From: Escherichia coli
GTDB lineage: Bacteria > Pseudomonadota > Gammaproteobacteria > Enterobacterales > Enterobacteriaceae
Length of the DNA stretch: 64,000 nt
Assembly (NCBI RefSeq): GCF_003019035.1
Contig: NZ_CP027447.1
Direction: 5' to 3' (one strand)
Part shown: positions 1 to 64,000 of the stretch, piece after piece
Position numbering within the stretch: the first letter of the stretch is position 1
Layout: each line of letters opens with the position of its first letter
Translations under genes and position numbers: made by a program
Notes under the pieces: generated by a model
Databases searched by the model: none
Told to the model about the DNA's origin: nothing
The model's input: the letters and a program-made list of their open reading frames with translations, nothing else

Positions 1-136
1 ATAAATACCTGTAAAAGGCGCTAAAAATAGCGACTTGGGCGATTTTTGCAGCAAACGATTCAAAAGATGAGAAAAACCGTTGACGAAGGTCGAGGCAATC
101 CGTAATATTCGCCTCGTTCCCAACGGAACACAACGC

Positions 137-213
137 GGAGCGGTAGTTCAGTCGGTTAGAATACCTGCCTGTCACGCAGGGGGTCGCGGGTTCGAGTCCC
201 GTCCGTTCCGCCA
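137..213 (+). tRNA. aspV: tRNA-Asp (anticodon GTC)
   Basis: 77-nt sequence GGAGCGGTAGTTCAGTCGGTTAGAATACCTGCCTGTCACGCAGGGGGTCGCGGGTTCGAGTCCCGTCCGTTCCGCCA with cloverleaf-compatible arms, GTC anticodon context (CTGTCAC) and encoded 3' CCA; matches the E. coli tRNA-Asp sequence from memory. Confidence 0.93.
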
Positions 214-242
214 CTATTCACTCATAAAAATGAGTTCAGAGA

Positions 243-273
243 GCCGCAAGATTTTTAATTTTGCGGTTTTTTT
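243..273 (+). terminator. Rho-independent terminator after tRNA-Asp
   Basis: GCCGCAAG...TTGCGG hairpin followed by a T-run (ttgcggttttttt). Confidence 0.6.
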
Positions 274-540
274 GTATTTGAATTCCACCATTTCTCTGTT
301 CAATGATTTTACTCTGGCGTAAGTGCGTGATTCTCGCTTGTTGTCTCATTCATTAAAATTCAATAATGATATCGAACCATTCAGCTTAAATATATTTCCA
401 GAGAATAAATTTATATTGATTAAATGAATGTATATTTCAAATTGATTTTGTTTGTTATTATTTAAGTGAGGTATATAATTAGAGTCCGTTATCAATGCTA
501 AATATTCTAATCATTATGACAGGCGAGGGAGTGTCCAATT

Positions 541-1326
541 ATGAATTCAAAAAAGCTTTGTTGCATATGTGTGTTATTCTCGCTGCTTGCAGGATGTGCC
601 TCTGAATCTTCTATTGATGAAAAGAAGAAAAAAGCTCAAGTCACACAAAGTAATATTAATAAAAACACTCCCCAGCAACTGACAGACAAAGATTTATTCG
701 GTAATGAAACCACTCTGGCCGTATCCGAGGAGGATATTCAAGCTGCGCTTGATGGAAATGAGTTCCGCGTTCCCCTTAATTCTCCTGTAATACTTGTTCA
801 ATCCGGCAACCGCGCACCGGAAACCATTATGCAGGAGGAGATGCGAAAATATTATACTGTTTCCACATTCTCTGGTATCCCGGACAGGCAAAAGCCTCTG
901 ACTTGTAACAAAAACAAAGATAAAAATGAGAACGAGGATGTTGCCAGTGCTGAAAATATGAACTGGATGCAGGCATTGCGTTTTGTGGCTGCGAAAGGGC
1001 ATCAGAAAGCGATTATTGTTTACCATGATACGTTGCAGACAGGAAAATATGACACTGCACTGAAATCAACAGTATGGTCCGACTATAAAAATGACAAACT
1101 CACTGACGCTATCTCCCTGCGCTACCTGGTACGTTTCACGCTGGTGGATGTGGCAACAGGTGAGTGGGCTACCTGGTCGCCGGTGAATTATGAATATAAA
1201 GTGCTTCCACCATTGCCCGACAAGAATGAAGCCAGTACGACTGATATGACAGAGCAGCAAATCATGCAACTTAAGCAAAAGACCTATAAAGCGATGGTAA
1301 AAGATTTGGTTAACCGCTATCAATAA
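541..1326 (+). CDS. yafT: Lipoprotein YafT
   Basis: 261-aa ORF; N-terminal lipoprotein signal (LLAGCASE lipobox); RBS gaggga upstream of ATG; position right after aspV as in E. coli K-12. Confidence 0.8.
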
Positions 1327-1462
1327 TAAATTATATCTGCCGCCAGGAATTTCTGGCGGAAATAATACAAAATTCTTTGCATAAGAAATTTTTCTTGACA
1401 AAGACAGTGCAAGAAAGGACATGGAATCCGGAGTTAAAAACTGTTTGTTTTAGAATATTTAA

Positions 1463-1942
1463 TTATTTAACTGCTGAATCTTCCTTGCGAGAAATATATC
1501 CATTATTACATTTCATGCCATTTTTAATATAGATTGCTCCTGGGAAAATTCCCGTATTATTACCGCAGGGGTGATAATTAGTATTGACATATCCTGTGAC
1601 AAAAGGAGCTATTAAAGGTGCTATTACGATAGCTATTAGTAAAAATATAAGAGTTAGCTGTATTGTTATGTCTGTGGCGAAATTGACTACCTTCGTTTTT
1701 TTGATTAAGAATGATTTTATTATCGTAAGTAAAATTACATGAATATTTAAAAAGGAAAACGACATGAAACCGAAGCACAGAATCAACATTCTCCAATCAT
1801 AAAATATTTCCGTGGAGCATTTTATTATTGAATATAGAGGTTTAACTCCGGTAAAAAACAAAGAAGCATTGAATGCAGGGAAAAATAATATGGCCATAAA
1901 AAACATCGAAAGAAACTCTTTTAATTTAACATGTAAACGCAT
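1463..1942 (-). CDS. Small polytopic inner-membrane protein (YkfM-like); candidate immunity protein for the upstream effector
   Basis: 159-aa ORF in very AT-rich DNA, several hydrophobic helices (FFMAILFFPAF, MLILCFGFMSFSFL, LTLIFLLIAIVIAPLIAPFV); starts about 10 bp after the upstream gene stop. Size and position match K-12 ykfM from memory (not verified). Confidence 0.55.
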   Translation of the reverse strand: MRLHVKLKEFLSMFFMAILFFPAFNASLFFTGVKPLYSIIKCSTEIFYDWRMLILCFGFMSFSFLNIHVILLTIIKSFLIKKTKVVNFATDITIQLTLIFLLIAIVIAPLIAPFVTGYVNTNYHPCGNNTGIFPGAIYIKNGMKCNNGYISRKEDSAVK

Positions 1943-1951
1943 GGTTAATCC

Positions 1952-2881
1952 TCATATCACGGGTGGAGTGTTAAGAACATACATAAATGGAGTCATGTTT
2001 TCCCTTTTCCATTTATCAAGTTCCTGTTGCCGTTTTAGTCCATCTCTAATTGCATATTTTAATTTTTCTGATAAATGGCATTGAGCATCGATTTCATTTA
2101 AAACAACTGTACACACTATCCCTGTCAGTAAAATTGCTCCTCCGACAAGAATTACTGGAAAGCCAAAGCTAACACAGGCAAAAGAAGCCAGGCTTCCAAT
2201 AGCGGTTGCAACACCACCGGCTATAACTGCTTTGGCCACATCCATTGAAAAATCGCCAAGAAAATTAACCAGATCTCGCTCTGAACTCATAATAAATTCT
2301 ATGGTTCTCCAGGCTACTGAAAACCAGATACAGAACTTAACTCCTTTTATTGATTCAGATAAAGCTCCTCGCCAGCCAATAGCGAGTTCCAGAACTTGAG
2401 GCGCTCGTGAAGAGAAAATATATTTACCGAGCTTTTCTAAAAGCCAGGGGCTGGATGTTGTGATTTTTATATATTTCTCTCCAAGTATTTCAAAGTAACT
2501 TGCTTTTGTATACTTTAAGGCATTAAGGTTAAATATAATTTTCCCATTGTCATCAAACTCAGTCATTAATTTACCCGCGTTAACTAACCAGGCGAGTGTA
2601 TCTTTTATACCTGAAGGATGTGTAGTGATAAAATGAATGTAATCAAATGATGTTATTGGGCTGAGTATTTTTTTTGCAACATCAAGTGTCAAGAGAATAA
2701 CATGATGAGTGTTCTGATGCCTTAACTCATCAATGAGTGGGACGTCGTTAAGATAAGGGTGCTGAGGTACTAGCTGGTTTATCGGCTGAGCCCCCCGAAG
2801 AATGTCACCCACATAATCAGCCCACTGTGCATTCTGTGTGTTGTTGTTATTCCTTAAACCAGCCATTTTATCTCTCCGCAA
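1952..2881 (-). CDS. Putative Hcp-associated T6SS cargo effector with C-terminal glycine-zipper transmembrane hairpin (YafU-like, full length)
   Basis: 309-aa ORF in AT-rich DNA immediately downstream of an Hcp paralogue (28-bp gap); C-terminal region AVIAGGVATAIGSLASF...FPVILVGGAILLTGIVCTVV has two glycine-zipper helices typical of membrane-disrupting toxins. Function inferred from context only. Confidence 0.5.
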   Translation of the reverse strand: MRRDKMAGLRNNNNTQNAQWADYVGDILRGAQPINQLVPQHPYLNDVPLIDELRHQNTHHVILLTLDVAKKILSPITSFDYIHFITTHPSGIKDTLAWLVNAGKLMTEFDDNGKIIFNLNALKYTKASYFEILGEKYIKITTSSPWLLEKLGKYIFSSRAPQVLELAIGWRGALSESIKGVKFCIWFSVAWRTIEFIMSSERDLVNFLGDFSMDVAKAVIAGGVATAIGSLASFACVSFGFPVILVGGAILLTGIVCTVVLNEIDAQCHLSEKLKYAIRDGLKRQQELDKWKRENMTPFMYVLNTPPVI

Positions 2882-2909
2882 TAGTAATTTATTATGTTAT
2901 TACAGTAAG

Positions 2910-3392
2910 TTACTGTACACGATCCTGCCATTTACTCATTGCATTCGTACCGGCTAACGTATGCTCCCAGGAAATATCTTCATAAATAAAGGCAATTCTC
3001 TCCTGTGGTTCCAGTTCTTTTTCCAGGACAGCATGCGGTGTGACAAAATCAATACTTGATATTCGGGCTTTTGACAGATTTATTTTATAATAAGGCTGGT
3101 AAATACCCGCTTTACTGGTTCGGTAGAGTATAAATTCACATAATGCCATTTTTTCATTGTCACTAAGTGCTTTTGCCAGCAATGGTGAGGATTTATCAAC
3201 CGGTTTGGTGATAATTAATTCATGATGATTGACATTTTGACTTCTTGAGATGGAATGCATTAACGCATAAACCATGATCTGATCTTTATGTTCTGGCTGC
3301 GCTTTGTTTCCGACAGAATCAAGCGTTGAGCAACCTGCTGAAATTAGCCCTTGTGTCTCTCCACTCAAAGATAAATAACTTATATTTGCCAT
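2910..3392 (-). CDS. Hcp-family protein (second, divergent Hcp paralogue)
   Basis: 160-aa ORF; N-terminal YLSLSGETQGLISAGCSTLDSVGN and C-terminal ISWEHTLAGT motifs parallel the main Hcp at 23478-23996 (YISITGQTQGNITAGAFTADSVGN ... IEWEHVKSGT). Confidence 0.7.
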   Translation of the reverse strand: MANISYLSLSGETQGLISAGCSTLDSVGNKAQPEHKDQIMVYALMHSISRSQNVNHHELIITKPVDKSSPLLAKALSDNEKMALCEFILYRTSKAGIYQPYYKINLSKARISSIDFVTPHAVLEKELEPQERIAFIYEDISWEHTLAGTNAMSKWQDRVQ

Positions 3393-3415
3393 GATAATCT
3401 CCTTTAATTAAATAA

Positions 3416-4768
3416 TTATTTTTCGGCCGTGGTACCGGTTGCCGCCTCTGGCATGACGTTATTCTTCAGCAGCAGCCAGCGGCTTAACACGCCTTCGAGT
3501 CGCTCATTAATTTGTTTTTCCAGCGCATCTGTATTCTGCTTCTGCGCACGGGCATCCTGGTACTGCGTCAACAGAGACTCAACGGGTGTTTCCTGCCCCA
3601 GTCCCCGCTCCGCCTGCCAGATGACATTTTTGATATAGGAAAGGGTTAGTCCCTCTTTCTCGCGCTGCATCACTAGATCTGCAAAAGCATGTAAGTCCTG
3701 GCGGGTCTGCAACCAGCCACGCAACTGCGGGCTACTCTGTGCGCGGGTTTTGAGTGCCTCATTCCATTGTGTCGAGGCCTGTTGCTGTTGCAGGCTTTCC
3801 GGCCAGCGACTGTCGGCAACACGCATCATCTGCATCCCGGTTTCCAGCGGCTGTACCGGGGAGGTATCAAGAAGTTGTTGCAGCCTGCGCTCATAGTTTT
3901 CGAGTTCAGGTGAGGCCATCCACACCGTTGCTGCGCCCTGAGCGGTGTCGTTAACCTGTAACAGTTGCTGCTGCACCGGATAGACCTGCCACCACCACAA
4001 TGCTGAGGCGACAGCCACTGAACAGGCGATCCCTGCGATAAACCCTCTTACCATACTGCCTTGCTTTATCACACTGGCCTGTGGGGGATTCTCTGTCAGA
4101 CTGCGCACTTCCACTTTCATCTCAGGCAGGCCAGGCAGGGGAGGCACTACCGCTTCTGGTGTGGAAGATGCCTGTGTTTCCGGGGCATAAATCAGCGTTC
4201 TGACCGTGGTCTGTGCGGCGTTCTCAGTGTTACTCTTCAGCTGGGGTTCAAGCCGTTTACGCGTGTTCTGCATAAAATAGAGCAGATTCTCCACGCGCGG
4301 AACGCGCTTCAGTTCCACCTGCTGGAGCTTATCGCAGATAAGCTGCAATGCCCGCTCTGTGCGGTAGATCAGTGGTAGGTCGGATTCCGCAAAGGAGATT
4401 TGCTGACGCAGAATATTGCCGGTTCGGGAGTTAAACCAGTCCAGCATTTCAGTACGCGCCGGGCCGCCCTGCGGCCAGAACTTATCCCAGTCGTGGCTTA
4501 CCATTGCCGCCAGCAGTTCCGCACCTTCGCAGAATCCCGCCAGTCCCTGTGTCCGTGTCCGGGCAAGCGTATAGTAGGTGGCGGTGTGTAAATCCACACC
4601 GTTGGCTTTAAAAATCGCCAGCGCCAGCGACTCCACCAGTTTCCAGTTCAGCTCAGGCTGTGACGGGTGGCTGGCTTTGTTTATTTCCTCGCGGATGGCG
4701 CTGAATTCCGGCAGCCCGCGCGGGTCACTGCCGGTAACGATAGTTTGTGTCAGTACGTTACTATTCAT
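3416..4768 (-). CDS. tagA: TssA-like ImpA_N-domain protein with transmembrane segment (TagA/VasL-like)
   Basis: Start set at MNSNVLTQ with strong RBS (gaggagg); N-terminal DPRGLPEFSAIREEINKA resembles the ImpA_N motif; mid-protein TM helix (GFIAGIACSVAVASALWWW). The ORF-track N-terminal extension overlaps the tssM stop and is rejected. Confidence 0.55.
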   Translation of the reverse strand: MNSNVLTQTIVTGSDPRGLPEFSAIREEINKASHPSQPELNWKLVESLALAIFKANGVDLHTATYYTLARTRTQGLAGFCEGAELLAAMVSHDWDKFWPQGGPARTEMLDWFNSRTGNILRQQISFAESDLPLIYRTERALQLICDKLQQVELKRVPRVENLLYFMQNTRKRLEPQLKSNTENAAQTTVRTLIYAPETQASSTPEAVVPPLPGLPEMKVEVRSLTENPPQASVIKQGSMVRGFIAGIACSVAVASALWWWQVYPVQQQLLQVNDTAQGAATVWMASPELENYERRLQQLLDTSPVQPLETGMQMMRVADSRWPESLQQQQASTQWNEALKTRAQSSPQLRGWLQTRQDLHAFADLVMQREKEGLTLSYIKNVIWQAERGLGQETPVESLLTQYQDARAQKQNTDALEKQINERLEGVLSRWLLLKNNVMPEAATGTTAEK

Positions 4769-4778
4769 CCCTGCCTCC

Positions 4779-7700
4779 TCAGTACAGTGTGTCTGACAGA
4801 CCAAACTGGCTGAACAACCCACCGCTGAACGGGTTATCTTCCGTGTCGGTATGCACACGGTAGGTCATCGCGCCACCGTCCACGCTAAAGCGCACGGTAA
4901 AGTTGCCATCCTGTACTCCGGTCAGTTGTCCGGCCCCGAACAGGCGGAACTGCGCCCACGGCCCGCTGAAGCTGATACTGCGCGGCGCGTTGCCGCTGGT
5001 GCCGATGAGCGTCAGCTTACTTTCGTTGCCTTCGCGCATGTTGTTAGGCCAGACCAGATGGGCGGTATAGTTACGGCCCTGGCTGTAATCGACTAACTGA
5101 CCGTCAAGGTTCAGTACACTGCGGCGTTTATTGCCTGAAAGCGATACCGTTTCCACGGCAAAGGATGTTCCCAGACCGTTCTGTTTGCTGAAGAAGATGT
5201 CACGGATTTTCTGCGCAGTTTCCAGTTGCGCAATAATATCTTCGCGAATAATGACGTTGTTATCGCCGTCTTCCAGGCTCAGATCATTGTCGATAAACAG
5301 TTTCAGGTTCTGCTGGTAGAAGGTATCCAGTATGCCATCCGGTTTAAAGAATCGTTCGAAGGCATCCAGTGAGGCATCCTGTGCAGAACGTGGATTAAAC
5401 GGATAGTTATTTGCCAGTTGCTCGTTAAACGGTTTCACCACGCTGTCGCGCCAGTCCACTTCCATATAGTGAACGGCTTCCACCATCACCACATGCCAGG
5501 CCTGGTCAGCCAGCCTGCCTACCCAGCGGTTGAGCGGAGCAGGCAGTGTTTTTGCCATCTGGCGGGTGGCGAATATTGGATCGCTGCTGTTCTGATCAAG
5601 CCTTAACTGCACGGCTTTCAGCGCCGATTTCCCTGGTACAGGCGCGTTCTGGATTGCCAGCAGGTAGCGGTGTAACTCGGTGAGCTGCTGGTATACGGCC
5701 TGCATCGTGCTTTCTTTGTCTTTCTGTACTGTCAGGGTACTGTTTTCCGGGGCGAATTCATGCCCGAGGCGGGTAAGTAACTGGTAATCCGGCTCTGCCA
5801 GGGCCTCATCCCGCTCTTTGGCAGAGAGTTTTTCAGAAAAGACTCCTGGCTGTGTGTTGTCACGCAGCACGGTCAGCGCCCGCTGCAAAGGCTGGTCGCC
5901 GCTGATAACCTGCTCCAGAGTGCCAGTCAGTTGTCCAATGGACTCAAAATTGCGGATATTGAGATTGTCCATCCCGGCCCGCCAGGTGGCGGTGTAGTCG
6001 CTGATATACTGCTCGGTCAACTGGCGCTGAATTTCCGCGCGGTCGGCGTCACTGTATTTCACGCTGCGGGTGAGGTTGAGTACCCAGGAATCCATCGCCG
6101 TCAGTTCAACCAGTTCATCGCGCTGTTTTACAAAATAGCTTTGCAGGCCGTAACGGGTAAGAAACTGTGGAACAACCAGTTTGTTATCATCGGCAGATGT
6201 AAACACCTGGTCAAAGGTTGGCCCTACCTGGTCACGCAGATTGAGGTCAGCAGGAAGAACGCCCAGCGCCCGCGTTTTCAGGCTCTGATAAACCCGCTGG
6301 TAGACAGGCAGTTTGCTCAGTTCTTTCTGTGCTGATACCACGGGCTTGTCATATGGCGTCCAGCGGCTGATGGCATCACCGTCGCCCGCCTGACGCTCTG
6401 CATGCCAGTCAGTATGAGCCAGCGCGTAGTCAAGATGGGACATCAGTTGTGTCTGGATATCGCGCTGTCCGTGGAACTTTTCGCTCCAGCGTTTTGCCAT
6501 ATACTGCTTCACCACCTCATTGTTACGTCCGCTTTTGTCCTCCAGCATTCGCATCACGCGCAGCACCGCGAGTTTTTCTTCACTCTCCGGCGGCGCGGCA
6601 TTCATCGCTTTGACCAGCCCGTTAAACAGCGAGGGCAGGTAACGCTGCTCCAGAAGTTGCAGATAGGTCTGTTCCACATATGGCCCGATACGTCTCCCCT
6701 GGTACAGGCCCATATCGGCCAGACGGCTGCGCTCGCCCCAGTCGCCATAGGCCAGTGTTGCATCGCGTACCGGGTTCAGCAGTGGCAGTTGCAGGTTGCC
6801 AAAGTCATCTTCCCCCTGCGGAGGCGGCACGTCCATAAAGGCTTTGGCCTGCTTAAGCACGGTGATGCCGGACTGATAGTTACCGTTGTAATAGTGATGC
6901 CAGCCGGTGATGAGCAGCAGTGCCGCCACGCCGCCTGTGGCAGAGAAAACCGTCAGGCGGCGACGGGAACGCATCAGCCAGGCGCTGCTCTCTGTTGCCA
7001 GATTAGGCTCTGCGAGTAATGCCTGCGGGAACAGGCTGCGGGTGAAATAAGGCGCGGTGTCCACCAGAGGCCAGGACGCCAGTGGGTTATTGCCCAGTCG
7101 GTACTGGCGGGCAGCAGACTGGGTGAATATATCATCCATCTGTCCACGCTGAAGCGAAGAGGTGAGATAGACACCACGCAGCATCACGTTCATATTTTCG
7201 CCGTCAAGCAGACCCTCAAGCAGTGACACCAGCGGCTCACGGCTTCCCTGCATCTGGCGGGAAAAACTGAATAAAGACGCGCGGGTGTGAGTCTGGGTGA
7301 CCATCAGATCCGGCAACGCCAGATTCATTCGATCCACCCATGTCTGCCAGAAAGCATTCAACTCTGTTCGCCAGTCATCATTTTCATGAGCACGGCGGGT
7401 GAACGTAACACCCAGAATCGCATCGCGATCCTGTCTGTTCAGTGACTGAAACAGGGCGGCAAAACCCTGCAATAAATCAAGCCGGGTCAGTACCACGTAA
7501 ACCGGTAACTGGCAATGAAGATGCTGGCGTATATCCTGTAAGCGGCTGCGCAGCGTCTGTAACAGATGCTCGCGGCGGCGTTTGTCTGCGGTCAGCAGAT
7601 CGGGTAAATCGAGTGTCAGAATAATCCCGTTCAGCGGCTGGCGCGCGCGCTTTTCCTTCAGCCAGCCGAGGGCATGTTCCCACAGACGGCGATGCAGGAT

Positions 7701-8303
7701 ATCCGCATCAGCGGGAGCGCAGAGTGTGCCGTCGATATCAAAGATCACCGCCTGTTTACCGACATGGGGCGTGAGGTACAGGCGTTGTTCTGCGCCGCGC
7801 GCGCCCTCCGGGGCATAAATAATGTCTGACGGAAACCCCTCGCGCAGCAGTGTCGTTTTGCCACTGCCCACAGGACCGATGACCATATACCACGGCAACT
7901 GCCACAGGAAACGGCGGTTGTCGAGATGGCGTTGCAGGCGCAGCAGCCAGCGGTCGAGGTAACGCTGCTGGGCGTTCAGTTCCACACTGAGCGCATCAAC
8001 GGCTTCCTCGCGCTGTTGCTTTTGCATTTTTTCAAGCTGTTGCAGGCGCTTCATTACCCGGACGGTAAGCCACACCAGGGCAATAATCCCCCACGCCGCC
8101 GTTGCCAGCCAGCGGTTCGCCAGTGGTTTGAGCCACTGCTCTTCATACAGCGTCCATGTCGGGCCTTTCCACCAGATCCATACCAGCAGGAAAATCCACG
8201 CCAGTATCAGCAGCCAGAATGCAGAAACTTTAAACCGGGGCATCGCCGGGCGCAGGGCTGATTTGAGTTCGCTGAATAGTCGGGGTGTTGGTAATCTGAA
8301 CAC
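4779..8303 (-). CDS. tssM: T6SS membrane complex protein TssM (IcmF)
   Basis: 1174-aa ORF; N-terminal TM helices, Walker A GPVGSGKTT, large periplasmic C-terminal domain. Confidence 0.9.
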   Translation of the reverse strand: MFRLPTPRLFSELKSALRPAMPRFKVSAFWLLILAWIFLLVWIWWKGPTWTLYEEQWLKPLANRWLATAAWGIIALVWLTVRVMKRLQQLEKMQKQQREEAVDALSVELNAQQRYLDRWLLRLQRHLDNRRFLWQLPWYMVIGPVGSGKTTLLREGFPSDIIYAPEGARGAEQRLYLTPHVGKQAVIFDIDGTLCAPADADILHRRLWEHALGWLKEKRARQPLNGIILTLDLPDLLTADKRRREHLLQTLRSRLQDIRQHLHCQLPVYVVLTRLDLLQGFAALFQSLNRQDRDAILGVTFTRRAHENDDWRTELNAFWQTWVDRMNLALPDLMVTQTHTRASLFSFSRQMQGSREPLVSLLEGLLDGENMNVMLRGVYLTSSLQRGQMDDIFTQSAARQYRLGNNPLASWPLVDTAPYFTRSLFPQALLAEPNLATESSAWLMRSRRRLTVFSATGGVAALLLITGWHHYYNGNYQSGITVLKQAKAFMDVPPPQGEDDFGNLQLPLLNPVRDATLAYGDWGERSRLADMGLYQGRRIGPYVEQTYLQLLEQRYLPSLFNGLVKAMNAAPPESEEKLAVLRVMRMLEDKSGRNNEVVKQYMAKRWSEKFHGQRDIQTQLMSHLDYALAHTDWHAERQAGDGDAISRWTPYDKPVVSAQKELSKLPVYQRVYQSLKTRALGVLPADLNLRDQVGPTFDQVFTSADDNKLVVPQFLTRYGLQSYFVKQRDELVELTAMDSWVLNLTRSVKYSDADRAEIQRQLTEQYISDYTATWRAGMDNLNIRNFESIGQLTGTLEQVISGDQPLQRALTVLRDNTQPGVFSEKLSAKERDEALAEPDYQLLTRLGHEFAPENSTLTVQKDKESTMQAVYQQLTELHRYLLAIQNAPVPGKSALKAVQLRLDQNSSDPIFATRQMAKTLPAPLNRWVGRLADQAWHVVMVEAVHYMEVDWRDSVVKPFNEQLANNYPFNPRSAQDASLDAFERFFKPDGILDTFYQQNLKLFIDNDLSLEDGDNNVIIREDIIAQLETAQKIRDIFFSKQNGLGTSFAVETVSLSGNKRRSVLNLDGQLVDYSQGRNYTAHLVWPNNMREGNESKLTLIGTSGNAPRSISFSGPWAQFRLFGAGQLTGVQDGNFTVRFSVDGGAMTYRVHTDTEDNPFSGGLFSQFGLSDTLY

Positions 8304-8321
8304 AAAAACTCCTGTTCTCTT

Positions 8322-9737
8322 TTATTGTTCTGCCGTGAATTTTTGTTCTAGCTGCTCAAGCAGGGACGGCTCCCAGTCTGCCACCATCATCTGCAATCCC
8401 ATCCTGAACAACATCCGGTACTGTTGCTGCGCAAGCTGTATCAGCCCCGCCTCCTCCGTCAACTGTGCGGCAAGGTACTGGCGGTGAAACTGATCGCGGG
8501 GTTCACCGGCGGGCAACGTATCCAGATACCGTAAGGCGGCTTCCAGCCCCTGTTCATCAAAACACAACCGCGCAGCCTGAATATCTTCATTACTCACCTG
8601 TATGACTGGCGCGGCCTGGTTACCTGGCTGAGTTGCAAGCCATTGCTTCGTTTTTTCAGAAACAAACGGTGTGTGGTCGTTAAACAGAAGATCGGCAAGA
8701 GCGGGCAGACGGCCAAGGAAGGAAACGACTTCATCGCGGATGGCATCGGCCACGGCGGTATAGCCAAGACGGTGCGCCGTCTGTGCAGAAATGCAGTGAC
8801 CGTCCAGCCAGTAGGGTGCCAGCAATACGCTTTTTTCCACCTGCTGCCACAGCGCCATATCGGCACTACCGAGCTGAGCATGGTAATCCGCCACCATATC
8901 GGCAGAGACCGCAGCCAGTGGGGTACGTCCATCGCTTTCCGCCTGGGGCGTACTGGTGATGGATTGCCACAGGGCATGGCGGCGGAGGCGATAGCCCAGC
9001 GGCGAGTCCGGCTGGCGTTCACATAAAATAGCCGCCACTTTTAACAGCGTGTCGCGCCAGGCTTTGTCGTCGTGACTGTCGATGGCGATCTGTAGAGCCG
9101 GAGCACTGGTTTGCGTCATGCTGCTTTCAGACGTGACGGTGGTTTGTGGTGAACTACCGGAGGCCGCCGGAGTGGGGACCGGAGCAGGAGCCGCACGATT
9201 AAACGTACGCTGGTACAGGGCAAAAAGATCATCGGTAGCCTGTGCCAGTTCCGGGACGTTATGTGACTGCCAGCACTGTGCCAGTTTCGCCAGTTCACCT
9301 AATAGCGCATCGCGCTGCGCTGTGGCGGCGTTCTGTGAAAAGCCTTCAATACCTGTTTCAAAGCGTTTAATGACCTGGCTGGCGAAGCGTTTTTTATGTG
9401 CCATATTCTGCGGCGCGGCCACCGCCCAGTAATGTTCCACATACAGTGCCAGCAGGCGCAAGGCCAGAAGCGGATCACCGGCATGTTGCAGGGTTCTCAG
9501 CAGATGCGCCAGCAGACGAAAATCCTTACTCTCCGAAGCCAGAATGACCAGCCCCCGGCGCTGGAGTTCCGGGATATCCAGTTGGCTGTGGGCCAGTGAA
9601 CCCAGTTTGACGATTTCGCCGTCGATATACTCCCAGTCCGGGTTGTCATCTTTTAGCGCCGATGCCTGTTTTTCTTCAGGCAGGTTTTCCAGCAGGTGCG
9701 ATATCCAGACATTCGGATCGCGTAAGTCCATTGCCAT
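8322..9737 (-). CDS. tssA: T6SS protein TssA (probable)
   Basis: About 470 aa from MAMDLRDP with RBS gggagaa; position between tssM and clpV in a T6SS operon; assigned by context and size, not a strong motif. Confidence 0.5.
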   Translation of the reverse strand: MAMDLRDPNVWISHLLENLPEEKQASALKDDNPDWEYIDGEIVKLGSLAHSQLDIPELQRRGLVILASESKDFRLLAHLLRTLQHAGDPLLALRLLALYVEHYWAVAAPQNMAHKKRFASQVIKRFETGIEGFSQNAATAQRDALLGELAKLAQCWQSHNVPELAQATDDLFALYQRTFNRAAPAPVPTPAASGSSPQTTVTSESSMTQTSAPALQIAIDSHDDKAWRDTLLKVAAILCERQPDSPLGYRLRRHALWQSITSTPQAESDGRTPLAAVSADMVADYHAQLGSADMALWQQVEKSVLLAPYWLDGHCISAQTAHRLGYTAVADAIRDEVVSFLGRLPALADLLFNDHTPFVSEKTKQWLATQPGNQAAPVIQVSNEDIQAARLCFDEQGLEAALRYLDTLPAGEPRDQFHRQYLAAQLTEEAGLIQLAQQQYRMLFRMGLQMMVADWEPSLLEQLEQKFTAEQ

Positions 9738-9741
9738 ATTT

Positions 9742-10485
9742 TTATTCTCCCGCCCAGTGGCAGGCGTCGCGTAGCGGCGCAATAACCCGTGCCAGCCCGT
9801 CAATGTTAAAGGTCAGCTTTCCGGCTGCGTTGTCTGCGCCGGTATCCACCGTCAGCGTTGTTGCGCCGAACAGTTGCTTAATTTCATCAATCCCGGACAG
9901 CCCCCGGCTGGACTCCAGCAGGGTGCCGTTCTCGCGCACAAACCAGTGGCTGCGCAATACCCGGCTGTCGGCATTCAGGGTGACGGCGATATCATGGACA
10001 TCCAGAGGGTGCACCAGCGCCACCTGCATCCGGGTGATATTGTCCACACAGCTGAACATCAGCACCGGGCGAGGCGGAACATGGCCGATAGCCGGGGTGG
10101 TTACCACCACCGTCGGGCGTTCCCCCGGCACCTGCGTCACCAGCAGCTCTGTGGTGTTGCCCTGGCGACGTTTTTCCTGCTCTATGGCACGGGTCCAGGC
10201 TTCGCCCACAAAACTGGCTTTGACCAGCGCCCCGTCAAACCCTGACGGGGACAGCGGTTCCAGCAGGCGGTCATAGCAGTCAAGCCGCTCCAGCGCCGCG
10301 AACTCCCGCCGACAGGACTGCATGGCCTGTAATGTGGCTGTCGCATCCGGCGGGGTCGCTGTGGCGACGGCTACCGCCACACCGGCCATTGACGATGTTT
10401 CTGCGGGCGCGGCACTGGCGGGTAAGCCCGCCATCAGGCCCGCAATAAACCATCCTGTCTGCCGGAAAACGCGCAACCTGCTCAT
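9742..10485 (-). CDS. Secreted T6SS-associated protein (VasI-like)
   Basis: 247-aa ORF with N-terminal signal peptide (FIAGLMAGLPASAAPA); embedded between clpV and tssA. Confidence 0.4.
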   Translation of the reverse strand: MSRLRVFRQTGWFIAGLMAGLPASAAPAETSSMAGVAVAVATATPPDATATLQAMQSCRREFAALERLDCYDRLLEPLSPSGFDGALVKASFVGEAWTRAIEQEKRRQGNTTELLVTQVPGERPTVVVTTPAIGHVPPRPVLMFSCVDNITRMQVALVHPLDVHDIAVTLNADSRVLRSHWFVRENGTLLESSRGLSGIDEIKQLFGATTLTVDTGADNAAGKLTFNIDGLARVIAPLRDACHWAGE

Positions 10486-13241
10486 AAAACCGTTTCATCT
10501 TCTGTGACGGACTCGTCGTCCAGAGCATCTTCCACATCTGCTGTGAACGTGCCGTCTGCCGCCGACAGCCGAATCCGGGCAATCGCCGTGTTGGCTGCCA
10601 TCTTCTGCAACAGCAGCAGGGAGAGCGGCGGCAGCATGTCGCCGTCAATGACCGATTCGAGCATCCTCGCGCCGTTTTCCGCTCGGGTGACGCGGCTCAT
10701 GATTTCGTCCGTCACTTCCGGCTCAATAATCACTTCCGCGCCAAAGCGACTGCGCAGCACGTTATCCAGACGGGTGAGTTTCCCGGCAATAATGGTGGCG
10801 AGCGTCTCTTTCGACAACGGCAGGTACGGCACCACTTCCATACGCGCCAGCAGGGCAGGTTTAAAGAAGTCCGCCAGCACCGGATAGAGGGCTTCCTGCA
10901 TGGTCTCCGGGTCATCGGCGTGTTCGACAATCACCTGGTAGCCAAGGTTGGAGGTGAGGAAGAAGACGATGTTTTTACAGTCAATCAGGCGACCTTCGCC
11001 GTCTGCCATCTCGCCCTTGTCAAACGCCTGGTAGAACAGGTTGAGGACATCCGGGTGCGCTTTTTCCACTTCATCGAGTAGCACCACCGAGTACGGTTTC
11101 TGGCGAATCGCTTCGGTCAGCACGCCGCCTTCGCCATAGCCAACGTAGCCCGGAGGCGAACCAATCAGGCGTGAAACGGTGTGTTTCTCCTGGAACTCGG
11201 ACATATTAATGGTGGTCAGGTACTGGCGACCGCCGTAGAGCAGTTCTGCCAGTTGCAGAACGGTTTCGGTTTTACCCACGCCGCTGGGGCCAGCCAGCAG
11301 GAACGCGCCGAGCGGGCGTCCCGGGCGGCGCAGGTCGGCGCGTGCAGTCAGCAGATGCTTATGCAGGCTGGCAATCGCCAGATCCTGGCCTTTGATGGTG
11401 TCGCCCAGCCATTTCGGCAGGTCGGTGATGACCGACATTTCATTCTGCGACAGGCGGTTAAGCGGAACGCCAGTCCATTCGGCAATCACCGCCGCAATCT
11501 GTTTTTTATCGACGTGCGGGGAGACCTGCAACCGGTCGTTATGCAGGGCGTCCAGTTCGGCAGTAAGCTGTGCCAGCCGTTGTACCGGGGAAACTGTTTC
11601 AGCGGTCTCTTCCGGCTGTTCGCTGCCAGCTTCATCAGCCGGTTCGGCATCGGTATTATCCTGTTCTGCCTCAGACGGCGTATCCTCCGCGGCATCTGCG
11701 TCCGGCAACGACGCCGCATCGTCTTCTGCCATACCCAGTAACTGCTGGCGCAGCGCGATAATTTCCTGTACCAGCGTCTGTTGCTGATGCCAGGCGGCTT
11801 CCAGTTCGTCCAGCGCCGTCAGCGTTTCATCATACTGCACCAGCACCTCCGTCATCCGTGAGGTGTCGGTACGCAGCCCGATGCGAAGCTCGCGCTCAAG
11901 CTGGCGAATTTCCGCCTCCTGCTGGTGGCTCAGGGTGGTCAGCGCCGAGATTTGCTTCGGTGGCGATGAAAGGTTAATGGCCACGCGGGCGCAGGCCGTA
12001 TCCAGCACATCAATGGCTTTGTCCGGCAACTGACGTCCGGAGAGATAACGCTCGCTTAATGTCGCAGCGGCCTGCAAGGCATCATCGTCAATCAGGACGC
12101 CGTGAGACTGTTCATAGACCGCCGACAGACCACGCAGAATAATGGTGGCTTCGGCGGCACTGGGTTCGCTGACCTTCACCAACTGGAAGCGGCGCGACAG
12201 GGCGGCATCTTTCTCGAAGTATTTTTTGTACTCGCTCCAGGTGGTGGCGGCGATGGTTTTCAGCTCGCCGCGCGCCAGTGCCGGTTTGAGCAGGTTGGAG
12301 ATATCCAGCCCGCCCTGCTGGTTGCCCGCCCCAATCAGGGTATGCGCTTCGTCGATAAACAGAATGACCGGCACCGGGGAGGATATGACCTCCGCCATCA
12401 GCCCCTTGAAGCGTTTTTCAAACTCACCTTTCACCGATGCCCCGGCCTGCAATGCACCCAGGTCAAGGGTCATAATGTCGGTGTTTTTCAGTTTGTCCGG
12501 CACCTGGCCTGCCACGATGCGCAGCGCCAGCCCTTCAATCAGCGCGCTTTTACCCACACCCGCTTCACCCACCACCACCGGATTGTTTTTACGACGGCGG
12601 CAGAGAATGTCGATCATCAGGTCGATTTCGTGGTCGCGGCACAGTACCGGATCAAGCCTGCCGTTACGGGCATCTTCGGTCATGTTTTTGGCGTAGCGGG
12701 CAAGCAGGGTGTCAGCAGCGTCCGTCAGTGTGCCTGCGCCTTTACCGTCTGCATCCGGCACGACTGATTCCGCCGACTCCTGTGTCCACTGCACAAAGTC
12801 CTGCTGCAGACGGTCACGGTTAATGCCGGTCAACAGCCGGGCGGCAGCAGGCGGTATATAACGCAGCGGCGAATGCAGCAGGGCCAGCAGCAACACGCCG
12901 CCGCGCAGTTCGCTGTGCTGCATCTCAGCCGACGCCAGCAGCCAGCCCTCTTTCAGCCACTCAACCAGCATCGGGGAAAACGCCGGGTAGCTGTCCGCAG
13001 AACGGGCGGTTGTGTAGTTCTCCACCGTCAGTGCCAGGCGCAACTCTTCCATGCCAATATCGCCCTGGCGGGTAATAACCCGCAGGTCACTGCGTGGCAT
13101 GGCGAGCATCTGAATAAGCACATGGCTGACGGTAATTTCCGCTGCCTGCTGGCTCATACATTCAGAGGCGGCCATCTCCAGCGCCTGGCGGGAGAACAGG
13201 TTAAGCCGTTTTACCAGCGTGGGAAGATCAATCTGGATCAT
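10482..13241 (-). CDS. clpV: T6SS AAA+ ATPase ClpV (TssH)
   Basis: Two AAA+ modules (Walker A GEAGVGKS and GPSGVGKT), ClpB-like middle region; start set at MIQIDLPTLVKRLN to avoid overlap with tssL. Confidence 0.9.
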   Translation of the reverse strand: MIQIDLPTLVKRLNLFSRQALEMAASECMSQQAAEITVSHVLIQMLAMPRSDLRVITRQGDIGMEELRLALTVENYTTARSADSYPAFSPMLVEWLKEGWLLASAEMQHSELRGGVLLLALLHSPLRYIPPAAARLLTGINRDRLQQDFVQWTQESAESVVPDADGKGAGTLTDAADTLLARYAKNMTEDARNGRLDPVLCRDHEIDLMIDILCRRRKNNPVVVGEAGVGKSALIEGLALRIVAGQVPDKLKNTDIMTLDLGALQAGASVKGEFEKRFKGLMAEVISSPVPVILFIDEAHTLIGAGNQQGGLDISNLLKPALARGELKTIAATTWSEYKKYFEKDAALSRRFQLVKVSEPSAAEATIILRGLSAVYEQSHGVLIDDDALQAAATLSERYLSGRQLPDKAIDVLDTACARVAINLSSPPKQISALTTLSHQQEAEIRQLERELRIGLRTDTSRMTEVLVQYDETLTALDELEAAWHQQQTLVQEIIALRQQLLGMAEDDAASLPDADAAEDTPSEAEQDNTDAEPADEAGSEQPEETAETVSPVQRLAQLTAELDALHNDRLQVSPHVDKKQIAAVIAEWTGVPLNRLSQNEMSVITDLPKWLGDTIKGQDLAIASLHKHLLTARADLRRPGRPLGAFLLAGPSGVGKTETVLQLAELLYGGRQYLTTINMSEFQEKHTVSRLIGSPPGYVGYGEGGVLTEAIRQKPYSVVLLDEVEKAHPDVLNLFYQAFDKGEMADGEGRLIDCKNIVFFLTSNLGYQVIVEHADDPETMQEALYPVLADFFKPALLARMEVVPYLPLSKETLATIIAGKLTRLDNVLRSRFGAEVIIEPEVTDEIMSRVTRAENGARMLESVIDGDMLPPLSLLLLQKMAANTAIARIRLSAADGTFTADVEDALDDESVTEDETVL

Positions 13242-13249
13242 AAACGTCC

Positions 13250-14011
13250 TTATCGAAGTAATTTGTTTAGCTGGTGCAGGATGTCCTGCGTCTGGCTGTC
13301 CAGCCGCAACAGATAGAACAGGTAAAACAACGCCAGCACGACAACGCCACCACAAAAAATATGTTTAATGGTCAGGTGACTGATGAGCTGATAACGCCCG
13401 CCCTGGTTTTTTTTGTCCTGGTGTAACAGCGGGAAAGGGGCATCGCCGCGTAGTTTATGCAGGACGTGGTACAGGCGGCGGTAGATCTGCTCAAATTCTC
13501 CCTGATCCTGTGCTGCCACTTTGTAGCGCCCGCGAAATCCCAGAGAAAAACAGAGCCAGAGAAATTCCAGCAGATCCTGGTAACGTTTGGGTTCACGGAT
13601 CAGGCGCTCCAGCAGGATGAAAACTTTCTCGCCACCCCAGGCTTCGTTGTGGAAATGGACCAGCAATGACTGCTTGATCCACTCGTTCTTGTTCGACCAG
13701 CCGTTACCGAGCGCCGCTTCATCAATAAACGTGCAGAGGATGTAGCGAAACGAGATAATCACGCCCGGTTCGTAGCCCTGCTCCTGAAGCAGTTGCTCCA
13801 CGGCCTGAACATCCGTCACCACCTGAGCAAAAAGATGCTCCGGCATCGTCTGGCTGTTCATGGTTGAAAGGCGCATCACCATACCGAGGAGCGGCGTGGC
13901 TGCGTCGATCATCGGATTCAGGCTGTTGCCACGAAGCGCGAGATGGTAGTCGCGCTGGCCTTTTTCGTCGTGTCCGATAAATGGTGGCAGAGACAGTGAC
14001 TCCTCATCCAT
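13250..14011 (-). CDS. tssL: T6SS membrane protein TssL (DotU-like), no periplasmic peptidoglycan-binding extension
   Basis: 253-aa ORF, cytoplasmic DotU-like domain and a single C-terminal TM helix (VVVLALFYLFYLL) ending shortly after. Confidence 0.8.
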   Translation of the reverse strand: MDEESLSLPPFIGHDEKGQRDYHLALRGNSLNPMIDAATPLLGMVMRLSTMNSQTMPEHLFAQVVTDVQAVEQLLQEQGYEPGVIISFRYILCTFIDEAALGNGWSNKNEWIKQSLLVHFHNEAWGGEKVFILLERLIREPKRYQDLLEFLWLCFSLGFRGRYKVAAQDQGEFEQIYRRLYHVLHKLRGDAPFPLLHQDKKNQGGRYQLISHLTIKHIFCGGVVVLALFYLFYLLRLDSQTQDILHQLNKLLR

Positions 14012-14015
14012 CGTC

Positions 14016-15347
14016 TTACCCTCTTATAGCCCACAGTTGCATATTCAGGTCCGGAAAACTGCCGGAGACATGCAGTGCAACGGCCCCGGCGGCAGCTATT
14101 TCAGCCCAGGCCTGGCCGCTTTTGTCGAGTTCGAAATAGCTGAACCCGGAATGGTAGGGAAGCTGGCGGGGAGCCACCATCAGTGCACGCAGAGGAATAC
14201 CGGGGATCTGCACACTGACCATATTGCGGATTTTTTCCGGCGAGGAAATTTTCGACTGCTGGATAAACTGGCGCTGGATCTGATCGACCGGCATGTTTGC
14301 CGCCACGGCCAGCACAAAGGTGGCAGATTGCAGCAGTTCTGTGTCATGGATATCGGCCTGCCAGATACCGTCACGCAGATGCAGCGGCAGATTGACGGCT
14401 CTTGGCGACAGTACGGTATGCAGCGCCCGTTTGACTTCCGGTAACAGCGTTTTAAATGTTTTGGTCAGGTCATGATGATCATACACATCAAGCGGGCAGG
14501 GCAGGCGCGACGGCTCGGTAAAGGTCATCAGTTCACCCAGCAACCCCGCAAGATCAAGGTAGAAATCTTCCGGGTGGAGCTGGGATCGACGAGCGCGATG
14601 GGTAAACCGGGTCTGGTTACGGTTAAGTAACTGCAACATCATAAATTCCGCCACATCCGCGATGCCGCTCTGCGCCGGAGAGCCAATGCGGTTTGCCAGA
14701 TCGCTTGCCCGTCCGCCAATGGCCCCCTGTACCTCTTTGAGATAAACACGCAGTTTCTTACTGACCTGAATATTCTGGCAGGAGGGGATAAAATCGTCAT
14801 CCAGCGTCAGGGAGCCGTCGGCATGGCGATCGCTGATACGGCAAAGCGGGAGCGTAATATAGGCGCTCATATCTTCTGCACCGCTCATAATGCGCGGCGT
14901 AAGTTGACCCAGCGTCAGTGTTCGCGCGTCACCTTCTTCTGAATGCAAATCCCGGACATCGGCATAATTCAGCCGGTAACGCCCGATTCGCCGCCCGTCG
15001 CTGATTTCATTTCTCACATCACTGGCGACCGGCAGAGCGAGGTAAATATTGCGGCTTCTTTCGTCCGGAAAATTTTGCGGGTGCAGCGGATCGGGCAGTG
15101 CGTCCTGGTCGGGGATAGAAAAGACGGTGCCGTCGGGCAGTGTGCCTGACGCGCTGTCAATCATGATCTTACCCTGCGCCAGCAGTTCATTGTTGAGGGT
15201 GAGTTCGGTAAATCCCCAGGATAAATCATTCATGGCCCGGAAACGCTGGTTATCCAGGTAGTCGTTGTAACGCTGCTGTTGCTGGAAATGGTGTGGGCGC
15301 ATCAGCATCCCTTCCTGCCACATCACCTTGTTGCGGGTGGTTGCCAT
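14016..15347 (-). CDS. tssK: T6SS baseplate protein TssK
   Basis: 443-aa ORF starting MATTRNKVMWQEGMLMRPHHFQQ, characteristic TssK N-terminus; operon position. Confidence 0.8.
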   Translation of the reverse strand: MATTRNKVMWQEGMLMRPHHFQQQQRYNDYLDNQRFRAMNDLSWGFTELTLNNELLAQGKIMIDSASGTLPDGTVFSIPDQDALPDPLHPQNFPDERSRNIYLALPVASDVRNEISDGRRIGRYRLNYADVRDLHSEEGDARTLTLGQLTPRIMSGAEDMSAYITLPLCRISDRHADGSLTLDDDFIPSCQNIQVSKKLRVYLKEVQGAIGGRASDLANRIGSPAQSGIADVAEFMMLQLLNRNQTRFTHRARRSQLHPEDFYLDLAGLLGELMTFTEPSRLPCPLDVYDHHDLTKTFKTLLPEVKRALHTVLSPRAVNLPLHLRDGIWQADIHDTELLQSATFVLAVAANMPVDQIQRQFIQQSKISSPEKIRNMVSVQIPGIPLRALMVAPRQLPYHSGFSYFELDKSGQAWAEIAAAGAVALHVSGSFPDLNMQLWAIRG

Positions 15348-15349
15348 AA

Positions 15350-15874
15350 TTATTCATCCTCTTTTTTCATTTCGATGCTGCTTTGACGTACATGCACCAG
15401 CAGGCGGTAATGGTGGCCGGTTCCTTCCACCGTCTCGATTTGTTTCCATTCAGTGGCCTGGTCATCGGAGAAATAGGCCACGACACCAATAAACTGCGTT
15501 TTCTCATCCAGCTTTACCGGCGGCAGGGTTTTGATGGTGTCCGGCAACAGGTTGAAATCCTGGTGGTCGATATAGTTTTTACCCAGCACATCCGGTAGCG
15601 GCGTACTGGCTATCTGGTCATAGTCGGCTGCCAGCAATTTTGAGTCGTCAGTCAGGTACACCAGTTGCACATCCACGGCGGCTGATTCACCCTCCGCATT
15701 GGTATTGGTGTCCGGTTCGGTCAGCAGGGTGACGGTTATTTCCGAAGGTTGCTCCTTCAGGCTCCCGACCTGGATATCCGGGTTTTTGATCACCTCACTG
15801 ATTTTTTTCGCCGTTTCGCAGCCGGTTAATATGACGCACATCAGCACGCAGGCCAGAAACGCCTTCCTGTTCAT
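15350..15874 (-). CDS. tssJ: T6SS outer-membrane lipoprotein TssJ
   Basis: 174-aa ORF with lipoprotein signal (CVILTGCETA). Confidence 0.8.
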   Translation of the reverse strand: MNRKAFLACVLMCVILTGCETAKKISEVIKNPDIQVGSLKEQPSEITVTLLTEPDTNTNAEGESAAVDVQLVYLTDDSKLLAADYDQIASTPLPDVLGKNYIDHQDFNLLPDTIKTLPPVKLDEKTQFIGVVAYFSDDQATEWKQIETVEGTGHHYRLLVHVRQSSIEMKKEDE

Positions 15875-17172
15875 GCTTCCGGCTCCCGCTGTTTTTCACG
15901 AAGCACCCGGTCATAGACCTGGGCGTAGACCTCGTTAAACAGCATCTCAAACCCCTGCTGGCGATCGGAGGCCAGCTCTTCGTAATAATGGCTGTACATT
16001 TGCCATGCTCCGGCATCATCCAGCGGCTGGCGCAGTTCATGGCTGCGGCGGTACTGCACAAAGCGGCGCAGCAGATTTTGTGGTGAGAAGGCGTCCAGCA
16101 GGACACGAAGCGACTCCACAATCGCCGCCCGGTTAGCTTCTTCGTGGTGGCGGACATTGCGCAGGCTTTCACTGACAGCGGCGGGAGCCGCCAGATGTAC
16201 CGGACTTTTACCTTCGGCAAACATCACGTCGAGCGCGGTGGCGTAATCCATGTTCAGGCGCAGCGGGTTATCTTCCAGCGGGCGCAAATGTTTGTCTGAG
16301 AGGCTGTTACGCTGCTGCTGCAAATCAAGCAGACCTTTTATTGCGGCCTGTAACGTGCGTCCGGCCTCCTCCAGAAAATCATCCGCATCGTCGGAATTGC
16401 TCACGGTAAGCGAGCCGCCAAGACCGCGCAGTAAGGGGGTGACCGCAAGGTGGCGTTGCGCCATTTCTGCCACAGAGACGTCATCATTACGCTCGCCGGG
16501 GCTGGCATAAATGGGCGGCAGATCCATAAACGGCGTATTGATCCCCCCATTACTTGCCGGATCGGACAGCGGTGCCGATGGCCGGACAGCCGCAATGCCT
16601 GAAAGCGGATCGCCCGCGGTAATCAGGCTTTCGGACTGAAGTGCCTGGAGTGGATCGGCAGAAAAACCGTTTACCACGGTGTCTGCAAGCTGATGCCGGT
16701 GAGTCATTCCCGGATAGTGTGGCGCACCCTCCGTTGACAGCAGGGTATCCGTGAGCATATCGCGATTGGTGACGATGGTTTCGGGAGTGGCCATTTCCTC
16801 ATCGTAATGGGGGATATCTCCCCGGTTCAGATGAACCCTCACCATCAGACGCCCTATCTGGATCTCATCGCCCTGGCGCAGCTGTATCAGGTCTGATGTT
16901 GCTGTGACTTTTGCCTGGTTCAGCCACAGTTGTGCCGTCTGCGGGCGCAGACAAAATGTGCCATCGTGCAGGATAACGGTAAAGGCCTGAGCCGGAATGC
17001 TCTGCTGACGATCCTGTACCGACCAGTGGCATTCGGGGCCATGGCCGACATTTCCCTGCTGCGTGAACAGACAGCGCGCCGCCCGCCCGCTTTCCAGCTC
17101 ACTGCCGTTAATGACCTGCAATGAAAGCGTCTGTAGTTTCTCTTCCGGCATATTCTGCTCCGTGATTATCAT
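15871..17172 (-). CDS. tagH: FHA-domain T6SS accessory protein (TagH/Fha-like)
   Basis: 433-aa ORF; N-terminal region with FHA-like pattern (GR...G...DG.F.L...LWLNQ...L.QGDEIQIGR); operon position between tssG and tssJ. Confidence 0.5.
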   Translation of the reverse strand: MIITEQNMPEEKLQTLSLQVINGSELESGRAARCLFTQQGNVGHGPECHWSVQDRQQSIPAQAFTVILHDGTFCLRPQTAQLWLNQAKVTATSDLIQLRQGDEIQIGRLMVRVHLNRGDIPHYDEEMATPETIVTNRDMLTDTLLSTEGAPHYPGMTHRHQLADTVVNGFSADPLQALQSESLITAGDPLSGIAAVRPSAPLSDPASNGGINTPFMDLPPIYASPGERNDDVSVAEMAQRHLAVTPLLRGLGGSLTVSNSDDADDFLEEAGRTLQAAIKGLLDLQQQRNSLSDKHLRPLEDNPLRLNMDYATALDVMFAEGKSPVHLAAPAAVSESLRNVRHHEEANRAAIVESLRVLLDAFSPQNLLRRFVQYRRSHELRQPLDDAGAWQMYSHYYEELASDRQQGFEMLFNEVYAQVYDRVLREKQREPEA

Positions 17173-17175
17173 AAT

Positions 17176-18264
17176 TTACGACCGTACCCTGATGGTGACT
17201 GAGGGTCGTTCTTCCGGTGTGCCGAGGAAGCTGGTCCAGCCCAGCAGCGCACTTTTGTTATCGCCCAGGCGCATTGCGCCCACCTGCTCCGGTGCCAGCC
17301 CCAGATGTAAGTCCCAGGCAAGCTGATCGCGCAGGATGAAGGACACAAACATCGTCAGTGGCAGGAAGTTTTCGCCGGACGGCAGAAAAGAGAGGAGCTG
17401 TTTTCGGGTCAGGCTGGTAATACTGAGCTGGAATTTTCCGCTGAGATCGGGCACCCGTGTACCCAGAACAAAGTTGCCCAGTACCGATCTTCCGGCCAGT
17501 TTTTCGCCATTTTTAAGGGAATAGCTCCCCAGGCTGTTTTGCTGATCCGGTTCAATATCCACCTTGCGACGTTGCCAGTTTTGCAGCGTCACGTCTGACA
17601 AGTCAAAACAGTGTGACACCAGGCCGCAGATGATTTCCGGGGATCGTCCCGGATTTGCCAGGATCCCGGAATACGCCAGCATTTTGCTGTGATTAATCGC
17701 CAGCTTATCGCGAAGCTGGCGGTGGCCCAGCCCGACAAGGGAGTACATGCGCTGCGAGAACGCATCCACACCGCCGTTACGAAAACTGATGTGATAGCGG
17801 TACTTACGCCAGATATGCCAGACAAACTGGGTCAGGCGGTGGCTGAACATATCCAGAAAATCGCCTACCGGACTTTGTTCATGTACCGCTTTCCAGGCCA
17901 GGTGATCCAGGTAATAACCGGGGAGAGGCGACTGGCTCCCCTGTAACCCCATAAAGGTGGTGGTCATCCTGAATGCCCCTGACGTATCCCGTTTCAGCCC
18001 ACTGATATCACTGCACGGGAAGGCAAGGCTGGCATCGGCGCTGAAACGCAGGGTTTCCTGTGCCGGATCATCGCGCAGGGATAATTCCGGTGTCCCCTTT
18101 TCACCCTGTGCCAGGCGGTGCAACAGCTCCGCCATCGCAAAAAAATTGTAAGAGCAGGCGTTATGGAAAACCTGTGCCAGCGGATCATTCTGCTCTTTAT
18201 CTGCCGGGGGATGTCCCGGACTCAGATAAGAGGATGCTGCCCGGTTCTTTCCGTCCATTTCCAT
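17176..18264 (-). CDS. tssG: T6SS baseplate protein TssG
   Basis: 362-aa ORF directly downstream of tssF with short overlap, typical tssF-tssG coupling. Confidence 0.75.
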   Translation of the reverse strand: MEMDGKNRAASSYLSPGHPPADKEQNDPLAQVFHNACSYNFFAMAELLHRLAQGEKGTPELSLRDDPAQETLRFSADASLAFPCSDISGLKRDTSGAFRMTTTFMGLQGSQSPLPGYYLDHLAWKAVHEQSPVGDFLDMFSHRLTQFVWHIWRKYRYHISFRNGGVDAFSQRMYSLVGLGHRQLRDKLAINHSKMLAYSGILANPGRSPEIICGLVSHCFDLSDVTLQNWQRRKVDIEPDQQNSLGSYSLKNGEKLAGRSVLGNFVLGTRVPDLSGKFQLSITSLTRKQLLSFLPSGENFLPLTMFVSFILRDQLAWDLHLGLAPEQVGAMRLGDNKSALLGWTSFLGTPEERPSVTIRVRS

Positions 18265-20072
18265 GTCTCCTGGCTTTCTGTGTTCACAACGGTCAGCATG
18301 TGGAATGAGTTAACGCTGGCGTACAGCGACAGAAAATGCGAAAGCACCGTACCGAGCAGATACATTTCCCCTTCACAGACAAACGGCTCCGGGTGCAGAT
18401 ACAGCGTGGAGGCCAGCCCCCGGACGGGAATGCCCGTAAACAGGCGATCGACAGGGCGGGTCTCCAGACGCTCAATGGCATCCAGCTTTTGTTGTGACAG
18501 CCGCGCCGTCTGCGGATGATGGATTGCGTGGCGATCAAAGTTGGCGATGACCTGCTTCAGCGCGTCCGTATCTAGTAATGACAGATAATTCAGGTTCATG
18601 GCGGAGAGCAGGGACCAGTGCAGGCTGCCATCAATGACCGGCCAGAGCGGTTGCGTCGGGCGGGTAATGTTGCGAAATGAAGCAACAGCCGCATTTTTAC
18701 CGGTTGTGCCGGTGATATCGCCGGAACGAATTTGTGACGGAAGCTCACGGTTGGTACAGGTCAGCGATACCGAAACCACTTCATTACTGAGCAGCGATTC
18801 GTCTGACGGATAACTGCCATCAGCATGTATAAAAGCAAGGGTATGATCAAAGCCGCGATGGAACAGGGATGTTTTGGTCCGGTGATGCCAGTACACCACT
18901 TCCCGCTTCCGGCTGTATTCCATCTGATGGCTGAAACTTTCAAAGGCAGGCCACTGGCGCGCGGCCTGCGTCGAAACAGGACGCCCCAGATCTTTTTTCC
19001 TGAACATATCCTGCACCTGGCTCACCACGCCGTTAACGGAAAAGACATCGTAATGTTCCGGATAGTGGCGGCTGGGAACCAGCGGATAGTCTGCCCGCCG
19101 GTTGTCCAGCGTGATGGCTTCTGCATGGTGGATAAATAAATTAATGGCAGGTGCGCAATACAGGCGCAGAGAATCGCGGCGCAGCCGGATGTCCACGGGC
19201 AATGGGCGCGAAAAACGCAGTTGCAGGGTAAAGGATTCAGCCTGCAATCCGTCAGGCAACGCCGGGCAACCACAAAGATCAAAAAAGAGAAACGCATCCG
19301 GGTAACAGAAATACTCCTGAAGGATCCGGTAGCCGCTGTGGACGTTTTTCGGCCAGGGCAGCATGGCATCCTGCGGCTCAAAACCGACAGCTTTCAGCAT
19401 AAACTCAGGCAGGCGAATATGCTGTTCACCCACAGTCAGGTCGGCACCCTGCAAGTATTCACAGAACCATAAATAAAGCTGGTCACGGGTATAGTTGTCG
19501 TCATTGCCGAGCCAGAAGCGAAGTTTGTTCAGATCCAGCGTGCGGAAGTCCGTTCCCGGTGCGACCGAAAAGGTGATGTTGATAACACCATTACGGGTCG
19601 TACTGCGGTTTTCAATCTGCTCCAGGCGAACGGGCAGCAGCCAGATATCCCGGCAGAGGGTGAAGGTACAGGGAGGCGGCTCCTCCTTTTTAGCATCGGA
19701 GGGCAGCACTTCATCGACTCTAATTTCCCCGGCGTTGGTTGTAAACTGCTCATTACGGGGGATTAACACCGGCACAGAAGACTTATCCATATCCGGCGTA
19801 TATTCAATAAGGGTCATTGCCGGAACCGGACGCAGGTAATTAGGCCACAGCATCTTAATAAGCCCGTGCGTCAGTTCTGGGAATTCATCCTCAATTTTCT
19901 GGCGGAGATTGCCGGTAAGAAAAGCCACGCCTTCCAGCAGGCGTTCAATATCCGGATCCGCATCTTTTTCGGCCAGGAAGCGGGCCAGATGGGGTTTTTC
20001 CGTTGCCAGCAGCTTGCTGAGCTGGCGCAGGTAATCGAGTTCTTCCCGGAAATAGCGTTCTTCAAATTCCAT
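18222..20072 (-). CDS. tssF: T6SS baseplate protein TssF
   Basis: 616-aa ORF starting MEFEERYFREELDYLRQL, typical TssF N-terminus. Confidence 0.8.
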   Translation of the reverse strand: MEFEERYFREELDYLRQLSKLLATEKPHLARFLAEKDADPDIERLLEGVAFLTGNLRQKIEDEFPELTHGLIKMLWPNYLRPVPAMTLIEYTPDMDKSSVPVLIPRNEQFTTNAGEIRVDEVLPSDAKKEEPPPCTFTLCRDIWLLPVRLEQIENRSTTRNGVINITFSVAPGTDFRTLDLNKLRFWLGNDDNYTRDQLYLWFCEYLQGADLTVGEQHIRLPEFMLKAVGFEPQDAMLPWPKNVHSGYRILQEYFCYPDAFLFFDLCGCPALPDGLQAESFTLQLRFSRPLPVDIRLRRDSLRLYCAPAINLFIHHAEAITLDNRRADYPLVPSRHYPEHYDVFSVNGVVSQVQDMFRKKDLGRPVSTQAARQWPAFESFSHQMEYSRKREVVYWHHRTKTSLFHRGFDHTLAFIHADGSYPSDESLLSNEVVSVSLTCTNRELPSQIRSGDITGTTGKNAAVASFRNITRPTQPLWPVIDGSLHWSLLSAMNLNYLSLLDTDALKQVIANFDRHAIHHPQTARLSQQKLDAIERLETRPVDRLFTGIPVRGLASTLYLHPEPFVCEGEMYLLGTVLSHFLSLYASVNSFHMLTVVNTESQETWKWTERTGQHPLI

Positions 20073-20075
20073 CTG

Positions 20076-20489
20076 TCAGTCCACCCGGTAATGCTGGCTG
20101 CCATTCGGTGCCATATCAAATTCAAGCACTTCATGCGTTTCGTTAAATGTCACCCAGGCTGTAATATGAAACGTCATATCCAGCGGGCTGGCGGCGGATG
20201 AAACCACAGCCTGCACTTCAGCGTGTGAGATCCGGGGTTCATAGCGTTCTATACATTGCGCGATGGCCCGACTCATTGATTGGCGGAAGTTTTCAGCCCC
20301 TTCCGGTTCATCAATGCCCAGTTCAGGCGCACCCCGGCAACTACCGGACCGGGTATTAAGAATGTTTCGCAGGTTCTGGCGAATGGACTGCCTGAGCGCA
20401 TGAATACTGCTTCCCTGCCGGTTTCTGGCCGGTGAGGCTTCCATACGCTCAAAAAGAGAACCTGTGGTTCTTTCCCGATCCGGTATCAT
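20076..20489 (-). CDS. tssE: T6SS baseplate protein TssE (gp25-like)
   Basis: 137-aa ORF between tssC and tssF; size and position typical of TssE. Confidence 0.8.
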   Translation of the reverse strand: MIPDRERTTGSLFERMEASPARNRQGSSIHALRQSIRQNLRNILNTRSGSCRGAPELGIDEPEGAENFRQSMSRAIAQCIERYEPRISHAEVQAVVSSAASPLDMTFHITAWVTFNETHEVLEFDMAPNGSQHYRVD

Positions 20490-20495
20490 GGCGTG

Positions 20496-21971
20496 TTACT
20501 CCCTGTCTAACCGGCCAACCAGGGAAAGCTCAAAGTTTGCCCCCATAAATTTAAAATGGGGCCGCACGCTCAGCGCGACCTGGTACCAGCCGGGTTCGCC
20601 TTCCACATCCATAACCTCAACTTTGGCAGCGCGCAGAGGTTTACGGCTGCGCACGTCCGCAGGCGGGTTTTCCTGGTCGGCAACATACTGACGGATCCAG
20701 GTATTAAGCTCTCTTTCTAAGTCGCTCCTTTCTTTCCATGACCCCAGTTGTTCACGCTGCAACACCTTGATGTAGTGCGCTAACCGGTTGATGATGAAGA
20801 GATAAGGAAGCTGCGTACCCAGCTTATAGTTGGTTTCTGCGTCTTTGCCCGGAAAGTGCTTCGGTTTTTGTACCGAGTTTGCAGAGAAAAAGGCTGCATT
20901 ATCAGAGTCTTTACGCATGGTAAGGGTGATAAAACCCTCTTCAGCCAGTTCAAATTCGCGGCGATCGGTGACCAGCACCTCGGTTGGGATTTTGGCCTGA
21001 ATCTGACCCATCGTTTCGAACAGATGCACCGGCAGATCTTTCACTGCGCCGCCGCTTTGCGGACCGATGATATTTGGACACCAGCGGTATTTGGCAAAAC
21101 TGTCTGCGACATTGCACGCCAGCATCCAGGCCGTATTACCCCACAGATAATCTTCGTGGTTCCGGCTGACATCTTCGTGATAGTTAAAGTTCTTAACAGG
21201 GTTATCTGTTGGTGAATAAGGCTGGCGAAGCAGGAAGCGGGGTGCCGTAAGCCCTAAATAGCGCGAATCTTCCGAGTCACGCAGGGCGCGCCATTTGGTG
21301 TAGGCCGGACCTTCAAAGATGGCATAAAGATCTTTGATATTAGGCAGTTCGGTCCACGAGTTCAGCCCCATAAATTCCGGGGAAACGGAGGACAGGAACG
21401 GTGCGTGCGCCATTGCGCCCACGGCACTGACGTATTGCAGCAGTTTCATGTCAGGCGCGGTATTTTTGAACTCATAAGCGCCCAGCACGGCAGCGATGGG
21501 TTCACCGCCAAACTGTCCGAAACCGGACGAATAAACGTGCTTATAAAATCCGGACTGAATAATTTCTGGCGCAAACTCAAAGTCTTCCAGAAGTTCCTGC
21601 TTGGTGACATGAAGCACGTTGACCTTGATGTTTTCACGGAAATCAACGCGATCCACCATTGTTTTCAGTGAGCGCCAGAACGACTCGACCTGCTGAAAGG
21701 CAGGCGCATGGATGATGACATCCATCTGGCGGCTGATGCGTTCATCAATATCTGCAATCATGCTGTCCACGGCCAGTTTATTGACCGGTTCGGCAGATGC
21801 AGTGGATTGCAGGATGCTGGCAATAAAGGCTGTCACACCCTGGCGGGCAACGTCATAACCTTCCGAACCGGGCTGAATACGGGTCTGTGCCATGATTTGA
21901 TCAAGCAGCGACGATGCCTGCTCAGGCTGCCCGGCATGACTGGAAACGAGTTCCTCTTCCTGTAAAGACAT
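20496..21971 (-). CDS. tssC: T6SS sheath large subunit TssC (VipB)
   Basis: 491-aa ORF; conserved sheath protein, follows tssB. Confidence 0.9.
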   Translation of the reverse strand: MSLQEEELVSSHAGQPEQASSLLDQIMAQTRIQPGSEGYDVARQGVTAFIASILQSTASAEPVNKLAVDSMIADIDERISRQMDVIIHAPAFQQVESFWRSLKTMVDRVDFRENIKVNVLHVTKQELLEDFEFAPEIIQSGFYKHVYSSGFGQFGGEPIAAVLGAYEFKNTAPDMKLLQYVSAVGAMAHAPFLSSVSPEFMGLNSWTELPNIKDLYAIFEGPAYTKWRALRDSEDSRYLGLTAPRFLLRQPYSPTDNPVKNFNYHEDVSRNHEDYLWGNTAWMLACNVADSFAKYRWCPNIIGPQSGGAVKDLPVHLFETMGQIQAKIPTEVLVTDRREFELAEEGFITLTMRKDSDNAAFFSANSVQKPKHFPGKDAETNYKLGTQLPYLFIINRLAHYIKVLQREQLGSWKERSDLERELNTWIRQYVADQENPPADVRSRKPLRAAKVEVMDVEGEPGWYQVALSVRPHFKFMGANFELSLVGRLDRE

Positions 21972-22280
21972 ACTGAAAATCCTTCTGTTTTAGCTGTGTT
22001 TCTGAAACCGGCTTTTCGCCATCAGTGAAGTACGCGCTGCCAGTGCGACGCGCTCTGCTGAAACTCACAAAAATGGATAATCTCATCCAATAGATCACTG
22101 ATACGGCGATCCAGTGTTGTAATCAGCGCAGCCACACCATCCTGGTTGATTTCAACGGACGGGCTGAAACATACCTGGTAAACCACCTGCAGAATGTCTG
22201 CAACAGAGAGGTGGTATGTCCCGGAGATATTTTTGTGTGCCGTCATGCCTGGATAACCCTGTTTAATGAAATAGTGGTGG

Positions 22281-22781
22281 TTATTTATTGCTCACCCGGC
22301 CGATTTCTTTGAGCAACTGCTCGCGGGACTCCTCATTTTCCAACAATGCCTGGAGCTGGGTACGGAATGCCGGAAGGTTACCCATCGGCCCCTTCAGTGC
22401 AGTCAGTGCTTCACGCAGTTCCAGCAATTTATTCACTTCCGGAACCTGCCGGGCCACGCTATCTGGTGAAAAATCATCCAGTGATTTGATATTCAGCGCC
22501 ACATTCAGTTCATCGTCTGTTGTGCTTCCCTTCAGCGTGGCGGGGACAGTAAAATTGAGGCCAATGGCTGCTTCAGCCATCACTGCACCGAAATTGTGCT
22601 TGTTAACGGAAACTGCCTGACGTTCATCCAGTGGGGATGTTTCCTGCGTATTTCCGGTATCGCCGACAACGAGCATGTTAAGCGGAAGTTCCACTTCAGC
22701 CGTCTGGCCATCTGTTTTTGGGACATACGATATATTAATACGCTCGCGAGGCGCGACGCTGCCTTCAAATTTTTTGCTCAT
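22281..22781 (-). CDS. tssB: T6SS sheath small subunit TssB (VipA)
   Basis: 166-aa ORF starting MSKKFEGSVAPRERINISYVPKTDGQ; first gene of the minus-strand operon. Confidence 0.9.
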   Translation of the reverse strand: MSKKFEGSVAPRERINISYVPKTDGQTAEVELPLNMLVVGDTGNTQETSPLDERQAVSVNKHNFGAVMAEAAIGLNFTVPATLKGSTTDDELNVALNIKSLDDFSPDSVARQVPEVNKLLELREALTALKGPMGNLPAFRTQLQALLENEESREQLLKEIGRVSNK

Positions 22782-23477
22782 AAAAGTGATCCGTCATGTT
22801 ATCTCGTACAGGCCATGAACACGGCATATTTGTACCGAAAAAAAATATCGGCAATGCCGCCCTAATGGCGGTGAAAATAAAATCACCACTCCTTCATCAC
22901 CCCGCATTCTACGCTTCAAAATAAATAAGAAAAGGACTTTTTATCGATCGTAAAGAGGGGTATTCTGCAAGCGTTAAATAGATTGTGTGAACCTGTGCAA
23001 TTCGCGCCAGGTGTATTATGGCAATAATTTAAATATAGAGCTTTTATGTAACTTATTGAATTATATAATAATTTCATTAAACATAAGCTAATCTGATGAT
23101 TGCTTGTTTATATATTTGTTTTGTGATTGATTAAGTGGGTATTTTTAAGGAATATCTCAAAAATTATCAAAATGATAATTCAGAAAGGATAAATACAATA
23201 TTTATTCATGATTCAGCTTTGGCCATTTTATGGAGGCAATACGGACTTTGAACAGTTGGGTATGGTTATCCAGATATATATTATTAACTTATTGCTGAAT
23301 AAGAGATTTAATGATTTTAAAAATAGTTTTTACGACAACCGTAAATTCTAGCTCGGTTTGTATGTAAAAAATACTGAAAAATGATGCGGTTCCGTGAAGT
23401 GAGCTGCATCTGCCTGTCTGGGATTAACGGCAGGTCATTGTAAGTAGTAATTAACCACGTTAACAAGGAGTTTACAA
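22782..23477. promoter_or_regulatory. AT-rich divergent promoter region between tssB operon and hcp-vgrG-rhs operon; possible Fur-box-like site (23164-23183) and a single GATC (22946-22949)
   Basis: About 700 bp non-coding, roughly 30 percent GC, between divergently oriented operons; ttatcaaaatgataattcag resembles the Fur consensus GATAATGATAATCATTATC. Sites are by eye only. Confidence 0.4.
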
Positions 23478-23996
23478 ATGCCAACACCGTGTTATATCTC
23501 CATCACTGGTCAGACCCAGGGAAATATTACTGCAGGTGCATTTACCGCTGATTCTGTCGGCAACATCTATGTGCAGGGGCACGAAGACGAGATGCTGGTG
23601 CAGGAATTCCTGCATAACGTTACTGTCCCGACCGATCCTCAGTCCGGCCAGCCTGCGGGTCAGCGTGCTCACAAGCCGTTCATTTTTACCGTGGCGCTGA
23701 ACAAAGCTGTTCCGCTGATGTACAACGCACTGGCCTCCGGCGAAATGCTGCCAACCACTGAACTTCACTGGTGGCGTACCTCTGTGGAAGGCAAACAGGA
23801 GCATTATTTCACCACCCGCCTGACCGATTCGACGATTGTCGATATGAAACTGCATATGCCGCATTGCCAGGATCCGGCGAAACGCGAGTTCACCCAGTTG
23901 CTCGAAGTTTCACTGGCCTACCGCAAAATAGAGTGGGAACACGTCAAATCTGGCACCTCCGGTGCCGACGACTGGCGCGCACCGCTGGAAGCATAA
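23478..23996 (+). CDS. hcp: T6SS tube protein Hcp
   Basis: 172-aa ORF, RBS aaggag, Hcp-type N-terminus; followed by hairpin terminator. Confidence 0.9.
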   Translation: MPTPCYISITGQTQGNITAGAFTADSVGNIYVQGHEDEMLVQEFLHNVTVPTDPQSGQPAGQRAHKPFIFTVALNKAVPLMYNALASGEMLPTTELHWWRTSVEGKQEHYFTTRLTDSTIVDMKLHMPHCQDPAKREFTQLLEVSLAYRKIEWEHVKSGTSGADDWRAPLEA

Positions 23997-24007
23997 GTTA
24001 AGCCAAC

Positions 24008-24042
24008 AGCATCCGGCTATCAGGCCGGATGCTGTTTTTGTA
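24008..24042 (+). terminator. Rho-independent terminator/attenuator after hcp
   Basis: Inverted repeat aacagcatccggc ... gccggatgctgtt followed by TTTTT. Confidence 0.6.
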
Positions 24043-24205
24043 TTACGCCGTAAAAAGAAAGGTTGTCAGTAAGGGGTTACGTTCACGGGAGATGGCGGAT
24101 GCCGGAAACTTCGGCGGTAGCGTGCCTGAACGCAAGCGTAACACTGTACTGTTACAGCCGCTTTAACAGCGAACTGTCTGTTTTTCCTTAAACCCGGAGG
24201 TTGCT

Positions 24206-26314
24206 ATGTCAACCGGATTACGTTTCACGCTGGAAGTGGACGGCCTGCCACCGGACGCGTTTGCGGTGGTCTCCTTTCATCTGAACCAGTCACTCTCTTC
24301 GCTCTTTTCCCTCGATCTCTCTCTGGTCAGCCAGCAGTTTCTCTCCCTTGAATTTGCGCAGGTGCTGGACAAAATGGCCTACCTGACGGTATGGCAGGGC
24401 GATGACGTACAGCGCCGGGTGAAAGGTGTGGTGACCTGGTTTGAACTGGGGGAGAACGACAAAAACCAGATGCTGTACAGCATGAAGGTGTGCCCACCGC
24501 TGTGGCGCACAGGGCTGCGCCAGAACTTCCGTATCTTCCAGAATGAGGACATCGAAAGCATACTCGCGACGATCCTGAAAGAAAACGGGGTGACCGAGTG
24601 GAGTCCGCTGTTCAGCGAGCCGCATCCTTCCCGTGAGTTTTGTGTCCAGTACGGCGAAACCGATTACGATTTCCTGTGCCGGATGGCGGCGGAGGAAGGC
24701 ATCTTCTTTTATGAGGAGCACGCGCAAAAAAGTACCGACCAGAGCCTGGTCCTGTGCGACACCGTGCGTTATCTGCCGGAGTCCTTTGAGATCCCCTGGA
24801 ATCCGAACACCCGTACCGAGGTGAGCACCCTATGCATCAGCCAGTTCCTCTACAGCGCACAAATCCGCCCATCTTCCGTGGTGACCAAAGACTACACCTT
24901 TAAACGACCCGGCTGGGCAGGGCGTTTTGATCAGGAAGGCCAGCACCAGGATTACCAGCGCACACAGTATGAAGTGTATGACTACCCCGGACGTTTCAAG
25001 GGTGCCCACGGGCAGAACTTTGCCTGCTGGCAGATGGATGGCTGGCGAAACAACGCAGAAGTGGCGCGCGGAACAAGCCGTTCGCCGGAGATATGGCCGG
25101 GACGGCGAATTGCGCTGACGGGGCATCCGCAGGCGAACCTGAACCGGGAATGGCAGGTGGTGGCAAGTGAACTGCACGGCGAGCAGCCGCAGGCGGTGCC
25201 GGGACGCAGTGGTTCAGGTACCACGCTGAATAACCACTTTGCGGTAATACCGGCAGACAGAACATGGCGGCCACAGCCGTTGCTGAAACCGCTGGTGGAC
25301 GGCCCGCAGAGCGCCGTCGTGACGGGACCGGCAGGAGAAGAAATCTTCTGTGATGAACATGGCCGCGTGCGGGTGAAATTTAACTGGGACCGTTATAACC
25401 CGTCAAACCAGGACAGTTCATGCTGGATCCGTGTGGCACAGGCGTGGGCAGGCACCGGGTTTGGTAACCTGGCGATACCGCGTGTGGGTCAGGAGGTCAT
25501 TGTGGACTTCCTCAACGGCGATCCGGACCAGCCGATTATTATGGGGCGCACCTACCACCAGGAAAACCGCACCCCCGGCAGCCTGCCGGGAACAAAGACG
25601 CAAATGACCATTCGTTCAAAAACCTATAAGGGCAGCGGGTTTAATGAACTGAAGTTTGACGATGCGACAGGGAAAGAACAGGTCTACATCCACGCGCAGA
25701 AGAACATGAACACCGAGGTGCTGAATAACCGCACCACAGATGTGATAAACAACCATGCTGAGACCATCGGCAACAATCAGGTGATTGCGGTTACCAACAA
25801 TCAGATACAGACGGTGGGCGTTAACCAGATAGAGACGGTGGGCAGTAACCAGATCATTAAAGTGGGCTCTGTTCAGGTGGAAACGATTGGACTTGTTCGT
25901 GCGCTGACTGTGGGCGTGGCGTATCAGACGACGGTAGGTGGCATTATGAACACCTCGGTGGCCCTGATGCAGTCCTCGCAGATCGGTTTGCATAAATCGT
26001 TGATGGTCGGGCTGGGTTATGACGTCAAAGTCGGAAATAACGTTACCTTCACCGTTGGTAAAACGAAAAAGGATGATACCGGGCAGACCGCGATTTACTC
26101 CGCCGGTGAGCATCTGGAACTCTGCTGTGGTAAGGCAAGGCTGGTGCTGACTAAGGACGGACAAATTTTTCTCAACGGCACAAAAATTCATTTGCAGGGT
26201 AAGGAGCAGGTTAATGGTGACTCACTGTTGATTAACTGGAACTGTGCAGCCTCGAAATCCCCACCGAAGACCCCTGATGAAAAGCAGGATACGCCGGATA
26301 TGAGAGAGTACTGA
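24206..26314 (+). CDS. vgrG: T6SS spike protein VgrG (no C-terminal effector extension)
   Basis: 702-aa ORF, RBS ggagg; gp27/gp5-like region with repeated VxxNQ beta-helix motifs (NNQVIAVTNNQIQTVGVNQIETVGSNQIIKVGSVQ). Confidence 0.9.
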   Translation: MSTGLRFTLEVDGLPPDAFAVVSFHLNQSLSSLFSLDLSLVSQQFLSLEFAQVLDKMAYLTVWQGDDVQRRVKGVVTWFELGENDKNQMLYSMKVCPPLWRTGLRQNFRIFQNEDIESILATILKENGVTEWSPLFSEPHPSREFCVQYGETDYDFLCRMAAEEGIFFYEEHAQKSTDQSLVLCDTVRYLPESFEIPWNPNTRTEVSTLCISQFLYSAQIRPSSVVTKDYTFKRPGWAGRFDQEGQHQDYQRTQYEVYDYPGRFKGAHGQNFACWQMDGWRNNAEVARGTSRSPEIWPGRRIALTGHPQANLNREWQVVASELHGEQPQAVPGRSGSGTTLNNHFAVIPADRTWRPQPLLKPLVDGPQSAVVTGPAGEEIFCDEHGRVRVKFNWDRYNPSNQDSSCWIRVAQAWAGTGFGNLAIPRVGQEVIVDFLNGDPDQPIIMGRTYHQENRTPGSLPGTKTQMTIRSKTYKGSGFNELKFDDATGKEQVYIHAQKNMNTEVLNNRTTDVINNHAETIGNNQVIAVTNNQIQTVGVNQIETVGSNQIIKVGSVQVETIGLVRALTVGVAYQTTVGGIMNTSVALMQSSQIGLHKSLMVGLGYDVKVGNNVTFTVGKTKKDDTGQTAIYSAGEHLELCCGKARLVLTKDGQIFLNGTKIHLQGKEQVNGDSLLINWNCAASKSPPKTPDEKQDTPDMREY

Positions 26315-26380
26315 TCCCGTACCTGTTCAGTATTCAGTAACAAACAAGCATTAAAAATAAACAGAAGAAGGAATTGAATC

Positions 26381-29300
26381 ATGAGCGGAAAACCGGCGGC
26401 GCGTCAGGGAGATATGACCCAGTATGGCGGTCCCATTGTCCAGGGTTCGGCAGGTGTAAGAATTGGCGCGCCCACCGGCGTGGCCTGTTCAGTGTGCCCG
26501 GGCGGAGTCACTTCCGGCAACCCGGTAAACCCGCTGCTGGGAGCGAAGGTGCTGCCCGGTGAGACGGATGTTGCGCTGCCCGGTCCGCTGCCGTTCATTC
26601 TCTCCCGCACCTACAGCAGCTACCGGACCCGGACGCCTGCACCGGTGGGCGTTTTCGGCCCCGGCTGGAAAGCGCCTTCTGATATCCGCTTACAGCTACG
26701 TGATGACGGACTGATACTCAACGACAACGGCGGGCGGAGCATTCACTTTGAGCCGCTGCTGCCGGGGGAGGCGGTGTACAGCCGCAGCGAGTCAATGTGG
26801 CTGGTGCGTGGCGGTAAGGCAACGCAGCCGGACGGCCACACGCTGGCACGGCTGTGGGCGTCGCTGCCGCCGGATATCCGGTTAAGCCCGCATCTTTACC
26901 TGGCGACCAACAGCGCACAGGGGCCGTGGTGGATACTCGGCTGGTCAGAGCGGGTGCCGGGTACTGAGGACGTACTGCCAGCGCCGCTGCCGCCGTACCG
27001 GGTGCTTACCGGGCTGGCGGACCGCTTCGGGCAGACGCTGACGTACCGGCGTGAGGCCGCCGGTGACCTGGCCGGGGAAATCACCGGCGTGACGGACGGT
27101 GCCGGGCGGAAGTTCCGTCTGGTGCTGACCACACAGGCGCAGCGGGCGGAAGAGGCCCGTAAACAGCACACCGCTTCCTTATCTTCCCCTGACACCCCCC
27201 GCCCTCTTTCAGACTCAGCTTTCCCCGACACACTGCCCGGTACGGAATACGGCCCCGACAGGGGTATCCGCCTTTCGGCGGTGTGGCTGATGCACGACCC
27301 GGCATACCCGGAAAGCCTGCCCGGTGCGCCACTGGCGCGGTACACGTATACGGAAGCCGGTGAACTGCTGGCGGTATATGACCGCAGCAATACGCAGGTG
27401 CGCGCTTTCACGTATGACGTGCAGCACCCGGGCCGGATGGTGGGGCACCGTTATGCGGGAAGGCCGGAGATGCGCTACCGCTACGACAATACCGGGCGGG
27501 TGGTGGAGCAGCTGAACCCGGCAGGGTTAAGCTATCGCTATCTTTATGAGCAGGACCGCATCACCATCACGGACAGCCTGAACCGGCGAGAGGTGCTGCA
27601 TACAGAAGGCGGGGCCGGGCTGAAGCGGGTGGTGAAAAAAGAACTGGCGGACGGCAGCGTCACGCACAGCGGGTATGACGCGGCAGGAAGGCTCACGGCA
27701 CAGACGGACGCGGCGGGACGGCAGACAGAGTACGGTCTGAATGTGGTGTCAGGCGATATCACGGACATCACCACGCCGGACGGGCGGGAGACGAAATTTT
27801 ACTATAACGACGGGAACCAGGTGACGGCAGTGGTGTCCCCGGACGGGCTGGAGAGCCGCCGGGCGTATGATGAGCGGGACAGGCTGGTAACGGAGACATC
27901 GCGCAGTGGGGACGTCATCCGGTATGCTTATGATAATCCGCACAGTGAATTACCGGCCACGACAACAGATGCGACGGGCAGCACCCGGCAGATGACCTGG
28001 AGCCGCTACGGGCAGTTGCTGGCGTTCACCGACTGCTCGGGCTACCAGACCCGCTATGAGTACGACCGCTTCGGCCAGATGACGGCGGTCCACCGCGAGG
28101 AAGGCATCAGCCTTTACCGCCGCTATGACAACCGTGGCCGGTTAACCTCGGTGAAAGACGCACAGGCCCGTGAAACGCAGTATGAGTACAACGCCGCAGG
28201 CGACCTGACTGCCGTTATCACCCCGGATGGCAACCGGAGTGAGACACAGTACGATGGGTGGGGAAAGGCCATCAGCACCACGCAGGGCGGGCTGACGCGC
28301 AGTATGGAGTACGATGCTGCCGGACGTATCACCACGCTGACTAACGAGAACGGCAGCCACAGCGACTTTAGTTACGATGCGCTGGACCGCCTGATACAGC
28401 AGGGCGGCTTTGACGGGCGGACGCAACGTTATCATTATGACCTGACCGGAAAACTCACGCAGAGTGAAGATGAGGGGCTTGTCATCCTCTGGTACTACGA
28501 TGAATCGGACCGTATTACTCACCGCACGGTAAACGGTGAACCGGCAGAACAGTGGCGGTATGACGGCCACGGCTGGCTGAGAGAAATCAGCCACCTGAGC
28601 GAAGGCCACCGTGTTGCCGTCCACTATGGCTATGATAATAAAGGCCGCCTGACCAGTGAGCGCCAGACGGTGCATCACCCGGAGACGGGAGAGCTGCTCT
28701 GGCAGCATGAGACCGGACATGCGTACAACGAACAGGGGCTGGCAAACCGCGTCACGCCGGACAGTCTGCCGCCGGTGGAGTGGCTGACCTATGGTAGCGG
28801 TTATCTGGCAGGCATGAAGCTGGGCGGGACGCCGCTGCTGGAGTTCACGCGCGACCGCCTGCACCGTGAGACGGTGCGCAGCTTCGGCAGCATGGCAGGC
28901 AGTAATGCCGCATACGAACTGACCAGCACATACACCCCTGCAGGCCAGTTACAGAGTCAGCACCTGAACAGCCTGGTGTATGACCGTGACTACGGGTGGA
29001 ATGACAACGGAGACCTGGTGCGCATCAGCGGCCCGCGACAGACGCGGGAATACGGCTACAGCGCCACGGGCAGGCTGGAGAGTGTGCGCACCCTCGCACC
29101 GGACCTGGACATCCGCATCCCGTATGCCACGGACCCGGCGGGCAACCGGCTGCCGGACCCGGAGCTGCACCCGGACAGTACACTCACAGTGTGGCCGGAT
29201 AACCGCATCGCGGAGGATGCGCACTATGTCTACCGCCACGATGAATACGGCAGGCTGACGGAGAAGACGGACCGCATCCCGGCGGGTGTGATACGGACGG

Positions 29301-29989
29301 ACGACGAGCGGACCCACCACTACCACTACGACAGCCAGCACCGCCTGGTGTTCTACACGCGGATACAGCATGGCGAGCCACTGGTCGAGAGCCGCTACGT
29401 CTACGACCCGCAGGGACGGCGAATGGCGAAACGGGTATGGCGGCGGGAGCGTGACCTGACGGGGTGGATGTCGCTGTCGCGTAAACCGGAGGTGACGTGG
29501 TACGGCTGGGACGGCGACCACCTGACGACGGTGCAGACCGACAGCACACGTATCCAGACGGTATACGAGCCGGGAAGCTTCACACCGCTCATCCGCATCG
29601 AAACAGACAACGGCGAGCGGGAGAAAACGCAGCGGCGGAGCCTGGCGGAGAAGCTCCAGCAGGAAGGGAGCGAGGACGGACACGGTGTGGTGTTCCCGGC
29701 TGAACTGGTGAGGATGCTGGACAGGCTGGAGGAAGAAATCCGGGCAGACCGCGTGAGCGGTGAAAGCCGGACGTGGCTTGCACAGTGCGGGCTGGCGGTG
29801 GAGCAACTGGAAAAACAGGTGGAGCCGGAATACACGCCGGAACGCACACTGCATCTTTACCACTGCGACCATCGGGGACTGCCGCTGGCGCTTATCAGCG
29901 AAGACGGCAATACGGTGTGGAGCGCGGAGTATGATGAATGGGGAAACCTGCTTAATGAGGAGAACCCGCATCATGTGTATCAGTCATAG
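26381..29989 (+). CDS. rhs: PAAR-like/Rhs-repeat protein core, terminated by an in-frame TAG at 29987-29989
   Basis: 1202-aa ORF; N-terminal AARQGD...[18 protein letters not shown] (prePAAR/PAAR-like), long run of YD/Rhs repeats ([32 protein letters not shown]), ends ...[10 protein letters not shown] then stop. Confidence 0.85.
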
Positions 29990-30598
29990 CGTCTGCCGGG
30001 GCAGCAGCATGATGAGGAGTCGGGGCTGTATTATAACCGGAACCGGTACTACAATCCGTTGCTGGGGAGGTATATTACCCAGGATCCAATTGGGCTGGAG
30101 GGGGGATGGAACCTGTATAATTACCCACTGAATCCGATAATAAGGATGGATCCTTTGGGTTTGTATAATTTATATCAATTATTATATGATGTTTGGCATG
30201 ATGATTCATATGGAACATCATCAATTGATATTACTGGCAGTGGAGATCTAATATCATTAGGTGGTCATGCAGGACTTGGCGTTGCGTTTGCTAAAAAGAA
30301 AGGTGAAATGTTATCTGATATTTGTATTTATGCTACAGCATGCGGACATGCAGGAATTGGTGGTGGGATAAATGCGGCTATCACATATTCTGAGACCAAG
30401 TCTTTACCTACATCGGGAGTCAGCAATTCAGTAGGTGTAACGGTTGGCGGCGGAGTTGGGGGGCATTTTGCGTATACTTATGTAGTGGATGTTGATAATC
30501 CAGAATCATCGACAGAATCTGTTGGTATCGGTGCAGGTGTTGACGCTTCAGTTATGACTCTGGCTTGTAGAACGTGGCAAGAATGCTGGGTCAATTAA
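29990..30598 (+). CDS. In-frame continuation of the Rhs gene after the TAG: end of conserved core (RLPGQQ...[10 protein letters not shown]...DPLGL) plus about 145-aa glycine-rich C-terminal toxin domain of unknown activity
   Basis: Same reading frame as 26381-29989 (both start at coordinate mod 3 = 2) with a single stop between; contains the Rhs core-end motif [44 protein letters not shown], then an AT-rich Gly-rich tail ([35 protein letters not shown]). Confidence 0.6.
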
Positions 30599-30609
30599 CA
30601 GGAGGAAAT

Positions 30610-31005
30610 ATGAAAGAATATATATTTTTAGTTTTATTTTTATTGTGTGGTTGTTCTCCAGTGGACATAGAGCCAGCTAGACAAGAAGTTAATATCTTTC
30701 GTGGTTTATATCAGACAGGAAAATACAGTGATATATATAAAATCACTTCAAGTGATTTTCAGACTGCCACATCTGAAAAAAAATTTATCGACATAATGAG
30801 CGAAGCAAAAGGAAAAGATCTTGGGACTTATAAAAAATCAACCCTTAAAACTGAAAAAATCACTCGCGGATTATTTTCAAACGATGAAATTACATTGATA
30901 TATTTCTCAGAATATTCAAAAAGAATTGTCCAAGAGGTTTTTGTGTTTAATGTTGAAGACAAAAAAGTAAAATTAAAAGGTTATAGGTATGATTCGATTA
31001 ATTAA
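30610..31005 (+). CDS. Small lipoprotein, putative cognate immunity protein for the Rhs C-terminal domain
   Basis: 131-aa ORF from ATG with RBS aggagg 5 bp upstream; signal peptide with cysteine (FLVLFLLCGCSP); AT-rich; starts 12 bp after the Rhs tip stop. Confidence 0.55.
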   Translation: MKEYIFLVLFLLCGCSPVDIEPARQEVNIFRGLYQTGKYSDIYKITSSDFQTATSEKKFIDIMSEAKGKDLGTYKKSTLKTEKITRGLFSNDEITLIYFSEYSKRIVQEVFVFNVEDKKVKLKGYRYDSIN

Positions 31006-31099
31006 ATTTTTTGATGATGACTTCAATTAGTAGAACATGTATTTTTCGATAAAAGCACCGATGACTTTTTCATGAAGTTCTACAGAGCGCGAGAAACAG

Positions 31100-32450
31100 A
31101 TGGTTCTGCGAGTCAGACGTTTGATTCAGGTTCTCAGGGGCAGATTCAGGGACAGGGAAAGATCATCAGAAGTTCACTTTTTGCACTAAATAATTCGCAT
31201 TTTATGTTTAAAAATTGAGATATTTCTCATTACCTGAAACTGTTTTTTTATTGCTTATACATGATCAAATACTCCTTACATAATTAAGGAGAACAAAATG
31301 GAACTTAAAAAATTGATGGAACATATTTCTGTTATCCCCGATTACAGACAAGCCTGGAAAGTGGAACATAAATTATCGGATATTCTACTGTTGACTATTT
31401 GTGCCGTTATTTCGGGTGCAGAAGGCTGGGAAGATATAGAGGATTTTGGGGAAACACATCTCGATTTTTTGAAGCAATATGGTGATTTTGATAATGGTAT
31501 TCCTGTTCACGATACCATTGCCAGAGTTGTATCCTGTATCAGTCCTGCAAAATTTCACGAGTGCTTTATTAACTGGATGCGTGACTGCCATTCTTCAGAT
31601 GATAAAGACGTCATCGCAATTGATGGAAAAACACTCCGGCATTCTTATGACAAGAGTCGCCGCAGGGGAGCGATTCATGTCATTAGTGCGTTCTCAACAA
31701 TGCACAGTCTGGTCATCGGACAGATCAGGACGGATGAGAAATCCAATGAGATTACAGCTATCCCTGAACTTCTTAACATGGTGGATATTAAAGGAAAAAT
31801 CATCACAACTGATGCGATGGGTTGCCAGAAAGATATAGCAGAGAAGATACAAAAACAGGGCGGTGATTATTTATTCGCTGTAAAAGGAAATCAGGGTCGG
31901 CTAAATAAAGCCTTTGAGGAAAAATTCCCACTGAAAGAATTAAATAATCCAGAACATGACAGTTACGCAATTAGTGAAAAGAGTCACGGCAGAGAAGAAA
32001 TCCGTCTTCACATTGTTTGCGATGTCCCTGATGAACTTATTGATTTCACGTTTGAATGGAAAGGTCTGAAGAAATTATGCGTGGCAGTCTCCTTTCGGTC
32101 AATAATAGCAGAACAAAAGAAAGAGCCCGAAATGACGGTCAGATATTATATCAGTTCTGCTGATTTAACCGCAGAGAAGTTCGCCACAGCAATCCGAAAC
32201 CACTGGCACGTGGAGAATAAGCTGCACTGGCGTCTGGACGTGGTAATGAATGAAGACGACTGCAAAATAAGAAGAGGAAATGCAGCAGAATTATTTTCAG
32301 GGATACGGCACATCGCTATTAATATTTTAACGAATGATAAGGTATTCAAGGCAGGGTTAAGACGTAAGATGCGAAAAGCAGCCATGGACAGAAACTACCT
32401 GGCGTCAGTCCTTGCGGGGAGCGGGCTTTCGTAATCTTGCCCTGACCCGT
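31100..32450 (+). mobile_element. H-repeat / ISAs1-family insertion sequence at the distal end of the Rhs element (boundaries approximate)
   Basis: Contains the 378-aa H-repeat-associated transposase ORF; exact inverted-repeat ends not resolved by eye. Confidence 0.45.
31298..32434 (+). CDS. ISAs1-family transposase (H-repeat-associated protein)
   Basis: 378-aa ORF, RBS aaggag; DDE-type transposase typically found 3' of rhs genes in E. coli. Confidence 0.8.
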
Positions 32451-32482
32451 AGTCTTACCCCGGCCCTAAACACAACCCCCAC

Positions 32483-33253
32483 TCACCACAACCTAAACTC
32501 ATCCGCATCCTGCCATGCCGGAAACTTTTCTCTATATTCCCGCAATGCCATCATCGACAGCTCCGCATCAATGCGCGTTGCCTGATGCGCGTCGGCGGTG
32601 GCAATAATCTCGCCTTGTGGATTAATCACCCGGCTGTCACCGCGATAATGGCAGCCGTTGCCATCGCTGCCGACGCGATTGCATCCCGCCACATACGCCT
32701 GATTCTCAATCGCGCGGGCTGTCAGCAATGCCTGCCAGTGCAGAGAGCGCGGAGCAGGCCAGTTGGCGACGTACAGGGCGAGGTCATAATCGTTGAGATT
32801 GCGCGACCACACAGGAAAACGTAAGTCGTAGCACACCAGCGGCAAAATACGCCAGCCGCGCCATTCCACAATTACTCGCGCATTGCCCGCTTTATAATGC
32901 AGATGCTCATCTGCCATGCGGAACAGATGACGCTTATCATAAAAATGTACCGTGCCGCCCGGCTCAACCAGCAAAAAGCGGTTAACCGAACCAGACTCCG
33001 TTTGTAATGCAACACTGCCTGCAATCAGCGCATTGCACTGCTGCGCTTTAGCTGTCATCCAGTTCACTACGTCATTTTGTGCTAGCGACGAAGCTGCCGC
33101 TTCCATGGCAAAGCCGCTGGTAAACATCTCCGGTAGAACGATCACATCGCGCCCGGTAATACCTTCCAGTTGACGATCAAAATGGCGCAGGTTGGCAGGG
33201 CCATCCATCCACACCAGTGGTTGCTGCAAAAGCGTAATCTTCAAACCAGGCAC
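32483..33253 (-). CDS. yafV: Carbon-nitrogen hydrolase family protein YafV (omega-amidase)
   Basis: Nitrilase-superfamily features (catalytic Cys context LPLVCYDLRFPVW); start set at GTG giving MPGLKITLLQQPLVW with RBS ggag. Confidence 0.85.
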   Translation of the reverse strand: MPGLKITLLQQPLVWMDGPANLRHFDRQLEGITGRDVIVLPEMFTSGFAMEAAASSLAQNDVVNWMTAKAQQCNALIAGSVALQTESGSVNRFLLVEPGGTVHFYDKRHLFRMADEHLHYKAGNARVIVEWRGWRILPLVCYDLRFPVWSRNLNDYDLALYVANWPAPRSLHWQALLTARAIENQAYVAGCNRVGSDGNGCHYRGDSRVINPQGEIIATADAHQATRIDAELSMMALREYREKFPAWQDADEFRLW

Positions 33254-33406
33254 GGTGTACAACTCCTTTATGCGAAGGGTTTTATAACTCTAACACCTTA
33301 TCAGGCAGTTGCCTTAGCGCAGAATAAATTGATAACAAATGCTGATATTGGAAATATCTGATTTGCAAATTATCGTGTTATCGCCAGGCTTTAGGAGGTT
33401 AATAAC

Positions 33407-33880
33407 ATGGGCAGGATAAGCTCGGGAGGAATGATGTTTAAGGCAATAACGACAGTCGCCGCTCTGGTCATCGCCACCAGTGCAATGGCGCAGGATGATT
33501 TAACCATTAGCAGCCTTGCAAAGGGCGAAACCACCAAAGCTGCGTTTAATCAGATGGTGCAAGGGCATAAGCTGCCTGCCTGGGTGATGAAAGGCGGTAC
33601 TTATACCCCTGCACAAACCGTAACGTTGGGAGATGAGACGTATCAGGTGATGAGCGCGTGCAAACCGCATGACTGTGGCTCGCAACGTATCGCTGTGATG
33701 TGGTCCGAGAAATCTAATCAGATGACGGGGCTGTTCTCGACCATTGATGAGAAAACGTCGCAAGAGAAACTCACCTGGTTGAATGTGAACGATGCGCTTT
33801 CTATTGATGGTAAAACGGTGCTGTTCGCGGCGTTGACCGGCAGCCTGGAAAACCATCCGGATGGCTTTAATTTTAAATAA
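33407..33880 (+). CDS. ivy: Inhibitor of vertebrate lysozyme Ivy
   Basis: 157-aa ORF with signal peptide and the CKPHDC loop motif; RBS aggagg. Confidence 0.9.
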   Translation: MGRISSGGMMFKAITTVAALVIATSAMAQDDLTISSLAKGETTKAAFNQMVQGHKLPAWVMKGGTYTPAQTVTLGDETYQVMSACKPHDCGSQRIAVMWSEKSNQMTGLFSTIDEKTSQEKLTWLNVNDALSIDGKTVLFAALTGSLENHPDGFNFK

Positions 33881-33894
33881 TTAGCGGATAAAGA

Positions 33895-33916
33895 AACGGA
33901 GCCTTTCGGCTCCGTT
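33895..33916. terminator. Bidirectional hairpin terminator between convergent ivy and fadE
   Basis: aacggagcc tttc ggctccgtt perfect hairpin flanked by A/T runs. Confidence 0.5.
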
Positions 33917-33922
33917 ATTCAA

Positions 33923-36367
33923 TTACGCGGCTTCAACTTTTCGCACTTTCTCCGGCAACTTTACCGGCTTCGTCGCCAGCTCTTCCGGATCAAAGTCATC
34001 AACATTAATACTGCGCAGACGGCTTTCTTCAGCTTTCACAAGAATAGCGGCTTCATCTTTATCAATCAGCCCCTTCGCCAGCGCGTTATGCGCCAGTTCA
34101 TCCAGACGGGTAAATGGCAGGTTTTTACCCAGCTCTTTACAGATCCTCTGATGAATTGGGTCGGCGGCAATCACATCCACCAGTGCCTCTTCCAGTAAAC
34201 CAACCGGGTTATGCTCGCTCGGCGTCAGGTACTGACCGCGGCCAATACGTGAGCGGGTGGCGTTTGGCACTTGTAAAATCTTCGCCACTTTATGATCCAG
34301 CTTGTCAGACGGTGCCAGATAATGACGTCCGGTCGGGAAGATCACCACATTCAGCAGCCCGGCAACCACGCGGTTCGGGAAGTTTTGCAGTAAATCGTCC
34401 ATCGCCTGCTCTGCCTGATACAGCGCATCCTGTACGCCCCAGTGCACCAGCGGCAGGTCGGCTTCATTACGGCCTTCGTCGTCATAACGCTTCAGAACGG
34501 CAGAGGCGAGGTAAAGCTGGCTTAAAATATCCCCCAGACGTGCCGAGATGCGCTCGCGACGTTTCAGGCTGCCGCCCAGCACCGCCATCGAGACATCAGA
34601 AAGCAGGGCGAGGTTGGCGCTCAGGCGGTTAAGATGCTGATAGTAGCGTTTAGTGGCATCGCCGGTTGGCGTGCTGCTGGTTAAACCGCGCGTCAGGCCC
34701 AGCCAGAAGCTGCGAACTTTGTTGCTACCGACGTGACCGATATGTTTGAACAGCAGTTTATCGAACGCGTTAACGTCATTGTTCTTCGCCGCTTCCATCT
34801 CTTCCAGCACGTACGGATGGCAACGAATCGCCCCCTGGCCGAAGATCATCATACTGCGGGTCAGAATGTTGGTCCCTTCAACGGTGATGGCAATCGGTGC
34901 GCCCTGATAAGCACGGGCCAGGAAGTTGCTCTGCCCGAGCATAATGCCTTTACCGCCGGTAATATCCATTGCATCAATAATTGACTGCTGCCCGCGGTGG
35001 GTACAGTGATACTTAACGATAGCCGACAGCACGGCAGGTTTTTCACCGAGCATAATGCCGTAGGTAATCAGCGATGCCGCAGCATCCATCACGTAGGCAT
35101 TACCGGCAATACGCGCCAGCGGCTCTTCAATCCCTTCCATCTTACCAATAGAGATTTTGAACTGACGGCGGATGTGCGCATACGCACCCGTTGCCAGCGC
35201 TACCGATTTCACGCCGCCGGTTGAGTTGGAAGGCAGGGTGATACCGCGGCCTACCGAGAGGCACTCCACCAGCATCCGCCAGCCTTGCCCGGCCATTTTC
35301 GGCCCGCCGATGATGTAATCGATCGGCACGAAGACATCTTTACCGCGCGTCGGTCCGTTCTGGAACGGTACGTTCAGCGGGAAGTGGCGACGACCAATTT
35401 CCACGCCCGGCGTGGTGGTCGGGATCAGCGCACAGGTAATACCTAAATCTTCTGTACCGCCGAGTAATTTCTCCGGGTCGGAGAGTTTAAACGCCAGCCC
35501 AAGCACGGTCGCAATCGGTGCCAGCGTAATGTAACGTTTGTTCCAGGTCAGTCGCATCCCCAGCACCTGCTGGCCCTGCCACTCGCCCATGCAAACAATC
35601 CCGGTATCCGGAATCGCGCCCGCATCGGAACCCGCTTCGGGGCTGGTCAGTGCAAAGCAAGGGATCTCCTGACCACGCGCCAGACGCGGCAGATAGTGAT
35701 CTTTCTGCTCGTCAGTGCCGTAATGTTGCAGCAGCTCGCCCGGACCTAATGAGTTCGGCACGCCGACGGTAATCGCCAGGATCCCGCTCACGCCGGAGAG
35801 TTTTTGCAGCACGCGAGACTGGGCATAAGCCGAGAACTCCAGCCCGCCGTACTCTTTTTTGATGATCATCGCGAAGAAGCGATGCTCTTTAAGATACGCC
35901 CACAGCTCCGGCGGCAAATCCGCCAGCTCATGGGTAATCTGGAAATCATTCGCCATCCGGCAGGCTTCTTCTACCGGACCGTCGAGAAACGCTTGCTCTT
36001 CAGCGGTCAGGCGCGGCTGCGGATAGTTATGCAGCTTTTTCCAGTCCGGCTTGCCCTGGAACAAATCGCCTTCCCACCAGGTGGTGCCCGCATCAATCGC
36101 TTCTTTCTCCGTGCGCGACATCGGCGGCATCACCTTACGGAAACCGCGAAATACCGGCGCGGAAATCATCGACCTACGCATAGGCGCAAAGTTAAATGGC
36201 ACGAGGATAATGGCCAGAGGCACCAGTACCCACACCGACCACAGACCAGCGACGCCGAGGGCGGCTGTCCAGGCGAGCAAAATCAGACTGCTGATAAATA
36301 AGCTCACGCGGTGATAGAACAACGCGCCGAGCAGGACAACCGTAGCGAGAATACTCAAAATCATCAT
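33923..36367 (-). CDS. fadE: Acyl-CoA dehydrogenase FadE
   Basis: About 814 aa from [20 protein letters not shown]; N-terminal membrane segment and acyl-CoA dehydrogenase core; the ORF-track N-terminal extension is rejected. Confidence 0.9.
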
Positions 36368-36387
36368 AACGAAAAGCCCCTTACTTG

Positions 36388-36406
36388 TAGGAGGTCTGAC
36401 CACTTG
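36388..36406 (-). promoter_or_regulatory. Candidate FadR operator upstream of fadE
   Basis: Palindromic GGTCTGACC core (gaggtctgaccac) about 25 bp upstream of the fadE start, resembling FadR sites (TGGTCnGACC). Confidence 0.4.
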
Positions 36407-36606
36407 TGATGATATGGTTGTAGTGGATGTGAAAACATTTAGCAATGCGTTTACAATATAATTACAACAAAGCTCACATTGTTGCTGTTTTTATCCGCAC
36501 TTCAGGTCAAAAAGTCCTGGTCATAGCACCTGCCCGTACTTCTCGCTTTTGGCGGTATCCGGTACACTGCATTTTGTCTATTACATTTATGCTGAAGGAT
36601 ATCCTC

Positions 36607-37185
36607 ATGTACCAGGATCTTATTCGTAACGAACTGAACGAAGCGGCGGAAACGCTGGCTAACTTTTTAAAAGATGACGCCAATATTCACGCCATTCAGC
36701 GCGCGGCGGTCCTGTTAGCAGACAGCTTTAAAGCCGGTGGCAAAGTGCTTTCCTGCGGCAACGGCGGCTCCCATTGCGACGCTATGCACTTTGCCGAAGA
36801 GTTGACCGGTCGCTACCGTGAAAACCGTCCGGGCTACCCGGCGATTGCCATTTCTGACGTTAGTCATATTTCCTGCGTCGGTAACGATTTTGGTTTCAAT
36901 GATATTTTCTCCCGTTACGTTGAAGCGGTAGGTCGCGAAGGCGATGTACTGCTGGGGATCTCTACCTCCGGTAACTCTGCAAACGTGATCAAAGCGATCG
37001 CAGCGGCGCGTGAGAAGGGGATGAAAGTGATCACCCTGACCGGTAAAGATGGCGGCAAAATGGCTGGCACGGCGGATATTGAAATTCGCGTTCCGCACTT
37101 TGGTTATGCCGACCGCATTCAGGAGATCCACATTAAAGTGATCCATATCCTGATCCAGTTAATTGAAAAAGAGATGGTTAAGTAA
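36607..37185 (+). CDS. gmhA: Phosphoheptose isomerase GmhA (LpcA)
   Basis: 192 aa from [21 protein letters not shown]; SIS-domain motifs ([24 protein letters not shown]). Confidence 0.9.
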
Positions 37186-37193
37186 GGTCTTTT

Positions 37194-37227
37194 CTCCCTT
37201 TCAGGGAGAGGGCCGGGGTGAGGGTAA
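37194..37227. repeat. GC-rich palindromic intergenic repeat (Box C-like family; family name uncertain)
   Basis: ctccctttcagggagagggccggggtgagggtaac; shares the CCCTC...GGGAGAGGG.TAGGGTGAGGG core with copies at 40476, 46942 and 56662-56770. Confidence 0.5.
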
Positions 37228-37300
37228 CAACCTGCACCTTTGTACTTTTTAATCAATCTTCGCCGGGGGCCATGCGCTCCCGCTGTTGTGGAGGTTACCC

Positions 37301-38068
37301 ATGTGCGAATTGCTCGGGATGAGCGCCAACGTCCCTACCGATATCTGCTTTAGTTTCACCGGACTTGTACAGCGTGGTGGTGGAACCGGGCCACATAAAG
37401 ATGGCTGGGGCATTACCTTTTACGAAGGTAAAGGCTGTCGCACATTTAAAGATCCGCAACCCAGCTTTAATTCCCCCATCGCCAAACTTGTCCAGGACTA
37501 CCCGATAAAATCCTGTTCGGTGGTGGCTCATATTCGCCAGGCGAATCGGGGAGAGGTGGCGCTGGAAAATACTCACCCGTTTACCCGCGAGTTATGGGGG
37601 CGTAACTGGACTTATGCCCATAATGGACAACTGACGGGCTACAAATCACTGGAAACCGGCAACTTCCGCCCGGTCGGTGAAACCGATAGCGAAAAAGCCT
37701 TTTGCTGGCTCCTGCATAAATTAACGCAGCGTTACCCGCGCACACCGGGCAACATGGCGGCAGTGTTTAAATATATCGCCTCACTGGCGGATGAACTGCG
37801 GCAGAAGGGCGTTTTCAACATGCTGCTTTCTGACGGGCGCTATGTAATGGCGTATTGCTCGACTAATTTACACTGGATCACCCGCCGCGCGCCGTTTGGC
37901 GTGGCAACGTTGCTGGATCAGGATGTGGAAATCGACTTCAGCTCGCAGACCACACCGAATGATGTGGTTACGGTGATTGCGACACAGCCGCTGACGGGCA
38001 ATGAAACCTGGCAAAAGATTATGCCAGGCGAATGGCGCTTATTTTGCCTCGGGGAGCGTGTAGTTTGA
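37301..38068 (+). CDS. yafJ: Class II glutamine amidotransferase-like protein YafJ
   Basis: Starts [10 protein letters not shown] (N-terminal nucleophile Cys after Met); RBS ggagg. Confidence 0.85.
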
Positions 38069-38779
38069 TGCCAGCTGTGGTTGCACAACTTCGTGGCTTA
38101 ACGGCTTGCTGACCACGTAACGGCCATTGACCACAGAAACGGTCGGTGGCTTACGGGTTTGCTCAAAGTAGTCGTAACCTGGCTTCAGCTGCTCCCAGAA
38201 GTCCTTAAAGTTGGAATATTTATGGCGCTTCATATTGGCGTCGGTCATGCGGAACGGGTAAATACTCACTTGCACGCTCGGCTGACCAAAAACCAGCGCA
38301 CCAGTAACGAACTGGAAGATCTCATCAATACCCTGATTGGTCATCGCGTAGCAGCCGATGGAAACACAATCGCCGTGGATCATCAGATATTTCCCTTCAT
38401 AACCATGCGCACGGTCATAGGCATTGGGGAATCCAATATTAATCGCTTTGTAGTAACGGCTGTCTGGTTTTAACTGATTACGCTGGACGCTATAAAACCC
38501 TTCCGGGCTTTTGAAATCGCCCTGACGCTGTTTTGGCCCTAAGCCGCCGGAATATTTACAGATTTTATAGCTGTCGAGCAGTTGATATTGCTCGCCCATT
38601 TTGACGTAGAGATCGAGCGTACGTTCTTCCTTGAAGATCTGGATGTAGACAGGGGATCCCATCAACTGCTGCTTATACTCTTTGCTCACTGGCGTGGTCG
38701 AGCTACTGCTGCCCAGCAAACCGGCAAACGAAACGCACGGGATCAACAACATCGCAAGAATTAATGCGATTTTACGCAT
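38039..38779 (-). CDS. yafK: L,D-transpeptidase-fold protein YafK (DpaA)
   Basis: 246-aa ORF with signal peptide; YkuD-like catalytic region ([14 protein letters not shown]). Confidence 0.85.
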
Positions 38780-38934
38780 ACTGCTTATTCCTTGATAAAA
38801 CGGTTACACACGCCAGGACGGCAAAATGGATCCCAAATCGGAATAGTCTGGATTGGGAAGGCTCACATTATCACCAAAAGAGTTTTACGCAAGCCTGTCG
38901 GCGCAGGGTTTACAAATTTCATCGGCAGCGGGCT

Positions 38935-39213
38935 TTACCCAAAGAGCGCCGCGTGAGTTCCAGTTCTCTCAAATCGTAAAAGTTTATCGGTAAGTTTGTA
39001 AATCAGGATCCAGTCCGGTTCGACATGAGCATCGCGATAACCTTTCCATGAACCTTGCAGCGGGTGGTCTTTATAAACAGCTGGAAGCAGTAAAGTATTA
39101 TTGATAAGAAGCGTCATAAGATATTTCAATTTATTCATATCCTTATGACGCTTTTGTGCAAGTTTTACATCCTTTGAAAATTGTCCCGAGTATTCAATAT
39201 CCCTTTGAATCAT
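38935..39213 (-). CDS. yafQ: Type II toxin YafQ (RelE-family mRNA interferase)
   Basis: 92-aa ORF immediately downstream of dinJ; classic antitoxin-toxin order. Confidence 0.9.
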   Translation of the reverse strand: MIQRDIEYSGQFSKDVKLAQKRHKDMNKLKYLMTLLINNTLLLPAVYKDHPLQGSWKGYRDAHVEPDWILIYKLTDKLLRFERTGTHAALFG

Positions 39214-39215
39214 AT

Positions 39216-39476
39216 TTAAATTCCTAATTTATCAAATAAATCATCGGCGTCTTTGGCCTTATGAACACCAACGCCAGCTTCGCTGTTTTTGATTGATTGA
39301 ATAGTTAATTGATTAGGCTCGCGTAAATCAAACGGCAATGCCTTTTCACGCGCGACTTTTGTGAGGGTTATGCGAACCAGGTCAGAGATGGTCAGCCCCA
39401 TCCCGGCCAGTACGTCCGCCGCCTGATTCTTCAGATCTTCATCGATTCGGGCGCGAACAAACGCGTTAGCAGCCAT
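39216..39476 (-). CDS. dinJ: Antitoxin DinJ
   Basis: 86-aa ORF, RBS aggag; precedes yafQ by 2 bp; LexA box directly upstream. Confidence 0.9.
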   Translation of the reverse strand: MAANAFVRARIDEDLKNQAADVLAGMGLTISDLVRITLTKVAREKALPFDLREPNQLTIQSIKNSEAGVGVHKAKDADDLFDKLGI

Positions 39477-39492
39477 TGGGGTATCTCCTGTG

Positions 39493-39508
39493 CTGTATAT
39501 TTATTCAG
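39493..39508. promoter_or_regulatory. LexA (SOS) box in dinJ promoter
   Basis: CTGTATATTTATTCAG matches CTGT-N8-ACAG with one mismatch, located just upstream of the dinJ RBS. Confidence 0.7.
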
Positions 39509-39685
39509 CTTGAATTGTAGCTCAAATGAGCAACAGCGACAATCCATGAGTAATTTAATAAACGGATGTTTTTACATAATTAACTGAAATATATTTATTA
39601 ATTTTATAATAATGGTTTATTAAGTTTGTTCAGGTACGGGCCGGGATACACTGCAACATCAATGCATGACCAGCCATTATTGAGA

Positions 39686-40435
39686 ATGTCTTTGCCGTCG
39701 ATTCCCTCTTTTGTGTTGTCGGGATTATTGTTGCTTTGCTTGCCGTTTTCTTCATTTGCCAGCGCCACCACATCACATATCTCTTTCAGCTACGCCGCCC
39801 GCCAGCGGATGCAAAACCGTGCGCGTTTATTAAAACAGTACCAAACCCATCTGAAAAAACAGGCCAGCTATATTGTGGAAGGCAATGCCGAAAGCAGAAA
39901 GGCGCTGCGCCAGCACAACCGCGAACAGATAAAACAGCATCCAGAATGGTTTCCTGCGCCGCTCAAGGCGAGTGACAGACGCTGGCAGGCGCTGGCGGAG
40001 AACAACCATTTCTTAAGCAGCGACCATCTACACAACATCACCGAAGTGGCGATTCACCGCCTGGAGCAGCAGCTTGGCAAGCCTTACGTCTGGGGCGGCA
40101 CGCGGCCCGATCAAGGCTTCGACTGTAGCGGGTTGGTTTTTTATGCCTACAACAAGATCCTCGAGGCGAAACTCCCGCGCACGGCTAATGAGATGTATCA
40201 CTACCATCGGGCAACGATTGTGGCGAATAACGACCTGCGCCGGGGAGATTTGCTGTTTTTCCATATTCACAGCCGCGAGATAGCCGATCATATGGGGGTG
40301 TATCTGGGAGACGGTCAGTTTATCGAGTCACCACGTACCGGCGAAACCATTCGGATAAGCCGGTTAGCTGAACCTTTCTGGCAGGATCATTTTTTAGGCG
40401 CGCGGCGGATTTTGACGGAAGAGACGATTTTGTAG
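39686..40435 (+). CDS. yafL: NlpC/P60-family lipoprotein YafL
   Basis: Start at MSLPSIPSFVLSGLLLLCLPFSS; NlpC/P60 catalytic motifs (GFDCSGLVFYAY ... DHMGVYLGDGQFIESP). Confidence 0.85.
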   Translation: MSLPSIPSFVLSGLLLLCLPFSSFASATTSHISFSYAARQRMQNRARLLKQYQTHLKKQASYIVEGNAESRKALRQHNREQIKQHPEWFPAPLKASDRRWQALAENNHFLSSDHLHNITEVAIHRLEQQLGKPYVWGGTRPDQGFDCSGLVFYAYNKILEAKLPRTANEMYHYHRATIVANNDLRRGDLLFFHIHSREIADHMGVYLGDGQFIESPRTGETIRISRLAEPFWQDHFLGARRILTEETIL

Positions 40436-40475
40436 GACGGCAATACTGCGAAAAAGTTAAAGTCGTACACGTTTT

Positions 40476-40503
40476 TCTCCCTCGCCCCAAAGGGGCGAGG
40501 GGA
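40476..40503. repeat. GC-rich palindromic repeat / hairpin at the yafL-lfhA junction
   Basis: tctccctcgccccaaaggggcgagggga perfect stem-loop between convergent yafL and lfhA; same family core as 37194/46942/56662. Confidence 0.45.
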
Positions 40504-40532
40504 CAGTCCGAGACCTTATATAGTCTCCCCCA

Positions 40533-42626
40533 TCAACTCAACGCCCCCATAATCTTCAACTCCAGCTCGTCCGGCACTTCGTTATACGACAGCACATGCA
40601 GCCCCGGCGCAAACAATCTCGCATAGCGCGCCAGCAAAGGGCGCAACTGCGGTGGCACCAGCAGCACAGGGTCTTTCCCCGCCGCTTTCATCTGCTCCTT
40701 CACTTGCGGCATCGTACTCTGGAACTGGTTGAGCATATTCGGGTCAACCGGCACGCTGTCGAGCATCACTTTGCCGGCCTGTTGCGCCTGATTCACCACG
40801 TTGGTCAGCAGATTTTCCAGCTCATTATTCAGCGTATACACCGTCAGCTCCTGCTTGCGAACGAACGGATGGGTAATGCTGCGCCGCAGCGCCAGGCGCA
40901 CATCTGCCGCCAGCAGAATATGATCTTTGGTCACCGCACTACTGGCGACAAGCACGGTGGCGATGGTGACGATATCGCGCAGGGAAACGCCTTCAGTCAG
41001 CAGCGCCCGGTACACTTTCAGCAACTGGCTGTAATTCAGCGCCGCGCTCAAATCCTCCGCCAGGCGCGGTGCCATCGACGACAAACGGTTATGCAGCTGA
41101 GTAATATCGTCATAGTTAAACAAATCAGGAATATAGCTGCGCACAATCTTATTCACATGTGTGGCAATTACGCTGGCGCTGTCGATCACCTGATACCCCA
41201 TATTCAGCGCCTTCGCCTTCTGCGCGGGCTGGATCCAGGTGACCGGCATCCCATATGCCGGGTCATTCCCCAGTACGCCGTCAATCTCGCCGTAGGTTTC
41301 GCTGGAGGGCAGGGCCATCAGTTTATCCGCCGGAATATCCGCTTCATCAGCCTTAATGCCGTTGATGAAAATGGCGTACTGGCTGGGCTTGAGACGGAAG
41401 TTTTCCCGAATACGGATCTCCGGCAGCAGCACGCCGTTACCGTCGGATATCACCTGCCGCACGCCGCGAATCCGCTGGGTGAGCGGGTTCCCCTGCGCTT
41501 TGTCCACCAGCGCCACCAGCTTGTAGCCGAGGCTTAAGCTGATGGGCTCGATCAGCGGAATGGTTTCCCAACTGACCTGTTGCTCGCTGGTTTCGGTGAT
41601 GGTTCGGGTCAGCGTTTCGAGGCTTTTCTCCTCCGCCTCCGCCGCCTGCGGGCGTTTGCTCATCCGCCAGCCGGTAAAGCCAAGCAGGGCGCTGAACAGC
41701 AAAAATGGCAGATGCGGCATCCCCGGCACCACCGCCAGCACAAACATGATCCCGGTGGCGGTGTAGAGCACCGACGGACTTGCCAGCAGCTGGTGGCGCA
41801 CGTCATGGGCGATATCGCCGTTGTCGCTGACGCGGGTGACGATAATTGCCGCCGCGGTGGAGAGCAGCAGGGACGGGATCTGCGCCACCAGCCCGTCGCC
41901 GATGGTCATCAGCACATATTGCTGGAAGGCGGCGTCGGCGCTCAGGTTGTATTTGAAGATCCCGATACAGACGCCGCCGATCAGGTTGATCGCCAGAATC
42001 ATCATCCCGGCGATGGCATCGCCGCGCACAAACTTCGATGCCCCGTCCATCGCGCCGTAGAAATCGGCCTCGCTGGCAACATCTTTACGCCGGGTTTGCG
42101 CCTGCGCCTGGTTGATCAATCCGGCGTTAAGATCGGCGTCAATCGCCATCTGCTTGCCGGGCATCGCGTCCAGGGTAAAGCGGGCAGAAACCTCGGAAAT
42201 ACGCTCGGCCCCTTTGGTGACGACGATAAAGTTGATGATCATCAGGATGATAAACACCACAAAGCCGACGACAAAGTTGCCGCCAATCACCACCTGACCA
42301 AATGACTCAATCACCTTACCCGCCGCGCCTGCGCCGAGATGCCCGTGCAGCAGCACCACGCGCGTAGAAGCAACGTTAAGCGTCAGGCGCATTAGGGTGG
42401 TGATCAGCAAAATGGTCGGGAACAGGCTGAATTCCAGCGGTCGTTTCGCCGACACCGCCACCAGCAGCACCATCACCGCCAGCACAATGTTGAAGGTGAA
42501 CAGAATATCCAGCAACGCAGGCGGCAGCGGCAGAATAACCATCGCCAGAATACACAGGATCACCAGCGGCACGCCGAGATTGCCGCCGCGCAGCAGCGCG
42601 AGGAACGATTTAGTTGTTTTCGCCAT
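40533..42626 (-). CDS. lfhA: Lateral flagellar export gate protein (FlhA homologue)
   Basis: 697-aa ORF, N-terminal polytopic membrane domain plus cytoplasmic domain, FlhA-like. Confidence 0.9.
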   Translation of the reverse strand: MAKTTKSFLALLRGGNLGVPLVILCILAMVILPLPPALLDILFTFNIVLAVMVLLVAVSAKRPLEFSLFPTILLITTLMRLTLNVASTRVVLLHGHLGAGAAGKVIESFGQVVIGGNFVVGFVVFIILMIINFIVVTKGAERISEVSARFTLDAMPGKQMAIDADLNAGLINQAQAQTRRKDVASEADFYGAMDGASKFVRGDAIAGMMILAINLIGGVCIGIFKYNLSADAAFQQYVLMTIGDGLVAQIPSLLLSTAAAIIVTRVSDNGDIAHDVRHQLLASPSVLYTATGIMFVLAVVPGMPHLPFLLFSALLGFTGWRMSKRPQAAEAEEKSLETLTRTITETSEQQVSWETIPLIEPISLSLGYKLVALVDKAQGNPLTQRIRGVRQVISDGNGVLLPEIRIRENFRLKPSQYAIFINGIKADEADIPADKLMALPSSETYGEIDGVLGNDPAYGMPVTWIQPAQKAKALNMGYQVIDSASVIATHVNKIVRSYIPDLFNYDDITQLHNRLSSMAPRLAEDLSAALNYSQLLKVYRALLTEGVSLRDIVTIATVLVASSAVTKDHILLAADVRLALRRSITHPFVRKQELTVYTLNNELENLLTNVVNQAQQAGKVMLDSVPVDPNMLNQFQSTMPQVKEQMKAAGKDPVLLVPPQLRPLLARYARLFAPGLHVLSYNEVPDELELKIMGALS

Positions 42627-43749
42627 CCAGTTTAAGCACCTCTTTGGGAATGGAAATATGTCTGTTCAGAGCCGGGCGCGGCTGTGCGCCCTCGCGCCAG
42701 TGTTTCATTTGCAGGACGTAGGTCAGAACGTGGGCGATAGCCCGGTAAAGCTGAAACGGAATTTGCTGGTTCACCTGGGTGGTGTAGTAAACCGAGCGCG
42801 CCAGTCGCGGGAACTCGACCACTTCCACCTGATTCTCAGTGGCGACCTGGCGAATATAGAGGGCGATTTCATCGGTGCCTTTCGCCACCACAAACGGCGC
42901 GGCGGCGCGAGACTGGTCATACTGCAACGCCACGGCGTAGTGGATCGGGTTGGTGATCACCACGTTGGCTTTCGGCACCACTTTGCGAATTTGCCCCATC
43001 GCCAGTTGCCGTTGCAGCCGCCGCACGCGCGCCTTCACTTCCGGCTTGCCTTCCTGATTTTTGTACTCTTCTTTCAGCTCCTGTTTGGTCATCTTCAGCC
43101 CTTTGGTAAACAGGGCTTTCGCCAGCGGTACGTCGATCAGCGCGAAGAAGATAAACAGGATGACAAAGTTGCGCATCACGCTGGCGTAGAGCGATAAACC
43201 ATCGTTAATTGCCAGTTTGAACGGCAGCGCCTGCAGGCCGAGAAAGGCGGCAAAGTTATTGCGCAGGCTTACCCACAGCATCACCAGTATCACCACCGAC
43301 TTCACCGTCATCTTTCCCGTTTCCGCCAGATGCTCGCTGGAAAACAGCCGCCCAATCCCTTTTAACGGACTGATTTTGCTGAAATCAGGGAGGATTTTTT
43401 TCGGCAGAAACAGCCAGCCGCCAGGCACCAGCGAGGAGAGCAGTGCGGCGGCGGGCATCGGCAGCAAGGTAAGAATAAACTTGCCGAGAATTAACAGGTG
43501 ATGGCGCAGAAACTGGCCGATCACATCCGGGTTATTAATCTCCTGCGCGTACTGATGCACGCTGATAAAACTCTCGCGCACAAAATCGGCATACCACGGG
43601 AAGCTGCTGGAGATCACCACAAATGCCGCAAACAGGCTCGCCGCCAGCCCCATATCCTTCGAGCGCGGCAGTTGCCCCTCTTCACGCGCTTTACGCAGCT
43701 TTTGCGCCGAGGGTTTCTCTGTTTTTTCTTCGCTGCTGCTATCCGCCAT
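42610..43749 (-). CDS. lfhB: Lateral flagellar export switch protein (FlhB homologue)
   Basis: 379-aa ORF; autocleavage-type motif NPIH (NPTH variant) in VVITNPIHYAVAL; overlaps lfhA start. Confidence 0.9.
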   Translation of the reverse strand: MADSSSEEKTEKPSAQKLRKAREEGQLPRSKDMGLAASLFAAFVVISSSFPWYADFVRESFISVHQYAQEINNPDVIGQFLRHHLLILGKFILTLLPMPAAALLSSLVPGGWLFLPKKILPDFSKISPLKGIGRLFSSEHLAETGKMTVKSVVILVMLWVSLRNNFAAFLGLQALPFKLAINDGLSLYASVMRNFVILFIFFALIDVPLAKALFTKGLKMTKQELKEEYKNQEGKPEVKARVRRLQRQLAMGQIRKVVPKANVVITNPIHYAVALQYDQSRAAAPFVVAKGTDEIALYIRQVATENQVEVVEFPRLARSVYYTTQVNQQIPFQLYRAIAHVLTYVLQMKHWREGAQPRPALNRHISIPKEVLKLDGENN

Positions 43750-44521
43750 AGTGACCTTTCAGCGCGTCGAGTTGCTGCAACACAAAATTCGCCAGATGCA
43801 GATAGTGATCCGGCAGGTTGTAGAGCAGGGTGGCGAAGCAAACCAGCCCCGCCAGCATGTTGATGGGAAAGCCGAGCGAAAAAAGGTTCAGCGGCGGCGC
43901 AATGCGGTTAAGCAGGCCAAAGCAGCCCTGCACAATCAGCATGATAAAAGTGGTCGGCAGCGCCAGCAGTGATGCGGACGCCAGTACCCAGCTAAAGGCC
44001 AGCGCGATGGTGCGCAGGGTTTGCGGATGCAGCGCGTTGCCAATCGGCCAGTAGGTGAAGCCCTTATACAGCACGCTTACCAGCAGCAGATGCCCGTCCA
44101 TGGCAAAAAACAGCAGGATCGCGTAGACGTTAATTAATTCCGCCAGCACGGTTGTTGATGCGCCGCTGCTCGGGTCGTTCATCACCGCCATGCTCATCCC
44201 CATATTGAACGAGAGAATTTGCCCGGCCAGTTGCAGCGCCAGAAACAGAAACTGAAACATCAGCCCGAACAACATGCCCCATAAGATTTGCTCCACCGTC
44301 AGGATCAAACTGTTGAGCGAGAGCAAATCATGGGGAATGGGATGGGGGATCAACGGCGTGATGATGATTGCCAGCGCCAGCGACAAAATAATCCGCACGC
44401 GCACGGTCAGGGCGCTGTTATCCAGCACCGGCACATAGCGCAGAAACGCCATAATGCGCACGAAGGGAAACCACAGCCCCAGCGCCAGATCCATCAGTTG
44501 CGTAACGTCGCTTGTGCGCAT
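43739..44521 (-). CDS. lfiR: Lateral flagellar export protein (FliR homologue)
   Basis: Polytopic membrane protein; start set at MRTSDVTQLMD adjacent to the lfiQ stop. Confidence 0.8.
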   Translation of the reverse strand: MRTSDVTQLMDLALGLWFPFVRIMAFLRYVPVLDNSALTVRVRIILSLALAIIITPLIPHPIPHDLLSLNSLILTVEQILWGMLFGLMFQFLFLALQLAGQILSFNMGMSMAVMNDPSSGASTTVLAELINVYAILLFFAMDGHLLLVSVLYKGFTYWPIGNALHPQTLRTIALAFSWVLASASLLALPTTFIMLIVQGCFGLLNRIAPPLNLFSLGFPINMLAGLVCFATLLYNLPDHYLHLANFVLQQLDALKGHYGG

Positions 44522-44522
44522 C

Positions 44523-44795
44523 TTAATGCACCAGCAGGGCGGCCTGGGTAAACAGGTGAATGCAGAGATCATGCAACTGGATAATCATCCATTTGCCGCA
44601 CACGCCCAGCACCACCAGCGTGACAATCAGCCTCGGCAAAAAGCTCAGGGTCTGTTCGTTAATCTGCGTCACCGCCTGGAACACGCTCACCAGCAGGCCG
44701 ACCAGCAGGCTTGGCACCACCAGTACCGAAACCAGCAAAATCACTACTTTAATGCCGCTGGCGACAATGTCGGCGGCTACGTCTACGGTCAACAT
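44523..44795 (-). CDS. lfiQ: Lateral flagellar export protein (FliQ homologue)
   Basis: 90-aa two-helix membrane protein. Confidence 0.85.
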   Translation of the reverse strand: MLTVDVAADIVASGIKVVILLVSVLVVPSLLVGLLVSVFQAVTQINEQTLSFLPRLIVTLVVLGVCGKWMIIQLHDLCIHLFTQAALLVH

Positions 44796-44797
44796 AA

Positions 44798-45550
44798 TCA
44801 GCCCAGCCCCAGCCCGCGAATGCTGGTGGTGAGCGTGCCGATGGTCAGCGACCAGCCGTCAATCAGCACAAACAGCATCAGTTTAAAGGGCAGCGAAACA
44901 ATCAGCGGCGACAGCATCATCATCCCCATCGCCATCAATACGCTGGCGACAATCAGGTCGATAACCAGAAACGGGATGTAAATCATAAAGCCAATCTGGA
45001 AAGCGGTTTTCAGCTCGCTCAGTACATAGGCGGGCACCACGATGGAGAGATCCTGGTCGGCGGCATTGCCCTTCGCGCCGCCGATGGTCATGATTTGCGC
45101 CATCGCTTTTTTGTCGGTCTGCGCCAGCATAAAGCGTTTTAGCGGCGTCGCGGCGGTGCTTAACGCATCGGTCAGGGTAATCCGATCGTTTTCGAACGGC
45201 ACCACCGCGTGGTCGTAAATATTGAGCCAGATGGGGCGCATCACCAGCAGGGTGAGTGAGAGCGCAATACCTATCAGAATGCGGTTCGGCGGCGTTTGTT
45301 GCAGCCCCAGCGCCTGGCGCAGCAGCGACAGCACGATAATAAAGCGCGTAAAGCAGGTCATCATCAGCACCATCGTCGGCAGCAAACCGACGAGGGTCAT
45401 CAGAATCAGTACCTGAATTTTGACGCTGTACTCCTGAGTGTTGCCGTGGGTCACCACGTTAAGTAGCGCAATATCGCCACCCTGGGCCAACGCCAGCGGC
45501 GCAAGCGCCAGCAGCCCAAGGCCCAGCGCCAGTTGAGTGCGGCGTTTCAT
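44798..45550 (-). CDS. lfiP: Lateral flagellar export protein (FliP homologue)
   Basis: 250-aa ORF with signal peptide and FliP C-terminal signature (GMMMLSP...SLPFKLMLFVLIDGW). Confidence 0.9.
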   Translation of the reverse strand: MKRRTQLALGLGLLALAPLALAQGGDIALLNVVTHGNTQEYSVKIQVLILMTLVGLLPTMVLMMTCFTRFIIVLSLLRQALGLQQTPPNRILIGIALSLTLLVMRPIWLNIYDHAVVPFENDRITLTDALSTAATPLKRFMLAQTDKKAMAQIMTIGGAKGNAADQDLSIVVPAYVLSELKTAFQIGFMIYIPFLVIDLIVASVLMAMGMMMLSPLIVSLPFKLMLFVLIDGWSLTIGTLTTSIRGLGLG

Positions 45551-45918
45551 GGTGCCAGGTCGTTGATATCGCGGGTGTTAAACTCCAGCACGCGCAGGCC
45601 GTACTTCTCGTTGACCACCACCACTTCCGCTTTGCCCAGCAGGATATTGTTCACTTTGATATCCAGCGGCTCCCCGGCGAGCTTATCCAGCTCAATCACC
45701 GTGTCGTCGTCGATGTTAAGCAGGTCGGCTAACATAATTTCCACCGACGACACTTCCAGCGTTAAGGTCACCGGAATGCGTTTCAGCAGCGTCATCGAGT
45801 CGGAAAAGCGGTCTTCCAGGCGGGTGACCAGCGTTTCGGCGTCGGCGGATTTCGTGACAGGCGCAACTTCATCGGCGAGGCCAAAATCCCCGGCTAAAAT
45901 ATCGTCTTGTTTACTCAT
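45547..45918 (-). CDS. lfiN: Lateral flagellar switch protein (FliN homologue)
   Basis: Start set at MSKQDDILAGDFG; C-terminal SpoA-like region. Confidence 0.8.
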   Translation of the reverse strand: MSKQDDILAGDFGLADEVAPVTKSADAETLVTRLEDRFSDSMTLLKRIPVTLTLEVSSVEIMLADLLNIDDDTVIELDKLAGEPLDIKVNNILLGKAEVVVVNEKYGLRVLEFNTRDINDLAP

Positions 45919-46762
45919 GGCTATTCTCATTCTTGCCCGCCAGCTCCGACAAAAACAGTTTGTCTTTGTCTTCCACAATCAGGGCGCTAAATAATTCAGA
46001 TTGCCCAATCGCCACCGGGAACGTTTCTCCCAGCGAGATGGGTAAAATATCCCCGGCTTTTATCTGCGCCAGATCGGCGACATTCATCGATAGCTCGGCG
46101 ATTTTGACGTTCAGGGTCAGCGGCAGGGAGCGGATGATTTCTTTAATCAGGGCCGGTTTATTAACGGATTTCGCCACCTGCTGCGGTTTACTGTGCTCGC
46201 TGTGGCGGATCAGATTCAAAATAAAATCGGTGTGGGCGTCGTCGAGCAAAATACGAAAACTGCTCTCTTCATCGCCCGCAAGGGTAAAGGTTAATTGATA
46301 CGCCCAGTGGGTAATCACCGTGCTGCTGTCCAGTTTTAATTTCAGCGCAATACCGGAGGTTTGCAGATTAAAGATCAGCGTGCAGATATCCAGCGCGAGT
46401 CGGTTCTTTAACCGCGTTTCGGTTTTGGTCGGCAGCCCGTTATGCGCTTTCGCCTCTTCAAGAGAGGACTCCAGACCATAAAAATTGCCCAGCAGCATTA
46501 ACAGCAAGGAGCGATCAATATCAAACGCCAGATGCCCGACCTGGGAAACCATCAGTTCGGCGTTTTTATTAATAATATCCATTTCGCAGCCAATCTTTTT
46601 TAAGGTGATATTGCTGCGATGCTTTTTGAGAAAGTAGCTGCCAAGATGCGAATCAATCACGTCAAAATTCCCCGTAAACAGGGTCGGCAGGCGATGGTAG
46701 GGGCGTCCGAGCCGATTACCTTCTAATTTAAAGATGCCTGGCGTTTTACTGTACTTCAGCAT
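45911..46762 (-). CDS. lfiM: Lateral flagellar switch protein (FliM homologue)
   Basis: 283-aa ORF, first gene of the lfiMNPQR-lfhBA operon. Confidence 0.75.
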   Translation of the reverse strand: MLKYSKTPGIFKLEGNRLGRPYHRLPTLFTGNFDVIDSHLGSYFLKKHRSNITLKKIGCEMDIINKNAELMVSQVGHLAFDIDRSLLLMLLGNFYGLESSLEEAKAHNGLPTKTETRLKNRLALDICTLIFNLQTSGIALKLKLDSSTVITHWAYQLTFTLAGDEESSFRILLDDAHTDFILNLIRHSEHSKPQQVAKSVNKPALIKEIIRSLPLTLNVKIAELSMNVADLAQIKAGDILPISLGETFPVAIGQSELFSALIVEDKDKLFLSELAGKNENSHE

Positions 46763-46941
46763 GGCTTACTTTCTCTGCTGTAATGGTATGGGTGTTTCTG
46801 TGCACGCAAATCCGGCTGTGACACAAGGTGAGGTATTAAATAGAGGGGGAGTGAAAGGGGCAAATTATTAATAGGGTGAAAAAATAATTAATCGATTAAT
46901 TGCTTAATGGGAGTTATTTTCGCCAATCAGTCTGCGGTCTG

Positions 46942-46981
46942 TCCCCTCGCCCCATCCGGGGAGAGGGTTAGGGTGAGGGGG
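46942..46981. repeat. GC-rich palindromic repeat (Box C-like family) in the lfiM / lafK divergent region
   Basis: tcccctcgccccatccggggagagggttagggtgaggggg. Confidence 0.5.
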
Positions 46982-47134
46982 CATCACAGATGTCGAAATT
47001 AACAGTATTAATATCTAACTAATTGTTTACCATCAAATAATATTTTTATTATCGTTTAATTCGAACTTGTTAATCCCGCCGGTGATACGCTTCAGAACAT
47101 CCTGTTTTCTGTCGCTACTGATATCGTTCACCCT

Positions 47135-48121
47135 ATGTCTGAACTTATTGCAACTGCCGCTTCCAGCATTAACGCTTTTACTCTGGCAAAGCGTGTCGCC
47201 GCCTTTAACGTGCCGGTGCTCATTCAGGGCGAAACCGGTGCGGGCAAAGAGTGCGTGGCGAAATATATTCACACAGTCGCCTTTGGTGAAAATGAAAGCG
47301 CACCCTATGTCGGCGTGAACTGCGCGGCGATCCCGGAAAATATGCTGGAATCTACCTTATTTGGCTACGACAAAGGCGCATTTACCGGCGCAATTGCCAG
47401 CGTGCCAGGAAAAATGGAACTGGCGAATAACGGCACCTTATTACTCGATGAAATTGGCGATATGCCGCTGGCGTTACAGGCCAAAATATTACGCGTATTG
47501 CAGGAACAACAGGTTGAGCGATTAGGCAGCAACCGACAAATTAAACTCAATTTTCGCCTGATTGCCTGTACCAATAAAAACCTTGAACAGGAAGTTGCCA
47601 CCGGGCGTTTTCGTGAAGATCTCTATTATCGTCTGGCGGTGATTCCTATTACCATGCCGCCGCTGCGTGAACGTCTGAACGATATTATTCCGCTGGCAGA
47701 GTCATTTATTAAAAAATACTCCACGGTGCTGGTGAAAAATATCACCCTGTCGGAATCTACCCGCCGGGCGCTGCTCAATTACCGCTGGCCCGGCAACGTG
47801 CGCCAGCTCGAAAACGCCATTCAGCGTGGAATGATTTTAAATCGCGACGGCGTGATTTTCCCGGATGCCTTAGGCCTGCCGGAAACAGACGTTGCCGACC
47901 ACAGTGAACTGCAATGGCCTGTTCAGCCTGCCGTCCACATTGCCGAAACCAGCGATTTAGGCCAGCACGGACGAAGTGCGCAATATCAATATATCGCCGA
48001 CCTGATGCGTAAATATCAGGGCAACCGCAGCAAAATTGCCGACCTGTTAGGCATTACCCCGCGCGCACTGCGCTATCGACTGGCCTCCATGCGCAAGCAC
48101 GGTATCGAAGTTTTCTCCTGA
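47135..48121 (+). CDS. lafK: Sigma-54-dependent transcriptional activator of lateral flagella, lacking an N-terminal receiver domain
   Basis: 328-aa ORF beginning directly in the AAA+ sigma-54 activation domain (Walker A GETGAGKE, GAFTGA motif, C-terminal HTH); an upstream in-frame stop precludes a receiver domain. Confidence 0.8.
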   Translation: MSELIATAASSINAFTLAKRVAAFNVPVLIQGETGAGKECVAKYIHTVAFGENESAPYVGVNCAAIPENMLESTLFGYDKGAFTGAIASVPGKMELANNGTLLLDEIGDMPLALQAKILRVLQEQQVERLGSNRQIKLNFRLIACTNKNLEQEVATGRFREDLYYRLAVIPITMPPLRERLNDIIPLAESFIKKYSTVLVKNITLSESTRRALLNYRWPGNVRQLENAIQRGMILNRDGVIFPDALGLPETDVADHSELQWPVQPAVHIAETSDLGQHGRSAQYQYIADLMRKYQGNRSKIADLLGITPRALRYRLASMRKHGIEVFS

Positions 48122-48135
48122 CCCGGAAGTTAAAA

Positions 48136-48477
48136 ATGAGCATTACCACAATCAACAGCACCATGCAGGCGCAAATCATGCAGGACGTGCAGCGGATGCA
48201 GGCCAACGCCCAGGCACCGGTGCTGCCCGCCATGACCTTCAGTTCCACCGACCCGGACGTTTCGTTTAACCGCATTATGAGCGGTGCGCTCGGTCATGTT
48301 GACCAGTTCCAGCAGGTGGCGGAGCAGCAGCAAACGGCTGTCGACACGGGCAAAAGTGATGACCTGGCAGGGGCGATGATCGCCAGCCAGCAGGCGTCGC
48401 TCTCGTTCTCCGCGCTGGTTCAGGTGCGCAACAAAATCGCCACCGGATTTAACGATCTGATGAGTATGTCGATCTAA
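48136..48477 (+). CDS. lfiE: Lateral flagellar hook-basal body protein (FliE homologue)
   Basis: 113-aa ORF; FliE-like C-terminus. Confidence 0.8.
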   Translation: MSITTINSTMQAQIMQDVQRMQANAQAPVLPAMTFSSTDPDVSFNRIMSGALGHVDQFQQVAEQQQTAVDTGKSDDLAGAMIASQQASLSFSALVQVRNKIATGFNDLMSMSI

Positions 48478-48481
48478 CCCT

Positions 48482-50128
48482 ATGAATGAAAAAATAAAGA
48501 AGTTAACCCAGGTGTTTCCGGCGTTTCGACTGCGTCTTGCAGATAACAAACGCTGGGCGCTGATGGCGGGAGTGGGGCTTGCCGTGGCGGCGACGGCGAT
48601 TATCGTTAGCGTGCTGTGGACCGGTAATCGCGGCTACGTCTCGCTCTACGGACGCCAGGAAAATCTGCCCGTGTCGCAGATTGTCACCGTGCTGGACGGC
48701 GAAAAGCTCAGCTACCGCATCGACCCGCAAAGCGGGCAGATTCTGGTGCCGGAAGATGAACTGTCGAAAACGCGTATGACCCTTGCCGCGAAAGGCGTGC
48801 AGGCGATCTTGCCCAGCGGCTACGAGCTGATGGACAAAGACGAAGTGCTCGGCAGCAGCCAGTTCGTGCAGAACGTGCGCTACAAACGCAGCCTCGAAGG
48901 GGAGCTGGCGCAGAGCATTATGTCGCTGGACGCGGTGGAGAGCGCGCGGGTGCATCTGGCGCTCAACGAAGAGAGCTCGTTTGTGGTCAGCGATGAGCCG
49001 CAAAACAGCGCCTCGGTGGTGGTGCGTCTGCATTACGGCGCGAAGCTGAATATGGACCAGGTGAACGCCATTGTGCATCTGGTTTCCGGCAGCATTCCGG
49101 GGCTGCACGCCAGCAAAGTTAGCGTCGTCGATCAGGCGGGAAATCTGCTGACCGACGGCATTGGCGCGGGCGAAGCGGTTTCAGCCGCTACCCGTAAACG
49201 CGATCAGATCCTCAAAGATATTCAGGACAAAACCCGCGCCAGCGTGGCGAACGTGCTGGATTCGCTGGTCGGCAGCGGGAATTACCGCGTCAGCGTCATG
49301 CCGGATCTCGACCTCAGTAATATCGATGAAACTCAGGAACACTACGGCGACGCGCCGAAAATCAACCGCGAAGAAAACGTGCTGGACAGCGATACCAATC
49401 AGGTGGCGATGGGTGTGCCCGGTTCGCTCAGTAACCGTCCGCCGATTGCAGCGAATCAGATGACCAACGGTACGGAAGAAAACCGCTCGCCGGAAGCCCT
49501 TTCGAAACACAGCGAAAGCAAGCGCGATTACTCTTACGACCGCAGCGTCCAGCATATTCAGCATCCCGGCTTTGCGGTGAAACGCCTTAACGTGGCGGTG
49601 GTGCTCAATCAAAACGCTCCGGCGCTGAAAAACTGGAAGCCGGAGCAGACCACGCAACTGACCGCGTTGCTGAACAATGCCGCCGGGATCGACGTCCAGC
49701 GCGGTGACAATCTCACCTTATCGCTGCTTAACTTTGTGCCGCAGGCGGTGCCGGTCGAACCAATTATTCCGCTGTGGAAAGACGACAGCGTGCTGGCCTG
49801 GGTGCGGCTGATTGGCTGCGGCCTGCTGGCGCTGTTGTTGCTGTTCTTTGTGGTGCGCCCGGTAATGAAACGGCTGACGGCGGTACGTGCACCGGTTATC
49901 ACACCAGAACCGGAAGCCGTCAGCGAACCGTGGATCGCCATGCCGGAAGAGGAGCGCAAAAACGTCGATCTGCCGTCGCTACCCGGCGATGACAGCCTGC
50001 CTTCGCAGAGTTCCGGCCTCGAAGTAAAACTCGAGTTCCTGCAAAAACTGGCCATGAGCGACACCGATCGCGTAGCCGAAGTTCTCAGACAATGGATCAC
50101 CAGCAATGAGCGAATTGACAACAAATAA
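48482..50128 (+). CDS. lfiF: Lateral flagellar MS-ring protein (FliF homologue)
   Basis: 548-aa ORF with N-terminal TM helix, periplasmic ring domains and a second TM helix near the C-terminus. Confidence 0.85.
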   Translation: MNEKIKKLTQVFPAFRLRLADNKRWALMAGVGLAVAATAIIVSVLWTGNRGYVSLYGRQENLPVSQIVTVLDGEKLSYRIDPQSGQILVPEDELSKTRMTLAAKGVQAILPSGYELMDKDEVLGSSQFVQNVRYKRSLEGELAQSIMSLDAVESARVHLALNEESSFVVSDEPQNSASVVVRLHYGAKLNMDQVNAIVHLVSGSIPGLHASKVSVVDQAGNLLTDGIGAGEAVSAATRKRDQILKDIQDKTRASVANVLDSLVGSGNYRVSVMPDLDLSNIDETQEHYGDAPKINREENVLDSDTNQVAMGVPGSLSNRPPIAANQMTNGTEENRSPEALSKHSESKRDYSYDRSVQHIQHPGFAVKRLNVAVVLNQNAPALKNWKPEQTTQLTALLNNAAGIDVQRGDNLTLSLLNFVPQAVPVEPIIPLWKDDSVLAWVRLIGCGLLALLLLFFVVRPVMKRLTAVRAPVITPEPEAVSEPWIAMPEEERKNVDLPSLPGDDSLPSQSSGLEVKLEFLQKLAMSDTDRVAEVLRQWITSNERIDNK

Positions 50129-51116
50129 GAGCAACAGCTACCTGGAACAGGCGGCGATCCTGCTACTGTGCCTTGGCGAAGAAGCGGCGGCGACGGTGAT
50201 GCAAAAACTCAGCCGCGAAGAAGTGGTGCGCCTGAGCGAAAACATGGCGCGGCTTTCCGGTGTCAAAACCAGCATGGCGCGCAAAGTGATCAACAACTTC
50301 TTTGATGAGTTCCGCGAACAGAGCGGGATCAACGGCGCGTCGCGATCTATGTTGCAGGGCATTCTCAACAAAGCGCTAGGCACCGAGATCGCCAGCAGCG
50401 TGATCAACGGCATCTACGGCGATGAGATCCGCTCGCGGATGGCGCGCCTGCAATGGGTGGAACCACGCCAGCTGGCGATGCTGATCTCCGAAGAACATCT
50501 GCAATTGCAGGCGGTGTTCCTCGCGTTTCTGACGCCGGAAATCTCGGCAGCGGTGCTTTCGTATCTCAACGAATCGGTGCAAAACGAAATTCTCTATCGG
50601 GTGGCGAAACTCAACGACGTCAACCGCGACGTGGTGGATGAACTGGACAGGCTGATCGAACGCGGCCTGTCGGTGCTTTCGGAGCACGGCTCGAAGGTGA
50701 AAGGCATCAAACAGGCGGCGGATATCGTCAACCGCTTCCAGGGCAACCAGCAGGTGATCCTCGACCAGATGCGCGAGCGCGACGAAGACGTGCTGGAGCA
50801 GTTGCAGGATGAGATGTACGACTTCTTTATTCTCAGCCGCCAGAACGAAGAGGTGCGCCGTCGCCTGCTCGACGAAGTGCCGATGGAAGACTGGGCGGTG
50901 GCGCTGAAAGGCACCGAAGCTCTGCTGCGTCGCTCCATTTACGCGGTAATGCCAAAACGTCAGGTGCAGCAACTGGAAGCGATCACTGCGCGCCTGGGGC
51001 CGGTGCCGGTCAGCCGTATCGAACAGATCCGCCGCGAAATCATGGGCATTGCCCGTGAACTGGAAGAGGCGGGCGAAATTCAGCTACAGCTCTTTGCGGA
51101 ACAGACGGCGGAGTAA
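50106..51116 (+). CDS. lfiG: Lateral flagellar rotor/switch protein (FliG homologue)
   Basis: 336-aa ORF immediately after lfiF. Confidence 0.85.
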   Translation: MSELTTNKSNSYLEQAAILLLCLGEEAAATVMQKLSREEVVRLSENMARLSGVKTSMARKVINNFFDEFREQSGINGASRSMLQGILNKALGTEIASSVINGIYGDEIRSRMARLQWVEPRQLAMLISEEHLQLQAVFLAFLTPEISAAVLSYLNESVQNEILYRVAKLNDVNRDVVDELDRLIERGLSVLSEHGSKVKGIKQAADIVNRFQGNQQVILDQMRERDEDVLEQLQDEMYDFFILSRQNEEVRRRLLDEVPMEDWAVALKGTEALLRRSIYAVMPKRQVQQLEAITARLGPVPVSRIEQIRREIMGIARELEEAGEIQLQLFAEQTAE

Positions 51117-51119
51117 CCC

Positions 51120-51830
51120 ATGACCATTGAAACACTGCGCGGGCGCTATCGCCTGCATCGTTTCCCGCCGCGCCAGCGTGCGGTGACCGGAGAACCGCTC
51201 ACCGCCAGCATCAGCGCCGCCGATTACCAGCGCCAGTTGATGGACGGTTTTCAGGAAGGGCTGCAAAAAGGGTTTGCTCAGGGAATGACCGAAGGCCAGG
51301 AGCAGGGCTTTAGCGAAGGTCATCAACAAGGTTTTGCCGAGGGGCGACGCCAGGGCTACACCGAAGGCAGCCTCGCCGGGCAGCAGGAAGGGCGCAAACA
51401 GTTTGTTGACGCGGCACAGCCGCTGGAAGCCATCAGCGGAAAAGTGAACGACTTCCTCGCCCATATCGAACGTAAACAGCGGGAAGATTTGCTGCAACTG
51501 GTGGAAAAAGTCACCCGCCAGGTGATCCGCTGCGAACTGGCGCTGCAACCGACGCAGTTGCTGGCGCTGGTGGAAGAGGCACTGGCGGCCTTCCCGGCAA
51601 TGCCGGAGACCCTCCAAGTGATGCTAAGTACGGAAGAATTTAACCGCTTGCGCGACGCGGTGCCGGAAAAGGTCAGCGAATGGGGGCTGACGCCTTCGCC
51701 GGATCTGCCGCCGGGTGAATGCCGGGTGATTACCGATAAATCTGAACTGGATATCGGCTGCGAGCACCGCCTTGAACAGTGCATGACCGCGCTGAAAGAA
51801 ACACTCACGCCGGAGTCGCAGGGTGAGTGA
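51120..51830 (+). CDS. lfiH: Lateral flagellar export protein (FliH homologue)
   Basis: 236-aa ORF with Gln/Glu-rich coiled region (GFQEGLQKGFAQGMTEGQEQGFSEGHQQGFAEG) directly upstream of the ATPase gene. Confidence 0.75.
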   Translation: MTIETLRGRYRLHRFPPRQRAVTGEPLTASISAADYQRQLMDGFQEGLQKGFAQGMTEGQEQGFSEGHQQGFAEGRRQGYTEGSLAGQQEGRKQFVDAAQPLEAISGKVNDFLAHIERKQREDLLQLVEKVTRQVIRCELALQPTQLLALVEEALAAFPAMPETLQVMLSTEEFNRLRDAVPEKVSEWGLTPSPDLPPGECRVITDKSELDIGCEHRLEQCMTALKETLTPESQGE

Positions 51831-53160
51831 TTTTTCCGCTTTCGATAACGCCCTGCGCTCGCTGGAGTCGATCCCGCTGGCCCGCGTCGCCGGGCGGCTG
51901 GTGCGCCTTAATGGCATCCTGCTGGAGAGCGTCGGCTGCCCGCTAATGACCGGGCAGCTGTGTCGCATCGAAAGCGCCAATCACACGCTGATCGACGCGC
52001 AGGCCGTGGGCTTTAATCGCGACATCACTTACTTAATGCCGTTTAAACAACCGGTCGGCCTGATGGCAGGCGCGCGCGTCTTCCCGGAAGAAAAAGCCCA
52101 CGACATCCTGATTGGCGAAAGCTGGTTAGGCCGCGTGGTTAACGGCCTCGGCGAACCGCTGGATGGCAAAGGCCGCCTGAACGGCAACGACCTTCTGTCG
52201 CCGCTGCCGCCGTCGGTTAATCCCTTAACCCGCCGTTCGGTGGACGAACCGCTGGACGTGGGCGTGAAAGCGATCAACGGCCTGCTGACCATCGGCAAAG
52301 GCCAGCGTGTCGGGCTGATGGCGGGCAGCGGCGTCGGGAAAAGCGTGCTGCTGGGGATGATCACCCGCCAGACCAAAGCCGACATTGTGGTGGTCGGGTT
52401 GATTGGCGAACGCGGGCGCGAAGTAAAAGAGTTTATCGACCACTCGCTGGGCGCGGACGGGCTGGCAAAGTCTATCGTCGTCGTCGCGCCCGCCGATGAA
52501 TCGCCGCTGATGCGCCTGAAAGCCACCGAACTGTGCCACTCCATCGCTGCCTGGTTTCGCGACCGCGGGCATCACGTTTTACTGCTGGTGGATTCCCTGA
52601 CCCGTTACGCGATGGCCCAGCGGGAAATAGCTCTCTCGCTCGGCGAACCGCCCGCCACCAAAGGCTATCCGCCGTCGGCATTCGGCATGATCCCCAAACT
52701 GGTCGAGAGCGCAGGCAACAGCGAAAGCGCGGGATCGATGACCGCCATCTACACCGTGTTGGCGGAAGGCGACGATCAGCAAGATCCGATTGTCGACTGC
52801 GCCCGTGCGGTGCTGGACGGGCATATCGTATTAACCCGCAAACTGGCGGAAGCGGGGCACTATCCGGCTATTGATATCGGCCAGTCGATCAGCCGTTGCA
52901 TGAATCAGGTGACCAGCCTGGAACATCAGCAATCCGCCCGTGCGTTAAAGCAAAACTACGCCGCGTATATGGAGATCAAACCGCTGATCCCGCTCGGCGG
53001 CTACGTGGCAGGTGCCGACGCCAGCGTCGACAAAGCGGTAAAAATGTTCCCGGCTATCGAGCGTTTTTTGCGCCAGGAGATGTGCGAACCCGCCTCCCTG
53101 GAACTGGTGCAAAGCCGCCTGCAAATTCTCTTTCCTGGCGTCAAAAAGGCAGAACAGTAA
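51823..53160 (+). CDS. lfiI: Lateral flagellum-specific ATP synthase (FliI homologue)
   Basis: 445-aa ORF (GTG start) with Walker A GSGVGKS and F1/T3SS-ATPase-like core. Confidence 0.9.
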   Translation: MSDFSAFDNALRSLESIPLARVAGRLVRLNGILLESVGCPLMTGQLCRIESANHTLIDAQAVGFNRDITYLMPFKQPVGLMAGARVFPEEKAHDILIGESWLGRVVNGLGEPLDGKGRLNGNDLLSPLPPSVNPLTRRSVDEPLDVGVKAINGLLTIGKGQRVGLMAGSGVGKSVLLGMITRQTKADIVVVGLIGERGREVKEFIDHSLGADGLAKSIVVVAPADESPLMRLKATELCHSIAAWFRDRGHHVLLLVDSLTRYAMAQREIALSLGEPPATKGYPPSAFGMIPKLVESAGNSESAGSMTAIYTVLAEGDDQQDPIVDCARAVLDGHIVLTRKLAEAGHYPAIDIGQSISRCMNQVTSLEHQQSARALKQNYAAYMEIKPLIPLGGYVAGADASVDKAVKMFPAIERFLRQEMCEPASLELVQSRLQILFPGVKKAEQ

Positions 53161-53162
53161 CC

Positions 53163-53597
53163 ATGCGACAAATCATCGACACCCTGGCGCAGTTGCAGCG
53201 CCTGCGGGATAAATCGGTCAAAGACAAAACCGTCGAGCTGGCAAAGCAAAAACAGATTTGTGCGGGTTATGACAACAATATCAAAGCATTAGGCTACCTG
53301 GTGGAGAAAACATCTGCGGGCGCGGCAGCGTCGGTGGAATCGCTGAAAAACGTCAGCGGTTACAAAGGTACGCTGCGCAAGGTGATCGCCTGGCAGGAGC
53401 AGGAAAAAACGCTAGCTAGCATCAAAGCCACGCGAATGCAGAAAAACCTCACGGCGGCGGCGTGCGAAGAGAAAGTGGTGGCCCTGACGCTGGACGACAA
53501 ACGCCGCGAGCAGCAAGAAAGTGCCACGGCGAAAGCGCAAAAAGCGGTGGATGACATCGCCGTCCAGTGCTGGCTGCGGCATAAGTTAGCGGAGTAG
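53163..53597 (+). CDS. lfiJ: Lateral flagellar export chaperone (FliJ homologue)
   Basis: About 144 aa from MRQIIDTLAQLQRLRDKS; position after the FliI homologue. Confidence 0.7.
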   Translation: MRQIIDTLAQLQRLRDKSVKDKTVELAKQKQICAGYDNNIKALGYLVEKTSAGAAASVESLKNVSGYKGTLRKVIAWQEQEKTLASIKATRMQKNLTAAACEEKVVALTLDDKRREQQESATAKAQKAVDDIAVQCWLRHKLAE

Positions 53598-53599
53598 CC

Positions 53600-54004
53600 A
53601 TGAAAACGGTCATCACCTTCGGCACCTTCGATGTGTTTCATGTCGGTCATCTGCGCCTTTTACAACGCGCCCGCACGCTGGGCGAACGGCTGCTGGTCGG
53701 CGTATCGTCCGACGCCTTAAATATCGCCAAAAAGGGCAGAGCACCGGTTTACCCTCAGGATGACCGCATGGCGATTATCGCCGGGCTGGCGTGCGTGGAT
53801 GGCGTATTTCTCGAAGAATCGCTGGAGCAGAAAGCGGAGTATTTGCGCGGGTACAGTGCGGATATTTTGGTGATGGGCGATGACTGGGCAGGGAAGTTTG
53901 ATAGCTTTGCGTATATTTGTGAGGTGGTGTATTTCCCCCGTACGCCGTCGGTGTCGACGACGGGGATTATTGAGGTGATTAGGGGGAAATCAGCAACCTA
54001 CTGA
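53600..54004 (+). CDS. Glycerol-3-phosphate cytidylyltransferase (TagD-like) encoded at the end of the lafK-lfiEFGHIJ operon
   Basis: 134-aa ORF starting 3 bp after lfiJ; nucleotidyltransferase HxGH motif (FGTFDVFHVGHLRLL) and C-terminal MGDDWAGKFD...CEVVYFPRTPSVSTTGI, closely paralleling Bacillus TagD as recalled. Confidence 0.8.
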   Translation: MKTVITFGTFDVFHVGHLRLLQRARTLGERLLVGVSSDALNIAKKGRAPVYPQDDRMAIIAGLACVDGVFLEESLEQKAEYLRGYSADILVMGDDWAGKFDSFAYICEVVYFPRTPSVSTTGIIEVIRGKSATY

Positions 54005-54052
54005 TTTAATTCCCGAAGTGAGAGAAGATGATGCCGTTTGGCTATGTTAAAT

Positions 54053-54155
54053 ATGTTTAAAAAATCGCGTTTTTTCGACATATCCCCAAAACATGTCGAT
54101 GGCATAAACGTATTCCAACGACATGTTTAAAAATCGCATTTTATCGACATATCCC
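54053..54155. repeat. Two about 34-bp imperfect direct repeats, each with internal dyad symmetry, between convergent TagD-like and glycosyltransferase genes
   Basis: atgtttaaaaaatcgcgttttttcgacatatcccc (54053-54087) and atgtttaaaaatcgcattttatcgacatatccc (54123-54155); the second overlaps the glycosyltransferase stop codon. Confidence 0.6.
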
Positions 54156-56612
54156 TGACGATTCCTTGCCCGCCAACGTCTCCACAATCACCATCGCCGC
54201 CCGTTCTCCCGCCTTGCCATCCATAAACGCATCGCAATAGTGATGACGAATCTTCGTAAGCCGCGCCTGCACCGCACCCCAGTCAAACGCCTCTGACAAC
54301 AAATAACGCAGTTCCGCAACATCATGAGCCACCGGCAATATTTCGCGGATTCGCTGGTCGGCGCTCTCCGGCGTGGAGTAGCTTTTCTCGCCGTCGAGCA
54401 ATTCACTCATGCCCGGAAAGTCGAGCAGGATCACCCGCTTATCGACATGGATAGCATCGAAAATAAAGCCGCTGTTATCGGTCAGCACGTAATCGGCCTT
54501 TGCCAGCAGCGCCAGCGTGTGGCGGGCGGAGTCGGTGCGCTGTTTTAAATGTCTGCGCGCGAGTGCCAGCGATGCAGTTTCTTCCGGGCGCGAGCAGGTG
54601 CCGTGGTGCAGTTTGCAAATCAGGTTCACATCATCGCTTAAGCGCCCCAATTTTTCTGCCCAGTGGGGCAGGGAGCTTAATGCGCCAAACGTTGGGGCGT
54701 AGAGCACCGTAGGTTTACGGGAATCGGGTTGAATATTTTCTGGCAGAATGCGGTCAAACGTGCCGTTATGCCAGGCGTCGAAGCGCGGGTTGCCGACTGC
54801 TTTTGCATTGCCGAAATGCGCCAGCGCCCGCTGGCTGTAGTGGCTGTAACACAAAATGCGCTGATAAAAACGGTTCCAGTCGGCGTGGTTCCACGTCTCT
54901 TTGGCTAAGCCGTACATGGCGCGAACGTTCACCGCTGCCAGGCCATTGAGCGCGGGCGTGTGGTAGGGGCTGACCAGGCATTTCACCCGCTGACCGTGTG
55001 CCTGCATTTCAGATAAGCGCATTCCTTTAAGCTGCGGATCGTCGATGCTTTTTAGCGTCTCCAGCATTTCATCCAGAAACGGTTTAAACACGCGGTCATT
55101 GATCACCAGTGTGCAGCTCTGCCCCTGCGCCTGTAGAGCGGTGATGATTGGGCGATACAGCGAGTAGTGGAATGAGGTTTCCATAAAAAAGCCGATGGTG
55201 TTGGCGATGGGGAATGCGGATGGTTTTGTAACTACGGGTAACTTATTGAAATAGTGACTAATGTTGTCGGTCACTTTTTTCTCGATGTCACTAAAGCCCG
55301 GTCGCTGATAACTAAGGCTCGGGTAACAGGCCAGCCATTTGTCGGCGCGCAGCAGCGGCTGCCAGCACTCTTCCAGCGAGTGCTCACCGTTGCCCATCTG
55401 CTGTGCCAGTTGCGGGTAGTAGCGGCTGTTCACCAGATAAGCACACACTTTGCGGCAGTCCCGCGCGTGCACCAGCCCCGGCAAACTTTTTAGCATCGTT
55501 CCCTGCGAAATTTCGCCGCCAAGGATCATCACCTGCCAGGGAATTTTCGCCAGGCTCGCCAGCAGCGTGTTCAGCACCTGAATATGTTTCTCCTGCTTGA
55601 GAATAACCGCGTCATCTTCCAGCAGCAGATAGTTTTGCCAGCCGTGCTGTTGCGCCAGGCGCAGCGCCTGCAAGTGCGACAGGCGGCGGCCCCGTTGACC
55701 GTTTTCATCTTCACAGGCGGCAAGGCGGGTGATTTTCTCGGGCGGAATATGCAGCAGTGCCAGTTCTTCACGGATCTGTTGTAAGCGATCCGGGCGTTTA
55801 TCCAGATTGATCAATACGACCTGATCGATCGCCTGATGGTTGATCGCCTGGTGATGAGTGGCGTTATGCAGACTCAGATAAGCATTGCGGAGCAGCGGAT
55901 CGCGGACGATATCCGTAAGCGCCGCGTTTACTGGCGTGCTGGCCCCGAGAATAAAGTCTTTATCAAAGGTGTTGTGGCTGTGCGAGATACACAAAATCGT
56001 GCGCTCGCCGGGCAGTTGTAGCGGGTTAGCGCTGAAATTGTCGGTGAAACTTTTCTCTTCGCCTAAATTGCAATCGTCATCGTAGCGGTGCTTTTTCAGG
56101 TAGTTACGGTGATAGCAAAAGGTGCCGTTGAGGATGTTATGCGGGCCGAAGCTGCGGCTTTGAAAGATGCGATTGATGTGGCTGTACCAGATGGGGATCT
56201 GGTCGGAACCGGAGATGAGCGCCCGGTTTTTTTGCATCATAGCGATGGTGTAAGAGATTTTATCTGCCGGGTAGTAGTCGTCATCGTCCATGCAGAGGAT
56301 GTATTCGCCGCGCGCCAGTTCGTTGAGCATATTGCGTTTTTTGCCCAGCGGCAGTTTTTCCGGGTGATGGATGTAGCGGATGTTGAAGGCTTCCTGTGTG
56401 CCATTGGTCAGGCGGTCGATGATGTGTTGATGGCTTTGCGGGGAATCGTCGAGGATGATGAGTTCGCGGCGGTCTGCCGGGTAGTCCTGATAGCGGTACA
56501 TATAAAGCAGGTACGGCAGGAATGCGCTGCGGTTCCAGGTTGGCGTGACGACGCTGACGAACGGTTTTTCGCGCTGGGTGGCGAGTGTTTTGATAATGGT
56601 TGGTGTTGGCAT
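54141..56612 (-). CDS. Large multidomain glycosyltransferase: N-terminal GT2-like, central GT25-like and C-terminal TagB/TagF-like CDP-glycerol glycerophosphotransferase domains
   Basis: N-terminus VSVVTPTWNRSAFL...ILDDSP...CMDDDDYY (GT-A/DxD); central VVLINLDKRPDRLQQI (GT25-like); C-terminus TVLYAPTFG...VLTDNSGFIFDAI (TagF-like). Start set at MPTPTIIK; the ORF-track extension to 56684 runs through a repeat element and is uncertain. Confidence 0.7.
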   Translation of the reverse strand: MPTPTIIKTLATQREKPFVSVVTPTWNRSAFLPYLLYMYRYQDYPADRRELIILDDSPQSHQHIIDRLTNGTQEAFNIRYIHHPEKLPLGKKRNMLNELARGEYILCMDDDDYYPADKISYTIAMMQKNRALISGSDQIPIWYSHINRIFQSRSFGPHNILNGTFCYHRNYLKKHRYDDDCNLGEEKSFTDNFSANPLQLPGERTILCISHSHNTFDKDFILGASTPVNAALTDIVRDPLLRNAYLSLHNATHHQAINHQAIDQVVLINLDKRPDRLQQIREELALLHIPPEKITRLAACEDENGQRGRRLSHLQALRLAQQHGWQNYLLLEDDAVILKQEKHIQVLNTLLASLAKIPWQVMILGGEISQGTMLKSLPGLVHARDCRKVCAYLVNSRYYPQLAQQMGNGEHSLEECWQPLLRADKWLACYPSLSYQRPGFSDIEKKVTDNISHYFNKLPVVTKPSAFPIANTIGFFMETSFHYSLYRPIITALQAQGQSCTLVINDRVFKPFLDEMLETLKSIDDPQLKGMRLSEMQAHGQRVKCLVSPYHTPALNGLAAVNVRAMYGLAKETWNHADWNRFYQRILCYSHYSQRALAHFGNAKAVGNPRFDAWHNGTFDRILPENIQPDSRKPTVLYAPTFGALSSLPHWAEKLGRLSDDVNLICKLHHGTCSRPEETASLALARRHLKQRTDSARHTLALLAKADYVLTDNSGFIFDAIHVDKRVILLDFPGMSELLDGEKSYSTPESADQRIREILPVAHDVAELRYLLSEAFDWGAVQARLTKIRHHYCDAFMDGKAGERAAMVIVETLAGKESSGICR

Positions 56613-56661
56613 GGTGTTTGGGTGAGTTAATGGGTGAATGTGATGAATGTGCGTGCTGATG

Positions 56662-56770
56662 CCCTCACCCCGACCCTCTCCCACAGGGAGAGGGAGAAAA
56701 CCAGCGCCGATTTTAACACCGTGCTCGATCGGTTCCCTCGCCCCTTTGAGGAGAGGGTTAGGGGGAGGGG
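56662..56770. repeat. Pair of inverted GC-rich repeat units (Box C-like family)
   Basis: ccctcaccccgaccctctcccacagggagaggga (56662-56697) and ccctcgcccctttgaggagagggttagggggagggg (56735-56770) in opposite orientation. Confidence 0.5.
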
Positions 56771-56790
56771 AAAAGCGCGCACAGAGCGAC

Positions 56791-57720
56791 TCACGTCAGC
56801 AGCGAAAATGCTGACAGCAGCGGCTCTGCCGCACATAACGACTGGAGCTGCTGGCGAATCGCCGCAGCATTTTCACTCTCTCGCCAGCGTTCAAACACCG
56901 CAAAAAGGGCGAAAATATCCTCCTTCCGCAGCGGTGAACCATCCAGCGTCCATAAACTGATTAACGTGCGGATGAGATAAAAATCACACACCAGCGGGCA
57001 ATAATCTGCTCCGTCTGCCTGCCCAATCACGTCGTGATAAACGCGGTAAATCAGCCAGTTGCGCATCATCCACGGCGCGGCGGCAAAATGCTGTTGCCAG
57101 GTGGTTTGCCACTGCACCTTAAGCTGCTGTTGCAACAAAGCTTCGCTGTTGGCGTCATGCAACGTCAGCAAAGTCACCTGCAACGGTAGCGAGGCTTTGC
57201 GCGGGCTTTCCGGCAAAATCGACCAGTCAAACGCAAAACTCCCGAGCAGCGTCACCAGTTGGCGCGCCAGTTGTGGCACGGGTGGGAGTTGGGCGAACTG
57301 TGCCTGTAGCGTGCCTTTTTGTGCATGATCCCCCAGCGCCTGTGGCAGCGTTGTCAAGCGGGCAAGAATATCTCCGTCTCTGCCCGGCATTTTACTGGCG
57401 CGGGAGAGCAAAATCCCGACGGCATACAGGGAAAGCTCCGGGGTTAAATCGGGGAGCGTAAGGGTACTCAAAATTATCTGGTTGACTATCGCATCGCGCG
57501 CGGATAGCTCGGCGGCATTGTCTTCCACAGGGCGGTAGGTGAGCTGTAAATCAAAGGCCCTGGCATCGTTGAGCACCGCTTTGCAACTTTCAATATCGGT
57601 CAATGCCAGGCTCTGGCGAATCTCATTCTTCCAGACCTTGCGGACGTACAAAGGCGAATCGGGATATTGCGTCATAAAATTGCGCACGTATTCCGGTTCG
57701 TAACATTCAATAAAACTCAT
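56791..57720 (-). CDS. Hypothetical protein of the Flag-2 locus
   Basis: About 309 aa from MSFIECYEPEYVRNF; no recognisable motif by eye; sits between lfgN and the glycosyltransferase gene on the same strand. Confidence 0.5.
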   Translation of the reverse strand: MSFIECYEPEYVRNFMTQYPDSPLYVRKVWKNEIRQSLALTDIESCKAVLNDARAFDLQLTYRPVEDNAAELSARDAIVNQIILSTLTLPDLTPELSLYAVGILLSRASKMPGRDGDILARLTTLPQALGDHAQKGTLQAQFAQLPPVPQLARQLVTLLGSFAFDWSILPESPRKASLPLQVTLLTLHDANSEALLQQQLKVQWQTTWQQHFAAAPWMMRNWLIYRVYHDVIGQADGADYCPLVCDFYLIRTLISLWTLDGSPLRKEDIFALFAVFERWRESENAAAIRQQLQSLCAAEPLLSAFSLLT

Positions 57721-57847
57721 AGGTGGCTTCCAGTCTTTATTACTTTGCGGAATGTGCAATAAGCGTGCCGGGAATTTTTGTAATCAAAAACAAGGGATTG
57801 AGAATCAGGCGGAAAATCCGTTTCCGCGATGGGGGAAGGAATTGTCG

Positions 57848-58276
57848 TTATTCCTGGTACAGAAAATCTGCTTCGCCGCCTAAAAAAGACTGAATAAATT
57901 CATACTGGCGAATCAACAGCTCGCCGTTTTTGTCGTTGTAGGCTTTGCAGCGTTCCGCTTTTTGCTCAAGGCGTTGCCACAACTGTTGTGCTGCTGCTTT
58001 TTGCACAGCCGGAAGCCAGGCAAAAACCTGCGCCAGACCGTCACGATTTACACTGACATTGAGCATTTTCAGCAGGCTGTGTCGCTGATGGCTATGCCCA
58101 TGCAACTGCTCATAGTGATGTGTTATCTCGTCGTTTACCGCCAGCAGATCTTCGCTGGCGCGGCGAATCATGCAGATCCGCTGACGCTGGAGAAGTTCGC
58201 GCAGGGAATCGTACAGTGCGTCGTCGTCACGAATGCCCTGCAACAACGCCTTCACCTGTTGTAACCGGATACTCAC
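57848..58276 (-). CDS. lfgN: Lateral flagellar chaperone (FlgN homologue)
   Basis: 142-aa ORF (GTG start) downstream of the FlgM homologue. Confidence 0.65.
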   Translation of the reverse strand: MSIRLQQVKALLQGIRDDDALYDSLRELLQRQRICMIRRASEDLLAVNDEITHHYEQLHGHSHQRHSLLKMLNVSVNRDGLAQVFAWLPAVQKAAAQQLWQRLEQKAERCKAYNDKNGELLIRQYEFIQSFLGGEADFLYQE

Positions 58277-58288
58277 TTCATCGGCCTC

Positions 58289-58567
58289 TTAGTTCTGGAA
58301 AAAACTCAGCATGTCGCTGGCTAACTGTTCGGTGTCCACTTGCAGGCTGCCGGACGCCAGCATCGCTTGCATTTGCGCCACTTTGTCGCTGTCGATATCG
58401 CTCTCTTGCTGGTCGTTCAGCGTTTGCTGGGCAGACTGCAATCCCGCCTGGGTAATGTCGTCGGCGCTCAGCGTCGTGGCGGTGGTCGCCGTGCTTTTGC
58501 GCGGCTGACTGGAGCCTGCCATTGTGGCTGTCGGGCGATTGCCTGGCATCGTCGGGGTGATTTTCAT
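58289..58567 (-). CDS. lfgM: Anti-sigma-28 factor (FlgM homologue)
   Basis: 92-aa ORF; Ser/Thr/Ala/Gln-rich, FlgM-like C-terminus. Confidence 0.7.
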   Translation of the reverse strand: MKITPTMPGNRPTATMAGSSQPRKSTATTATTLSADDITQAGLQSAQQTLNDQQESDIDSDKVAQMQAMLASGSLQVDTEQLASDMLSFFQN

Positions 58568-58597
58568 CGCAACCTCGTCTCGGTATTTGGGTGGGTT

Positions 58598-58634
58598 ACT
58601 CCGGTAAAGCGGTTAACAGGCGGCAAAACTTTAA
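58598..58634 (-). promoter_or_regulatory. Possible sigma-28 (FliA-type) promoter upstream of lfgM
   Basis: Minus-strand TAAAGTTT exactly matches the sigma-28 -35 element; downstream -10 region (aaccgctt vs GCCGATAA) matches only partially. Confidence 0.3.
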
Positions 58635-58647
58635 TCGCCTGCGCAAA

Positions 58648-59385
58648 TTACTCCGCGCTTACCGTCGTCACCACGCCGCTTTCTGCCACCATTGCGCTGA
58701 TGACCCGCTGGCTGCTGGCGTTACGTACTTTCACCATCTCGCCTTTGCGGCCATTTTTCAGCGCCACGCCGGGCATCGAGGCGGTGATCCCCGCGCTCTG
58801 GTAAACAATCATCACCGGCTCATCGCGTTCGACCAGCACTGGCGAAACCAGCTCTTCTTTGGTGATTGGTCTGCCCGGTTGCAACGCGTGCTTACTGCTG
58901 AAACCAATTGCGTCATCGAGCTCCATCAGCACATCCCGCCGCTGGGCGCTGACGTTGTAGGGCTTCAGCTCCACATCATTTGCCGTGAGCGGCGTATCGC
59001 GGGCAATCAGTGACTTTGCCATCACCACCGGCACCAGAACATCCGGGCGCACCGCGACGTTCATCTGCCAGCTTTGCGGGCAACTGACGGTGAAGTTCAT
59101 CCGGTTAAGGGCGATTTCCGCAGGCGACGTCAGCGTGACGCCGGGTGACGTTGTACAGGGCGCGGCGGTCGCAATCTGCGACGGAATATAGACCTTAAAG
59201 GTGTAGCGATAGTCATGCCATTGCCGCTGCTGCGCCAGCGATTCAATTTTTTGGCTCGCGGCATTCAGTACCTGGGCGTTGATTTGTTCCCGCGCGCTAT
59301 GTTGCACGGGATGGACGGCGGCGTAGCCCGGTAAGGCCAGCGCCAGGAGGAAATAAAACTTCCGCCTGCAAAATTGAAAACTCAT
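58648..59385 (-). CDS. lfgA: Lateral flagellar P-ring assembly chaperone (FlgA homologue)
   Basis: Start at MSFQFCRRKFYFLLALALPGYAA (signal peptide) with RBS; divergent from lfgB. Confidence 0.75.
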   Translation of the reverse strand: MSFQFCRRKFYFLLALALPGYAAVHPVQHSAREQINAQVLNAASQKIESLAQQRQWHDYRYTFKVYIPSQIATAAPCTTSPGVTLTSPAEIALNRMNFTVSCPQSWQMNVAVRPDVLVPVVMAKSLIARDTPLTANDVELKPYNVSAQRRDVLMELDDAIGFSSKHALQPGRPITKEELVSPVLVERDEPVMIVYQSAGITASMPGVALKNGRKGEMVKVRNASSQRVISAMVAESGVVTTVSAE

Positions 59386-59414
59386 AAACCCTTTCTCATC
59401 AGTCACTTAAAAAT

Positions 59415-59430
59415 TGGCACAGCGATTGCA
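59415..59430 (+). promoter_or_regulatory. Sigma-54 (-24/-12) promoter for the lfgBCDEFG operon
   Basis: TGGCAC-agcga-TTGCA, an exact match to the RpoN consensus, about 37 bp upstream of the lfgB ATG (59467). Confidence 0.65.
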
Positions 59431-59466
59431 TAGCGTATGCGGATTGAAGCAGGAGTGACGCAGGAA

Positions 59467-59802
59467 ATGGGGATCAGTTTTCAGCAGGCATTGGGAGTAC
59501 ATCCGCAGGCAGTGAAGTTACGTCTTGAGAGGACCGAGCTACTGACTGCGAATCTGGCGAATGTCGATACGCCAAATTTCAAGGCTAAAGATATTGATTT
59601 TGCCAGGGAGATGCAACGGGCAAATAACGCGGCGGTGGATGTCCAGTACCGCGTGCCGATGCAGCCGTCAGAAGATGGCAACACCGTGGAACTGAACAGC
59701 GAACAGGCACGGTTTTCACAAAATAGTATGGATTATCAAAGCAGTCTGACCTTTCTGAATCTGCAAATCAGCGGCATCAGAGAGGCCATTGAAGGGAAAT
59801 AA
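59467..59802 (+). CDS. lfgB: Lateral flagellar proximal rod protein (FlgB homologue)
   Basis: Start set at MGISFQQ (RBS aggag) downstream of the sigma-54 promoter; rod-family motif (LTANLANVDTPNFKA). Confidence 0.8.
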   Translation: MGISFQQALGVHPQAVKLRLERTELLTANLANVDTPNFKAKDIDFAREMQRANNAAVDVQYRVPMQPSEDGNTVELNSEQARFSQNSMDYQSSLTFLNLQISGIREAIEGK

Positions 59803-59804
59803 GC

Positions 59805-60236
59805 ATGTCATTTACTGATATCTATCAGATTTCCGGCTCGGCGATGACGGCGCAAACGCTACGTCTGAATACCGTCGCCAGTAACCTGGCGAATGCTAAT
59901 GCACCTGCCGGCAGCGAGGCGCAGGCGTATAAAGCGCGCAGCCCGGTGTTTGCGGCGGTGTATCACCACAGCTTGCTGGTGGGTACACATCGTCATGCCA
60001 TTGATGGTGCCAGCGTGCAGGTGCAGGACGTGCTGCAAACCGGCGGGGCGGTGAAACGCTATGAACCGCATTCGCCGCTGGCGGATGCTAACGGGGATGT
60101 CTGGTATCCCGACGTCAACGTGGTGGAACAGATGGCGGACATGATGTCGGCCTCGCGCGATTTTGAAACCAATGTCGATGTGCTCAACAACGTGAAAAGT
60201 ATGCAGCAAAGCCTGCTGAAACTGGGAGAAGCCTGA
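59805..60236 (+). CDS. lfgC: Lateral flagellar rod protein (FlgC homologue)
   Basis: 143-aa ORF; LASNLANANAP rod-family motif. Confidence 0.85.
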   Translation: MSFTDIYQISGSAMTAQTLRLNTVASNLANANAPAGSEAQAYKARSPVFAAVYHHSLLVGTHRHAIDGASVQVQDVLQTGGAVKRYEPHSPLADANGDVWYPDVNVVEQMADMMSASRDFETNVDVLNNVKSMQQSLLKLGEA

Positions 60237-60949
60237 TGAATACCCTGGCGCTGAATGCGCAATCGCCGCAGCCGACCGCCACGGCGGAAAGCAACAACGT
60301 GGCGGCCAGCGACACGCAAAGTAGCAGCGATAGCTCGCCCGTCGATACCTTCCTGACGCTGTTTGTCGCTGAGATCCAAAACCAGGACCCGACCGACCCG
60401 ACCGACGCCACCGAATATATCGACCAGCTTTCGTCAATGGCGCAGGTGGCGATGATGGAAGAGATGAGCGTGCAGGCGAATACCAACGCGGTGTTGATGA
60501 GCAACATTCAGGTGATGGCGCTCGGCAACCTGGTGGGCGACGACATTATGGTGCAGACCACCGCCTTGCAGGTGAGTGACCAGACCATTAACGGTCGCGC
60601 CACGCTTGACGACGCCTGTACCACCGCCGATCTCCACTTTACCGATGCCGCAGGCGATGACTATACGGTGTCGCTGATCCCGGAAGGGAGTTCGTCCGTC
60701 GGGCCAGGCCAGGTGGATTTCTCGGTGAATCCCGCGGATTACGGTATCCCGCCGGGTGATTACGACGTCTCGGTGGTCACCAACACCGGGGAAGAAGAGG
60801 TGCCGATTGAAGTCTCCGGCGAAGTGGAAGATGTGCGCATCCCGCTCGACGGCAGCTCTCCGGTGCTCAATGTTGCAGGTGTAGGCGAAGTGCCGTTCAC
60901 CATGATTAGCCAGTTTGGCGTACCCGATGCCGACAGTGATGTGGCGTAA
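60236..60949 (+). CDS. lfgD: Lateral flagellar hook capping protein (FlgD homologue)
   Basis: 237-aa ORF; position between the FlgC and FlgE homologues. Confidence 0.8.
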   Translation: MNTLALNAQSPQPTATAESNNVAASDTQSSSDSSPVDTFLTLFVAEIQNQDPTDPTDATEYIDQLSSMAQVAMMEEMSVQANTNAVLMSNIQVMALGNLVGDDIMVQTTALQVSDQTINGRATLDDACTTADLHFTDAAGDDYTVSLIPEGSSSVGPGQVDFSVNPADYGIPPGDYDVSVVTNTGEEEVPIEVSGEVEDVRIPLDGSSPVLNVAGVGEVPFTMISQFGVPDADSDVA

Positions 60950-60971
60950 GAACAATTAACAGGAAGAAACA

Positions 60972-62174
60972 ATGAGTTATGAAATTGCCGCAACGGGGCT
61001 GAATGCCGTTAACGAACAGCTGGACGGGATCAGTAACAACATCGCCAACGCCGGAACGGTAGGCTATAAGTCGATGACCACCCAGTTTTCAGCCATGTAT
61101 GCCGGAAGTCAGGCGATGGGCGTCAGCGTGGCAGGCACCGCGCAAAGTATTTCGCGCGGCGGTTCGCTGGTATCCACCGGTAACGCGCTGGATCTGGCGA
61201 TTAACGACGACGGTTTTTTTGTTACCTGCGACAGCGCGGGCAACATTTCTTATACCCGCGCCGGATCGTTTGAAACCGACAAAAACGGCTATATCGTCAA
61301 CGCCTCAGGCGCTTATTTGCAGGGCTATCCGGTCGATGACACGGGCACCCTGCAAACCGGTACAGTCACCGATATCCAGATCAAAACTGGCAATATTCCG
61401 GCGCAGGCCAGCAGCAGCCTGACCTTTACCGCCAACTTCGATGCCAGCGACGACGCTATCGACCGCACTACCGTACCGTTCGACGCGACCAACAGCAGCT
61501 CGTACACCGACAGCTACACCACCACGGTGTACGACTCATTAGGCAACGAACATTCGGTATGCCAGTACTTCACCAAAACCAGCGACAACACCTGGGAAGT
61601 GCAGTACACCTTCGACGGTCAGCAGCAGACCGGCGTTCCAGCGACGACGTTAACCTTCGACCCGAACACCGGGAAGCTGACTTCGCCAACTACGCCGCAG
61701 ACCATTGAATTTCAGACCGACGCCGCCGCACCCATCGACTTAACCGTCGATTACTCCACCTGTACGCAATACGGTTCTGAATTTTCTGTCACCACCAACG
61801 CCGCCGACGGCTACGCCTCCGCGACTCAGAACGGTGTGCAGGTCGATGACGATGGCAAAGTTTACGCCACCTACAGCAACGGCGAGCGCATGTTGCAGGG
61901 CCAGGTGGTGCTGGCGACTTTCCCTAACGACGACGGCCTGCAAGCCGTAAGCGGTACCGCGTGGGTACAAACCGGGGAATCCGGCACGCCACTGATTGGT
62001 GTTCCCGGTTCCGGAACCTGCGGCACGCTCACGTCGGGAGCGCTTGAGAGCTCTAACGTCGATATTACCAGCGAACTGGTTAACCTGATGACCGCCCAGC
62101 GTAACTATCAGGCCAACACCAAAGTGATCGCCACCAGCACGCAGCTCGATGACGCGCTGTTCCAGGCAATGTAA
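60972..62174 (+). CDS. lfgE: Lateral flagellar hook protein (FlgE homologue)
   Basis: 400-aa ORF; N-terminal GLNAVNEQLDGISNNIANAGTVGYK and C-terminal hook-family heptads. Confidence 0.9.
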   Translation: MSYEIAATGLNAVNEQLDGISNNIANAGTVGYKSMTTQFSAMYAGSQAMGVSVAGTAQSISRGGSLVSTGNALDLAINDDGFFVTCDSAGNISYTRAGSFETDKNGYIVNASGAYLQGYPVDDTGTLQTGTVTDIQIKTGNIPAQASSSLTFTANFDASDDAIDRTTVPFDATNSSSYTDSYTTTVYDSLGNEHSVCQYFTKTSDNTWEVQYTFDGQQQTGVPATTLTFDPNTGKLTSPTTPQTIEFQTDAAAPIDLTVDYSTCTQYGSEFSVTTNAADGYASATQNGVQVDDDGKVYATYSNGERMLQGQVVLATFPNDDGLQAVSGTAWVQTGESGTPLIGVPGSGTCGTLTSGALESSNVDITSELVNLMTAQRNYQANTKVIATSTQLDDALFQAM

Positions 62175-62911
62175 TGGATCGCTTGATTTATACCGCCCTG
62201 AGCGGGGCTTCTCAGACGTTGTATGAGCAGCAGATTAGCGCCAACAACCTGGCGAACGTCAACACCAACGGTTTTCGCGCCGATATGGCAATGGCGACCA
62301 ATGACAAGGTGAAAGGCGGCGGCTTCGACACTCGCTATATGGCGCAGGAAGGGGCCAGCGGCGTGAACGACAGCACGGGTGCGGCGGAGAAAACCGAACG
62401 CCCGCTGGACGTGGCGATTCAGGGCGCGGGTTACATTGCGGTGCAGGATAAAAACGGCAACGAAGTCTATACCCGCAACGGCAACATTCAGCAGGACGAC
62501 CAGGGGCAACTGACCATCGACGGCAATCTGGTGCTGGGGGATAACGGGCCGATCATTCTGCCGCCGAACGCTATTGCTTCGTTTGGCAGCGACGGCACGC
62601 TGTCGGTGACGCCCGATGACGGCGACGTGACCGCGACGATGGATATCGACCGCCTGAAGCTGGTGGATATTCCGGTTGCTAACCTGGCGAAAAATCCTGA
62701 AGGGATGCTGATAACGGCGGATGGCGTTCCGGCCCAGCGCGATGAAAACATCAAAGTCAGCGGCGGTTTTCTCGAAGGCAGCAACGTCTCGGCGGTGAGC
62801 GAAATGATGTCGTCCATCGCCATGAATCGCCAGTTTGAAGCGCAGATCAAGATGATGAAAACCGCCGAAGATATCAGCGACGCGGGCAACCGCTTATTGC
62901 GCGGCTCGTAA
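62174..62911 (+). CDS. lfgF: Lateral flagellar rod protein (FlgF homologue)
   Basis: 245-aa ORF overlapping the lfgE stop (TAATG). Confidence 0.85.
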   Translation: MDRLIYTALSGASQTLYEQQISANNLANVNTNGFRADMAMATNDKVKGGGFDTRYMAQEGASGVNDSTGAAEKTERPLDVAIQGAGYIAVQDKNGNEVYTRNGNIQQDDQGQLTIDGNLVLGDNGPIILPPNAIASFGSDGTLSVTPDDGDVTATMDIDRLKLVDIPVANLAKNPEGMLITADGVPAQRDENIKVSGGFLEGSNVSAVSEMMSSIAMNRQFEAQIKMMKTAEDISDAGNRLLRGS

Positions 62912-62920
62912 CCGCACATC

Positions 62921-62954
62921 GTAGGCCGGATAAGGCGTTCACGCCGCATCCGGC
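62921..62954. repeat. REP (repetitive extragenic palindrome) element
   Basis: gtaggccggataaggcgttcacgccgcatccggc matches the E. coli REP consensus. Confidence 0.75.
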
Positions 62955-62989
62955 AACTGCGGCCCAAAAATAACACGGAATTTACCACC

Positions 62990-63775
62990 ATGAACGCAGC
63001 ACTATGGATCAGCAAAACCGGCCTCTCGGCGCAGGATGCTGAAATGAGCGCGATTGCCAACAACATCGCCAACGTTAACACCACCGGCTTCAAGCGCGAT
63101 CGGGTGATGTTTCAGGATCTGTTCTACCAGACCCAGGAAGCGCCGGGCGCGATGCTCGACCAGAACAACATCATGCCGACCGGGCTGCAATTCGGGAGCG
63201 GCGTACGCATTGTCGGTACCCAGAAAACCTTCACCGAAGGCAACGTTGAGACCACCGACAACGCGATGAATGTCGCCATTATGGGGCAGGGATTTTTGCA
63301 GGTGCAAAAGGCCAACGGCGATATCGCCTATACCCGCGATGGCAACTTACAGGTGAACGCCGACGGCGTACTGACCAACTCGCAGGGCTTGCCGTTGCAG
63401 CCGGAAATCGACGTTCCGGCGGGGGCGACCAACGTTGCGTTTGGTGAGGACGGCACGGTGACGGCGATCTTACCCGGCGACAGCGATGTGACCGAGTTAG
63501 GGCAACTGACACTGGTGAACTTCGCTAACCCGGCGGGGCTCTCCGCCGAGGGCGACAACCTGTATCTGGAAACCGCTGCCAGCGGTCAGCCGACCGAAGG
63601 CGTACCGGGCGAAGATGGGCTTGGCACCTTGCAGGATAACGCGCTGGAAGGATCGAACGTGGATATCGTCAACGAGATGGTGGCGATGATTACGGTGCAA
63701 CGCGCGTACGAGATGAACGCCAAAATGGTCTCGGCGGCAGACGATATGTTGCAGTACATCAGTCAGACGCTGTAA
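62990..63775 (+). CDS. lfgG: Lateral flagellar distal rod protein (FlgG homologue)
   Basis: 261-aa ORF; N-terminal ALWISKTGLSAQDAEMSAIANNIANVNTTGFK rod motif. Confidence 0.9.
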   Translation: MNAALWISKTGLSAQDAEMSAIANNIANVNTTGFKRDRVMFQDLFYQTQEAPGAMLDQNNIMPTGLQFGSGVRIVGTQKTFTEGNVETTDNAMNVAIMGQGFLQVQKANGDIAYTRDGNLQVNADGVLTNSQGLPLQPEIDVPAGATNVAFGEDGTVTAILPGDSDVTELGQLTLVNFANPAGLSAEGDNLYLETAASGQPTEGVPGEDGLGTLQDNALEGSNVDIVNEMVAMITVQRAYEMNAKMVSAADDMLQYISQTL

Positions 63776-63785
63776 GGCCGAAATG

Positions 63786-63821
63786 TCGGATGCGACGCTG
63801 ACGCGTCTTATCCGACCTACA
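63786..63821. repeat. REP element
   Basis: gtcggatgcgacgctgacgcgtcttatccgacctac, REP-type palindrome after lfgG. Confidence 0.7.
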
Positions 63822-63857
63822 AGAGCACATAACTCACTGTATTTAAACAGGCAGAAC

Positions 63858-64000
63858 GTGAAAAATTATCTCTGGCTGGTGGCGCTGCTTCCCCTGCTTA
63901 GCGGGTGTGAATCGCAGGCCATTCTGGTCAAAAAAGACGACGCATACTTTGCGCCACCAACCACCGAAGCGCCGCCTCCGGCAGACGGGCGTGCCGGGGG
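63858..64000 (+). CDS. lfgH: Lateral flagellar L-ring lipoprotein (FlgH homologue), 5' partial, runs off the window
   Basis: GTG start; translation VKNYLWLVALLPLLSGCE has a lipobox (LLSGC); ORF open to the window end. Confidence 0.55.
   Translation, partial: MKNYLWLVALLPLLSGCESQAILVKKDDAYFAPPTTEAPPPADGRAG

Follow-up and report, generated by a model that had tools for sequence, protein, structure and literature searches.

The Rhs protein encoded by the E. coli DNA analysed here (64,000 nucleotides, hereafter the window) is best read as a standard E. coli 'Rhs core protein' of the T6SS2-linked or 'neighbourless' kind, which has the architecture of Tse5 and, by analogy with it, would be loaded through a single PAAR repeat independently of a chaperone. 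We give this reading a probability of roughly 85%. An earlier sequence-only reading had labelled the N-terminus prePAAR-like and regarded the lack of an adjacent Eag-type chaperone gene as puzzling, so that either the chaperone is encoded elsewhere or this Rhs loads onto VgrG differently. The second of these alternatives appears to be the right conclusion, since loading on VgrG without an Eag chaperone would be the known behaviour of this class of Rhs. Indeed, an Rhs N-terminus of this kind without an Eag chaperone is already known and ordinary.

The gene layout is as that reading had described it: rhs follows vgrG after 66 bp with no small ORF between them, as both the coordinates and the stops in six frames confirm. 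The vgrG gene (24206..26314; all features given here are on the plus strand) encodes 702 aa, ends in TGA and lies directly 5' of rhs as its cognate spike gene. Its product matches Phage_GPD (247.6 bits), Phage_base_V and Gp5_trimer_C in Pfam, with P. protegens VgrG1 (7q5p, E 1.6e-100) and P. aeruginosa VgrG1 as relatives in the PDB. The spacer (26315..26380) holds a GAAGGA Shine-Dalgarno/ribosome-binding site just before the rhs ATG at 26381, exactly 66 nt from the end of vgrG; stops close all six of its frames, leaving no hidden coding, and neither a promoter-like nor a terminator-like site was found within it. Given that an in-frame TGA stands one codon 5' of the ATG, an N-terminal extension of Rhs is not possible. 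The same spacer recurs with one SNP in three other E. coli loci (L001, L004 and L005), the O157:H7 RhsE locus included, and the rhs module closes a T6SS2-type cluster located at tRNA-Asp, adjoining yafV-ivy-fadE.

As present, the rhs ORF (26381..29989) spans 1202 aa and is closed by a premature TAG. Delimited by Pfam and by similarity to Tse5, the protein comprises DUF6531 (PF20148, 68.1 bits) at residues 46-123 (26516..26749), 11 RHS repeats and an RHS core at 1158-1193. Ahead of DUF6531, residues 1-29 (26381..26467) are a single PAAR repeat, a 'PAAR-like' module recognized by its alignment to third PAAR repeats. The AARxxD string and PAAR-like segment noticed by the sequence-only reading are present and conserved in relatives: the AARxxD-type motif occupies residues 6-15 (nt 26396-26425) and is followed by a Gly-rich stretch and then by ACSVCPGG. 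The motif is not a chance match: across 94 unique N-termini from relatives, G3-K4-P5-A6-A7-R8, D11, I19, G22, S23, V26, I28, G29, C36 and C39 all show conservation of at least 86%. Residues 2-29 align with the third and last PAAR repeat of 4jiv_D (67-93), 9rce_c (71-98), 4jiw_D (67-92) and 8gra_J (68-98), and the profile of the relatives aligns to 163-196 of 7pq5_L, which is the last PAAR repeat of Photorhabdus Rhs1 and not its prePAAR (31-45). The Pfam PAAR_motif (PF05488) covers residues 2-20 with 17.2-18.8 bits, below the gathering cutoff of 27, and does so with positions 51-69 of the 70 in the profile; the window Rhs has one repeat and not the three-repeat PAAR cone expected at 27 bits or more. 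A zinc ligand of the DxxxH/C type is absent, with Y15 standing where the third repeat of 9rce_c and of 4jiv_D has its His/Cys, and position 15 is unconstrained among the 94 N-termini (K in 47%, Y in 29%). The orphan PAAR proteins E. coli c1882 (4jiw) and V. cholerae VCA0105 (4jiv) have one repeat homologous to Rhs residues 2-29, sharing K-P-A-A-R-x-G-D...G-G-x-I-x-x-G-S-x-x-V-x-I-G, but they carry three repeats and four His/Cys zinc ligands, whereas the window Rhs has one repeat and a Tyr at the ligand position. An AlphaFold2 model of residues 1-137, computed from a 31-sequence alignment, had a mean pLDDT of 51.6 and a pTM of 0.27.

A query with the first 130 residues returned almost exclusively near-identical enterobacterial fragments, and diversity came from the representatives search. 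In 198 of the 221 retrieved relatives that bear it, the PVNPxLGxK motif lies at position 44-52, which corresponds to one repeat. Eight relatives have it at about 95-109, and in most of these three PAARxxD repeats precede this same ACSxCPG-PVNP linker; the three-repeat relatives tested scored 142.4 (P0201), 125.9 (P0221) and 65.7 bits (P0168) with the PAAR_motif, and P0168 has Tyr at every ligand position. DcrB was absent at the four relatives' loci with usable flanks (one three-repeat and three single-repeat), and at the three-repeat locus vgrG lies 52 bp 5' of rhs. Two candidates for N-terminally extended relatives, P0196 and P0178, were rejected, both being vgrG-rhs deletion fusions and not prePAAR proteins.

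Tse5 (PA2684 of P. aeruginosa, spike VgrG1c/VgrG4; 8cp6) is the best solved relative of the window Rhs (8cp6_B, E 2.2e-100). The two proteins have in common a 47-residue N-terminal fragment devoid of TM segments, PVNPxLGxK at position 48, the DUF6531 plug and a homologous shell. The cleaved shell chain of Tse5 begins with PVNPMLGSK and aligns to P48 of the window Rhs, where residues 48-56 (PVNPLLGAK, 26522..26548) mark the start of the shell and a putative N-terminal autocleavage site, N47|P48. In Tse5 the K47/P48 site was mapped by N-terminal sequencing (PMC10684867), and the 5-kDa M1-K47 fragment has been described as 'PAAR-like' and without a membrane-binding module (PMC10684867, PMC9637101). 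DUF6531 acts there as an N-terminal plug that anchors residues 30-47 inside the shell, while residues 1-29 are disordered in the cryo-EM map (PMC10684867) and are visible in no structure; sequence and profile searches of the PDB for the Tse5 N-terminal fragment returned the shell chain only. Since the Tse5 N-terminus has no literal PAAR signature and gave no sequence alignment, residues 1-47 of the two proteins are equated by their position and length and not by residue identity. By position, residues 30-47 of the window Rhs (26468..26521), a linker with a conserved G-x-A-C-S-x-C-P-G-G, would be the part that threads into the Rhs shell as an anchor, and its DUF6531 would likewise act as the plug.

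Tse5 is delivered through a particular VgrG and its C-terminal toxin is freed by an aspartyl autoprotease; secretion involves association with VgrG1c, and no chaperone is named in the Tse5 papers (PMC10684867, PMC9637101). The literal P-A-A-R signature is missing in Tse5 but kept in the window Rhs, and cleavage, which falls after K47 in the former, would fall after N47 in the latter. The toxins are unrelated by sequence, the immunity protein of Tse5 has two TM segments whereas that of the window Rhs would be a lipoprotein-like ORF, and, unlike in Tse5, a stop codon breaks the frame of the window Rhs. Direct binding to VgrG, N-terminal cleavage and independence of a chaperone are what Tse5 and published work on E. 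coli lead us to infer for this class. In such a scheme, vgrG and rhs would be transcribed together, the short PAAR-like module would attach straight to the tip of the VgrG whose gene ends 66 bp 5', a Tse5-like autocleavage at N47|P48 would probably leave the linker threaded inside the shell, and the toxin would be carried inside the Rhs shell.

Within E. coli, the RhsA-E proteins of K-12 and O157 and the 'T6SS2-Rhs' and 'Rhs-Nb' ('neighbourless') classes (Ma et al., 2017, via PMC6730261 and PMC7216683) belong to the same protein family. E. coli Rhs core proteins share 88-98% identity with the window Rhs across its first 130 residues, and the O157:H7 RhsE locus has the same module, vgrG-66 bp-rhs-small ORF-IS1 remnant-ISAs1. 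Nothing essential sets the window rhs apart from this class; what is peculiar to it is the private nonsense codon and a core sequence specific to its lineage, with about 96% DNA identity to most other copies. According to reviews of the E. coli T6SS, Rhs proteins linked to eagR are phylogenetically distinct from the 'neighbourless' ones, which group with T6SS2-Rhs (Ma et al., 2017, via PMC6730261 and PMC7216683), and the same reviews report an Rhs-CT3 to be T6SS2 (ClpV2)-dependent (PMC6730261, PMC7216683).

The state of this particular copy is a separate matter. An in-frame TAG (29987..29989), which turns Tyr1203 into a stop and is TAC in the relative SCU-301, falls between the shell and the autoprotease motif and toxin. 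The reading frame continues beyond it (29990..30598) with ...DPIGL...MDPLGL and a Gly-rich C-terminal toxin of ~145 aa, as judged from the intact O157:H7 homologue: the protein of the RhsE locus (L005) is contiguous at 1400 aa, and the toxin portion that was compared matches residue for residue. The toxin domain has no Pfam or PDB match. An immunity-type small lipoprotein ORF follows (30610..31005), known in relatives as 'RHS element protein dsORF-e4'; its N-terminus, MKEYIFLVLFLLCGC, reads directly from the sequence as lipobox-like, and it gave sub-threshold Pfam matches only and no PDB match. Motif, toxin and immunity-type ORF are all present but cut off from the shell by the TAG. With a nonsense codon before the toxin, this rhs copy is probably not a working toxin, and the protein it encodes may be neither loaded nor active.

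It is possible, if doubtful, that the copy is a decaying pseudogene whose N-terminal motif is an inherited relic, with nothing loaded on VgrG in this strain. The TAG precedes both the DPxGL autoprotease motif and the toxin and is a private allele: the 45-mer that contains it occurs in none of 5,426 complete E. coli genomes, while the TAC version occurs in 5. The annotation of the closest genomes, SCU-301 and DETEC-S792, lists this gene as frameshifted, and remnants of IS1 and ISEc1 lie downstream. Nonetheless, nothing else interrupts the 1202 codons of the ORF, whose N-terminus is fully conserved, and the neighbouring vgrG still encodes an intact protein of 702 aa, which is not the case in SCU-301. 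The TAG could also be a sequencing error, and a truncated shell could still bind VgrG. Moreover, decay would concern the state of the copy and is compatible with the identity of its N-terminal module. Just before DPIGL the window has YYNP and not YYDP, as does the nearest relative, SCU-301, and this difference is not taken here as the loss of a catalytic Asp.

Another question regards how one repeat meets a trimeric spike. As the pseudo-threefold PAAR cone takes more than one repeat, we propose, as an unlikely option, that this very common class of Rhs caps the VgrG trimer in a non-canonical manner: three Rhs N-termini, each giving one repeat, might form an intermolecular 'trimeric PAAR', or one repeat might sit on one VgrG chain. 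The former would place three shells on each spike, and the latter would leave an asymmetric and largely uncapped VgrG tip. The three-repeat relatives on the same linker, P0168 included, show at the sequence level that such a repeat would be compatible with a cone. No other PAAR gene is found in the wider T6SS2 cluster, and therefore the Rhs module would, under non-canonical capping, be its only tip piece.

The same lack of a complete three-fold cone would favour loading through another adaptor (DUF4123/Tap, DUF2169 or similar), or a separate, distant PAAR that caps VgrG while Rhs is bound at its side, and the locus of one relative (L009) does have a DUF2169 gene near a vgrG. We nonetheless consider this very unlikely. 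Among the scanned ORFs of at least 70 aa in the 64 kb, which include the whole T6SS cluster, there is no DUF4123, DUF2169, PAAR or DUF4150 gene; in a six-frame search of the window the only PAAR-like motif is the Rhs N-terminus itself; and the Tse5 papers name no adaptor (PMC10684867).

As for an Eag chaperone, none of the scanned ORFs of 70-310 aa in the 64-kb window matched DcrB/DUF1795 (PF08786), and tblastn of a real Eag protein against the window gave a best E of 0.27. The observation that no chaperone gene is linked to this rhs therefore holds for the whole window, but its standing as an anomaly does not, for it is what is expected of this class: given that the Rhs has no transmembrane helices, there is nothing to shield and no Eag/DUF1795 gene would be expected. 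Transmembrane segments were called by Kyte-Doolittle hydropathy over 19 residues with positive controls. The whole window Rhs has no hydrophobic segment (maximum mean 0.98, with no 19-residue stretch at or above 1.6), while the Eag-bound controls reach 2.34 (Tse6 N-terminus), 2.31 (Photorhabdus Rhs1) and 2.79 (Salmonella Rhs1 N-terminus) and the E. coli prePAAR Rhs of locus L016 reaches 2.69. A query with the Salmonella Rhs1 N-terminus returned short fragments only, yet pointed to the control loci.

The prePAAR label itself is not supported by these comparisons. The strict pattern AARxxDxxxH has no match in the window Rhs, where Tyr15 replaces the defining His, and the pattern also matches unsplit three-repeat PAAR domains and is not specific alone. 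The Pfam profile prePAAR_I (PF25799) does not match even at E<=10, while the three Eag-bound controls score 23.6, 32.2 and 79.0 bits and L016 scores 85.7 bits. Nor is there a split PAAR domain after a TMD: DUF6531 begins at residue 46 and the sole PAAR signal is at residues 2-20, whereas in L016 the PAAR_motif covers residues 72-138 with 57.7 bits. The sequence-only reading had itself named a lack of TM segments together with that of a genuine prePAAR motif on profile analysis as grounds for its refutation, and both are lacking. Class I prePAAR Rhs proteins (Salmonella Rhs1-SciW, Photorhabdus Rhs1-EagR, P. protegens RhsA-EagR1 and L016) do share with the window Rhs the shell with its DUF6531 plug, a neighbouring vgrG and an N-terminus that derives from PAAR and opens with AARxxD. 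However, they have AARxxDxxxH, a TMD (2.3-2.8 on the same hydropathy scale), a split PAAR, DUF6531 from about residue 224 and a DcrB/DUF1795 gene 18-20 bp 5', and the window Rhs shows none of these. The likeness arises because prePAAR shares ancestry with a PAAR repeat (Ahmad, 2020; PMC7773334) and the N-terminus in the window is such a repeat.

A genuine prePAAR effector with its Eag/DUF1795 chaperone encoded elsewhere in the genome is scarcely credible, and is already refuted on the features tested here: although A6-A7-R8 and D11 stand in the exact register of Tse6 (A6-A7-R8, D11, H15), DcrB-related Eag genes are possible in E. coli (one variant in 21 of 5,426 genomes) and eagR z0706 is present in O157:H7 according to the E. 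coli T6SS literature, position 15 is variable and not His, the TMD that Eag chaperones bind in prePAAR effectors (PMC7773334) is missing, PF25799 is unmatched where all controls match, no split PAAR precedes DUF6531, and E. coli Eag genes, where present, lie 20 bp 5' of a different, TMD-bearing Rhs. Since prePAAR is a displaced piece of a PAAR repeat, AARxxD at the start of an Rhs is insufficient for a prePAAR call, and what tells the two apart is the presence of a TMD, of a split PAAR after it and of a PF25799 match.

The chaperone arrangement was detected where it exists: the same methods found vgrG-DcrB-prePAAR Rhs in L013-L016, of which L016 (E. coli isolate 23S01245-7) has it at the same yafV-ivy-fadE site, and the test was therefore able to detect it. 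One chromosomal site thus offers a natural contrast, with what would be a chaperone-independent vgrG-66 bp-rhs here and a vgrG-eag-prePAAR rhs in another E. coli.

Judged by its alignments, the window Rhs starts with a single PAAR repeat, either left over from a PAAR domain or a building block of one, that is joined straight to the Rhs shell. This identification follows from consistent matches to a last PAAR repeat and from the single-repeat spacing seen in relatives. Residues 2-29 align with the third (last) PAAR repeat of 4jiv_D (67-93), 9rce_c (71-98), 4jiw_D (67-92) and 8gra_J (68-98). A profile built from 31 relatives falls on residues 163-196 of Photorhabdus Rhs1, again the last PAAR repeat, the prePAAR motif of that protein lying at 31-45. 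On the window Rhs, Pfam PAAR_motif matches at profile positions 51-69 of 70 only, with 17-19 bits against a cutoff of 27. The N-terminal 47 residues are followed by PVNPLLGAK, and among 1.84 billion representative proteins 470 relatives were found, 221 of them retrieved with PVNPxLGxK. This motif sits at residue 44-52 (one repeat) in 198 of the 221 and at about 95-109 in eight, most of which have three PAARxxD repeats joined to that same linker (...ACSxCPG...PVNP); three scanned relatives with a late PVNPxLGxK score 65.7-142.4 bits for PAAR_motif. The AlphaFold model of the isolated N-terminal fragment is of low confidence (pLDDT 51.6). In one three-repeat PAAR-Rhs relative (P0168, residues 1-101), Tyr stands where each repeat would have its His/Cys zinc ligand (GTEYGG, PVIYGG, ETLYGG); repeats resembling that of the window may here form a PAAR cone that holds no zinc. 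Two further relatives (P0196 and P0178) are chimeras: a VgrG N-terminus runs in frame into Rhs at ...GPLPFILSR, as if a deletion between vgrG and rhs had fused the two and taken the PAAR-like module with it.

The sequence-only reading had taken this N-terminus for prePAAR-like. Ahmad et al. (2020, PMC7773334) define effectors of that kind by four features: AARxxDxxxH, TMDs right after it, a downstream split PAAR without the first segment, and the joint occurrence of Eag/DUF1795 chaperones, whose binding targets are the TMDs. In unsplit PAAR proteins, they add, the N-terminal segment is the part homologous to prePAAR. As positive controls we used three N-termini crystallised with Eag, namely Tse6 (6xrf_C), Photorhabdus Rhs1 (7pq5_L, residues 31-80) and Salmonella Rhs1 (6xrr_J), and, from the same species, the prePAAR Rhs of E. 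coli isolate 23S01245-7 (1377 aa). Against these, the prePAAR identity was not supported: the window Rhs shows the combination (no TM segment, no genuine prePAAR motif by profile) that the sequence-only reading itself had named as refuting it. The controls have AARxxDxxxH, where the window Rhs has Tyr in place of His; their top 19-residue Kyte-Doolittle means are 2.34, 2.31, 2.79 and 2.69 (the last from E. coli), against 0.98 for the whole window Rhs, in which no stretch reaches 1.6 or more; and Pfam PF25799 (prePAAR_I) scores 23.6, 32.2, 79.0 and 85.7 bits (again E. coli last), with no match to the window Rhs at E ≤ 10. The E. coli control has PAAR_motif at residues 72-138 (57.7 bits) and DUF6531 from residue 224, whereas DUF6531 begins already at residue 46 in the window Rhs. 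Residue 15 is mixed among 94 unique N-termini of relatives (Lys 47%, Tyr 29%), so no conserved zinc ligand sits there. As for the strict AARxxDxxxH regex, it lacks specificity, since PAAR repeats of unsplit three-repeat domains match it too.

The gene layout, by comparison, had been described correctly in every particular, including the motif at the Rhs start. The window is E. coli chromosome, best matched by SCU-301 (99.5% over 8.5 kb), and holds a complete T6SS2-type cluster running from tRNA-Asp (137-213) through hcp (23478-23996) and vgrG (24206-26314) to rhs (from 26381). The rhs ATG lies 66 nt past the vgrG TGA, behind a GAAGGA ribosome-binding site. Stops close all six frames of the spacer and an in-frame TGA stands one codon upstream of the ATG, so neither a small ORF nor a concealed Rhs N-terminal extension is present. 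No promoter-like or terminator-like site was found in the spacer; a strong terminator-like hairpin lies 3' of hcp. Downstream follow a small immunity-type ORF, an IS1 remnant, the ISEc1 transposase gene, yafV, ivy and fadE. The O157:H7 RhsE locus carries the vgrG-66 bp-rhs module too, and 2,674 of 5,426 complete genomes have a place covering 80% or more of the query. The IS1 transposase remnant and intact ISEc1 (ISAs1-family, 'H-repeat') gene (31298-32434), together spanning 31005-32434 directly 3' of the module, give it the classic Rhs-element composition, as at the RhsE locus.

A linked Eag gene is indeed missing: DcrB/DUF1795 has no match among the scanned 70-310 aa ORFs of the 64-kb window, and tblastn with a control-locus Eag protein gave a best E of 0.27 there, while the same search picked up, in another control locus, an Eag gene that had not been called (54% identity). 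All four prePAAR loci examined have an Eag gene directly upstream of the effector. No DcrB gene turned up in the relatives' loci whose flanks could be used, three with a single repeat and one with three repeats and vgrG 52 bp upstream; a fifth contig, too short to judge, was left out. In E. coli 23S01245-7 the order is vgrG, 23 bp, a DcrB gene (PF08786, 122.3 bits), 20 bp, and the 1377-aa Rhs, at the same ISAs1-yafV-ivy-fadE site as the window module. There (NZ_OZ197100.1 2026611-2041054, compared with window 24206-33262) the ISAs1 copy is a remnant and the T6SS end differs, with TagF and glucosaminidase genes preceding vgrG, the DcrB/Eag gene and the prePAAR Rhs. Chaperone-dependent and chaperone-independent Rhs modules are thus alternative occupants of one locus.

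How might such an Rhs be loaded? Among solved structures, P. aeruginosa Tse5 (8cp6_B, E 2.2e-100) matches the protein as a whole best; its deposited shell chain starts PVNPMLGSK, aligned with P48 of the window Rhs; the layout is shared residue for residue, residues 1-47 being equivalent by position and length. Tse5 is cleaved at K47/P48, and its 5-kDa fragment M1-K47 contains a 'cryptic PAAR-like' domain, required for secretion, and has no membrane-binding module; the DUF6531 plug keeps residues 30-47 anchored within the shell, residues 1-29 are disordered in the map, delivery is via VgrG1c, and no chaperone is mentioned (PMC10684867, PMC9637101, PMC7376260). In the window, vgrG and rhs would be co-transcribed. 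By analogy with Tse5 and published E. coli work, the one-repeat module would bind its cognate VgrG tip directly, and the Cys-containing linker would remain threaded inside the shell, probably following autocleavage at N47|P48. With no TMDs to be kept in solution, an Eag chaperone would be superfluous. Loading without Eag, the alternative offered by the sequence-only reading, is taken to be right, but it is already the known norm for this class. For E. coli, PMC7216683 and PMC6730261 (both citing Ma et al., 2017) already draw this line: they place eagR only beside a phylogenetically distinct Rhs (rhsF in EDL933) and cluster 'neighbourless' Rhs with those encoded by T6SS2.

The window rhs copy itself is probably dead as a toxin. 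An in-frame TAG at 29987-29989 (TAC to TAG, Tyr1203 to stop) ends the ORF and cuts the shell off from the DPxGL autoprotease motif and toxin; beyond it the frame runs on (...DPIGL...MDPLGL, then Gly-rich toxin) to 30598. The nearest relative has TAC here. Of 5,426 complete E. coli genomes, five have the TAC version of the 45-mer centred on the G of the TAG and not one has the TAG version itself; the allele is thus either a sequencing error or a nonsense mutation private to this genome. The toxin (30140-30598, about 145 aa, Gly-rich with GxxxG-like runs) has no match in Pfam or PDB; the toxin portion shown for the intact protein of the O157:H7 RhsE locus is identical residue for residue. The ORF behind it (30610-31005) has a lipoprotein-like N-terminus (MKEYIFLVLFLLCGC) and sub-threshold Pfam matches only. 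We can only guess that 30140-31005 encodes a membrane-acting toxin and a lipoprotein immunity protein.

Elsewhere in the window, a 74-aa ORF between tssB and tssC (22022-22246, minus strand), 'hypothetical' in the SCU-301 annotation, weakly matches the VipB/TssC sheath protein N-terminus (17.3 bits) and may be a duplicated fragment. From about 40500 to 64000 lies an apparently complete lateral-flagella (Flag-2-like) cluster, with an FlhA-like 697-aa ORF (40533-42626), FliP, FliH, FliJ, FlgN, FlgA, FlgD and rod proteins; at this position SCU-301, the closest genome, retains only an flhA remnant beside lafU. In SCU-301 the annotation marks each of the homologous vgrG, rhs and tssH genes as frameshifted or partial, whereas the window has an open vgrG (702 aa) and an open tssH ORF; decay of the island seems to proceed separately from strain to strain.

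Follow-up and report, generated by a model that had tools for sequence, protein, structure and literature searches.

A very probable recent, clone-specific nonsense mutation in the Rhs effector gene of an aspV-linked type VI secretion island in Escherichia coli

We asked why the rhs gene of an Escherichia coli type VI secretion system (T6SS) island ends at a TAG codon just before the end of its conserved core, when the same frame continues past that codon into the core terminus and a C-terminal tip. The stop could be a genuine nonsense mutation, an error of sequencing or assembly, or a codon that is read through; in addition, the segment behind it could be translated on its own. The stretch of DNA analyzed here (the window, 64,000 nucleotides) is a segment of an E. 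coli chromosome, and its flanks are 98–100% identical to E. coli chromosomes. An aspV-type tRNA-Asp gene (137..213, plus strand; detected with ARAGORN) forms the left edge of the T6SS island, and the same layout is found in strain 1428. The T6SS core gene cluster (2910..22781, minus strand) contains hcp, vasL, tssM, tssA, vasI, tssH, dotU/tssL, tssK, tssJ, tagH, tssG, tssF, tssE, tssC and tssB, with open reading frame (ORF) lengths matching the annotated genes of strain 1428. This cluster region is 100.0% identical to that of SCU-301. All 13 of the 13 core genes, together with hcp and vgrG, were full length according to ORF lengths and model matches. Directly upstream of rhs lie an hcp gene for the TssD tube protein (23478..23996, plus strand; TIGR03344, E=1.7e-61) and an intact vgrG gene for the 702-aa TssI spike (24206..26314, plus strand; TIGR03361, E=3.7e-188). 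Given these neighbors and the 13 core genes at 2910–22781, the rhs gene is linked to the T6SS. On its other side follow an intact immunity gene (30610..31005, plus strand), an IS1 transposase remnant (31027..31125, minus strand; transferred by offset from the annotation of the collinear SCU-301 locus) and the transposase of ISEc1, an ISAs1-family "H-repeat" of the kind usually found where an Rhs element ends (31298..32434, plus strand; ORF and annotation). ISEc1 is followed by yafV, ivy and fadE and then by the Flag-2 lateral-flagellar cluster.

The truncated rhs ORF (26381..29989, plus strand) begins with ATG at 26381 and runs through 1202 sense codons to the TAG at 29987..29989 (plus strand), exactly where the initial annotation had placed it. 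Past the TAG, the rhs frame remains open for 202 codons, which comprise 58 codons of the cut-off Rhs core end (29990..30163, plus strand) and the cut-off C-terminal tip of 144 aa (30164..30598, plus strand, including the stop codon at 30596–30598). Over these 202 codons the rhs frame contains 0 stops, and the other two frames contain 10 and 17. The segment after the stop matched positions 1204–1261 of the NCBIfam RHS_core model NF041261 (E=1.3e-30) and also matched TIGR03696 (E=7e-21). The NF041261 model has 1261 positions and a cut-off of 2000 bits. The truncated ORF ends at model position 1202–1203, the TAG occupies position 1203, and the segments before and after the stop are directly continuous on the model. 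In the intact orthologue L006, a single 1405-aa protein covers RHS_core 1–1261 with 2725 bits; the window gene does not cover the model with one continuous ORF but stops at 1203. Because the post-stop segment matches RHS_core and its frame is open despite the AT-rich DNA, we regard the two parts as one interrupted gene and not as a chance arrangement. The earlier proposal that a core terminus and a toxin domain continue in frame after the stop was thus borne out. Judged from its sequence, the window rhs is a member of the NF041261 family by descent, but an interrupted one.

We then compared the parts of the gene with those of characterized Rhs proteins. The N-terminus consists of a short PAAR-like stretch and a significant DUF6531 match (E=1e-18). 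The gene had been introduced as a PAAR/Rhs ORF; the Rhs part of this name is supported by the RHS_core match, but the PAAR part is weak, since Pfam PAAR_motif matched residues 2–29 with E=0.14 and 1.4 only, even though the letters PAAR are present. YD/RHS repeats were recognized by TIGR01643 (E=2.3e-45 in the orthologue) and by PF05593 and PF25023. Behind the TAG come two DPxGL motifs, DPIGL and DPLGL, with a spacing of 17 residues; an Rhs-associated core with two such motifs before a variable tip is present in the DNA but is not joined to the ORF. According to a cryo-EM and biochemical study, Photorhabdus Rhs1 has as its C-terminal plug an aspartyl protease that closes the cage and cleaves the toxin off; two DPLGL motifs are 17 residues apart, and the Asp of the second is required for toxin release (PMC8636562). 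The claim that the product as written would lack the autoproteolysis region and the toxin agrees with the position of both DPxGL motifs and the tip behind the TAG.

Rhs1/Tre23 of Photorhabdus laumondii (PMC8636562) and RhsA of Pseudomonas protegens (PMC8765631) have, as here, a YD shell, a plug with a DPxGL pair and a small toxin, and their genes are likewise adjacent to vgrG and followed by an immunity gene. Unlike these two, the window rhs has no prePAAR/TMD region, its N-terminus being the PAAR-like stretch and DUF6531 described above, and no EagR chaperone gene lies in the 66-nt gap between vgrG and rhs. The toxin tip is also unrelated to the toxins of Rhs1/Tre23 and RhsA, and only in the window are the plug and tip cut off by a stop. 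The closest counterparts are the NF041261 effectors of the E. coli aspV T6SS island, which include intact orthologues of 1402–1405 aa with 94–99.97% nucleotide identity in the same context and which share the tip, the immunity gene, the downstream IS1 remnant and ISEc1 with the window.

The initial annotation had suggested aligning orthologous rhs genes to find the sense codon that normally stands at this position. The answer was TAC (Tyr) throughout. This codon was found in the alignments with SCU-301, JNE23-011 and SC492, in loci L004, L006, L008, L009, L011, L012 and L013, and in L002–L003 and nine further loci of other lineages. Family proteins of the E. coli clade have Y immediately before RLPGQ, and those of other genera have I. 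Because TAC stands in every orthologue and paralogue examined, the lesion is one change, a single C>G transversion at 29989 that turned TAC (Tyr1203) into TAG. Compared with the intact E. coli orthologues, the window differs by TAC>TAG at codon 1203, which leaves its ORF 58 residues short of the core end.

A derived stop in one chromosome might still be an error, in which case the real genome would carry TAC and an intact 1405-aa Rhs. We therefore weighed the evidence on both sides. In favor of an error, the allele is one base off all complete genomes: an 81-bp query around the site had no perfect match among 5,426 complete E. coli genomes, and the best match had one mismatch. Repeated rhs cores may confuse assemblers, and SCU-301, the nearest complete genome, is full of assembly errors. 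In the protein collection, 1 contig, of 5,168,620 bp and presumably the source chromosome, encoded the exact 1202-aa product, and the TAG allele had 0 matches in the metagenome contigs scanned. Relatives were reached through a look-up of the exact immunity protein, followed by a look-up of an exact private FadE allele. The latter is a missense change in fadE (34873T, FadE A499T) that marks a subclone; at least 23 contigs (59 index blocks) encode the exact FadE T499 protein. P0044 (112 aa) was also tried as a marker of more TAG genomes and was rejected, as it proved to be a different, frameshifted tip.

Two draft assemblies from this search carried the TAG. The contig of L007 (GCA_043911185.1) begins at window position 29207 and is 100% identical to the window over 7,799 bp; that of L015 (GCA_041349135.1) has an end at window position 29873 and is 100% identical over 13,495 bp. 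Both also have the private fadE allele of the window. Three assemblies with different contig break points thus agree on the TAG; it was confirmed in two assemblies besides the source, most of the subclone's remaining contigs either ending short of the site or lying outside the set compared. The nearest relatives with TAC (L004, L006, L008, L009 and L013) differ from the window by 2–4 SNPs over as much as 12.4 kb, one of which is in each case 29989. Against an error speaks, first, that the same G occurs in independent drafts with differing contig ends. Second, the site lies in neither a homopolymer nor a CCWGG (Dcm) motif, where the errors of SCU-301 fall. Third, no paralogue bearing TAG exists in any complete genome that could have been mis-assembled here. 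We conclude that sequencing error is effectively refuted and, for practical purposes, excluded. Because the same TAG recurs in independent and otherwise identical assemblies, it appears to be an allele fixed in the subclone, and the suggestion of a genuine nonsense mutation, inherited within one clone, is upheld as far as sequence can tell. The "frameshifted" rhs and vgrG of SCU-301 were considered as a related case of decay and set aside, as the differences from the window coincide with CCWGG sites and homopolymers, a pattern characteristic of assembly error.

If the stop is real, the protein might nevertheless be made in full, through a suppressor tRNA encoded elsewhere or a leaky UAG-C context that leaves enough full-length Rhs functional. 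The downstream frame is perfectly intact, and wild-type protein would result if a suppressor inserted Tyr. With C as the next base, UAG is a relatively leaky, weak terminator in E. coli, so that trace read-through is conceivable. However, natural isolates seldom carry amber suppressors, and the basal level of read-through is far below 1%. Within the 64-kb window, ARAGORN found no suppressor tRNA, the tRNA-Asp being the only tRNA. The stop occurs in one subclone and is conserved in no orthologue and in none of the 5,426 complete genomes, giving no hint of programmed recoding, and the recency of the mutation explains the intact downstream frame equally well. Suppressor read-through is thus unlikely, and we rate it as extremely improbable.

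The second way to preserve a function would be translation of the downstream segment alone, either from ATG 30146 as a 150-aa product (MDPLGL followed by the tip; 30146..30598, plus strand) or from TTG 30059. The in-frame ATG is located exactly before the DPLGL cleavage motif, and the exact 150-aa ORF is annotated separately on 294 contigs (697 index blocks) from many lineages. This count is biased, however, since gene callers report the ORF only behind a broken Rhs, and degenerate tips exist (P0044, P0050 and P0056). The sole SD-like sequence, AAGG, abuts ATG 30146 with no spacing, and TTG 30059 has no SD. A product of this kind would also lack the N-terminal region and the cage for mounting on VgrG and would therefore be undeliverable. 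Moreover, the lipoprotein-type immunity protein and four conserved Cys in the tip point to a toxin with a site of action outside the cytoplasm. It is unlikely as well, and in our estimate very improbable, that the tip is translated independently; that is, the initial annotation's alternative of a separate functional product found no support, and the ORF at 30146..30598 is probably not a functional gene.

We next assessed the age of the lesion. Over 1 kb downstream, spanning the core end, tip and immunity gene, position 29989 was the sole difference from the TAC relatives. Because nothing else has changed downstream of the stop, the lesion is recent. The gene combines a sense codon in its orthologues and a derived stop with reproducibility in independent assemblies, and it is best described as a recent, clone-specific pseudogene in which the stop is the only lesion visible in the system. 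Taken together, there is very probably a genuine, recent and clone-specific nonsense mutation in the Rhs effector gene that follows hcp-vgrG in this aspV-linked T6SS island.

The immunity gene, annotated in orthologues as "RHS element protein dsORF-e4", encodes 131 aa in an uninterrupted ORF, as had been stated. An AGGAGG located 5 nt upstream of its ATG provides a strong ribosome-binding site of its own, and because of this site translation of the immunity protein would be independent of rhs. The gene has an intact A8 run at 30776–30783; an A7 allele breaks it in several other strains. The exact 131-aa protein was found on 43 contigs. It carries a lipoprotein-type signal (MKEYIFLVLFLLCGC) and matched nothing in Pfam, NCBIfam or the PDB. 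Within the tip, promoter-like sites were not enriched (4, compared with 5.0 expected in shuffled sequence). The tip itself is AT-rich (41% GC) and contains 16% Gly, several GxxxGxxx[GAS] motifs and four Cys, which are conserved; its homologues are confined to Rhs tips of E. coli, Citrobacter and Enterobacter. Searches for a function gave no Pfam, NCBIfam or PDB sequence match, apart from a spurious Pfam hit to OCRE (E=0.036). The AlphaFold model was poor (pLDDT 56), and a Foldseek search of the PDB with it was meaningless (best E=0.05, TM 0.26). The order of tip and immunity gene and the dsORF-e4 annotation are consistent with a toxin/immunity pair. The lipoprotein-type immunity protein and the four Cys might hint at a toxin that acts on the cell envelope.

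Under the preferred reading of a genuine nonsense mutation, translation would end 58 residues short of the Rhs core end and yield at most a 1202-aa fragment. This fragment would comprise the N-terminal region and the YD shell and would lack most of the plug/aspartyl-protease domain, including both DPxGL motifs, as well as the 144-aa tip. From the known workings of Rhs proteins, the toxin would no longer be encapsulated, delivered or released. Because the immunity gene is unaltered and has its own ribosome-binding site, the clone probably keeps its protection against this toxin, a common one in E. coli. The T6SS is otherwise intact. We infer a loss of toxicity with continued immunity. A review (PMC8651079, citing Donato et al. 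2020) reports that the bulky part of Rhs is needed for efficient T6SS assembly in Enterobacter cloacae, and the same review describes toxin-less PAAR-Rhs proteins. By analogy, a residual structural role of the truncated Rhs is conceivable.

To place the mutation in context, we considered the fate of this module in other strains. The e4-tip module is broken elsewhere in E. coli by at least six different lesions. These include a 515-nt internal deletion in rhs (L018, L020, L022 and L023), a CC insertion in rhs (L019), G7 or G5 in place of G6 at the run matching 30100–30105 (L024 and L026), a 5' truncation of rhs or an IS insertion (L021 and L027) and an orphan tip fragment (L025). Among sampled complete genomes in which the tip is joined to the core, Rhs was annotated as intact in 7 of 10 and as a pseudogene in the remaining 3. 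In strain 1428, vgrG, rhs and the immunity gene have all been lost through IS elements, and the T6SS core is intact.

It may be asked whether the mutation is adaptive, such that a toxin-less Rhs would mount on VgrG and support firing, save the cost of the toxin and keep immunity (a "disarmed cheater"). In its favor, the T6SS genes, vgrG and the immunity gene are without visible lesions, and the frequent sampling of the FadE T499 subclone indicates that the allele is not strongly deleterious. The E. cloacae findings and the toxin-less PAAR-Rhs proteins described in the review point the same way, as does the repeated inactivation of the e4-tip module in other strains. However, relaxed selection predicts recurrent loss equally well. 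The stop also removes most of the plug, which closes and probably stabilizes the cage (PMC8636562), and the fragment may misfold and be degraded. In addition, the immunity gene itself is broken by the A7 allele in several strains, which argues against strong selection for immunity. We consider an adaptive origin doubtful; the "immunity cheater" that had been proposed is plausible, but neutral recent decay fits just as well.

A broader version of this idea would hold that the e4-tip Rhs module undergoes recurrent, possibly selected and partly reversible disarmament. Here, the plug-less, toxin-less cage would still be produced and prime the T6SS, with immunity retained; elsewhere, short hypermutable tracts, G5/G6/G7 in the core end (30100–30105) and A7/A8 in the immunity gene (30776–30783), would switch toxin or immunity on and off; and gene conversion with a paralogous rhs core as donor could repair the TAG. 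We regard this combination as improbable.

A recent nonsense mutation in rhs, as we prefer to read the locus, has precedents. Pseudogenes and relics of rhs have been catalogued in E. coli and other Enterobacteriaceae (Jackson et al. 2009, PMC2935791), where premature stops or frameshifts occur with neighbors persisting, as here. Compared with the documented cases, the window lesion is very young and shows no secondary decay. In STEC O22:H8, RhsA is split by a premature stop (bioRxiv 10.1101/2024.03.05.583533); that stop separates the PAAR part from the rest, whereas the window stop falls between the cage on one side and the plug and toxin on the other. That immunity genes persist once their effector has been lost or displaced is also a known theme, as in the immunity arrays of Vibrio cholerae (PMC5361080). 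Orphan rhs-CT/immunity modules resemble the window in having a functional-looking immunity gene beside a toxin segment that no longer yields an effector. Unlike in those modules, in which the tip has no adjoining full core, the window tip is not a displaced remnant of recombination; the full core lies directly upstream in the same frame, with one stop between. The event is real but ordinary, as rhs pseudogenes are well documented and the family is well known.

These results have consequences for annotation. The T6SS-linked Rhs effector of this clone should be treated as a pseudogene with an internal stop; neither should its 1202-aa ORF enter counts of functional toxins, nor should the 150-aa ORF be taken for a separate "Rhs protein". 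The locus is one more data point for a faster decay of T6SS effectors than of their immunity genes and the secretion apparatus. Should the truncated cage support secretion, this clone would offer a naturally occurring toxin-less Rhs mutant for experimental use. The C>G change at 29989 together with FadE A499T can serve as a subclone marker. As a side observation, the paralogous rhs cores are identical around the TAG site.

The C-terminal toxin tip of the Rhs protein, which follows the in-frame TAG at 29987-29989, is also annotated as a gene in its own right. The exact 150-aa ORF, running from MDPLGL to ECWVN (window 30146-30598), was found as a separate annotated gene in 294 contigs (697 index blocks), under the name "type IV secretion protein Rhs" in some and as "hypothetical" in others. 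Many of these copies lie at a second locus, an rhsE-type site adjoining pptA-nhoA-narV. The upstream Rhs was broken in each case of a separate 150-aa ORF, every time by one out of a set of at least six different lesions (compared loci L018-L027).

Two homopolymer runs vary in length close to the tip. The first is a G6 run at 30100-30105, which codes for the two glycines of LEGGW, a stretch flanked by the two DPxGL motifs of the Rhs core end; it is G7 in CP116067 (locus L024) and G5 in CP034784 (L026), and either length results in an Rhs frameshift immediately 5' of the tip. Either real mutation by slippage or assembly error at the homopolymer could explain these variants. The second is an A8 run at 30776-30783, inside the immunity gene (30610-31005). 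The A7 allele, which splits this gene into ORFs of 61 and 69 aa, was present at 7 of the 16 loci checked (L019, L022, L025, L028, L030, L033 and L035). In 1919D62 and LT883142, the A7 allele occurs alongside an Rhs that has the same toxin tip and is annotated as intact, and an intact toxin with a split immunity gene would seem to be a self-intoxicating combination. This combination could reflect a hypermutable tract, transcriptional slippage or a toxin that is not expressed.

For window 24206-30000, the sequence compared was that of E. coli SCU-301 (CP051751; loci L001 and L005). Over 12.6 kb of compared sequence it showed 45 differences from the window, and nearly all were single-base indels or substitutions located at CCWGG (Dcm) sites and homopolymers. 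This pattern marks nanopore assembly errors that were left uncorrected, and it accounts for the "frameshifted" calls made by RefSeq for the vgrG and rhs genes of this strain. In E. coli strain 1428 (CP023366; L014), the T6SS core cluster is 99% identical to that of the window, and vgrG, rhs and the immunity gene have all been lost entirely; the interval from hcp to yafV contains fragments of IS3 and IS256 (L014 34181-35808).

Substitutions were tightly clustered at two places: 7 SNPs within a 115-bp part of the rhs core (window 27420-27535, compared with L011) and 12 SNPs in 220 bp of ISEc1 (window 31753-31972, compared with L001, an SCU-301 locus). Because the compared sequences are near-identical outside both clusters, the clusters resemble tracts of gene conversion with a paralogous copy of rhs or ISEc1 as the donor; mis-assembly of repeats is the alternative.

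At the Rhs N-terminus, the literal letters PAAR are present (window 26381-26500); the Pfam PAAR domain gave no significant match to this region (E = 0.14), and an EagR/DUF1795 chaperone gene was absent between vgrG and rhs in the window.

A private missense change at 34873 (fadE codon 499; FadE A499T) is common to the window and the TAG-bearing assemblies GCA_043911185.1 and GCA_041349135.1. At least 23 contigs carry FadE A499T, which is a handy marker for the subclone. A Flag-2 (lateral flagella) gene cluster occupies 40533-64000, and includes full-length flhA, a sigma-54 activator gene, fliF, fliI and flgE; in E. coli K-12, the Flag-2 locus is only a remnant.

Follow-up and report, generated by a model that had tools for sequence, protein, structure and literature searches.

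BoxC repeats and their probable decay products in strain-variable intergenic gaps at and near the Flag-2 locus of Escherichia coli

REP/BIME (PU) elements, which are short GC-rich intergenic palindromes found singly or as inverted doublets and polymorphic between strains, have a known mobilising enzyme, the RayT transposase, and known roles in mRNA 3' stabilisation and in gyrase and IHF binding, and REPINs are said, after Bertels and Rainey in 2011, to be REP doublets that form hairpins. BoxC elements share this general build but are unrelated in sequence (GCCGGATGCGGCG... in REP as against CCCTCNCCC and GGGNGAGGG in BoxC) and far less numerous, with about 14 copies as compared to hundreds. 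They have reportedly been treated by Bergler in 1992, by Bachellier in 1999 and by Hoyne and Maher in 2000 and 2002; to our knowledge no cellular function has been demonstrated for them, and we know of no mobilising enzyme or role. BoxC, PIT and TMECO designate one and the same element, with the published consensus CCCTCNCCC-N3-6-GGGNGAGGG-N3-GGGNGAGGG (Holder et al. 2015, PMC4666352), which forms an intergenic repeat family of about 56-60 bp in E. coli and other bacteria. It is described as strictly intergenic and dispersed, with about 15-30 copies per E. coli chromosome; type A carries TTA as its second loop and type B carries CCG or TCG, and inverted doublets always combine one A with one B unit (PMC4666352). 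In vitro, the third block of the G-rich DNA strand can enter the hairpin to make an intramolecular purine-motif triplex, as CD and NMR on type A and type B oligonucleotides have shown, while DMS footprinting did not detect the triplex in vivo (PMC4666352).

We analysed a 64-kb stretch of E. coli DNA (the window), in which a sequence-only reading had noticed GC-rich palindromic repeats at four sites, had tentatively named them Box C-like and had placed them at module junctions. All four sites are present at the coordinates and with the gene context given there, and the name is correct, as the copies fit the consensus of PMC4666352; the core quoted in that reading occurs in full at 46942-46981 only and almost in full at 56733-56770. 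The published consensus has two exact matches in the window, where 0.00 are expected by chance, and one further match (56735-56769) when a single mismatch is allowed; the 22-mer GGGAGAGGGTTAGGGTGAGGGG, with up to three mismatches, has three matches, again as against 0.00 expected. A fuzzy search for the three blocks across all 64 kb returned five copies only. Each unit consists of one C-rich and two G-rich blocks, and one strand of it can fold, by predicted Watson-Crick pairing, into a 9-10-bp GC hairpin. Conservation extends beyond the core of 34-37 nt to a unit of about 56 bp, and the flanks recur across the window, K-12 and other loci, with GTTTTCT on the 5' side in type B, CGGAC.GTC or GATCGGTC on the 5' side in type A, and approximately ..CAGCGCGCAC on the 3' side. 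Since the consensus matches far exceed chance and the type-specific flanks are common to K-12 loci, we accept the repeats as BoxC, a family already known, and nothing essential in them differs from what has been published, the number of about 14-23 copies per genome included. At the gathering score the sole Rfam match in the window was a tRNA at 137-210, with no family at the BoxC copies, and a permissive scan of 36.5-57.5 kb gave just sub-threshold eukaryotic families.

Copy 1, of type B (37190-37237, core 37196-37224, plus strand), lies 9 nt past the gmhA stop codon. It reads as 5' flank TTTTCT, a first block cut to TCTCCC, loop TTTCA, block 2 GGGAGAGGG (37204-37212), CCG, block 3 GGGTGAGGG (37216-37224) and 3' flank TAACAACCTGCAC, with blocks 2 and 3 exact and the loop the same as that of K-12 TMECO no. 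10. We count it as BoxC because in strain GPEC856 the type-B element next to gmhA is intact, and the window allele, found in 328 of 5,426 genomes, differs from it by the loss of 6 nt, one TCTCCC unit; copy 1 is thus a type-B element shortened via slippage. Copy 2 (40471-40512, hairpin 40479-40501, with no strand assigned) sits in the convergent yafL/lfhA spacer and is a perfect 10-bp hairpin, CCCTCGCCCC-AAA-GGGGCGAGGG, that is, block 1 and its complement without a third block, with a predicted RNA fold of -29 to -31 kcal/mol. Its plus strand carries the 5' flank of type B (GTTTTTCT) and its minus strand that of type A (CTCGGACTGTC), and we count this derivative as BoxC because both flank types are the expected remnant of a collapsed tail-to-tail A/B doublet, as which we read it. 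Its form fits the "palindrome effect" published for TMECO doublets (PMC4666352, Fig. S6), and the allele is found in 130 of the 5,426 genomes.

The remaining three copies are closer to the consensus. Copy 3, of type A (46935-46989, core 46944-46979, plus strand), is an exact consensus match in the divergent lfiM/lafK spacer and has one mismatch in its stem, as is usual ("A mm"). It runs from flank CGGTCTGTC through CCCTCGCCC (46944-46952), loop CATCCG, GGGAGAGGG, TTA and GGGTGAGGG (to 46979) to the 3' flank GGCATCACAG, with a fold of -36.8 kcal/mol (z -3.9). Its allele is found in 57 of 1,284 Flag-2-positive genomes, and the rest have a BIME at this spacer. Copies 4 and 5 form a head-to-head doublet in the spacer between the glycosyltransferase and lysine-methylase genes. 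Copy 4 (56648-56702, core 56662-56694, minus strand), the left member, is an exact consensus match of type B with loop TCG and, read on the minus strand, has 5' flank GGTTTTCT and 3' flank CATCAGCACGCACA; its core is identical to that of K-12 TMECO no. 20, and over a 60-nt stretch that takes in the flanks copy 4 shares 95% identity with copies at other places, such as mrcB-hrpB, in thousands of genomes. Copy 5 (56723-56784, core 56735-56769, plus strand), the right member, is of type A with one mismatch and reads flank GCTCGATCGGTT, CCCTCGCCC (56735-56743), CTTTG, AGGAGAGGG, TTA, GGGGGAGGG (to 56769) and 3' flank GAAAAGCGCGCACAG; it differs by two substitutions from an intact copy in strain 19SZHZ663Rt. 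The pairing in the doublet (56648-56784), B on the minus and A on the plus strand, is as in K-12 (Table 1 of PMC4666352), and the 56703-56722 stretch between the units is the loop of a palindrome of about 135 nt, for which folding of 56642-56790 gave -81 kcal/mol on one strand and -84 on the other (z about -7.5). The sole terminator-like call nearby was a weak minus-strand hairpin with GTTTTCT in this loop, from a scan that was not enriched overall. The doublet allele is present in 722 of the genomes surveyed, while in E7-1N7 the same spacer has one type-A unit in reversed orientation and in Ecol_867 and JNEC-KY173 it has no BoxC unit.

All six BoxC-bearing spacers examined, four in the window and two at K-12 loci, are polymorphic among the 5,426 genomes, whereas the spacer between fadE and gmhA, which lies 600 nt away and has no repeat, is the same in 5,423 of them. 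This agrees with published statistics, in which intergenic variability is in excess around TMECO and TMECO loci are more rearranged than controls (PMC4666352). K-12 lacks the window loci and shows REPs or a deletion in their place, and among eight local K-12 spacers REPs occur only in the slots matching BoxC sites. At three of the four window sites REP/BIME elements occupy the same slot in other strains, so that both families are found in the same three spacers in different strains; the REP core (GCC[G/T]GATGCG[G/A]CG... with the GTAG tetranucleotide) is absent at all five copies and present, in other strains, in the spacers homologous to these. At five of the six loci the alternative allele has a different stable hairpin in the same place, REP/BIME in some cases and a small GC hairpin in others. 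The alternatives are mostly wholesale swaps of 60-160 nt rather than simple deletions, which speaks against the explanation favoured below, since homologous recombination in the neighbouring genes could have reshuffled ancient alleles and carried BoxC along as a passenger. The yafL/lfhA spacer is a true gene-content slot, holding rayT, hicAB or REP arrays in other strains. Variation at the four window sites is confined to the spacer and the flanking genes are retained. The "module junctions" of the sequence-only reading thus stand in so far as all four sites vary between strains and a repeat-free neighbour does not, and fall in so far as what varies is the spacer and not its neighbours. The gene-dense region has, by annotation, 11 non-coding gaps of more than 50 nt, all between operons, and BoxC is in four of them; the apparent marking of junctions arises because the only gaps of this size fall between operons.

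We consider it quite probable that the five repeats are BoxC elements or derive from them by decay, that they behave as structured DNA, neutral or selfish, which would survive only in tolerant intergenic gaps and render those gaps unstable, and that they are neither terminators nor module seams. The palindromic, slippage-prone structure of BoxC would be the cause of the instability, and changes of four kinds are seen at this locus, namely a 6-nt slippage deletion (copy 1), what we read as the collapse of a doublet into a plain hairpin (copy 2), point decay, and an orientation-flipped unit along with replacement of whole spacers by REP/BIME or short hairpin sequences. Fragile sites formed by H-DNA, triplex or G4 tracts are similar in that homopurine/homopyrimidine mirror-like blocks and G3 runs are linked to local deletions and rearrangements; BoxC, however, is a dispersed and sequence-conserved repeat family and not a low-complexity tract, and in vivo its non-B structure is only a prediction.

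A family-wide survey returned 69,710 places in 5,407 of the 5,426 complete E. coli genomes, with a median of 14 copies per genome (range 1-26), almost all of them chromosomal and 25 on plasmids. Among the matches listed all are intergenic and overlap no annotated feature, as are all five copies of the window. The four to five copies within 20 kb seen here are far denser than the genome average, and this clustering counts against the neutral-element explanation, which does not account for it. Exact three-block matches also occur in distant phyla (Mitsuaria, a Methylomirabilota MAG, Contendobacter and alpha-proteobacterial megaplasmids). Lineage-specific expansions are large, each with its own loops and flanks, Mitsuaria having about 177 complete copies in 0.91 Mb, and the motif is found in at least 120 IMG/VR contigs, while sequenced phages and small plasmids essentially lack it. 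This conservation of the three blocks across phyla hints at constraint or at a mobilising machinery, and "neutral junk" does not explain it.

An action at the RNA level, either as intrinsic terminators, as the sequence-only reading had suggested, or as REP-like protective hairpins at the 3' ends of gmhA, yafL/lfhA and the lysine-methylase gene, would suit the stable RNA hairpins (single copies fold at -29 to -37 kcal/mol, the doublet at about -81), the position of three of the four sites 9-45 nt past a stop codon, as is usual for the GC-rich stem-loops of Rho-independent terminators, and the hairpin alternatives at five loci, which have the look of interchangeable 3' stabilisers. We nevertheless regard it as unlikely, as no copy is followed by a U-tract or T-run on either strand and a consensus terminator scan calls none of them, copy 3 lies in the divergent promoter region of lfiM and lafK where there is no 3' end, and both orientations are found. 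BoxC copies in K-12 favour neither an orientation nor a distance with respect to ORFs, and the reporter tests of Hoyne and Maher, as far as they are summarised there, revealed neither promoter nor terminator activity and left RNA polymerase unaffected (PMC4666352). BoxC may passively affect mRNA decay, but this would be a by-product. It is very improbable that the G-rich half, GGGAGAGGGTTAGGGTGAGGG, with its four G3 runs and 3-nt loops, forms a G-quadruplex in DNA or RNA: the canonical G3N3G3N3G3N3G3 motif predicted from the letters does fit copies 1, 3 and 4 (GGGAGAGGGTTAGGGTGAGGG and variants), as does the general rule of four runs of at least 3 G with loops of 1-7 nt, but copy 2 is devoid of the G-rich tail, one run of copy 5 is broken by a G-to-A change, the neighbouring C-rich block competes through Watson-Crick pairing, and published NMR and CD of the full oligonucleotide point to a triplex and not a quadruplex (PMC4666352).

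The polymorphism of every BoxC-bearing spacer, the alternative cargo between yafL and lfhA and the published excess of rearrangement would also be expected if BoxC served as a recombination substrate which delimits modules such as Flag-2 and the glycosyltransferase cassette and helps to assemble or delete them. At this locus that role, likewise put forward in the sequence-only reading, is largely refuted and we give it very little credence. The Flag-2 deletion common to K-12, CFT073, FDAARGOS_497 and others joins lfhA (window position 42236) to lafU, with both end points intragenic, 1.7 kb from the nearest BoxC copy and with a 3-nt microhomology at the junction (cf. PMC6993521). The yafL/lfhA hairpin allele is seen both with Flag-2 and in a Flag-2-deleted strain, the alternative cargo alleles there retain no BoxC sequence at their borders, the scan of the window found no BoxC in the second half of Flag-2, and the glycosyltransferase and lysine-methylase genes are kept whether their spacer has two, one or no copies. 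More can be said for BoxC, especially its A+B inverted doublets, as REPIN-like non-autonomous mobile elements, which a would-be enzyme moves into hairpin-tolerant slots in competition with REP/BIME. The doublet is an inverted pair forming one long hairpin, as in REPINs; copies from unrelated loci hardly differ over some 60 nt, flanks included; one site is polymorphic for presence and for orientation; and the shared REP/BIME slots, the expansions of the Mitsuaria kind and the IMG/VR contigs point the same way. We still regard this as unlikely, since we saw no target-site duplication, terminal inverted repeats or clean empty site at any of the six loci, and we know of no linked transposase, no associated RAYT-like gene and no sign of recent duplication. 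The copy number in E. coli is low and varies little, the near absence from sequenced phages and small plasmids also tells against it, and three neighbouring BoxC alleles may represent one linked haplotype and not independent events.

Thus we favour BoxC as neutral or selfish structured DNA in tolerant gaps. Were the mobile reading true, E. coli lineages would differ in whether BoxC or REP fills a given spacer, and the element could flip or be swapped in place. There would then have to be a mobilising activity that has gone unrecognised, or else a hairpin-targeted route of insertion that is shared, and mobility of BoxC would account for the conservation of its three blocks across phyla.

The GC-rich palindromes that the sequence-only reading had placed at four sites were present at all four, and its uncertain name for them, Box C-like, proved right, which confirmed the observation and assigned it to a repeat family that is already known. 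The 22-mer GGGAGAGGGTTAGGGTGAGGGG was matched three times in the window with up to three mismatches (0.00 expected), and a scan for the three conserved blocks of the BoxC unit over the whole 64 kb returned five elements only, all within 37.2-56.8 kb: copy 1 in the gmhA-yafJ spacer, copy 2 between yafL and lfhA, copy 3 between lfiM and lafK, and copies 4 and 5 as an inverted doublet in the glycosyltransferase/lysine-methylase spacer. The motif, first called BoxC, was found anew as PIT and later received the name TMECO; it has the consensus CCCTCNCCC-N3-6-GGGNGAGGG-N3-GGGNGAGGG (Holder et al. 2015, PMC4666352). Exact matches to this consensus were found in the window at 46944-46979 (+) and 56662-56694 (-), with 0.00 expected, while 56735-56769 (+) carried one mismatch. 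Both published subtypes were recognized by the second loop, which lies between blocks 2 and 3; it is TTA in type A (copies 3 and 5) and CCG or TCG in type B (copies 1 and 4). Every published TMECO doublet pairs one A with one B unit, and the doublet at 56648-56784 is composed of B(-) and A(+), the core of copy 4 being identical to K-12 TMECO no. 20. From BoxC copies of the window, of K-12 and of further strains we defined the flanks as GTTTTCT on the 5' side of type B, CGGAC.GTC or GATCGGTC on the 5' side of type A, and approximately ..CAGCGCGCAC on the 3' side of both; the BoxC unit is thus longer than its core, in agreement with the classical length of 56 bp. No relevant Rfam family was obtained for these repeats in gathering or permissive scans.

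The window is a segment of the E. coli chromosome, 98-100% identical to complete E. coli genomes, in which fadE, gmhA (lpcA), yafJ, dpaA, yafQ-dinJ and yafL are followed by the Flag-2 lateral-flagellar locus, running from lfhA to lfiM and then from lafK through the glycosyltransferase, lysine-N-methylase and lfgN genes onwards. A tRNA gene (137-210, Rfam 67.7 bits) lies at the window start, upstream of the studied region. The 36-60 kb interval has just 11 non-coding gaps of more than 50 nt, each of them inter-operon, and BoxC occupies four; the repeats lie between operons because hardly any other room is left for an intergenic repeat. Four to five copies within 20 kb (37190-56784), against a genome median of 14, gave a post hoc Poisson P of ~4e-7. 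The remainder of Flag-2 beyond the window was read from strain E7-1N7, and this second half of the locus contained several REP cores and no BoxC. We also noticed a 30-nt direct repeat, TTTAAAAAATCGCGTTTTTTCGACATATCCC, whose two copies at 54057-54086 and 54126-54155 share 90% identity at a distance of 69 nt; they lie in the spacer that separates an FAD-synthase-like gene from the convergent glycosyltransferase gene, the second copy overlapping the glycosyltransferase stop codon.

A role as terminators had been proposed for the palindromes. In computed folds the RNA hairpins of single copies were stable (-29 to -37 kcal/mol), and the doublet folded into a hairpin of ~135 nt with ~-81 kcal/mol and a z of ~-7.5. 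Against the proposal, no T-run follows the BoxC hairpins on either strand at any copy, a terminator and promoter consensus scan made no call at any copy with totals not above those of shuffled sequences, the genes on either side of copy 3 are divergently transcribed, and BoxC copies are found in both orientations. Published tests were likewise negative, as reporter work detected neither promoter nor terminator activity and RNA polymerase was unaffected, and in K-12 the motif shows no positional bias relative to ORFs (PMC4666352). The terminator role is thus not supported, and BoxC hairpins should not be labelled terminators in annotation; it is possible that they passively protect the 3' ends of upstream mRNA.

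All the BoxC-bearing spacers that we examined were polymorphic. In gmhA-yafJ the BoxC allele was present in 328 of 5,426 genomes, the others having one REP (O157) or a BIME (K-12-like), and in yafL-lfhA the window allele was present in 130 of 5,426, the others having REP arrays (CFT073), rayT flanked by REPs (K-12), hicAB or hicB. Among 1,284 Flag-2-positive genomes, 57 carried BoxC in lfiM-lafK, where a BIME in either orientation was the alternative. At two K-12 loci, tauD-hemB and adk-hemH, the BoxC allele was found in 3,601 and 2,917 genomes, respectively, and a short unrelated hairpin-bearing spacer in the others. The control was fadE-gmhA, a spacer with no repeat 600 nt away from copy 1, which was intact in 5,423 of 5,426 genomes. 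In published work, too, TMECO loci far exceeded control intergenic sites in variability (Holder et al. 2015, PMC4666352), and these observations agree with it. Local hypervariability of the spacer at BoxC is supported and was previously published. The 97-bp yafL-lfhA spacer (40436-40532) behaves as a cargo slot, its occupants in other strains including a triple REP array and hicB alone. At three of the four BoxC sites, 37186-37245, 40436-40532 and 46860-47010, other strains have REP/BIME instead, the two kinds of repeat being alternative occupants of the same slots; when K-12 REP cores were located by pattern in NC_000913.3, the homologous 11.5 kb had them in those slots only, among eight spacers longer than 50 nt. 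That BoxC always alternates with REP was rejected, since the tauD-hemB, adk-hemH and glycosyltransferase spacers have a short unrelated hairpin-bearing allele instead. The three slot-sharing BoxC alleles are adjacent and may represent one linked haplotype, and we regard the slot sharing as a lead and not as a result.

The other proposal, that the repeats act as recombination substrates in locus assembly and mark module junctions, was addressed by comparing strains with and without Flag-2. The K-12 lfhA remnant aligns to 40538-42236 of the window and continues in lafU, the two parts overlapping by 3 nt; the common Flag-2 deletion has its left end at 42236, inside lfhA. The lfhA'-'lafU fusion is also annotated in CFT073, strain 61, strain 98198 and FDAARGOS_497, and has been described as a deletion within both reading frames (PMC6993521). 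FDAARGOS_497 has lost Flag-2, yet its yafL-lfhA spacer is 100% identical to that of the window, hairpin included. The glycosyltransferase spacer contains the doublet in the window, in 19SZHZ663Rt and in 722 genomes overall; in E7-1N7 (L001, 32613-32726) it contains a single type-A unit, flanks included, which is inverted relative to the type-A copy at the corresponding site of the window (56613-56790) and has no type-B partner; and in Ecol_867 and JNEC-KY173 it measures 46 bp and has no BoxC but a small GCCGG hairpin. The glycosyltransferase and lysine-methylase genes are both present whatever the spacer contains. Assembly of the locus by the repeats is therefore not borne out, as the deletion ends inside lfhA and lafU and both genes are kept regardless. 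The link with variable junctions held in part: every BoxC spacer examined was polymorphic, but the break between presence and absence of Flag-2 is not at a repeat, and BoxC should not serve as an island-boundary marker.

Degenerate copies point to how BoxC decays. Copy 1, after gmhA, has a short block 1 with blocks 2 and 3 intact, whereas GPEC856 has an intact element at the same site; the window copy has lost one of two tandem TCTCCC units, a slippage deletion. In copy 2, block 1 and its complement form a perfect hairpin and the third block is missing; its 5' flank is of type B on the + strand and of type A on the - strand. We read these flanks as both outer margins of a tail-to-tail A/B doublet whose interior was removed, a loss known as the 'palindrome effect' in Holder et al. 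(PMC4666352; Fig. S6). In MB10 (L139) a 51-nt insertion directly upstream of the BoxC copy in the tauD-hemB spacer carries the BoxC 5' flank and the first part of block 1 a second time (GGACGGTCACCTCG...), which suggests a local partial duplication. BoxC is most probably a functionless or selfish structured intergenic repeat whose internal direct and inverted symmetry would lead to slippage, hairpin-mediated deletion and inversion, so that spacers with BoxC would diversify fast. Decay products, polymorphism and deletion end points were observed directly, and we infer that DNA structure causes the spacer instability; a triplex forms in vitro, and none was detected in vivo by DMS footprinting (PMC4666352). 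The data are compatible with BoxC as the cause of variability and with BoxC as a passenger in tolerant, fast-turning spacers.

A census of 5,426 complete E. coli genomes with a 48-nt copy as query returned 69,710 places in 5,407 of them (median 14 per genome, range 1-26), only 25 being plasmid-borne; among the matches listed none overlapped an annotated feature. In BLAST searches BoxC was essentially absent from 50,697 phage records, and in the plasmid collection it was mostly on megaplasmids of Rhizobium, Sinorhizobium and Azospirillum, which together argue against carriage on enterobacterial mobile replicons. Two Campylobacter phage records (MG065686.1 and MG065691.1) have E. coli-type matches (93.5% over 46 nt), which may be assembly contamination. 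K-12 TMECO nos. 3 and 4 (L134 1602-1636 and 8747-8779; K-12 282101 and 289246) map within CP4-6, an annotated cryptic prophage, which is somewhat at odds with the published view of the motif as unconnected to mobile elements. Distant lineages also have the three blocks in exact form, with loops and flanks peculiar to each lineage; examples among the matches listed are Mitsuaria chitosanitabida (L022-L128), a Methylomirabilota MAG (L014-L021) and Contendobacter (L029-L031). In Mitsuaria ~214 hairpins were found in 0.91 Mb, 177 with a perfect third block; the distribution of this block is bimodal, as it is either complete or missing altogether. The Mitsuaria units have GCTTGC as first loop and TCTTCGGG as 3' flank, and many of the complete copies form inverted pairs. 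The motif was present in at least 120 IMG/VR contigs, with E. coli-like flanks on only 2 of 146 motifs among the matches listed, and this viral set says little about BoxC mobility in E. coli.

As a discovery these repeats matter little, because the BoxC family has been described since the 1990s, characterized biophysically and already tied to local genome variability. The locus is nevertheless a compact natural example of BoxC decay by slippage, doublet collapse and inversion. If the sharing of slots with REP/BIME is general, it would bear on how BoxC spreads and on the conservation of its three blocks from Enterobacteria to Burkholderiales and Methylomirabilota.

Follow-up and report, generated by a model that had tools for sequence, protein, structure and literature searches.

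LafK, a sensor-less activator of the Escherichia coli Flag-2 flagellar locus, and a candidate enhancer module at predicted sigma-54 promoters

Enterobacterial Flag-2 loci appear, with somewhat better than even probability, to share a fixed LafK enhancer module, in which a palindrome, sometimes an IHF-like site at about -50, and a -24/-12 element are combined at the promoters of a three-promoter regulon, with lafK and the export-gate operon lying outside it. The activator concerned is encoded by ORF 47135-48121 of the window (the whole 64-kb stretch of E. coli DNA analysed here), and sequence comparisons make it probable that this is lafK, which encodes the sigma-54 enhancer-binding protein dedicated to E. 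coli Flag-2, and that its sensor-less two-module form is native. The absence of a sensor domain from LafK and its partnership with sigma-54 are already known, and the gene is annotated: RefSeq E. coli entries list this 987-nt CDS under the product name "sigma-54 interaction domain-containing protein". What is possibly new, and modest in extent, is the candidate LafK enhancer together with the predicted three-promoter regulon that includes a flagellin-modification operon. The papers searched yielded neither a description of this enhancer module nor an experiment on the regulation of Flag-2 in E. coli, where the system is commonly regarded as cryptic or non-functional (PMC4481668).

Results

Organization of the Flag-2 locus

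Mapping by tblastn placed Flag-2 (lateral-type) clusters 1 and 2 from about 40.5 kb to the end of the window (Table 1). Downstream of lafK the order is lfiEFGHIJ followed by a cytidylyltransferase gene, and the 14-nt gap between lafK and lfiE suggests that lafK heads a co-transcribed lafK-lfiEFGHIJ operon. Genes lfgN, lfgM and lfgA lie on the minus strand beside the methylase and glycosyltransferase genes, and lfgBCDEFG is encoded on the plus strand from 59467. Of 5426 complete E. coli genomes, 1274 (about a quarter) carry the lafK region at ≥80% coverage. Strain SCU-301 is 99.75% identical to the window over 24433-42236 and matched window positions 1-25000 at 100%. An Rfam search gave no match across 46-60 kb, and a scan for the sigma-28 consensus TAAA-N15-GCCGATA gave no convincing intergenic site in the window or in cluster 3.

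Table 1 Features of the Flag-2 locus relevant to LafK and its predicted promoters, in window coordinates; counterparts of the lfgB element in five other genera are listed last.
Feature	Position	Strand	Basis and details
lfhA-lfhB-lfiRQPNM	42626 to 45914; lfiM start 46762	-	tblastn map
lfiM-lafK divergent intergenic region, presumed to hold the lafK promoter	46763..47134	.	no sigma-54 site, no palindrome
In-frame TAA closing the lafK frame	47057..47059	+	78 nt 5' of the ATG; sequence reading and script
lafK CDS	47135..48121	+	328 aa plus stop, ATG start; ORF list
GAFTGA codons (sigma-54 contact loop, residues 81-86)	47375..47392	+	ggcgcatttaccggcgca
Fis-type HTH_8 DNA-binding domain, residues 284-317	47984..48085	+	Pfam
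lfiE (FliE-like)	48136..48477	+	tblastn and orthologous E. coli annotation; 14 nt 3' of lafK
Glycosyltransferase gene	56612-54141	-	downstream of methylase gene; tblastn map
FliB-like flagellin lysine-N-methylase gene	56791..57720	-	tblastn, RefSeq product names, Pfam FliB_C on orthologues
Second predicted sigma-54 -24/-12 element	57755..57770	-	CGGCACGCTTATTGCA; 35 nt before the methylase gene
Perfect palindrome (14/14), methylase promoter	57809..57827	.	GCGGAAAATCCGTTTCCGC; centre 48 nt 5' of the -26 base (~-74)
Candidate LafK enhancer (12/14) at lfgB	59347..59365	.	GAGGAAATAAAACTTCCGC; centre 59 nt before the -26 T (~-85)
Predicted lfgB sigma-54 -24/-12 element, lfgBCDEFG... operon	59415..59430	+	TGGCACAGCGATTGCA
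lfgB (FlgB-like rod protein), promoter-proximal gene of its operon	59467..59802	+	tblastn; identical (100%) to E. coli LfgB
lfgB-element counterpart, Budvicia			TGGCACACATATTGCT
lfgB-element counterpart, Leminorella			TGGCACGCAATTTGCG
lfgB-element counterpart, Hafnia			TGGCATGGTAATTGCT
lfgB-element counterpart, Citrobacter			TGGCATACATATTGCT
lfgB-element counterpart, Atlantibacter			TGGCATGCATATTGCT

LafK consists of an AAA+ core and a DNA-binding domain

The original prediction described LafK as an AAA+ sigma-54 activation domain carrying GAFTGA plus a C-terminal helix-turn-helix (HTH) and nothing more, with an in-frame stop upstream that rules out a receiver or sensor domain. Both statements were borne out. 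Pfam assigned residues 6-172 to Sigma54_activat (E 2.5e-64), 178-246 to AAA_lid_14 and 284-317 to HTH_8 (E 2.3e-08), and no Pfam domain was detected N-terminal of residue 6. The protein begins at the AAA+ core. The same search of the 328-aa protein yielded no receiver (REC, PF00072) match and no FleQ N-terminal domain. The catalytic motifs are intact: Walker A (GETGAGKE) begins at residue 32 and Walker B (LLLDEIG) at 102, and GAFTGA lies between them from residue 81. Between the upstream TAA and position 47135, a script found no ATG, GTG or TTG, and reading of the sequence revealed no obvious Shine-Dalgarno motif before the start. LafK and its counterpart in E. coli H1 share 99% identity (tblastn); with the proteins that occupy this position in Flag-2 of other E. 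coli, the identity is 96-99%. The putative link to the experimentally studied LafK of Vibrio and Aeromonas draws on the literature and on naming.

The short form of LafK is conserved across genera

Orthologous loci were compared in five genera beside the E. coli of the window, namely Citrobacter, Leminorella, Atlantibacter, Hafnia and Budvicia. The divergent lfiM-lafK-lfiE arrangement is kept in all five, with an lfiM-lafK spacer of 434-641 nt, and an in-frame stop precedes the lafK start in all six genera, at 78 nt in the window and at 9-72 nt in the others. LafK N-termini align from their first residues (MSELIA, MFELIA, MSGFIA or MSDLIA), with Hafnia and Budvicia adding only ~13 residues. 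More broadly, LafK lengths proved uniformly short, at 324-348 aa across >100 orthologue clusters that include homologues down to ~60% identity and represent Citrobacter, Leminorella, Enterobacter, Atlantibacter, Pseudescherichia, Scandinavium, Siccibacter, Budvicia, Pantoea, Hafnia, Pragia and other genera. Between E. coli and Citrobacter, dN/dS of lafK is ~0.05, a value to be read with dS near saturation. Taken together, the orthologue lengths, the upstream stops and this dN/dS indicate that short LafK is native and not a truncation.

A longer LafK translated from a missed upstream start, which would contradict the original prediction, was looked for in the six genera and not found, the open stretches in the lfiM-lafK spacers reaching at most 64 codons. 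Four homologues with REC or ACT domains and 61-73% identity to LafK (P0047, P0062, P0112 and P0078) were considered as longer forms and rejected, as they come from short ENA contigs and are assembly chimeras: in each, the N-terminus of NtrC (E. coli), TyrR or another regulator runs into a LafK C-terminus, with the junction in the conserved FREDL...PPLRER motif.

We also considered whether short LafK could be what is left, after truncation, of a FleQ-type activator or one with a receiver, within a decaying, non-functional Flag-2, in which case its pairing with the promoters would be a fossil. The state of Flag-2 in E. coli lends this idea some substance, since the system is often deleted or mutated, the near-identical strain SCU-301 carries an lfhA'-lafU deletion scar, and reviews term the E. 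coli cluster non-functional (PMC4481668); furthermore, below ~55% identity most of the nearest relatives carry a receiver and measure 440-480 aa. However, a remnant is very hard to reconcile with an equal length and start region across many genera, a dN/dS of ~0.05, fully intact catalytic motifs, a region upstream of lafK devoid of any domain remnant, cluster 1 and 2 genes that are all full length in the window relative to E. coli references (tblastn), and a cis-module kept across at least 12 genera (see below), and we regard it as highly improbable. The receivers and lengths of the more distant relatives suggest, short of proof, that the LafK lineage lost its N-terminal domain. Short activators with 43-56% identity to LafK also occur in a representative library.

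Predicted sigma-54 promoters precede three Flag-2 transcription units

The exact TGGCAC-N5-TTGCA element that had been proposed upstream of lfgB was recovered at precisely its predicted position, and a search of other Flag-2 upstream regions for GG-N10-GC added sites before the methylase gene and lafB. No other exact TGGCAC-N5-TTGCA occurs in the 64-kb window beside the lfgB element, TGGCACAGCGATTGCA, which sits in the 81-nt lfgA-lfgB spacer, 37 nt before the lfgB ATG. Its position and orientation are conserved in Citrobacter, Leminorella, Atlantibacter, Hafnia and Budvicia (Table 1), and a genome scan identified it in at least 11 further species, which supports the lfgB site as a conserved predicted sigma-54 promoter. 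Counterparts of the methylase promoter were found in Leminorella, Citrobacter and Atlantibacter, and in Enterobacteriaceae RIT691 by genome scan. The third site, TGGTACGCCTTTTGCC, precedes lafB in cluster 3 of a related E. coli, outside the window, where the lafB operon extends to the sigma-28 gene and motor genes.

The raw number of sites is not above chance: two sigma-54-like sites scoring 11/12 were detected in 64 kb versus 0.8 expected from shuffles. Both are intergenic, correctly oriented and located 35-37 nt before Flag-2 start codons, and it is this placement, the count being insufficient by itself, that gives them significance as promoters. Transcription from the Flag-2 sigma-54 elements would presumably require rpoN.

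A phased palindrome marks a candidate LafK enhancer

The lfgB, methylase and lafB promoters are each preceded by the palindrome GCGGAAA-N5-TTTCCGC, whose centre falls near -74 or at -85 to -87. Within the window, the only matches with at most two mismatches are those at the methylase and lfgB promoters, compared to 0.45 expected from shuffles, and across ~370 kb (the window together with the other loci compared) every match of at least 13/14 is upstream of a sigma-54 site. For 11 promoters located without reference to the palindrome, the best match within 200 nt was taken; in all 11 its centre is separated from the -26 T by 48-49 or 58-61 nt, which places it near -74/-75 or at -84 to -87, two sets of positions that differ by one helical turn. 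For lfgB, the distance to the -26 T is 59-62 nt in 16 of the 16 species examined. The lfgB palindrome falls within codons 7-13 of lfgA, and because it lies inside this coding sequence its conservation could partly reflect signal-peptide codons.

A wider scan used the pattern GGAAA-N5-TTTCC-N38-55-TGGCA-N6-TTGC on one genome per species and returned at least 120 stretches, at least 26 of them within Flag-2 and representing no fewer than 12 genera (Citrobacter, Enterobacter, Pseudocitrobacter, Cedecea, Tatumella, Phytobacter, Mangrovibacter, Serratia, Budvicia and others, and also Escherichia whittamii). These examples necessarily fit the pattern used to find them, and what they can tell lies in where they occur and how they are spaced. 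Among the matches listed, those in Flag-2 were always directly before lfgB, lafB or a fliB-like gene, and the others were scattered over unrelated phyla, as chance would give; the spacing, for which 46-63 was permitted, was tight, with its mode at 48 for lafB and 61 for lfgB, again among the matches listed. An exact IHF-type consensus, YAANNNNTTGATW, was present in 9 of the 15 lafB promoters among the matches listed, centred 24 nt before the -26 T. This layout is that of a classical enhancer, bend and sigma-54 promoter, as judged from sequence, and the palindrome is likely to be the binding site of the LafK HTH and hence a candidate enhancer.

The assignment of the palindrome to LafK draws on position and conservation, which leaves room for a different regulator (e.g., a cluster 3 LafZ-type protein or a host factor) to bind it, with LafK acting elsewhere or enhancer-free. 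Some activators are indeed enhancer-free, Helicobacter FlgR being listed without a DNA-binding domain (PMC3162934). Yet LafK has retained its HTH_8 domain under purifying selection, and the palindrome is confined to sigma-54 promoters, where its distances show the helical phasing usual for sites of enhancer-binding proteins, and missing from the lfiM-lafK spacer, which lacks a sigma-54 site. We therefore consider another occupant improbable.

The region upstream of lafK lacks both elements

In the lfiM-lafK spacer the best GG-N10-GC candidate scores 7/12 in the window, and none exceeds 9/12 across the six genera; likewise, the exact GGAAA-N5-TTTCC core occurs in none of the six. Autoregulation of lafK and lfiM through a sigma-54 site or the palindrome was accordingly rejected, neither being present in the six genera. 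A scan for the sigma-70 consensus upstream of lafK gave no match at the scan threshold. A weak TTGTTT-N17/18-TATTAT candidate can be seen upstream of lafK by eye; we do not claim it as a promoter.

With neither a sigma-54 promoter nor the palindrome before lafK, the supply of LafK would be set by another promoter or regulator, and expression of lafK, of the MS-ring, C-ring and ATPase genes that follow it and of the export-gate operon appears not to depend on LafK. In addition, the lack of a receiver or sensor domain suggests that LafK should be active once made, possibly constitutively. The expectation that lateral flagellar expression is controlled through LafK abundance or a partner protein and not by phosphorylation is thus supported at the sequence level, by the missing receiver and by a lafK upstream region free of both elements.

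Abundance may not be the whole answer, as LafK could be gated post-translationally by an inhibitory partner or by a small ligand, for example c-di-GMP, acting on the AAA+ domain. Activators of the same architectural class, PspF and HrpR/HrpS, are partner-controlled: PspA inhibits PspF and HrpV inhibits HrpS, and the AAA+ domain of FleQ binds c-di-GMP. The solved structures closest to the AAA+ domain of LafK include FleQ-type domains, and in Vibrio parahaemolyticus LafV represses surface-regulon genes when LafK is present (PMC9303241). On the other hand, no candidate partner gene was identified in the window, and the segment preceding the AAA+ core, where the LFRS c-di-GMP motif of FleQ presumably lies, has no counterpart in LafK, which begins at the core. 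At what is presumably the position of the post-Walker-A arginine of FleQ, LafK has a lysine (GKECVAKYIH). Gating of this kind in place of simple abundance control seems unlikely, if less so than the alternatives weighed above; it is compatible with the main explanation and does not exclude it.

Discussion

Proposed regulatory circuit

In the circuit that we propose for enterobacterial Flag-2, lafK-lfiEFGHIJ would be expressed from a LafK-independent promoter that sets the supply of LafK, and any post-translational control would require a partner protein. LafK would then bind GCGGAAA-N5-TTTCCGC at about -74 or at -85 to -87, positions one helical turn apart, and contact sigma-54 RNA polymerase at the -24/-12 element, at some promoters across an intervening IHF-like site. 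The predicted targets are the promoters of lfgB (rod and hook), of the FliB-like methylase and glycosyltransferase genes (flagellin modification) and of lafB (the operon with the sigma-28 gene). If this is true, flagellin modification would be co-regulated with hook-basal-body assembly and not with flagellin. A by-product is a testable map of the Flag-2 circuit in Enterobacterales, with three promoters that carry the element and the palindrome and operons that do not, which offers handles on whether and when a poorly understood second flagellar system switches on in E. coli and its relatives.

Comparison with known systems

The likeness to PspF that had been suggested for LafK holds for layout and fails for family. 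Both proteins combine an AAA+ domain with a C-terminal HTH and have no N-terminal regulatory domain, their lengths are similar (~325 aa for PspF, 328 aa for LafK), and PspF also acts from an enhancer, downstream of which come an IHF-type site and then a sigma-54 promoter. In contrast, LafK scores far below the NCBIfam cut-offs for PspF (237.4 vs. 443.55 bits for TIGR02974, 206.1 vs. 529 for NF008622), neither a psp operon nor a PspA partner is found near lafK, whose neighbours are all flagellar, and the closest solved AAA+ domains in the PDB are those of FlrC, NifA, NtrC1 and FleQ, with PspF further down. FlrC (4qhs, E 5e-74) and FleQ (5exp, E 6e-65) resemble LafK in AAA+ sequence and in controlling flagellar genes, but FleQ and FlrA have their own N-terminal FleQ domain and FlrC its own phosphorylatable receiver, neither of which is present in LafK. 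HrpR and HrpS are a paralogue pair that acts jointly and is countered by HrpV. These Pseudomonas syringae proteins share with LafK and PspF their membership in the class of activators lacking a signal recognition domain (Francke et al. 2011, PMC3162934). Unlike them, LafK is a single gene product with a flagellar regulon.

The closest comparison is with LafK itself in V. parahaemolyticus, Aeromonas hydrophila and E. coli 042 (CAH19120.1 in 042), reportedly treated by Ren et al. 2005, Stewart & McCarter 2003 and Kim & McCarter 2004. As in the window, the Vibrio, Aeromonas and 042 proteins are sigma-54 activators without a signal-recognition domain, encoded within the lateral cluster and adjoining fliE_L/lfiE. 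De Maayer et al. used the 042 protein as a marker of Flag-2 across Enterobacterales (PMC6993521), and LafK/sigma-54 control of lateral flagellar genes is established in V. parahaemolyticus. LafK is described as the sigma-54-associated activator of the class II lateral genes, including the sigma-28 gene (PMC4481668; PMC3658858). [quoted passage not shown] The fliM_L operon of V. parahaemolyticus is LafK-independent (PMC3930126), and the E. coli lfiM operon, whose spacer holds neither site, appears to be so as well. The two systems differ in that V. parahaemolyticus lafK expression is reported to fall in an rpoN mutant (PMC9817140), whereas no sigma-54 site precedes E. coli lafK, and in that the E. 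coli locus adds a flagellin-modification operon to the predicted targets of LafK.

Presence and absence of the Flag-2 locus

Comparison with strain SCU-301 (NZ_CP051751.1) revealed that the 30+ kb Flag-2 locus is both present and absent between near-identical flanks. Up to window position 42236, within lfhA, the two sequences are 99.75–100% identical; past this point SCU-301 continues directly in lafU, which is the classical scar of Flag-2 deletion. Near-identical flanks therefore occur with and without Flag-2. The best other E. coli Flag-2 is only ~96–97% identical to that of the window. The first half of the window carries a type VI secretion cluster (tssM, tssH, tssF, tssC, tssA and others), together with IS remnants and genes for VgrG and RHS core proteins. 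Between these and the start of Flag-2 lie yafV, ivy, fadE, lpcA, yafJ, dpaA and yafL.

Location of features in the window and at locus L013 of a second E. coli
Feature	Sequence	Position
Type VI secretion, VgrG and RHS genes, IS remnants	window	1-32000
Stretch compared with SCU-301	window	24433-42236
GC-rich palindromic dispersed repeat CCCCTCGCCCCATCCGGGGAGAGGGTTAGGGTGAGGGGG, centre of lfiM<>lafK spacer	window	46935-46985
Candidate lfgB enhancer	window	59347-59365
lafB promoter, lafA-lafB gap	NZ_CP076709, L013 (outside the window)	6146-6245

Candidate LafK sites and a repeat upstream of lafK

The candidate LafK enhancer of lfgB, an imperfect (12/14) match to the GCGGAAA-N5-TTTCCGC palindrome, lies within the divergent lfgA, at signal-peptide codons 7–13 (C-RRKFYFL-L). 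Since the palindrome also overlaps the basic and hydrophobic LfgA start in other genera, this stretch serves as both coding and candidate regulatory sequence. At the lafB promoter of E. coli NZ_CP076709, two neighbouring palindromes centred at ~-74 and ~-97 sit directly 3' of an apparent lafA terminator hairpin (judged by eye), and their adjacency suggests tandem candidate LafK sites.

The lafK promoter region is itself a polymorphic repeat site, because classical REP/BIME-type repeats take the place of the dispersed repeat in two other aligned strains. The dispersed repeat of the window (folding energy -36.6 kcal/mol, z -3.2; median of ~14 copies per E. coli genome) is missing from this spacer position in most Flag-2-positive E. 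coli.

Pattern matches and LafK-like proteins beyond the window

In the scan of one genome per species, a single uncultured Poribacteria contig (CATOTL010000001.1, L075-L078) held at least seven matches to the composite palindrome and sigma-54 pattern, with a LafK-like sigma-54 activator match (36% identity) at L077. This cluster may reflect repetition of an element or, alternatively, a sigma-54 regulon that is unrelated.

Four LafK-like database proteins (P0047, P0062, P0112 and P0078), all from ENA contigs of 2–5 kb outside the window, have a LafK C-terminus preceded by an N-terminal part from NtrC, TyrR or a different regulator, with the junction at the conserved FREDL...PPLRER motif. Such chimeric entries, which probably arose when paralogous genes for sigma-54 activators were joined during assembly, could mislead surveys of domain architecture.
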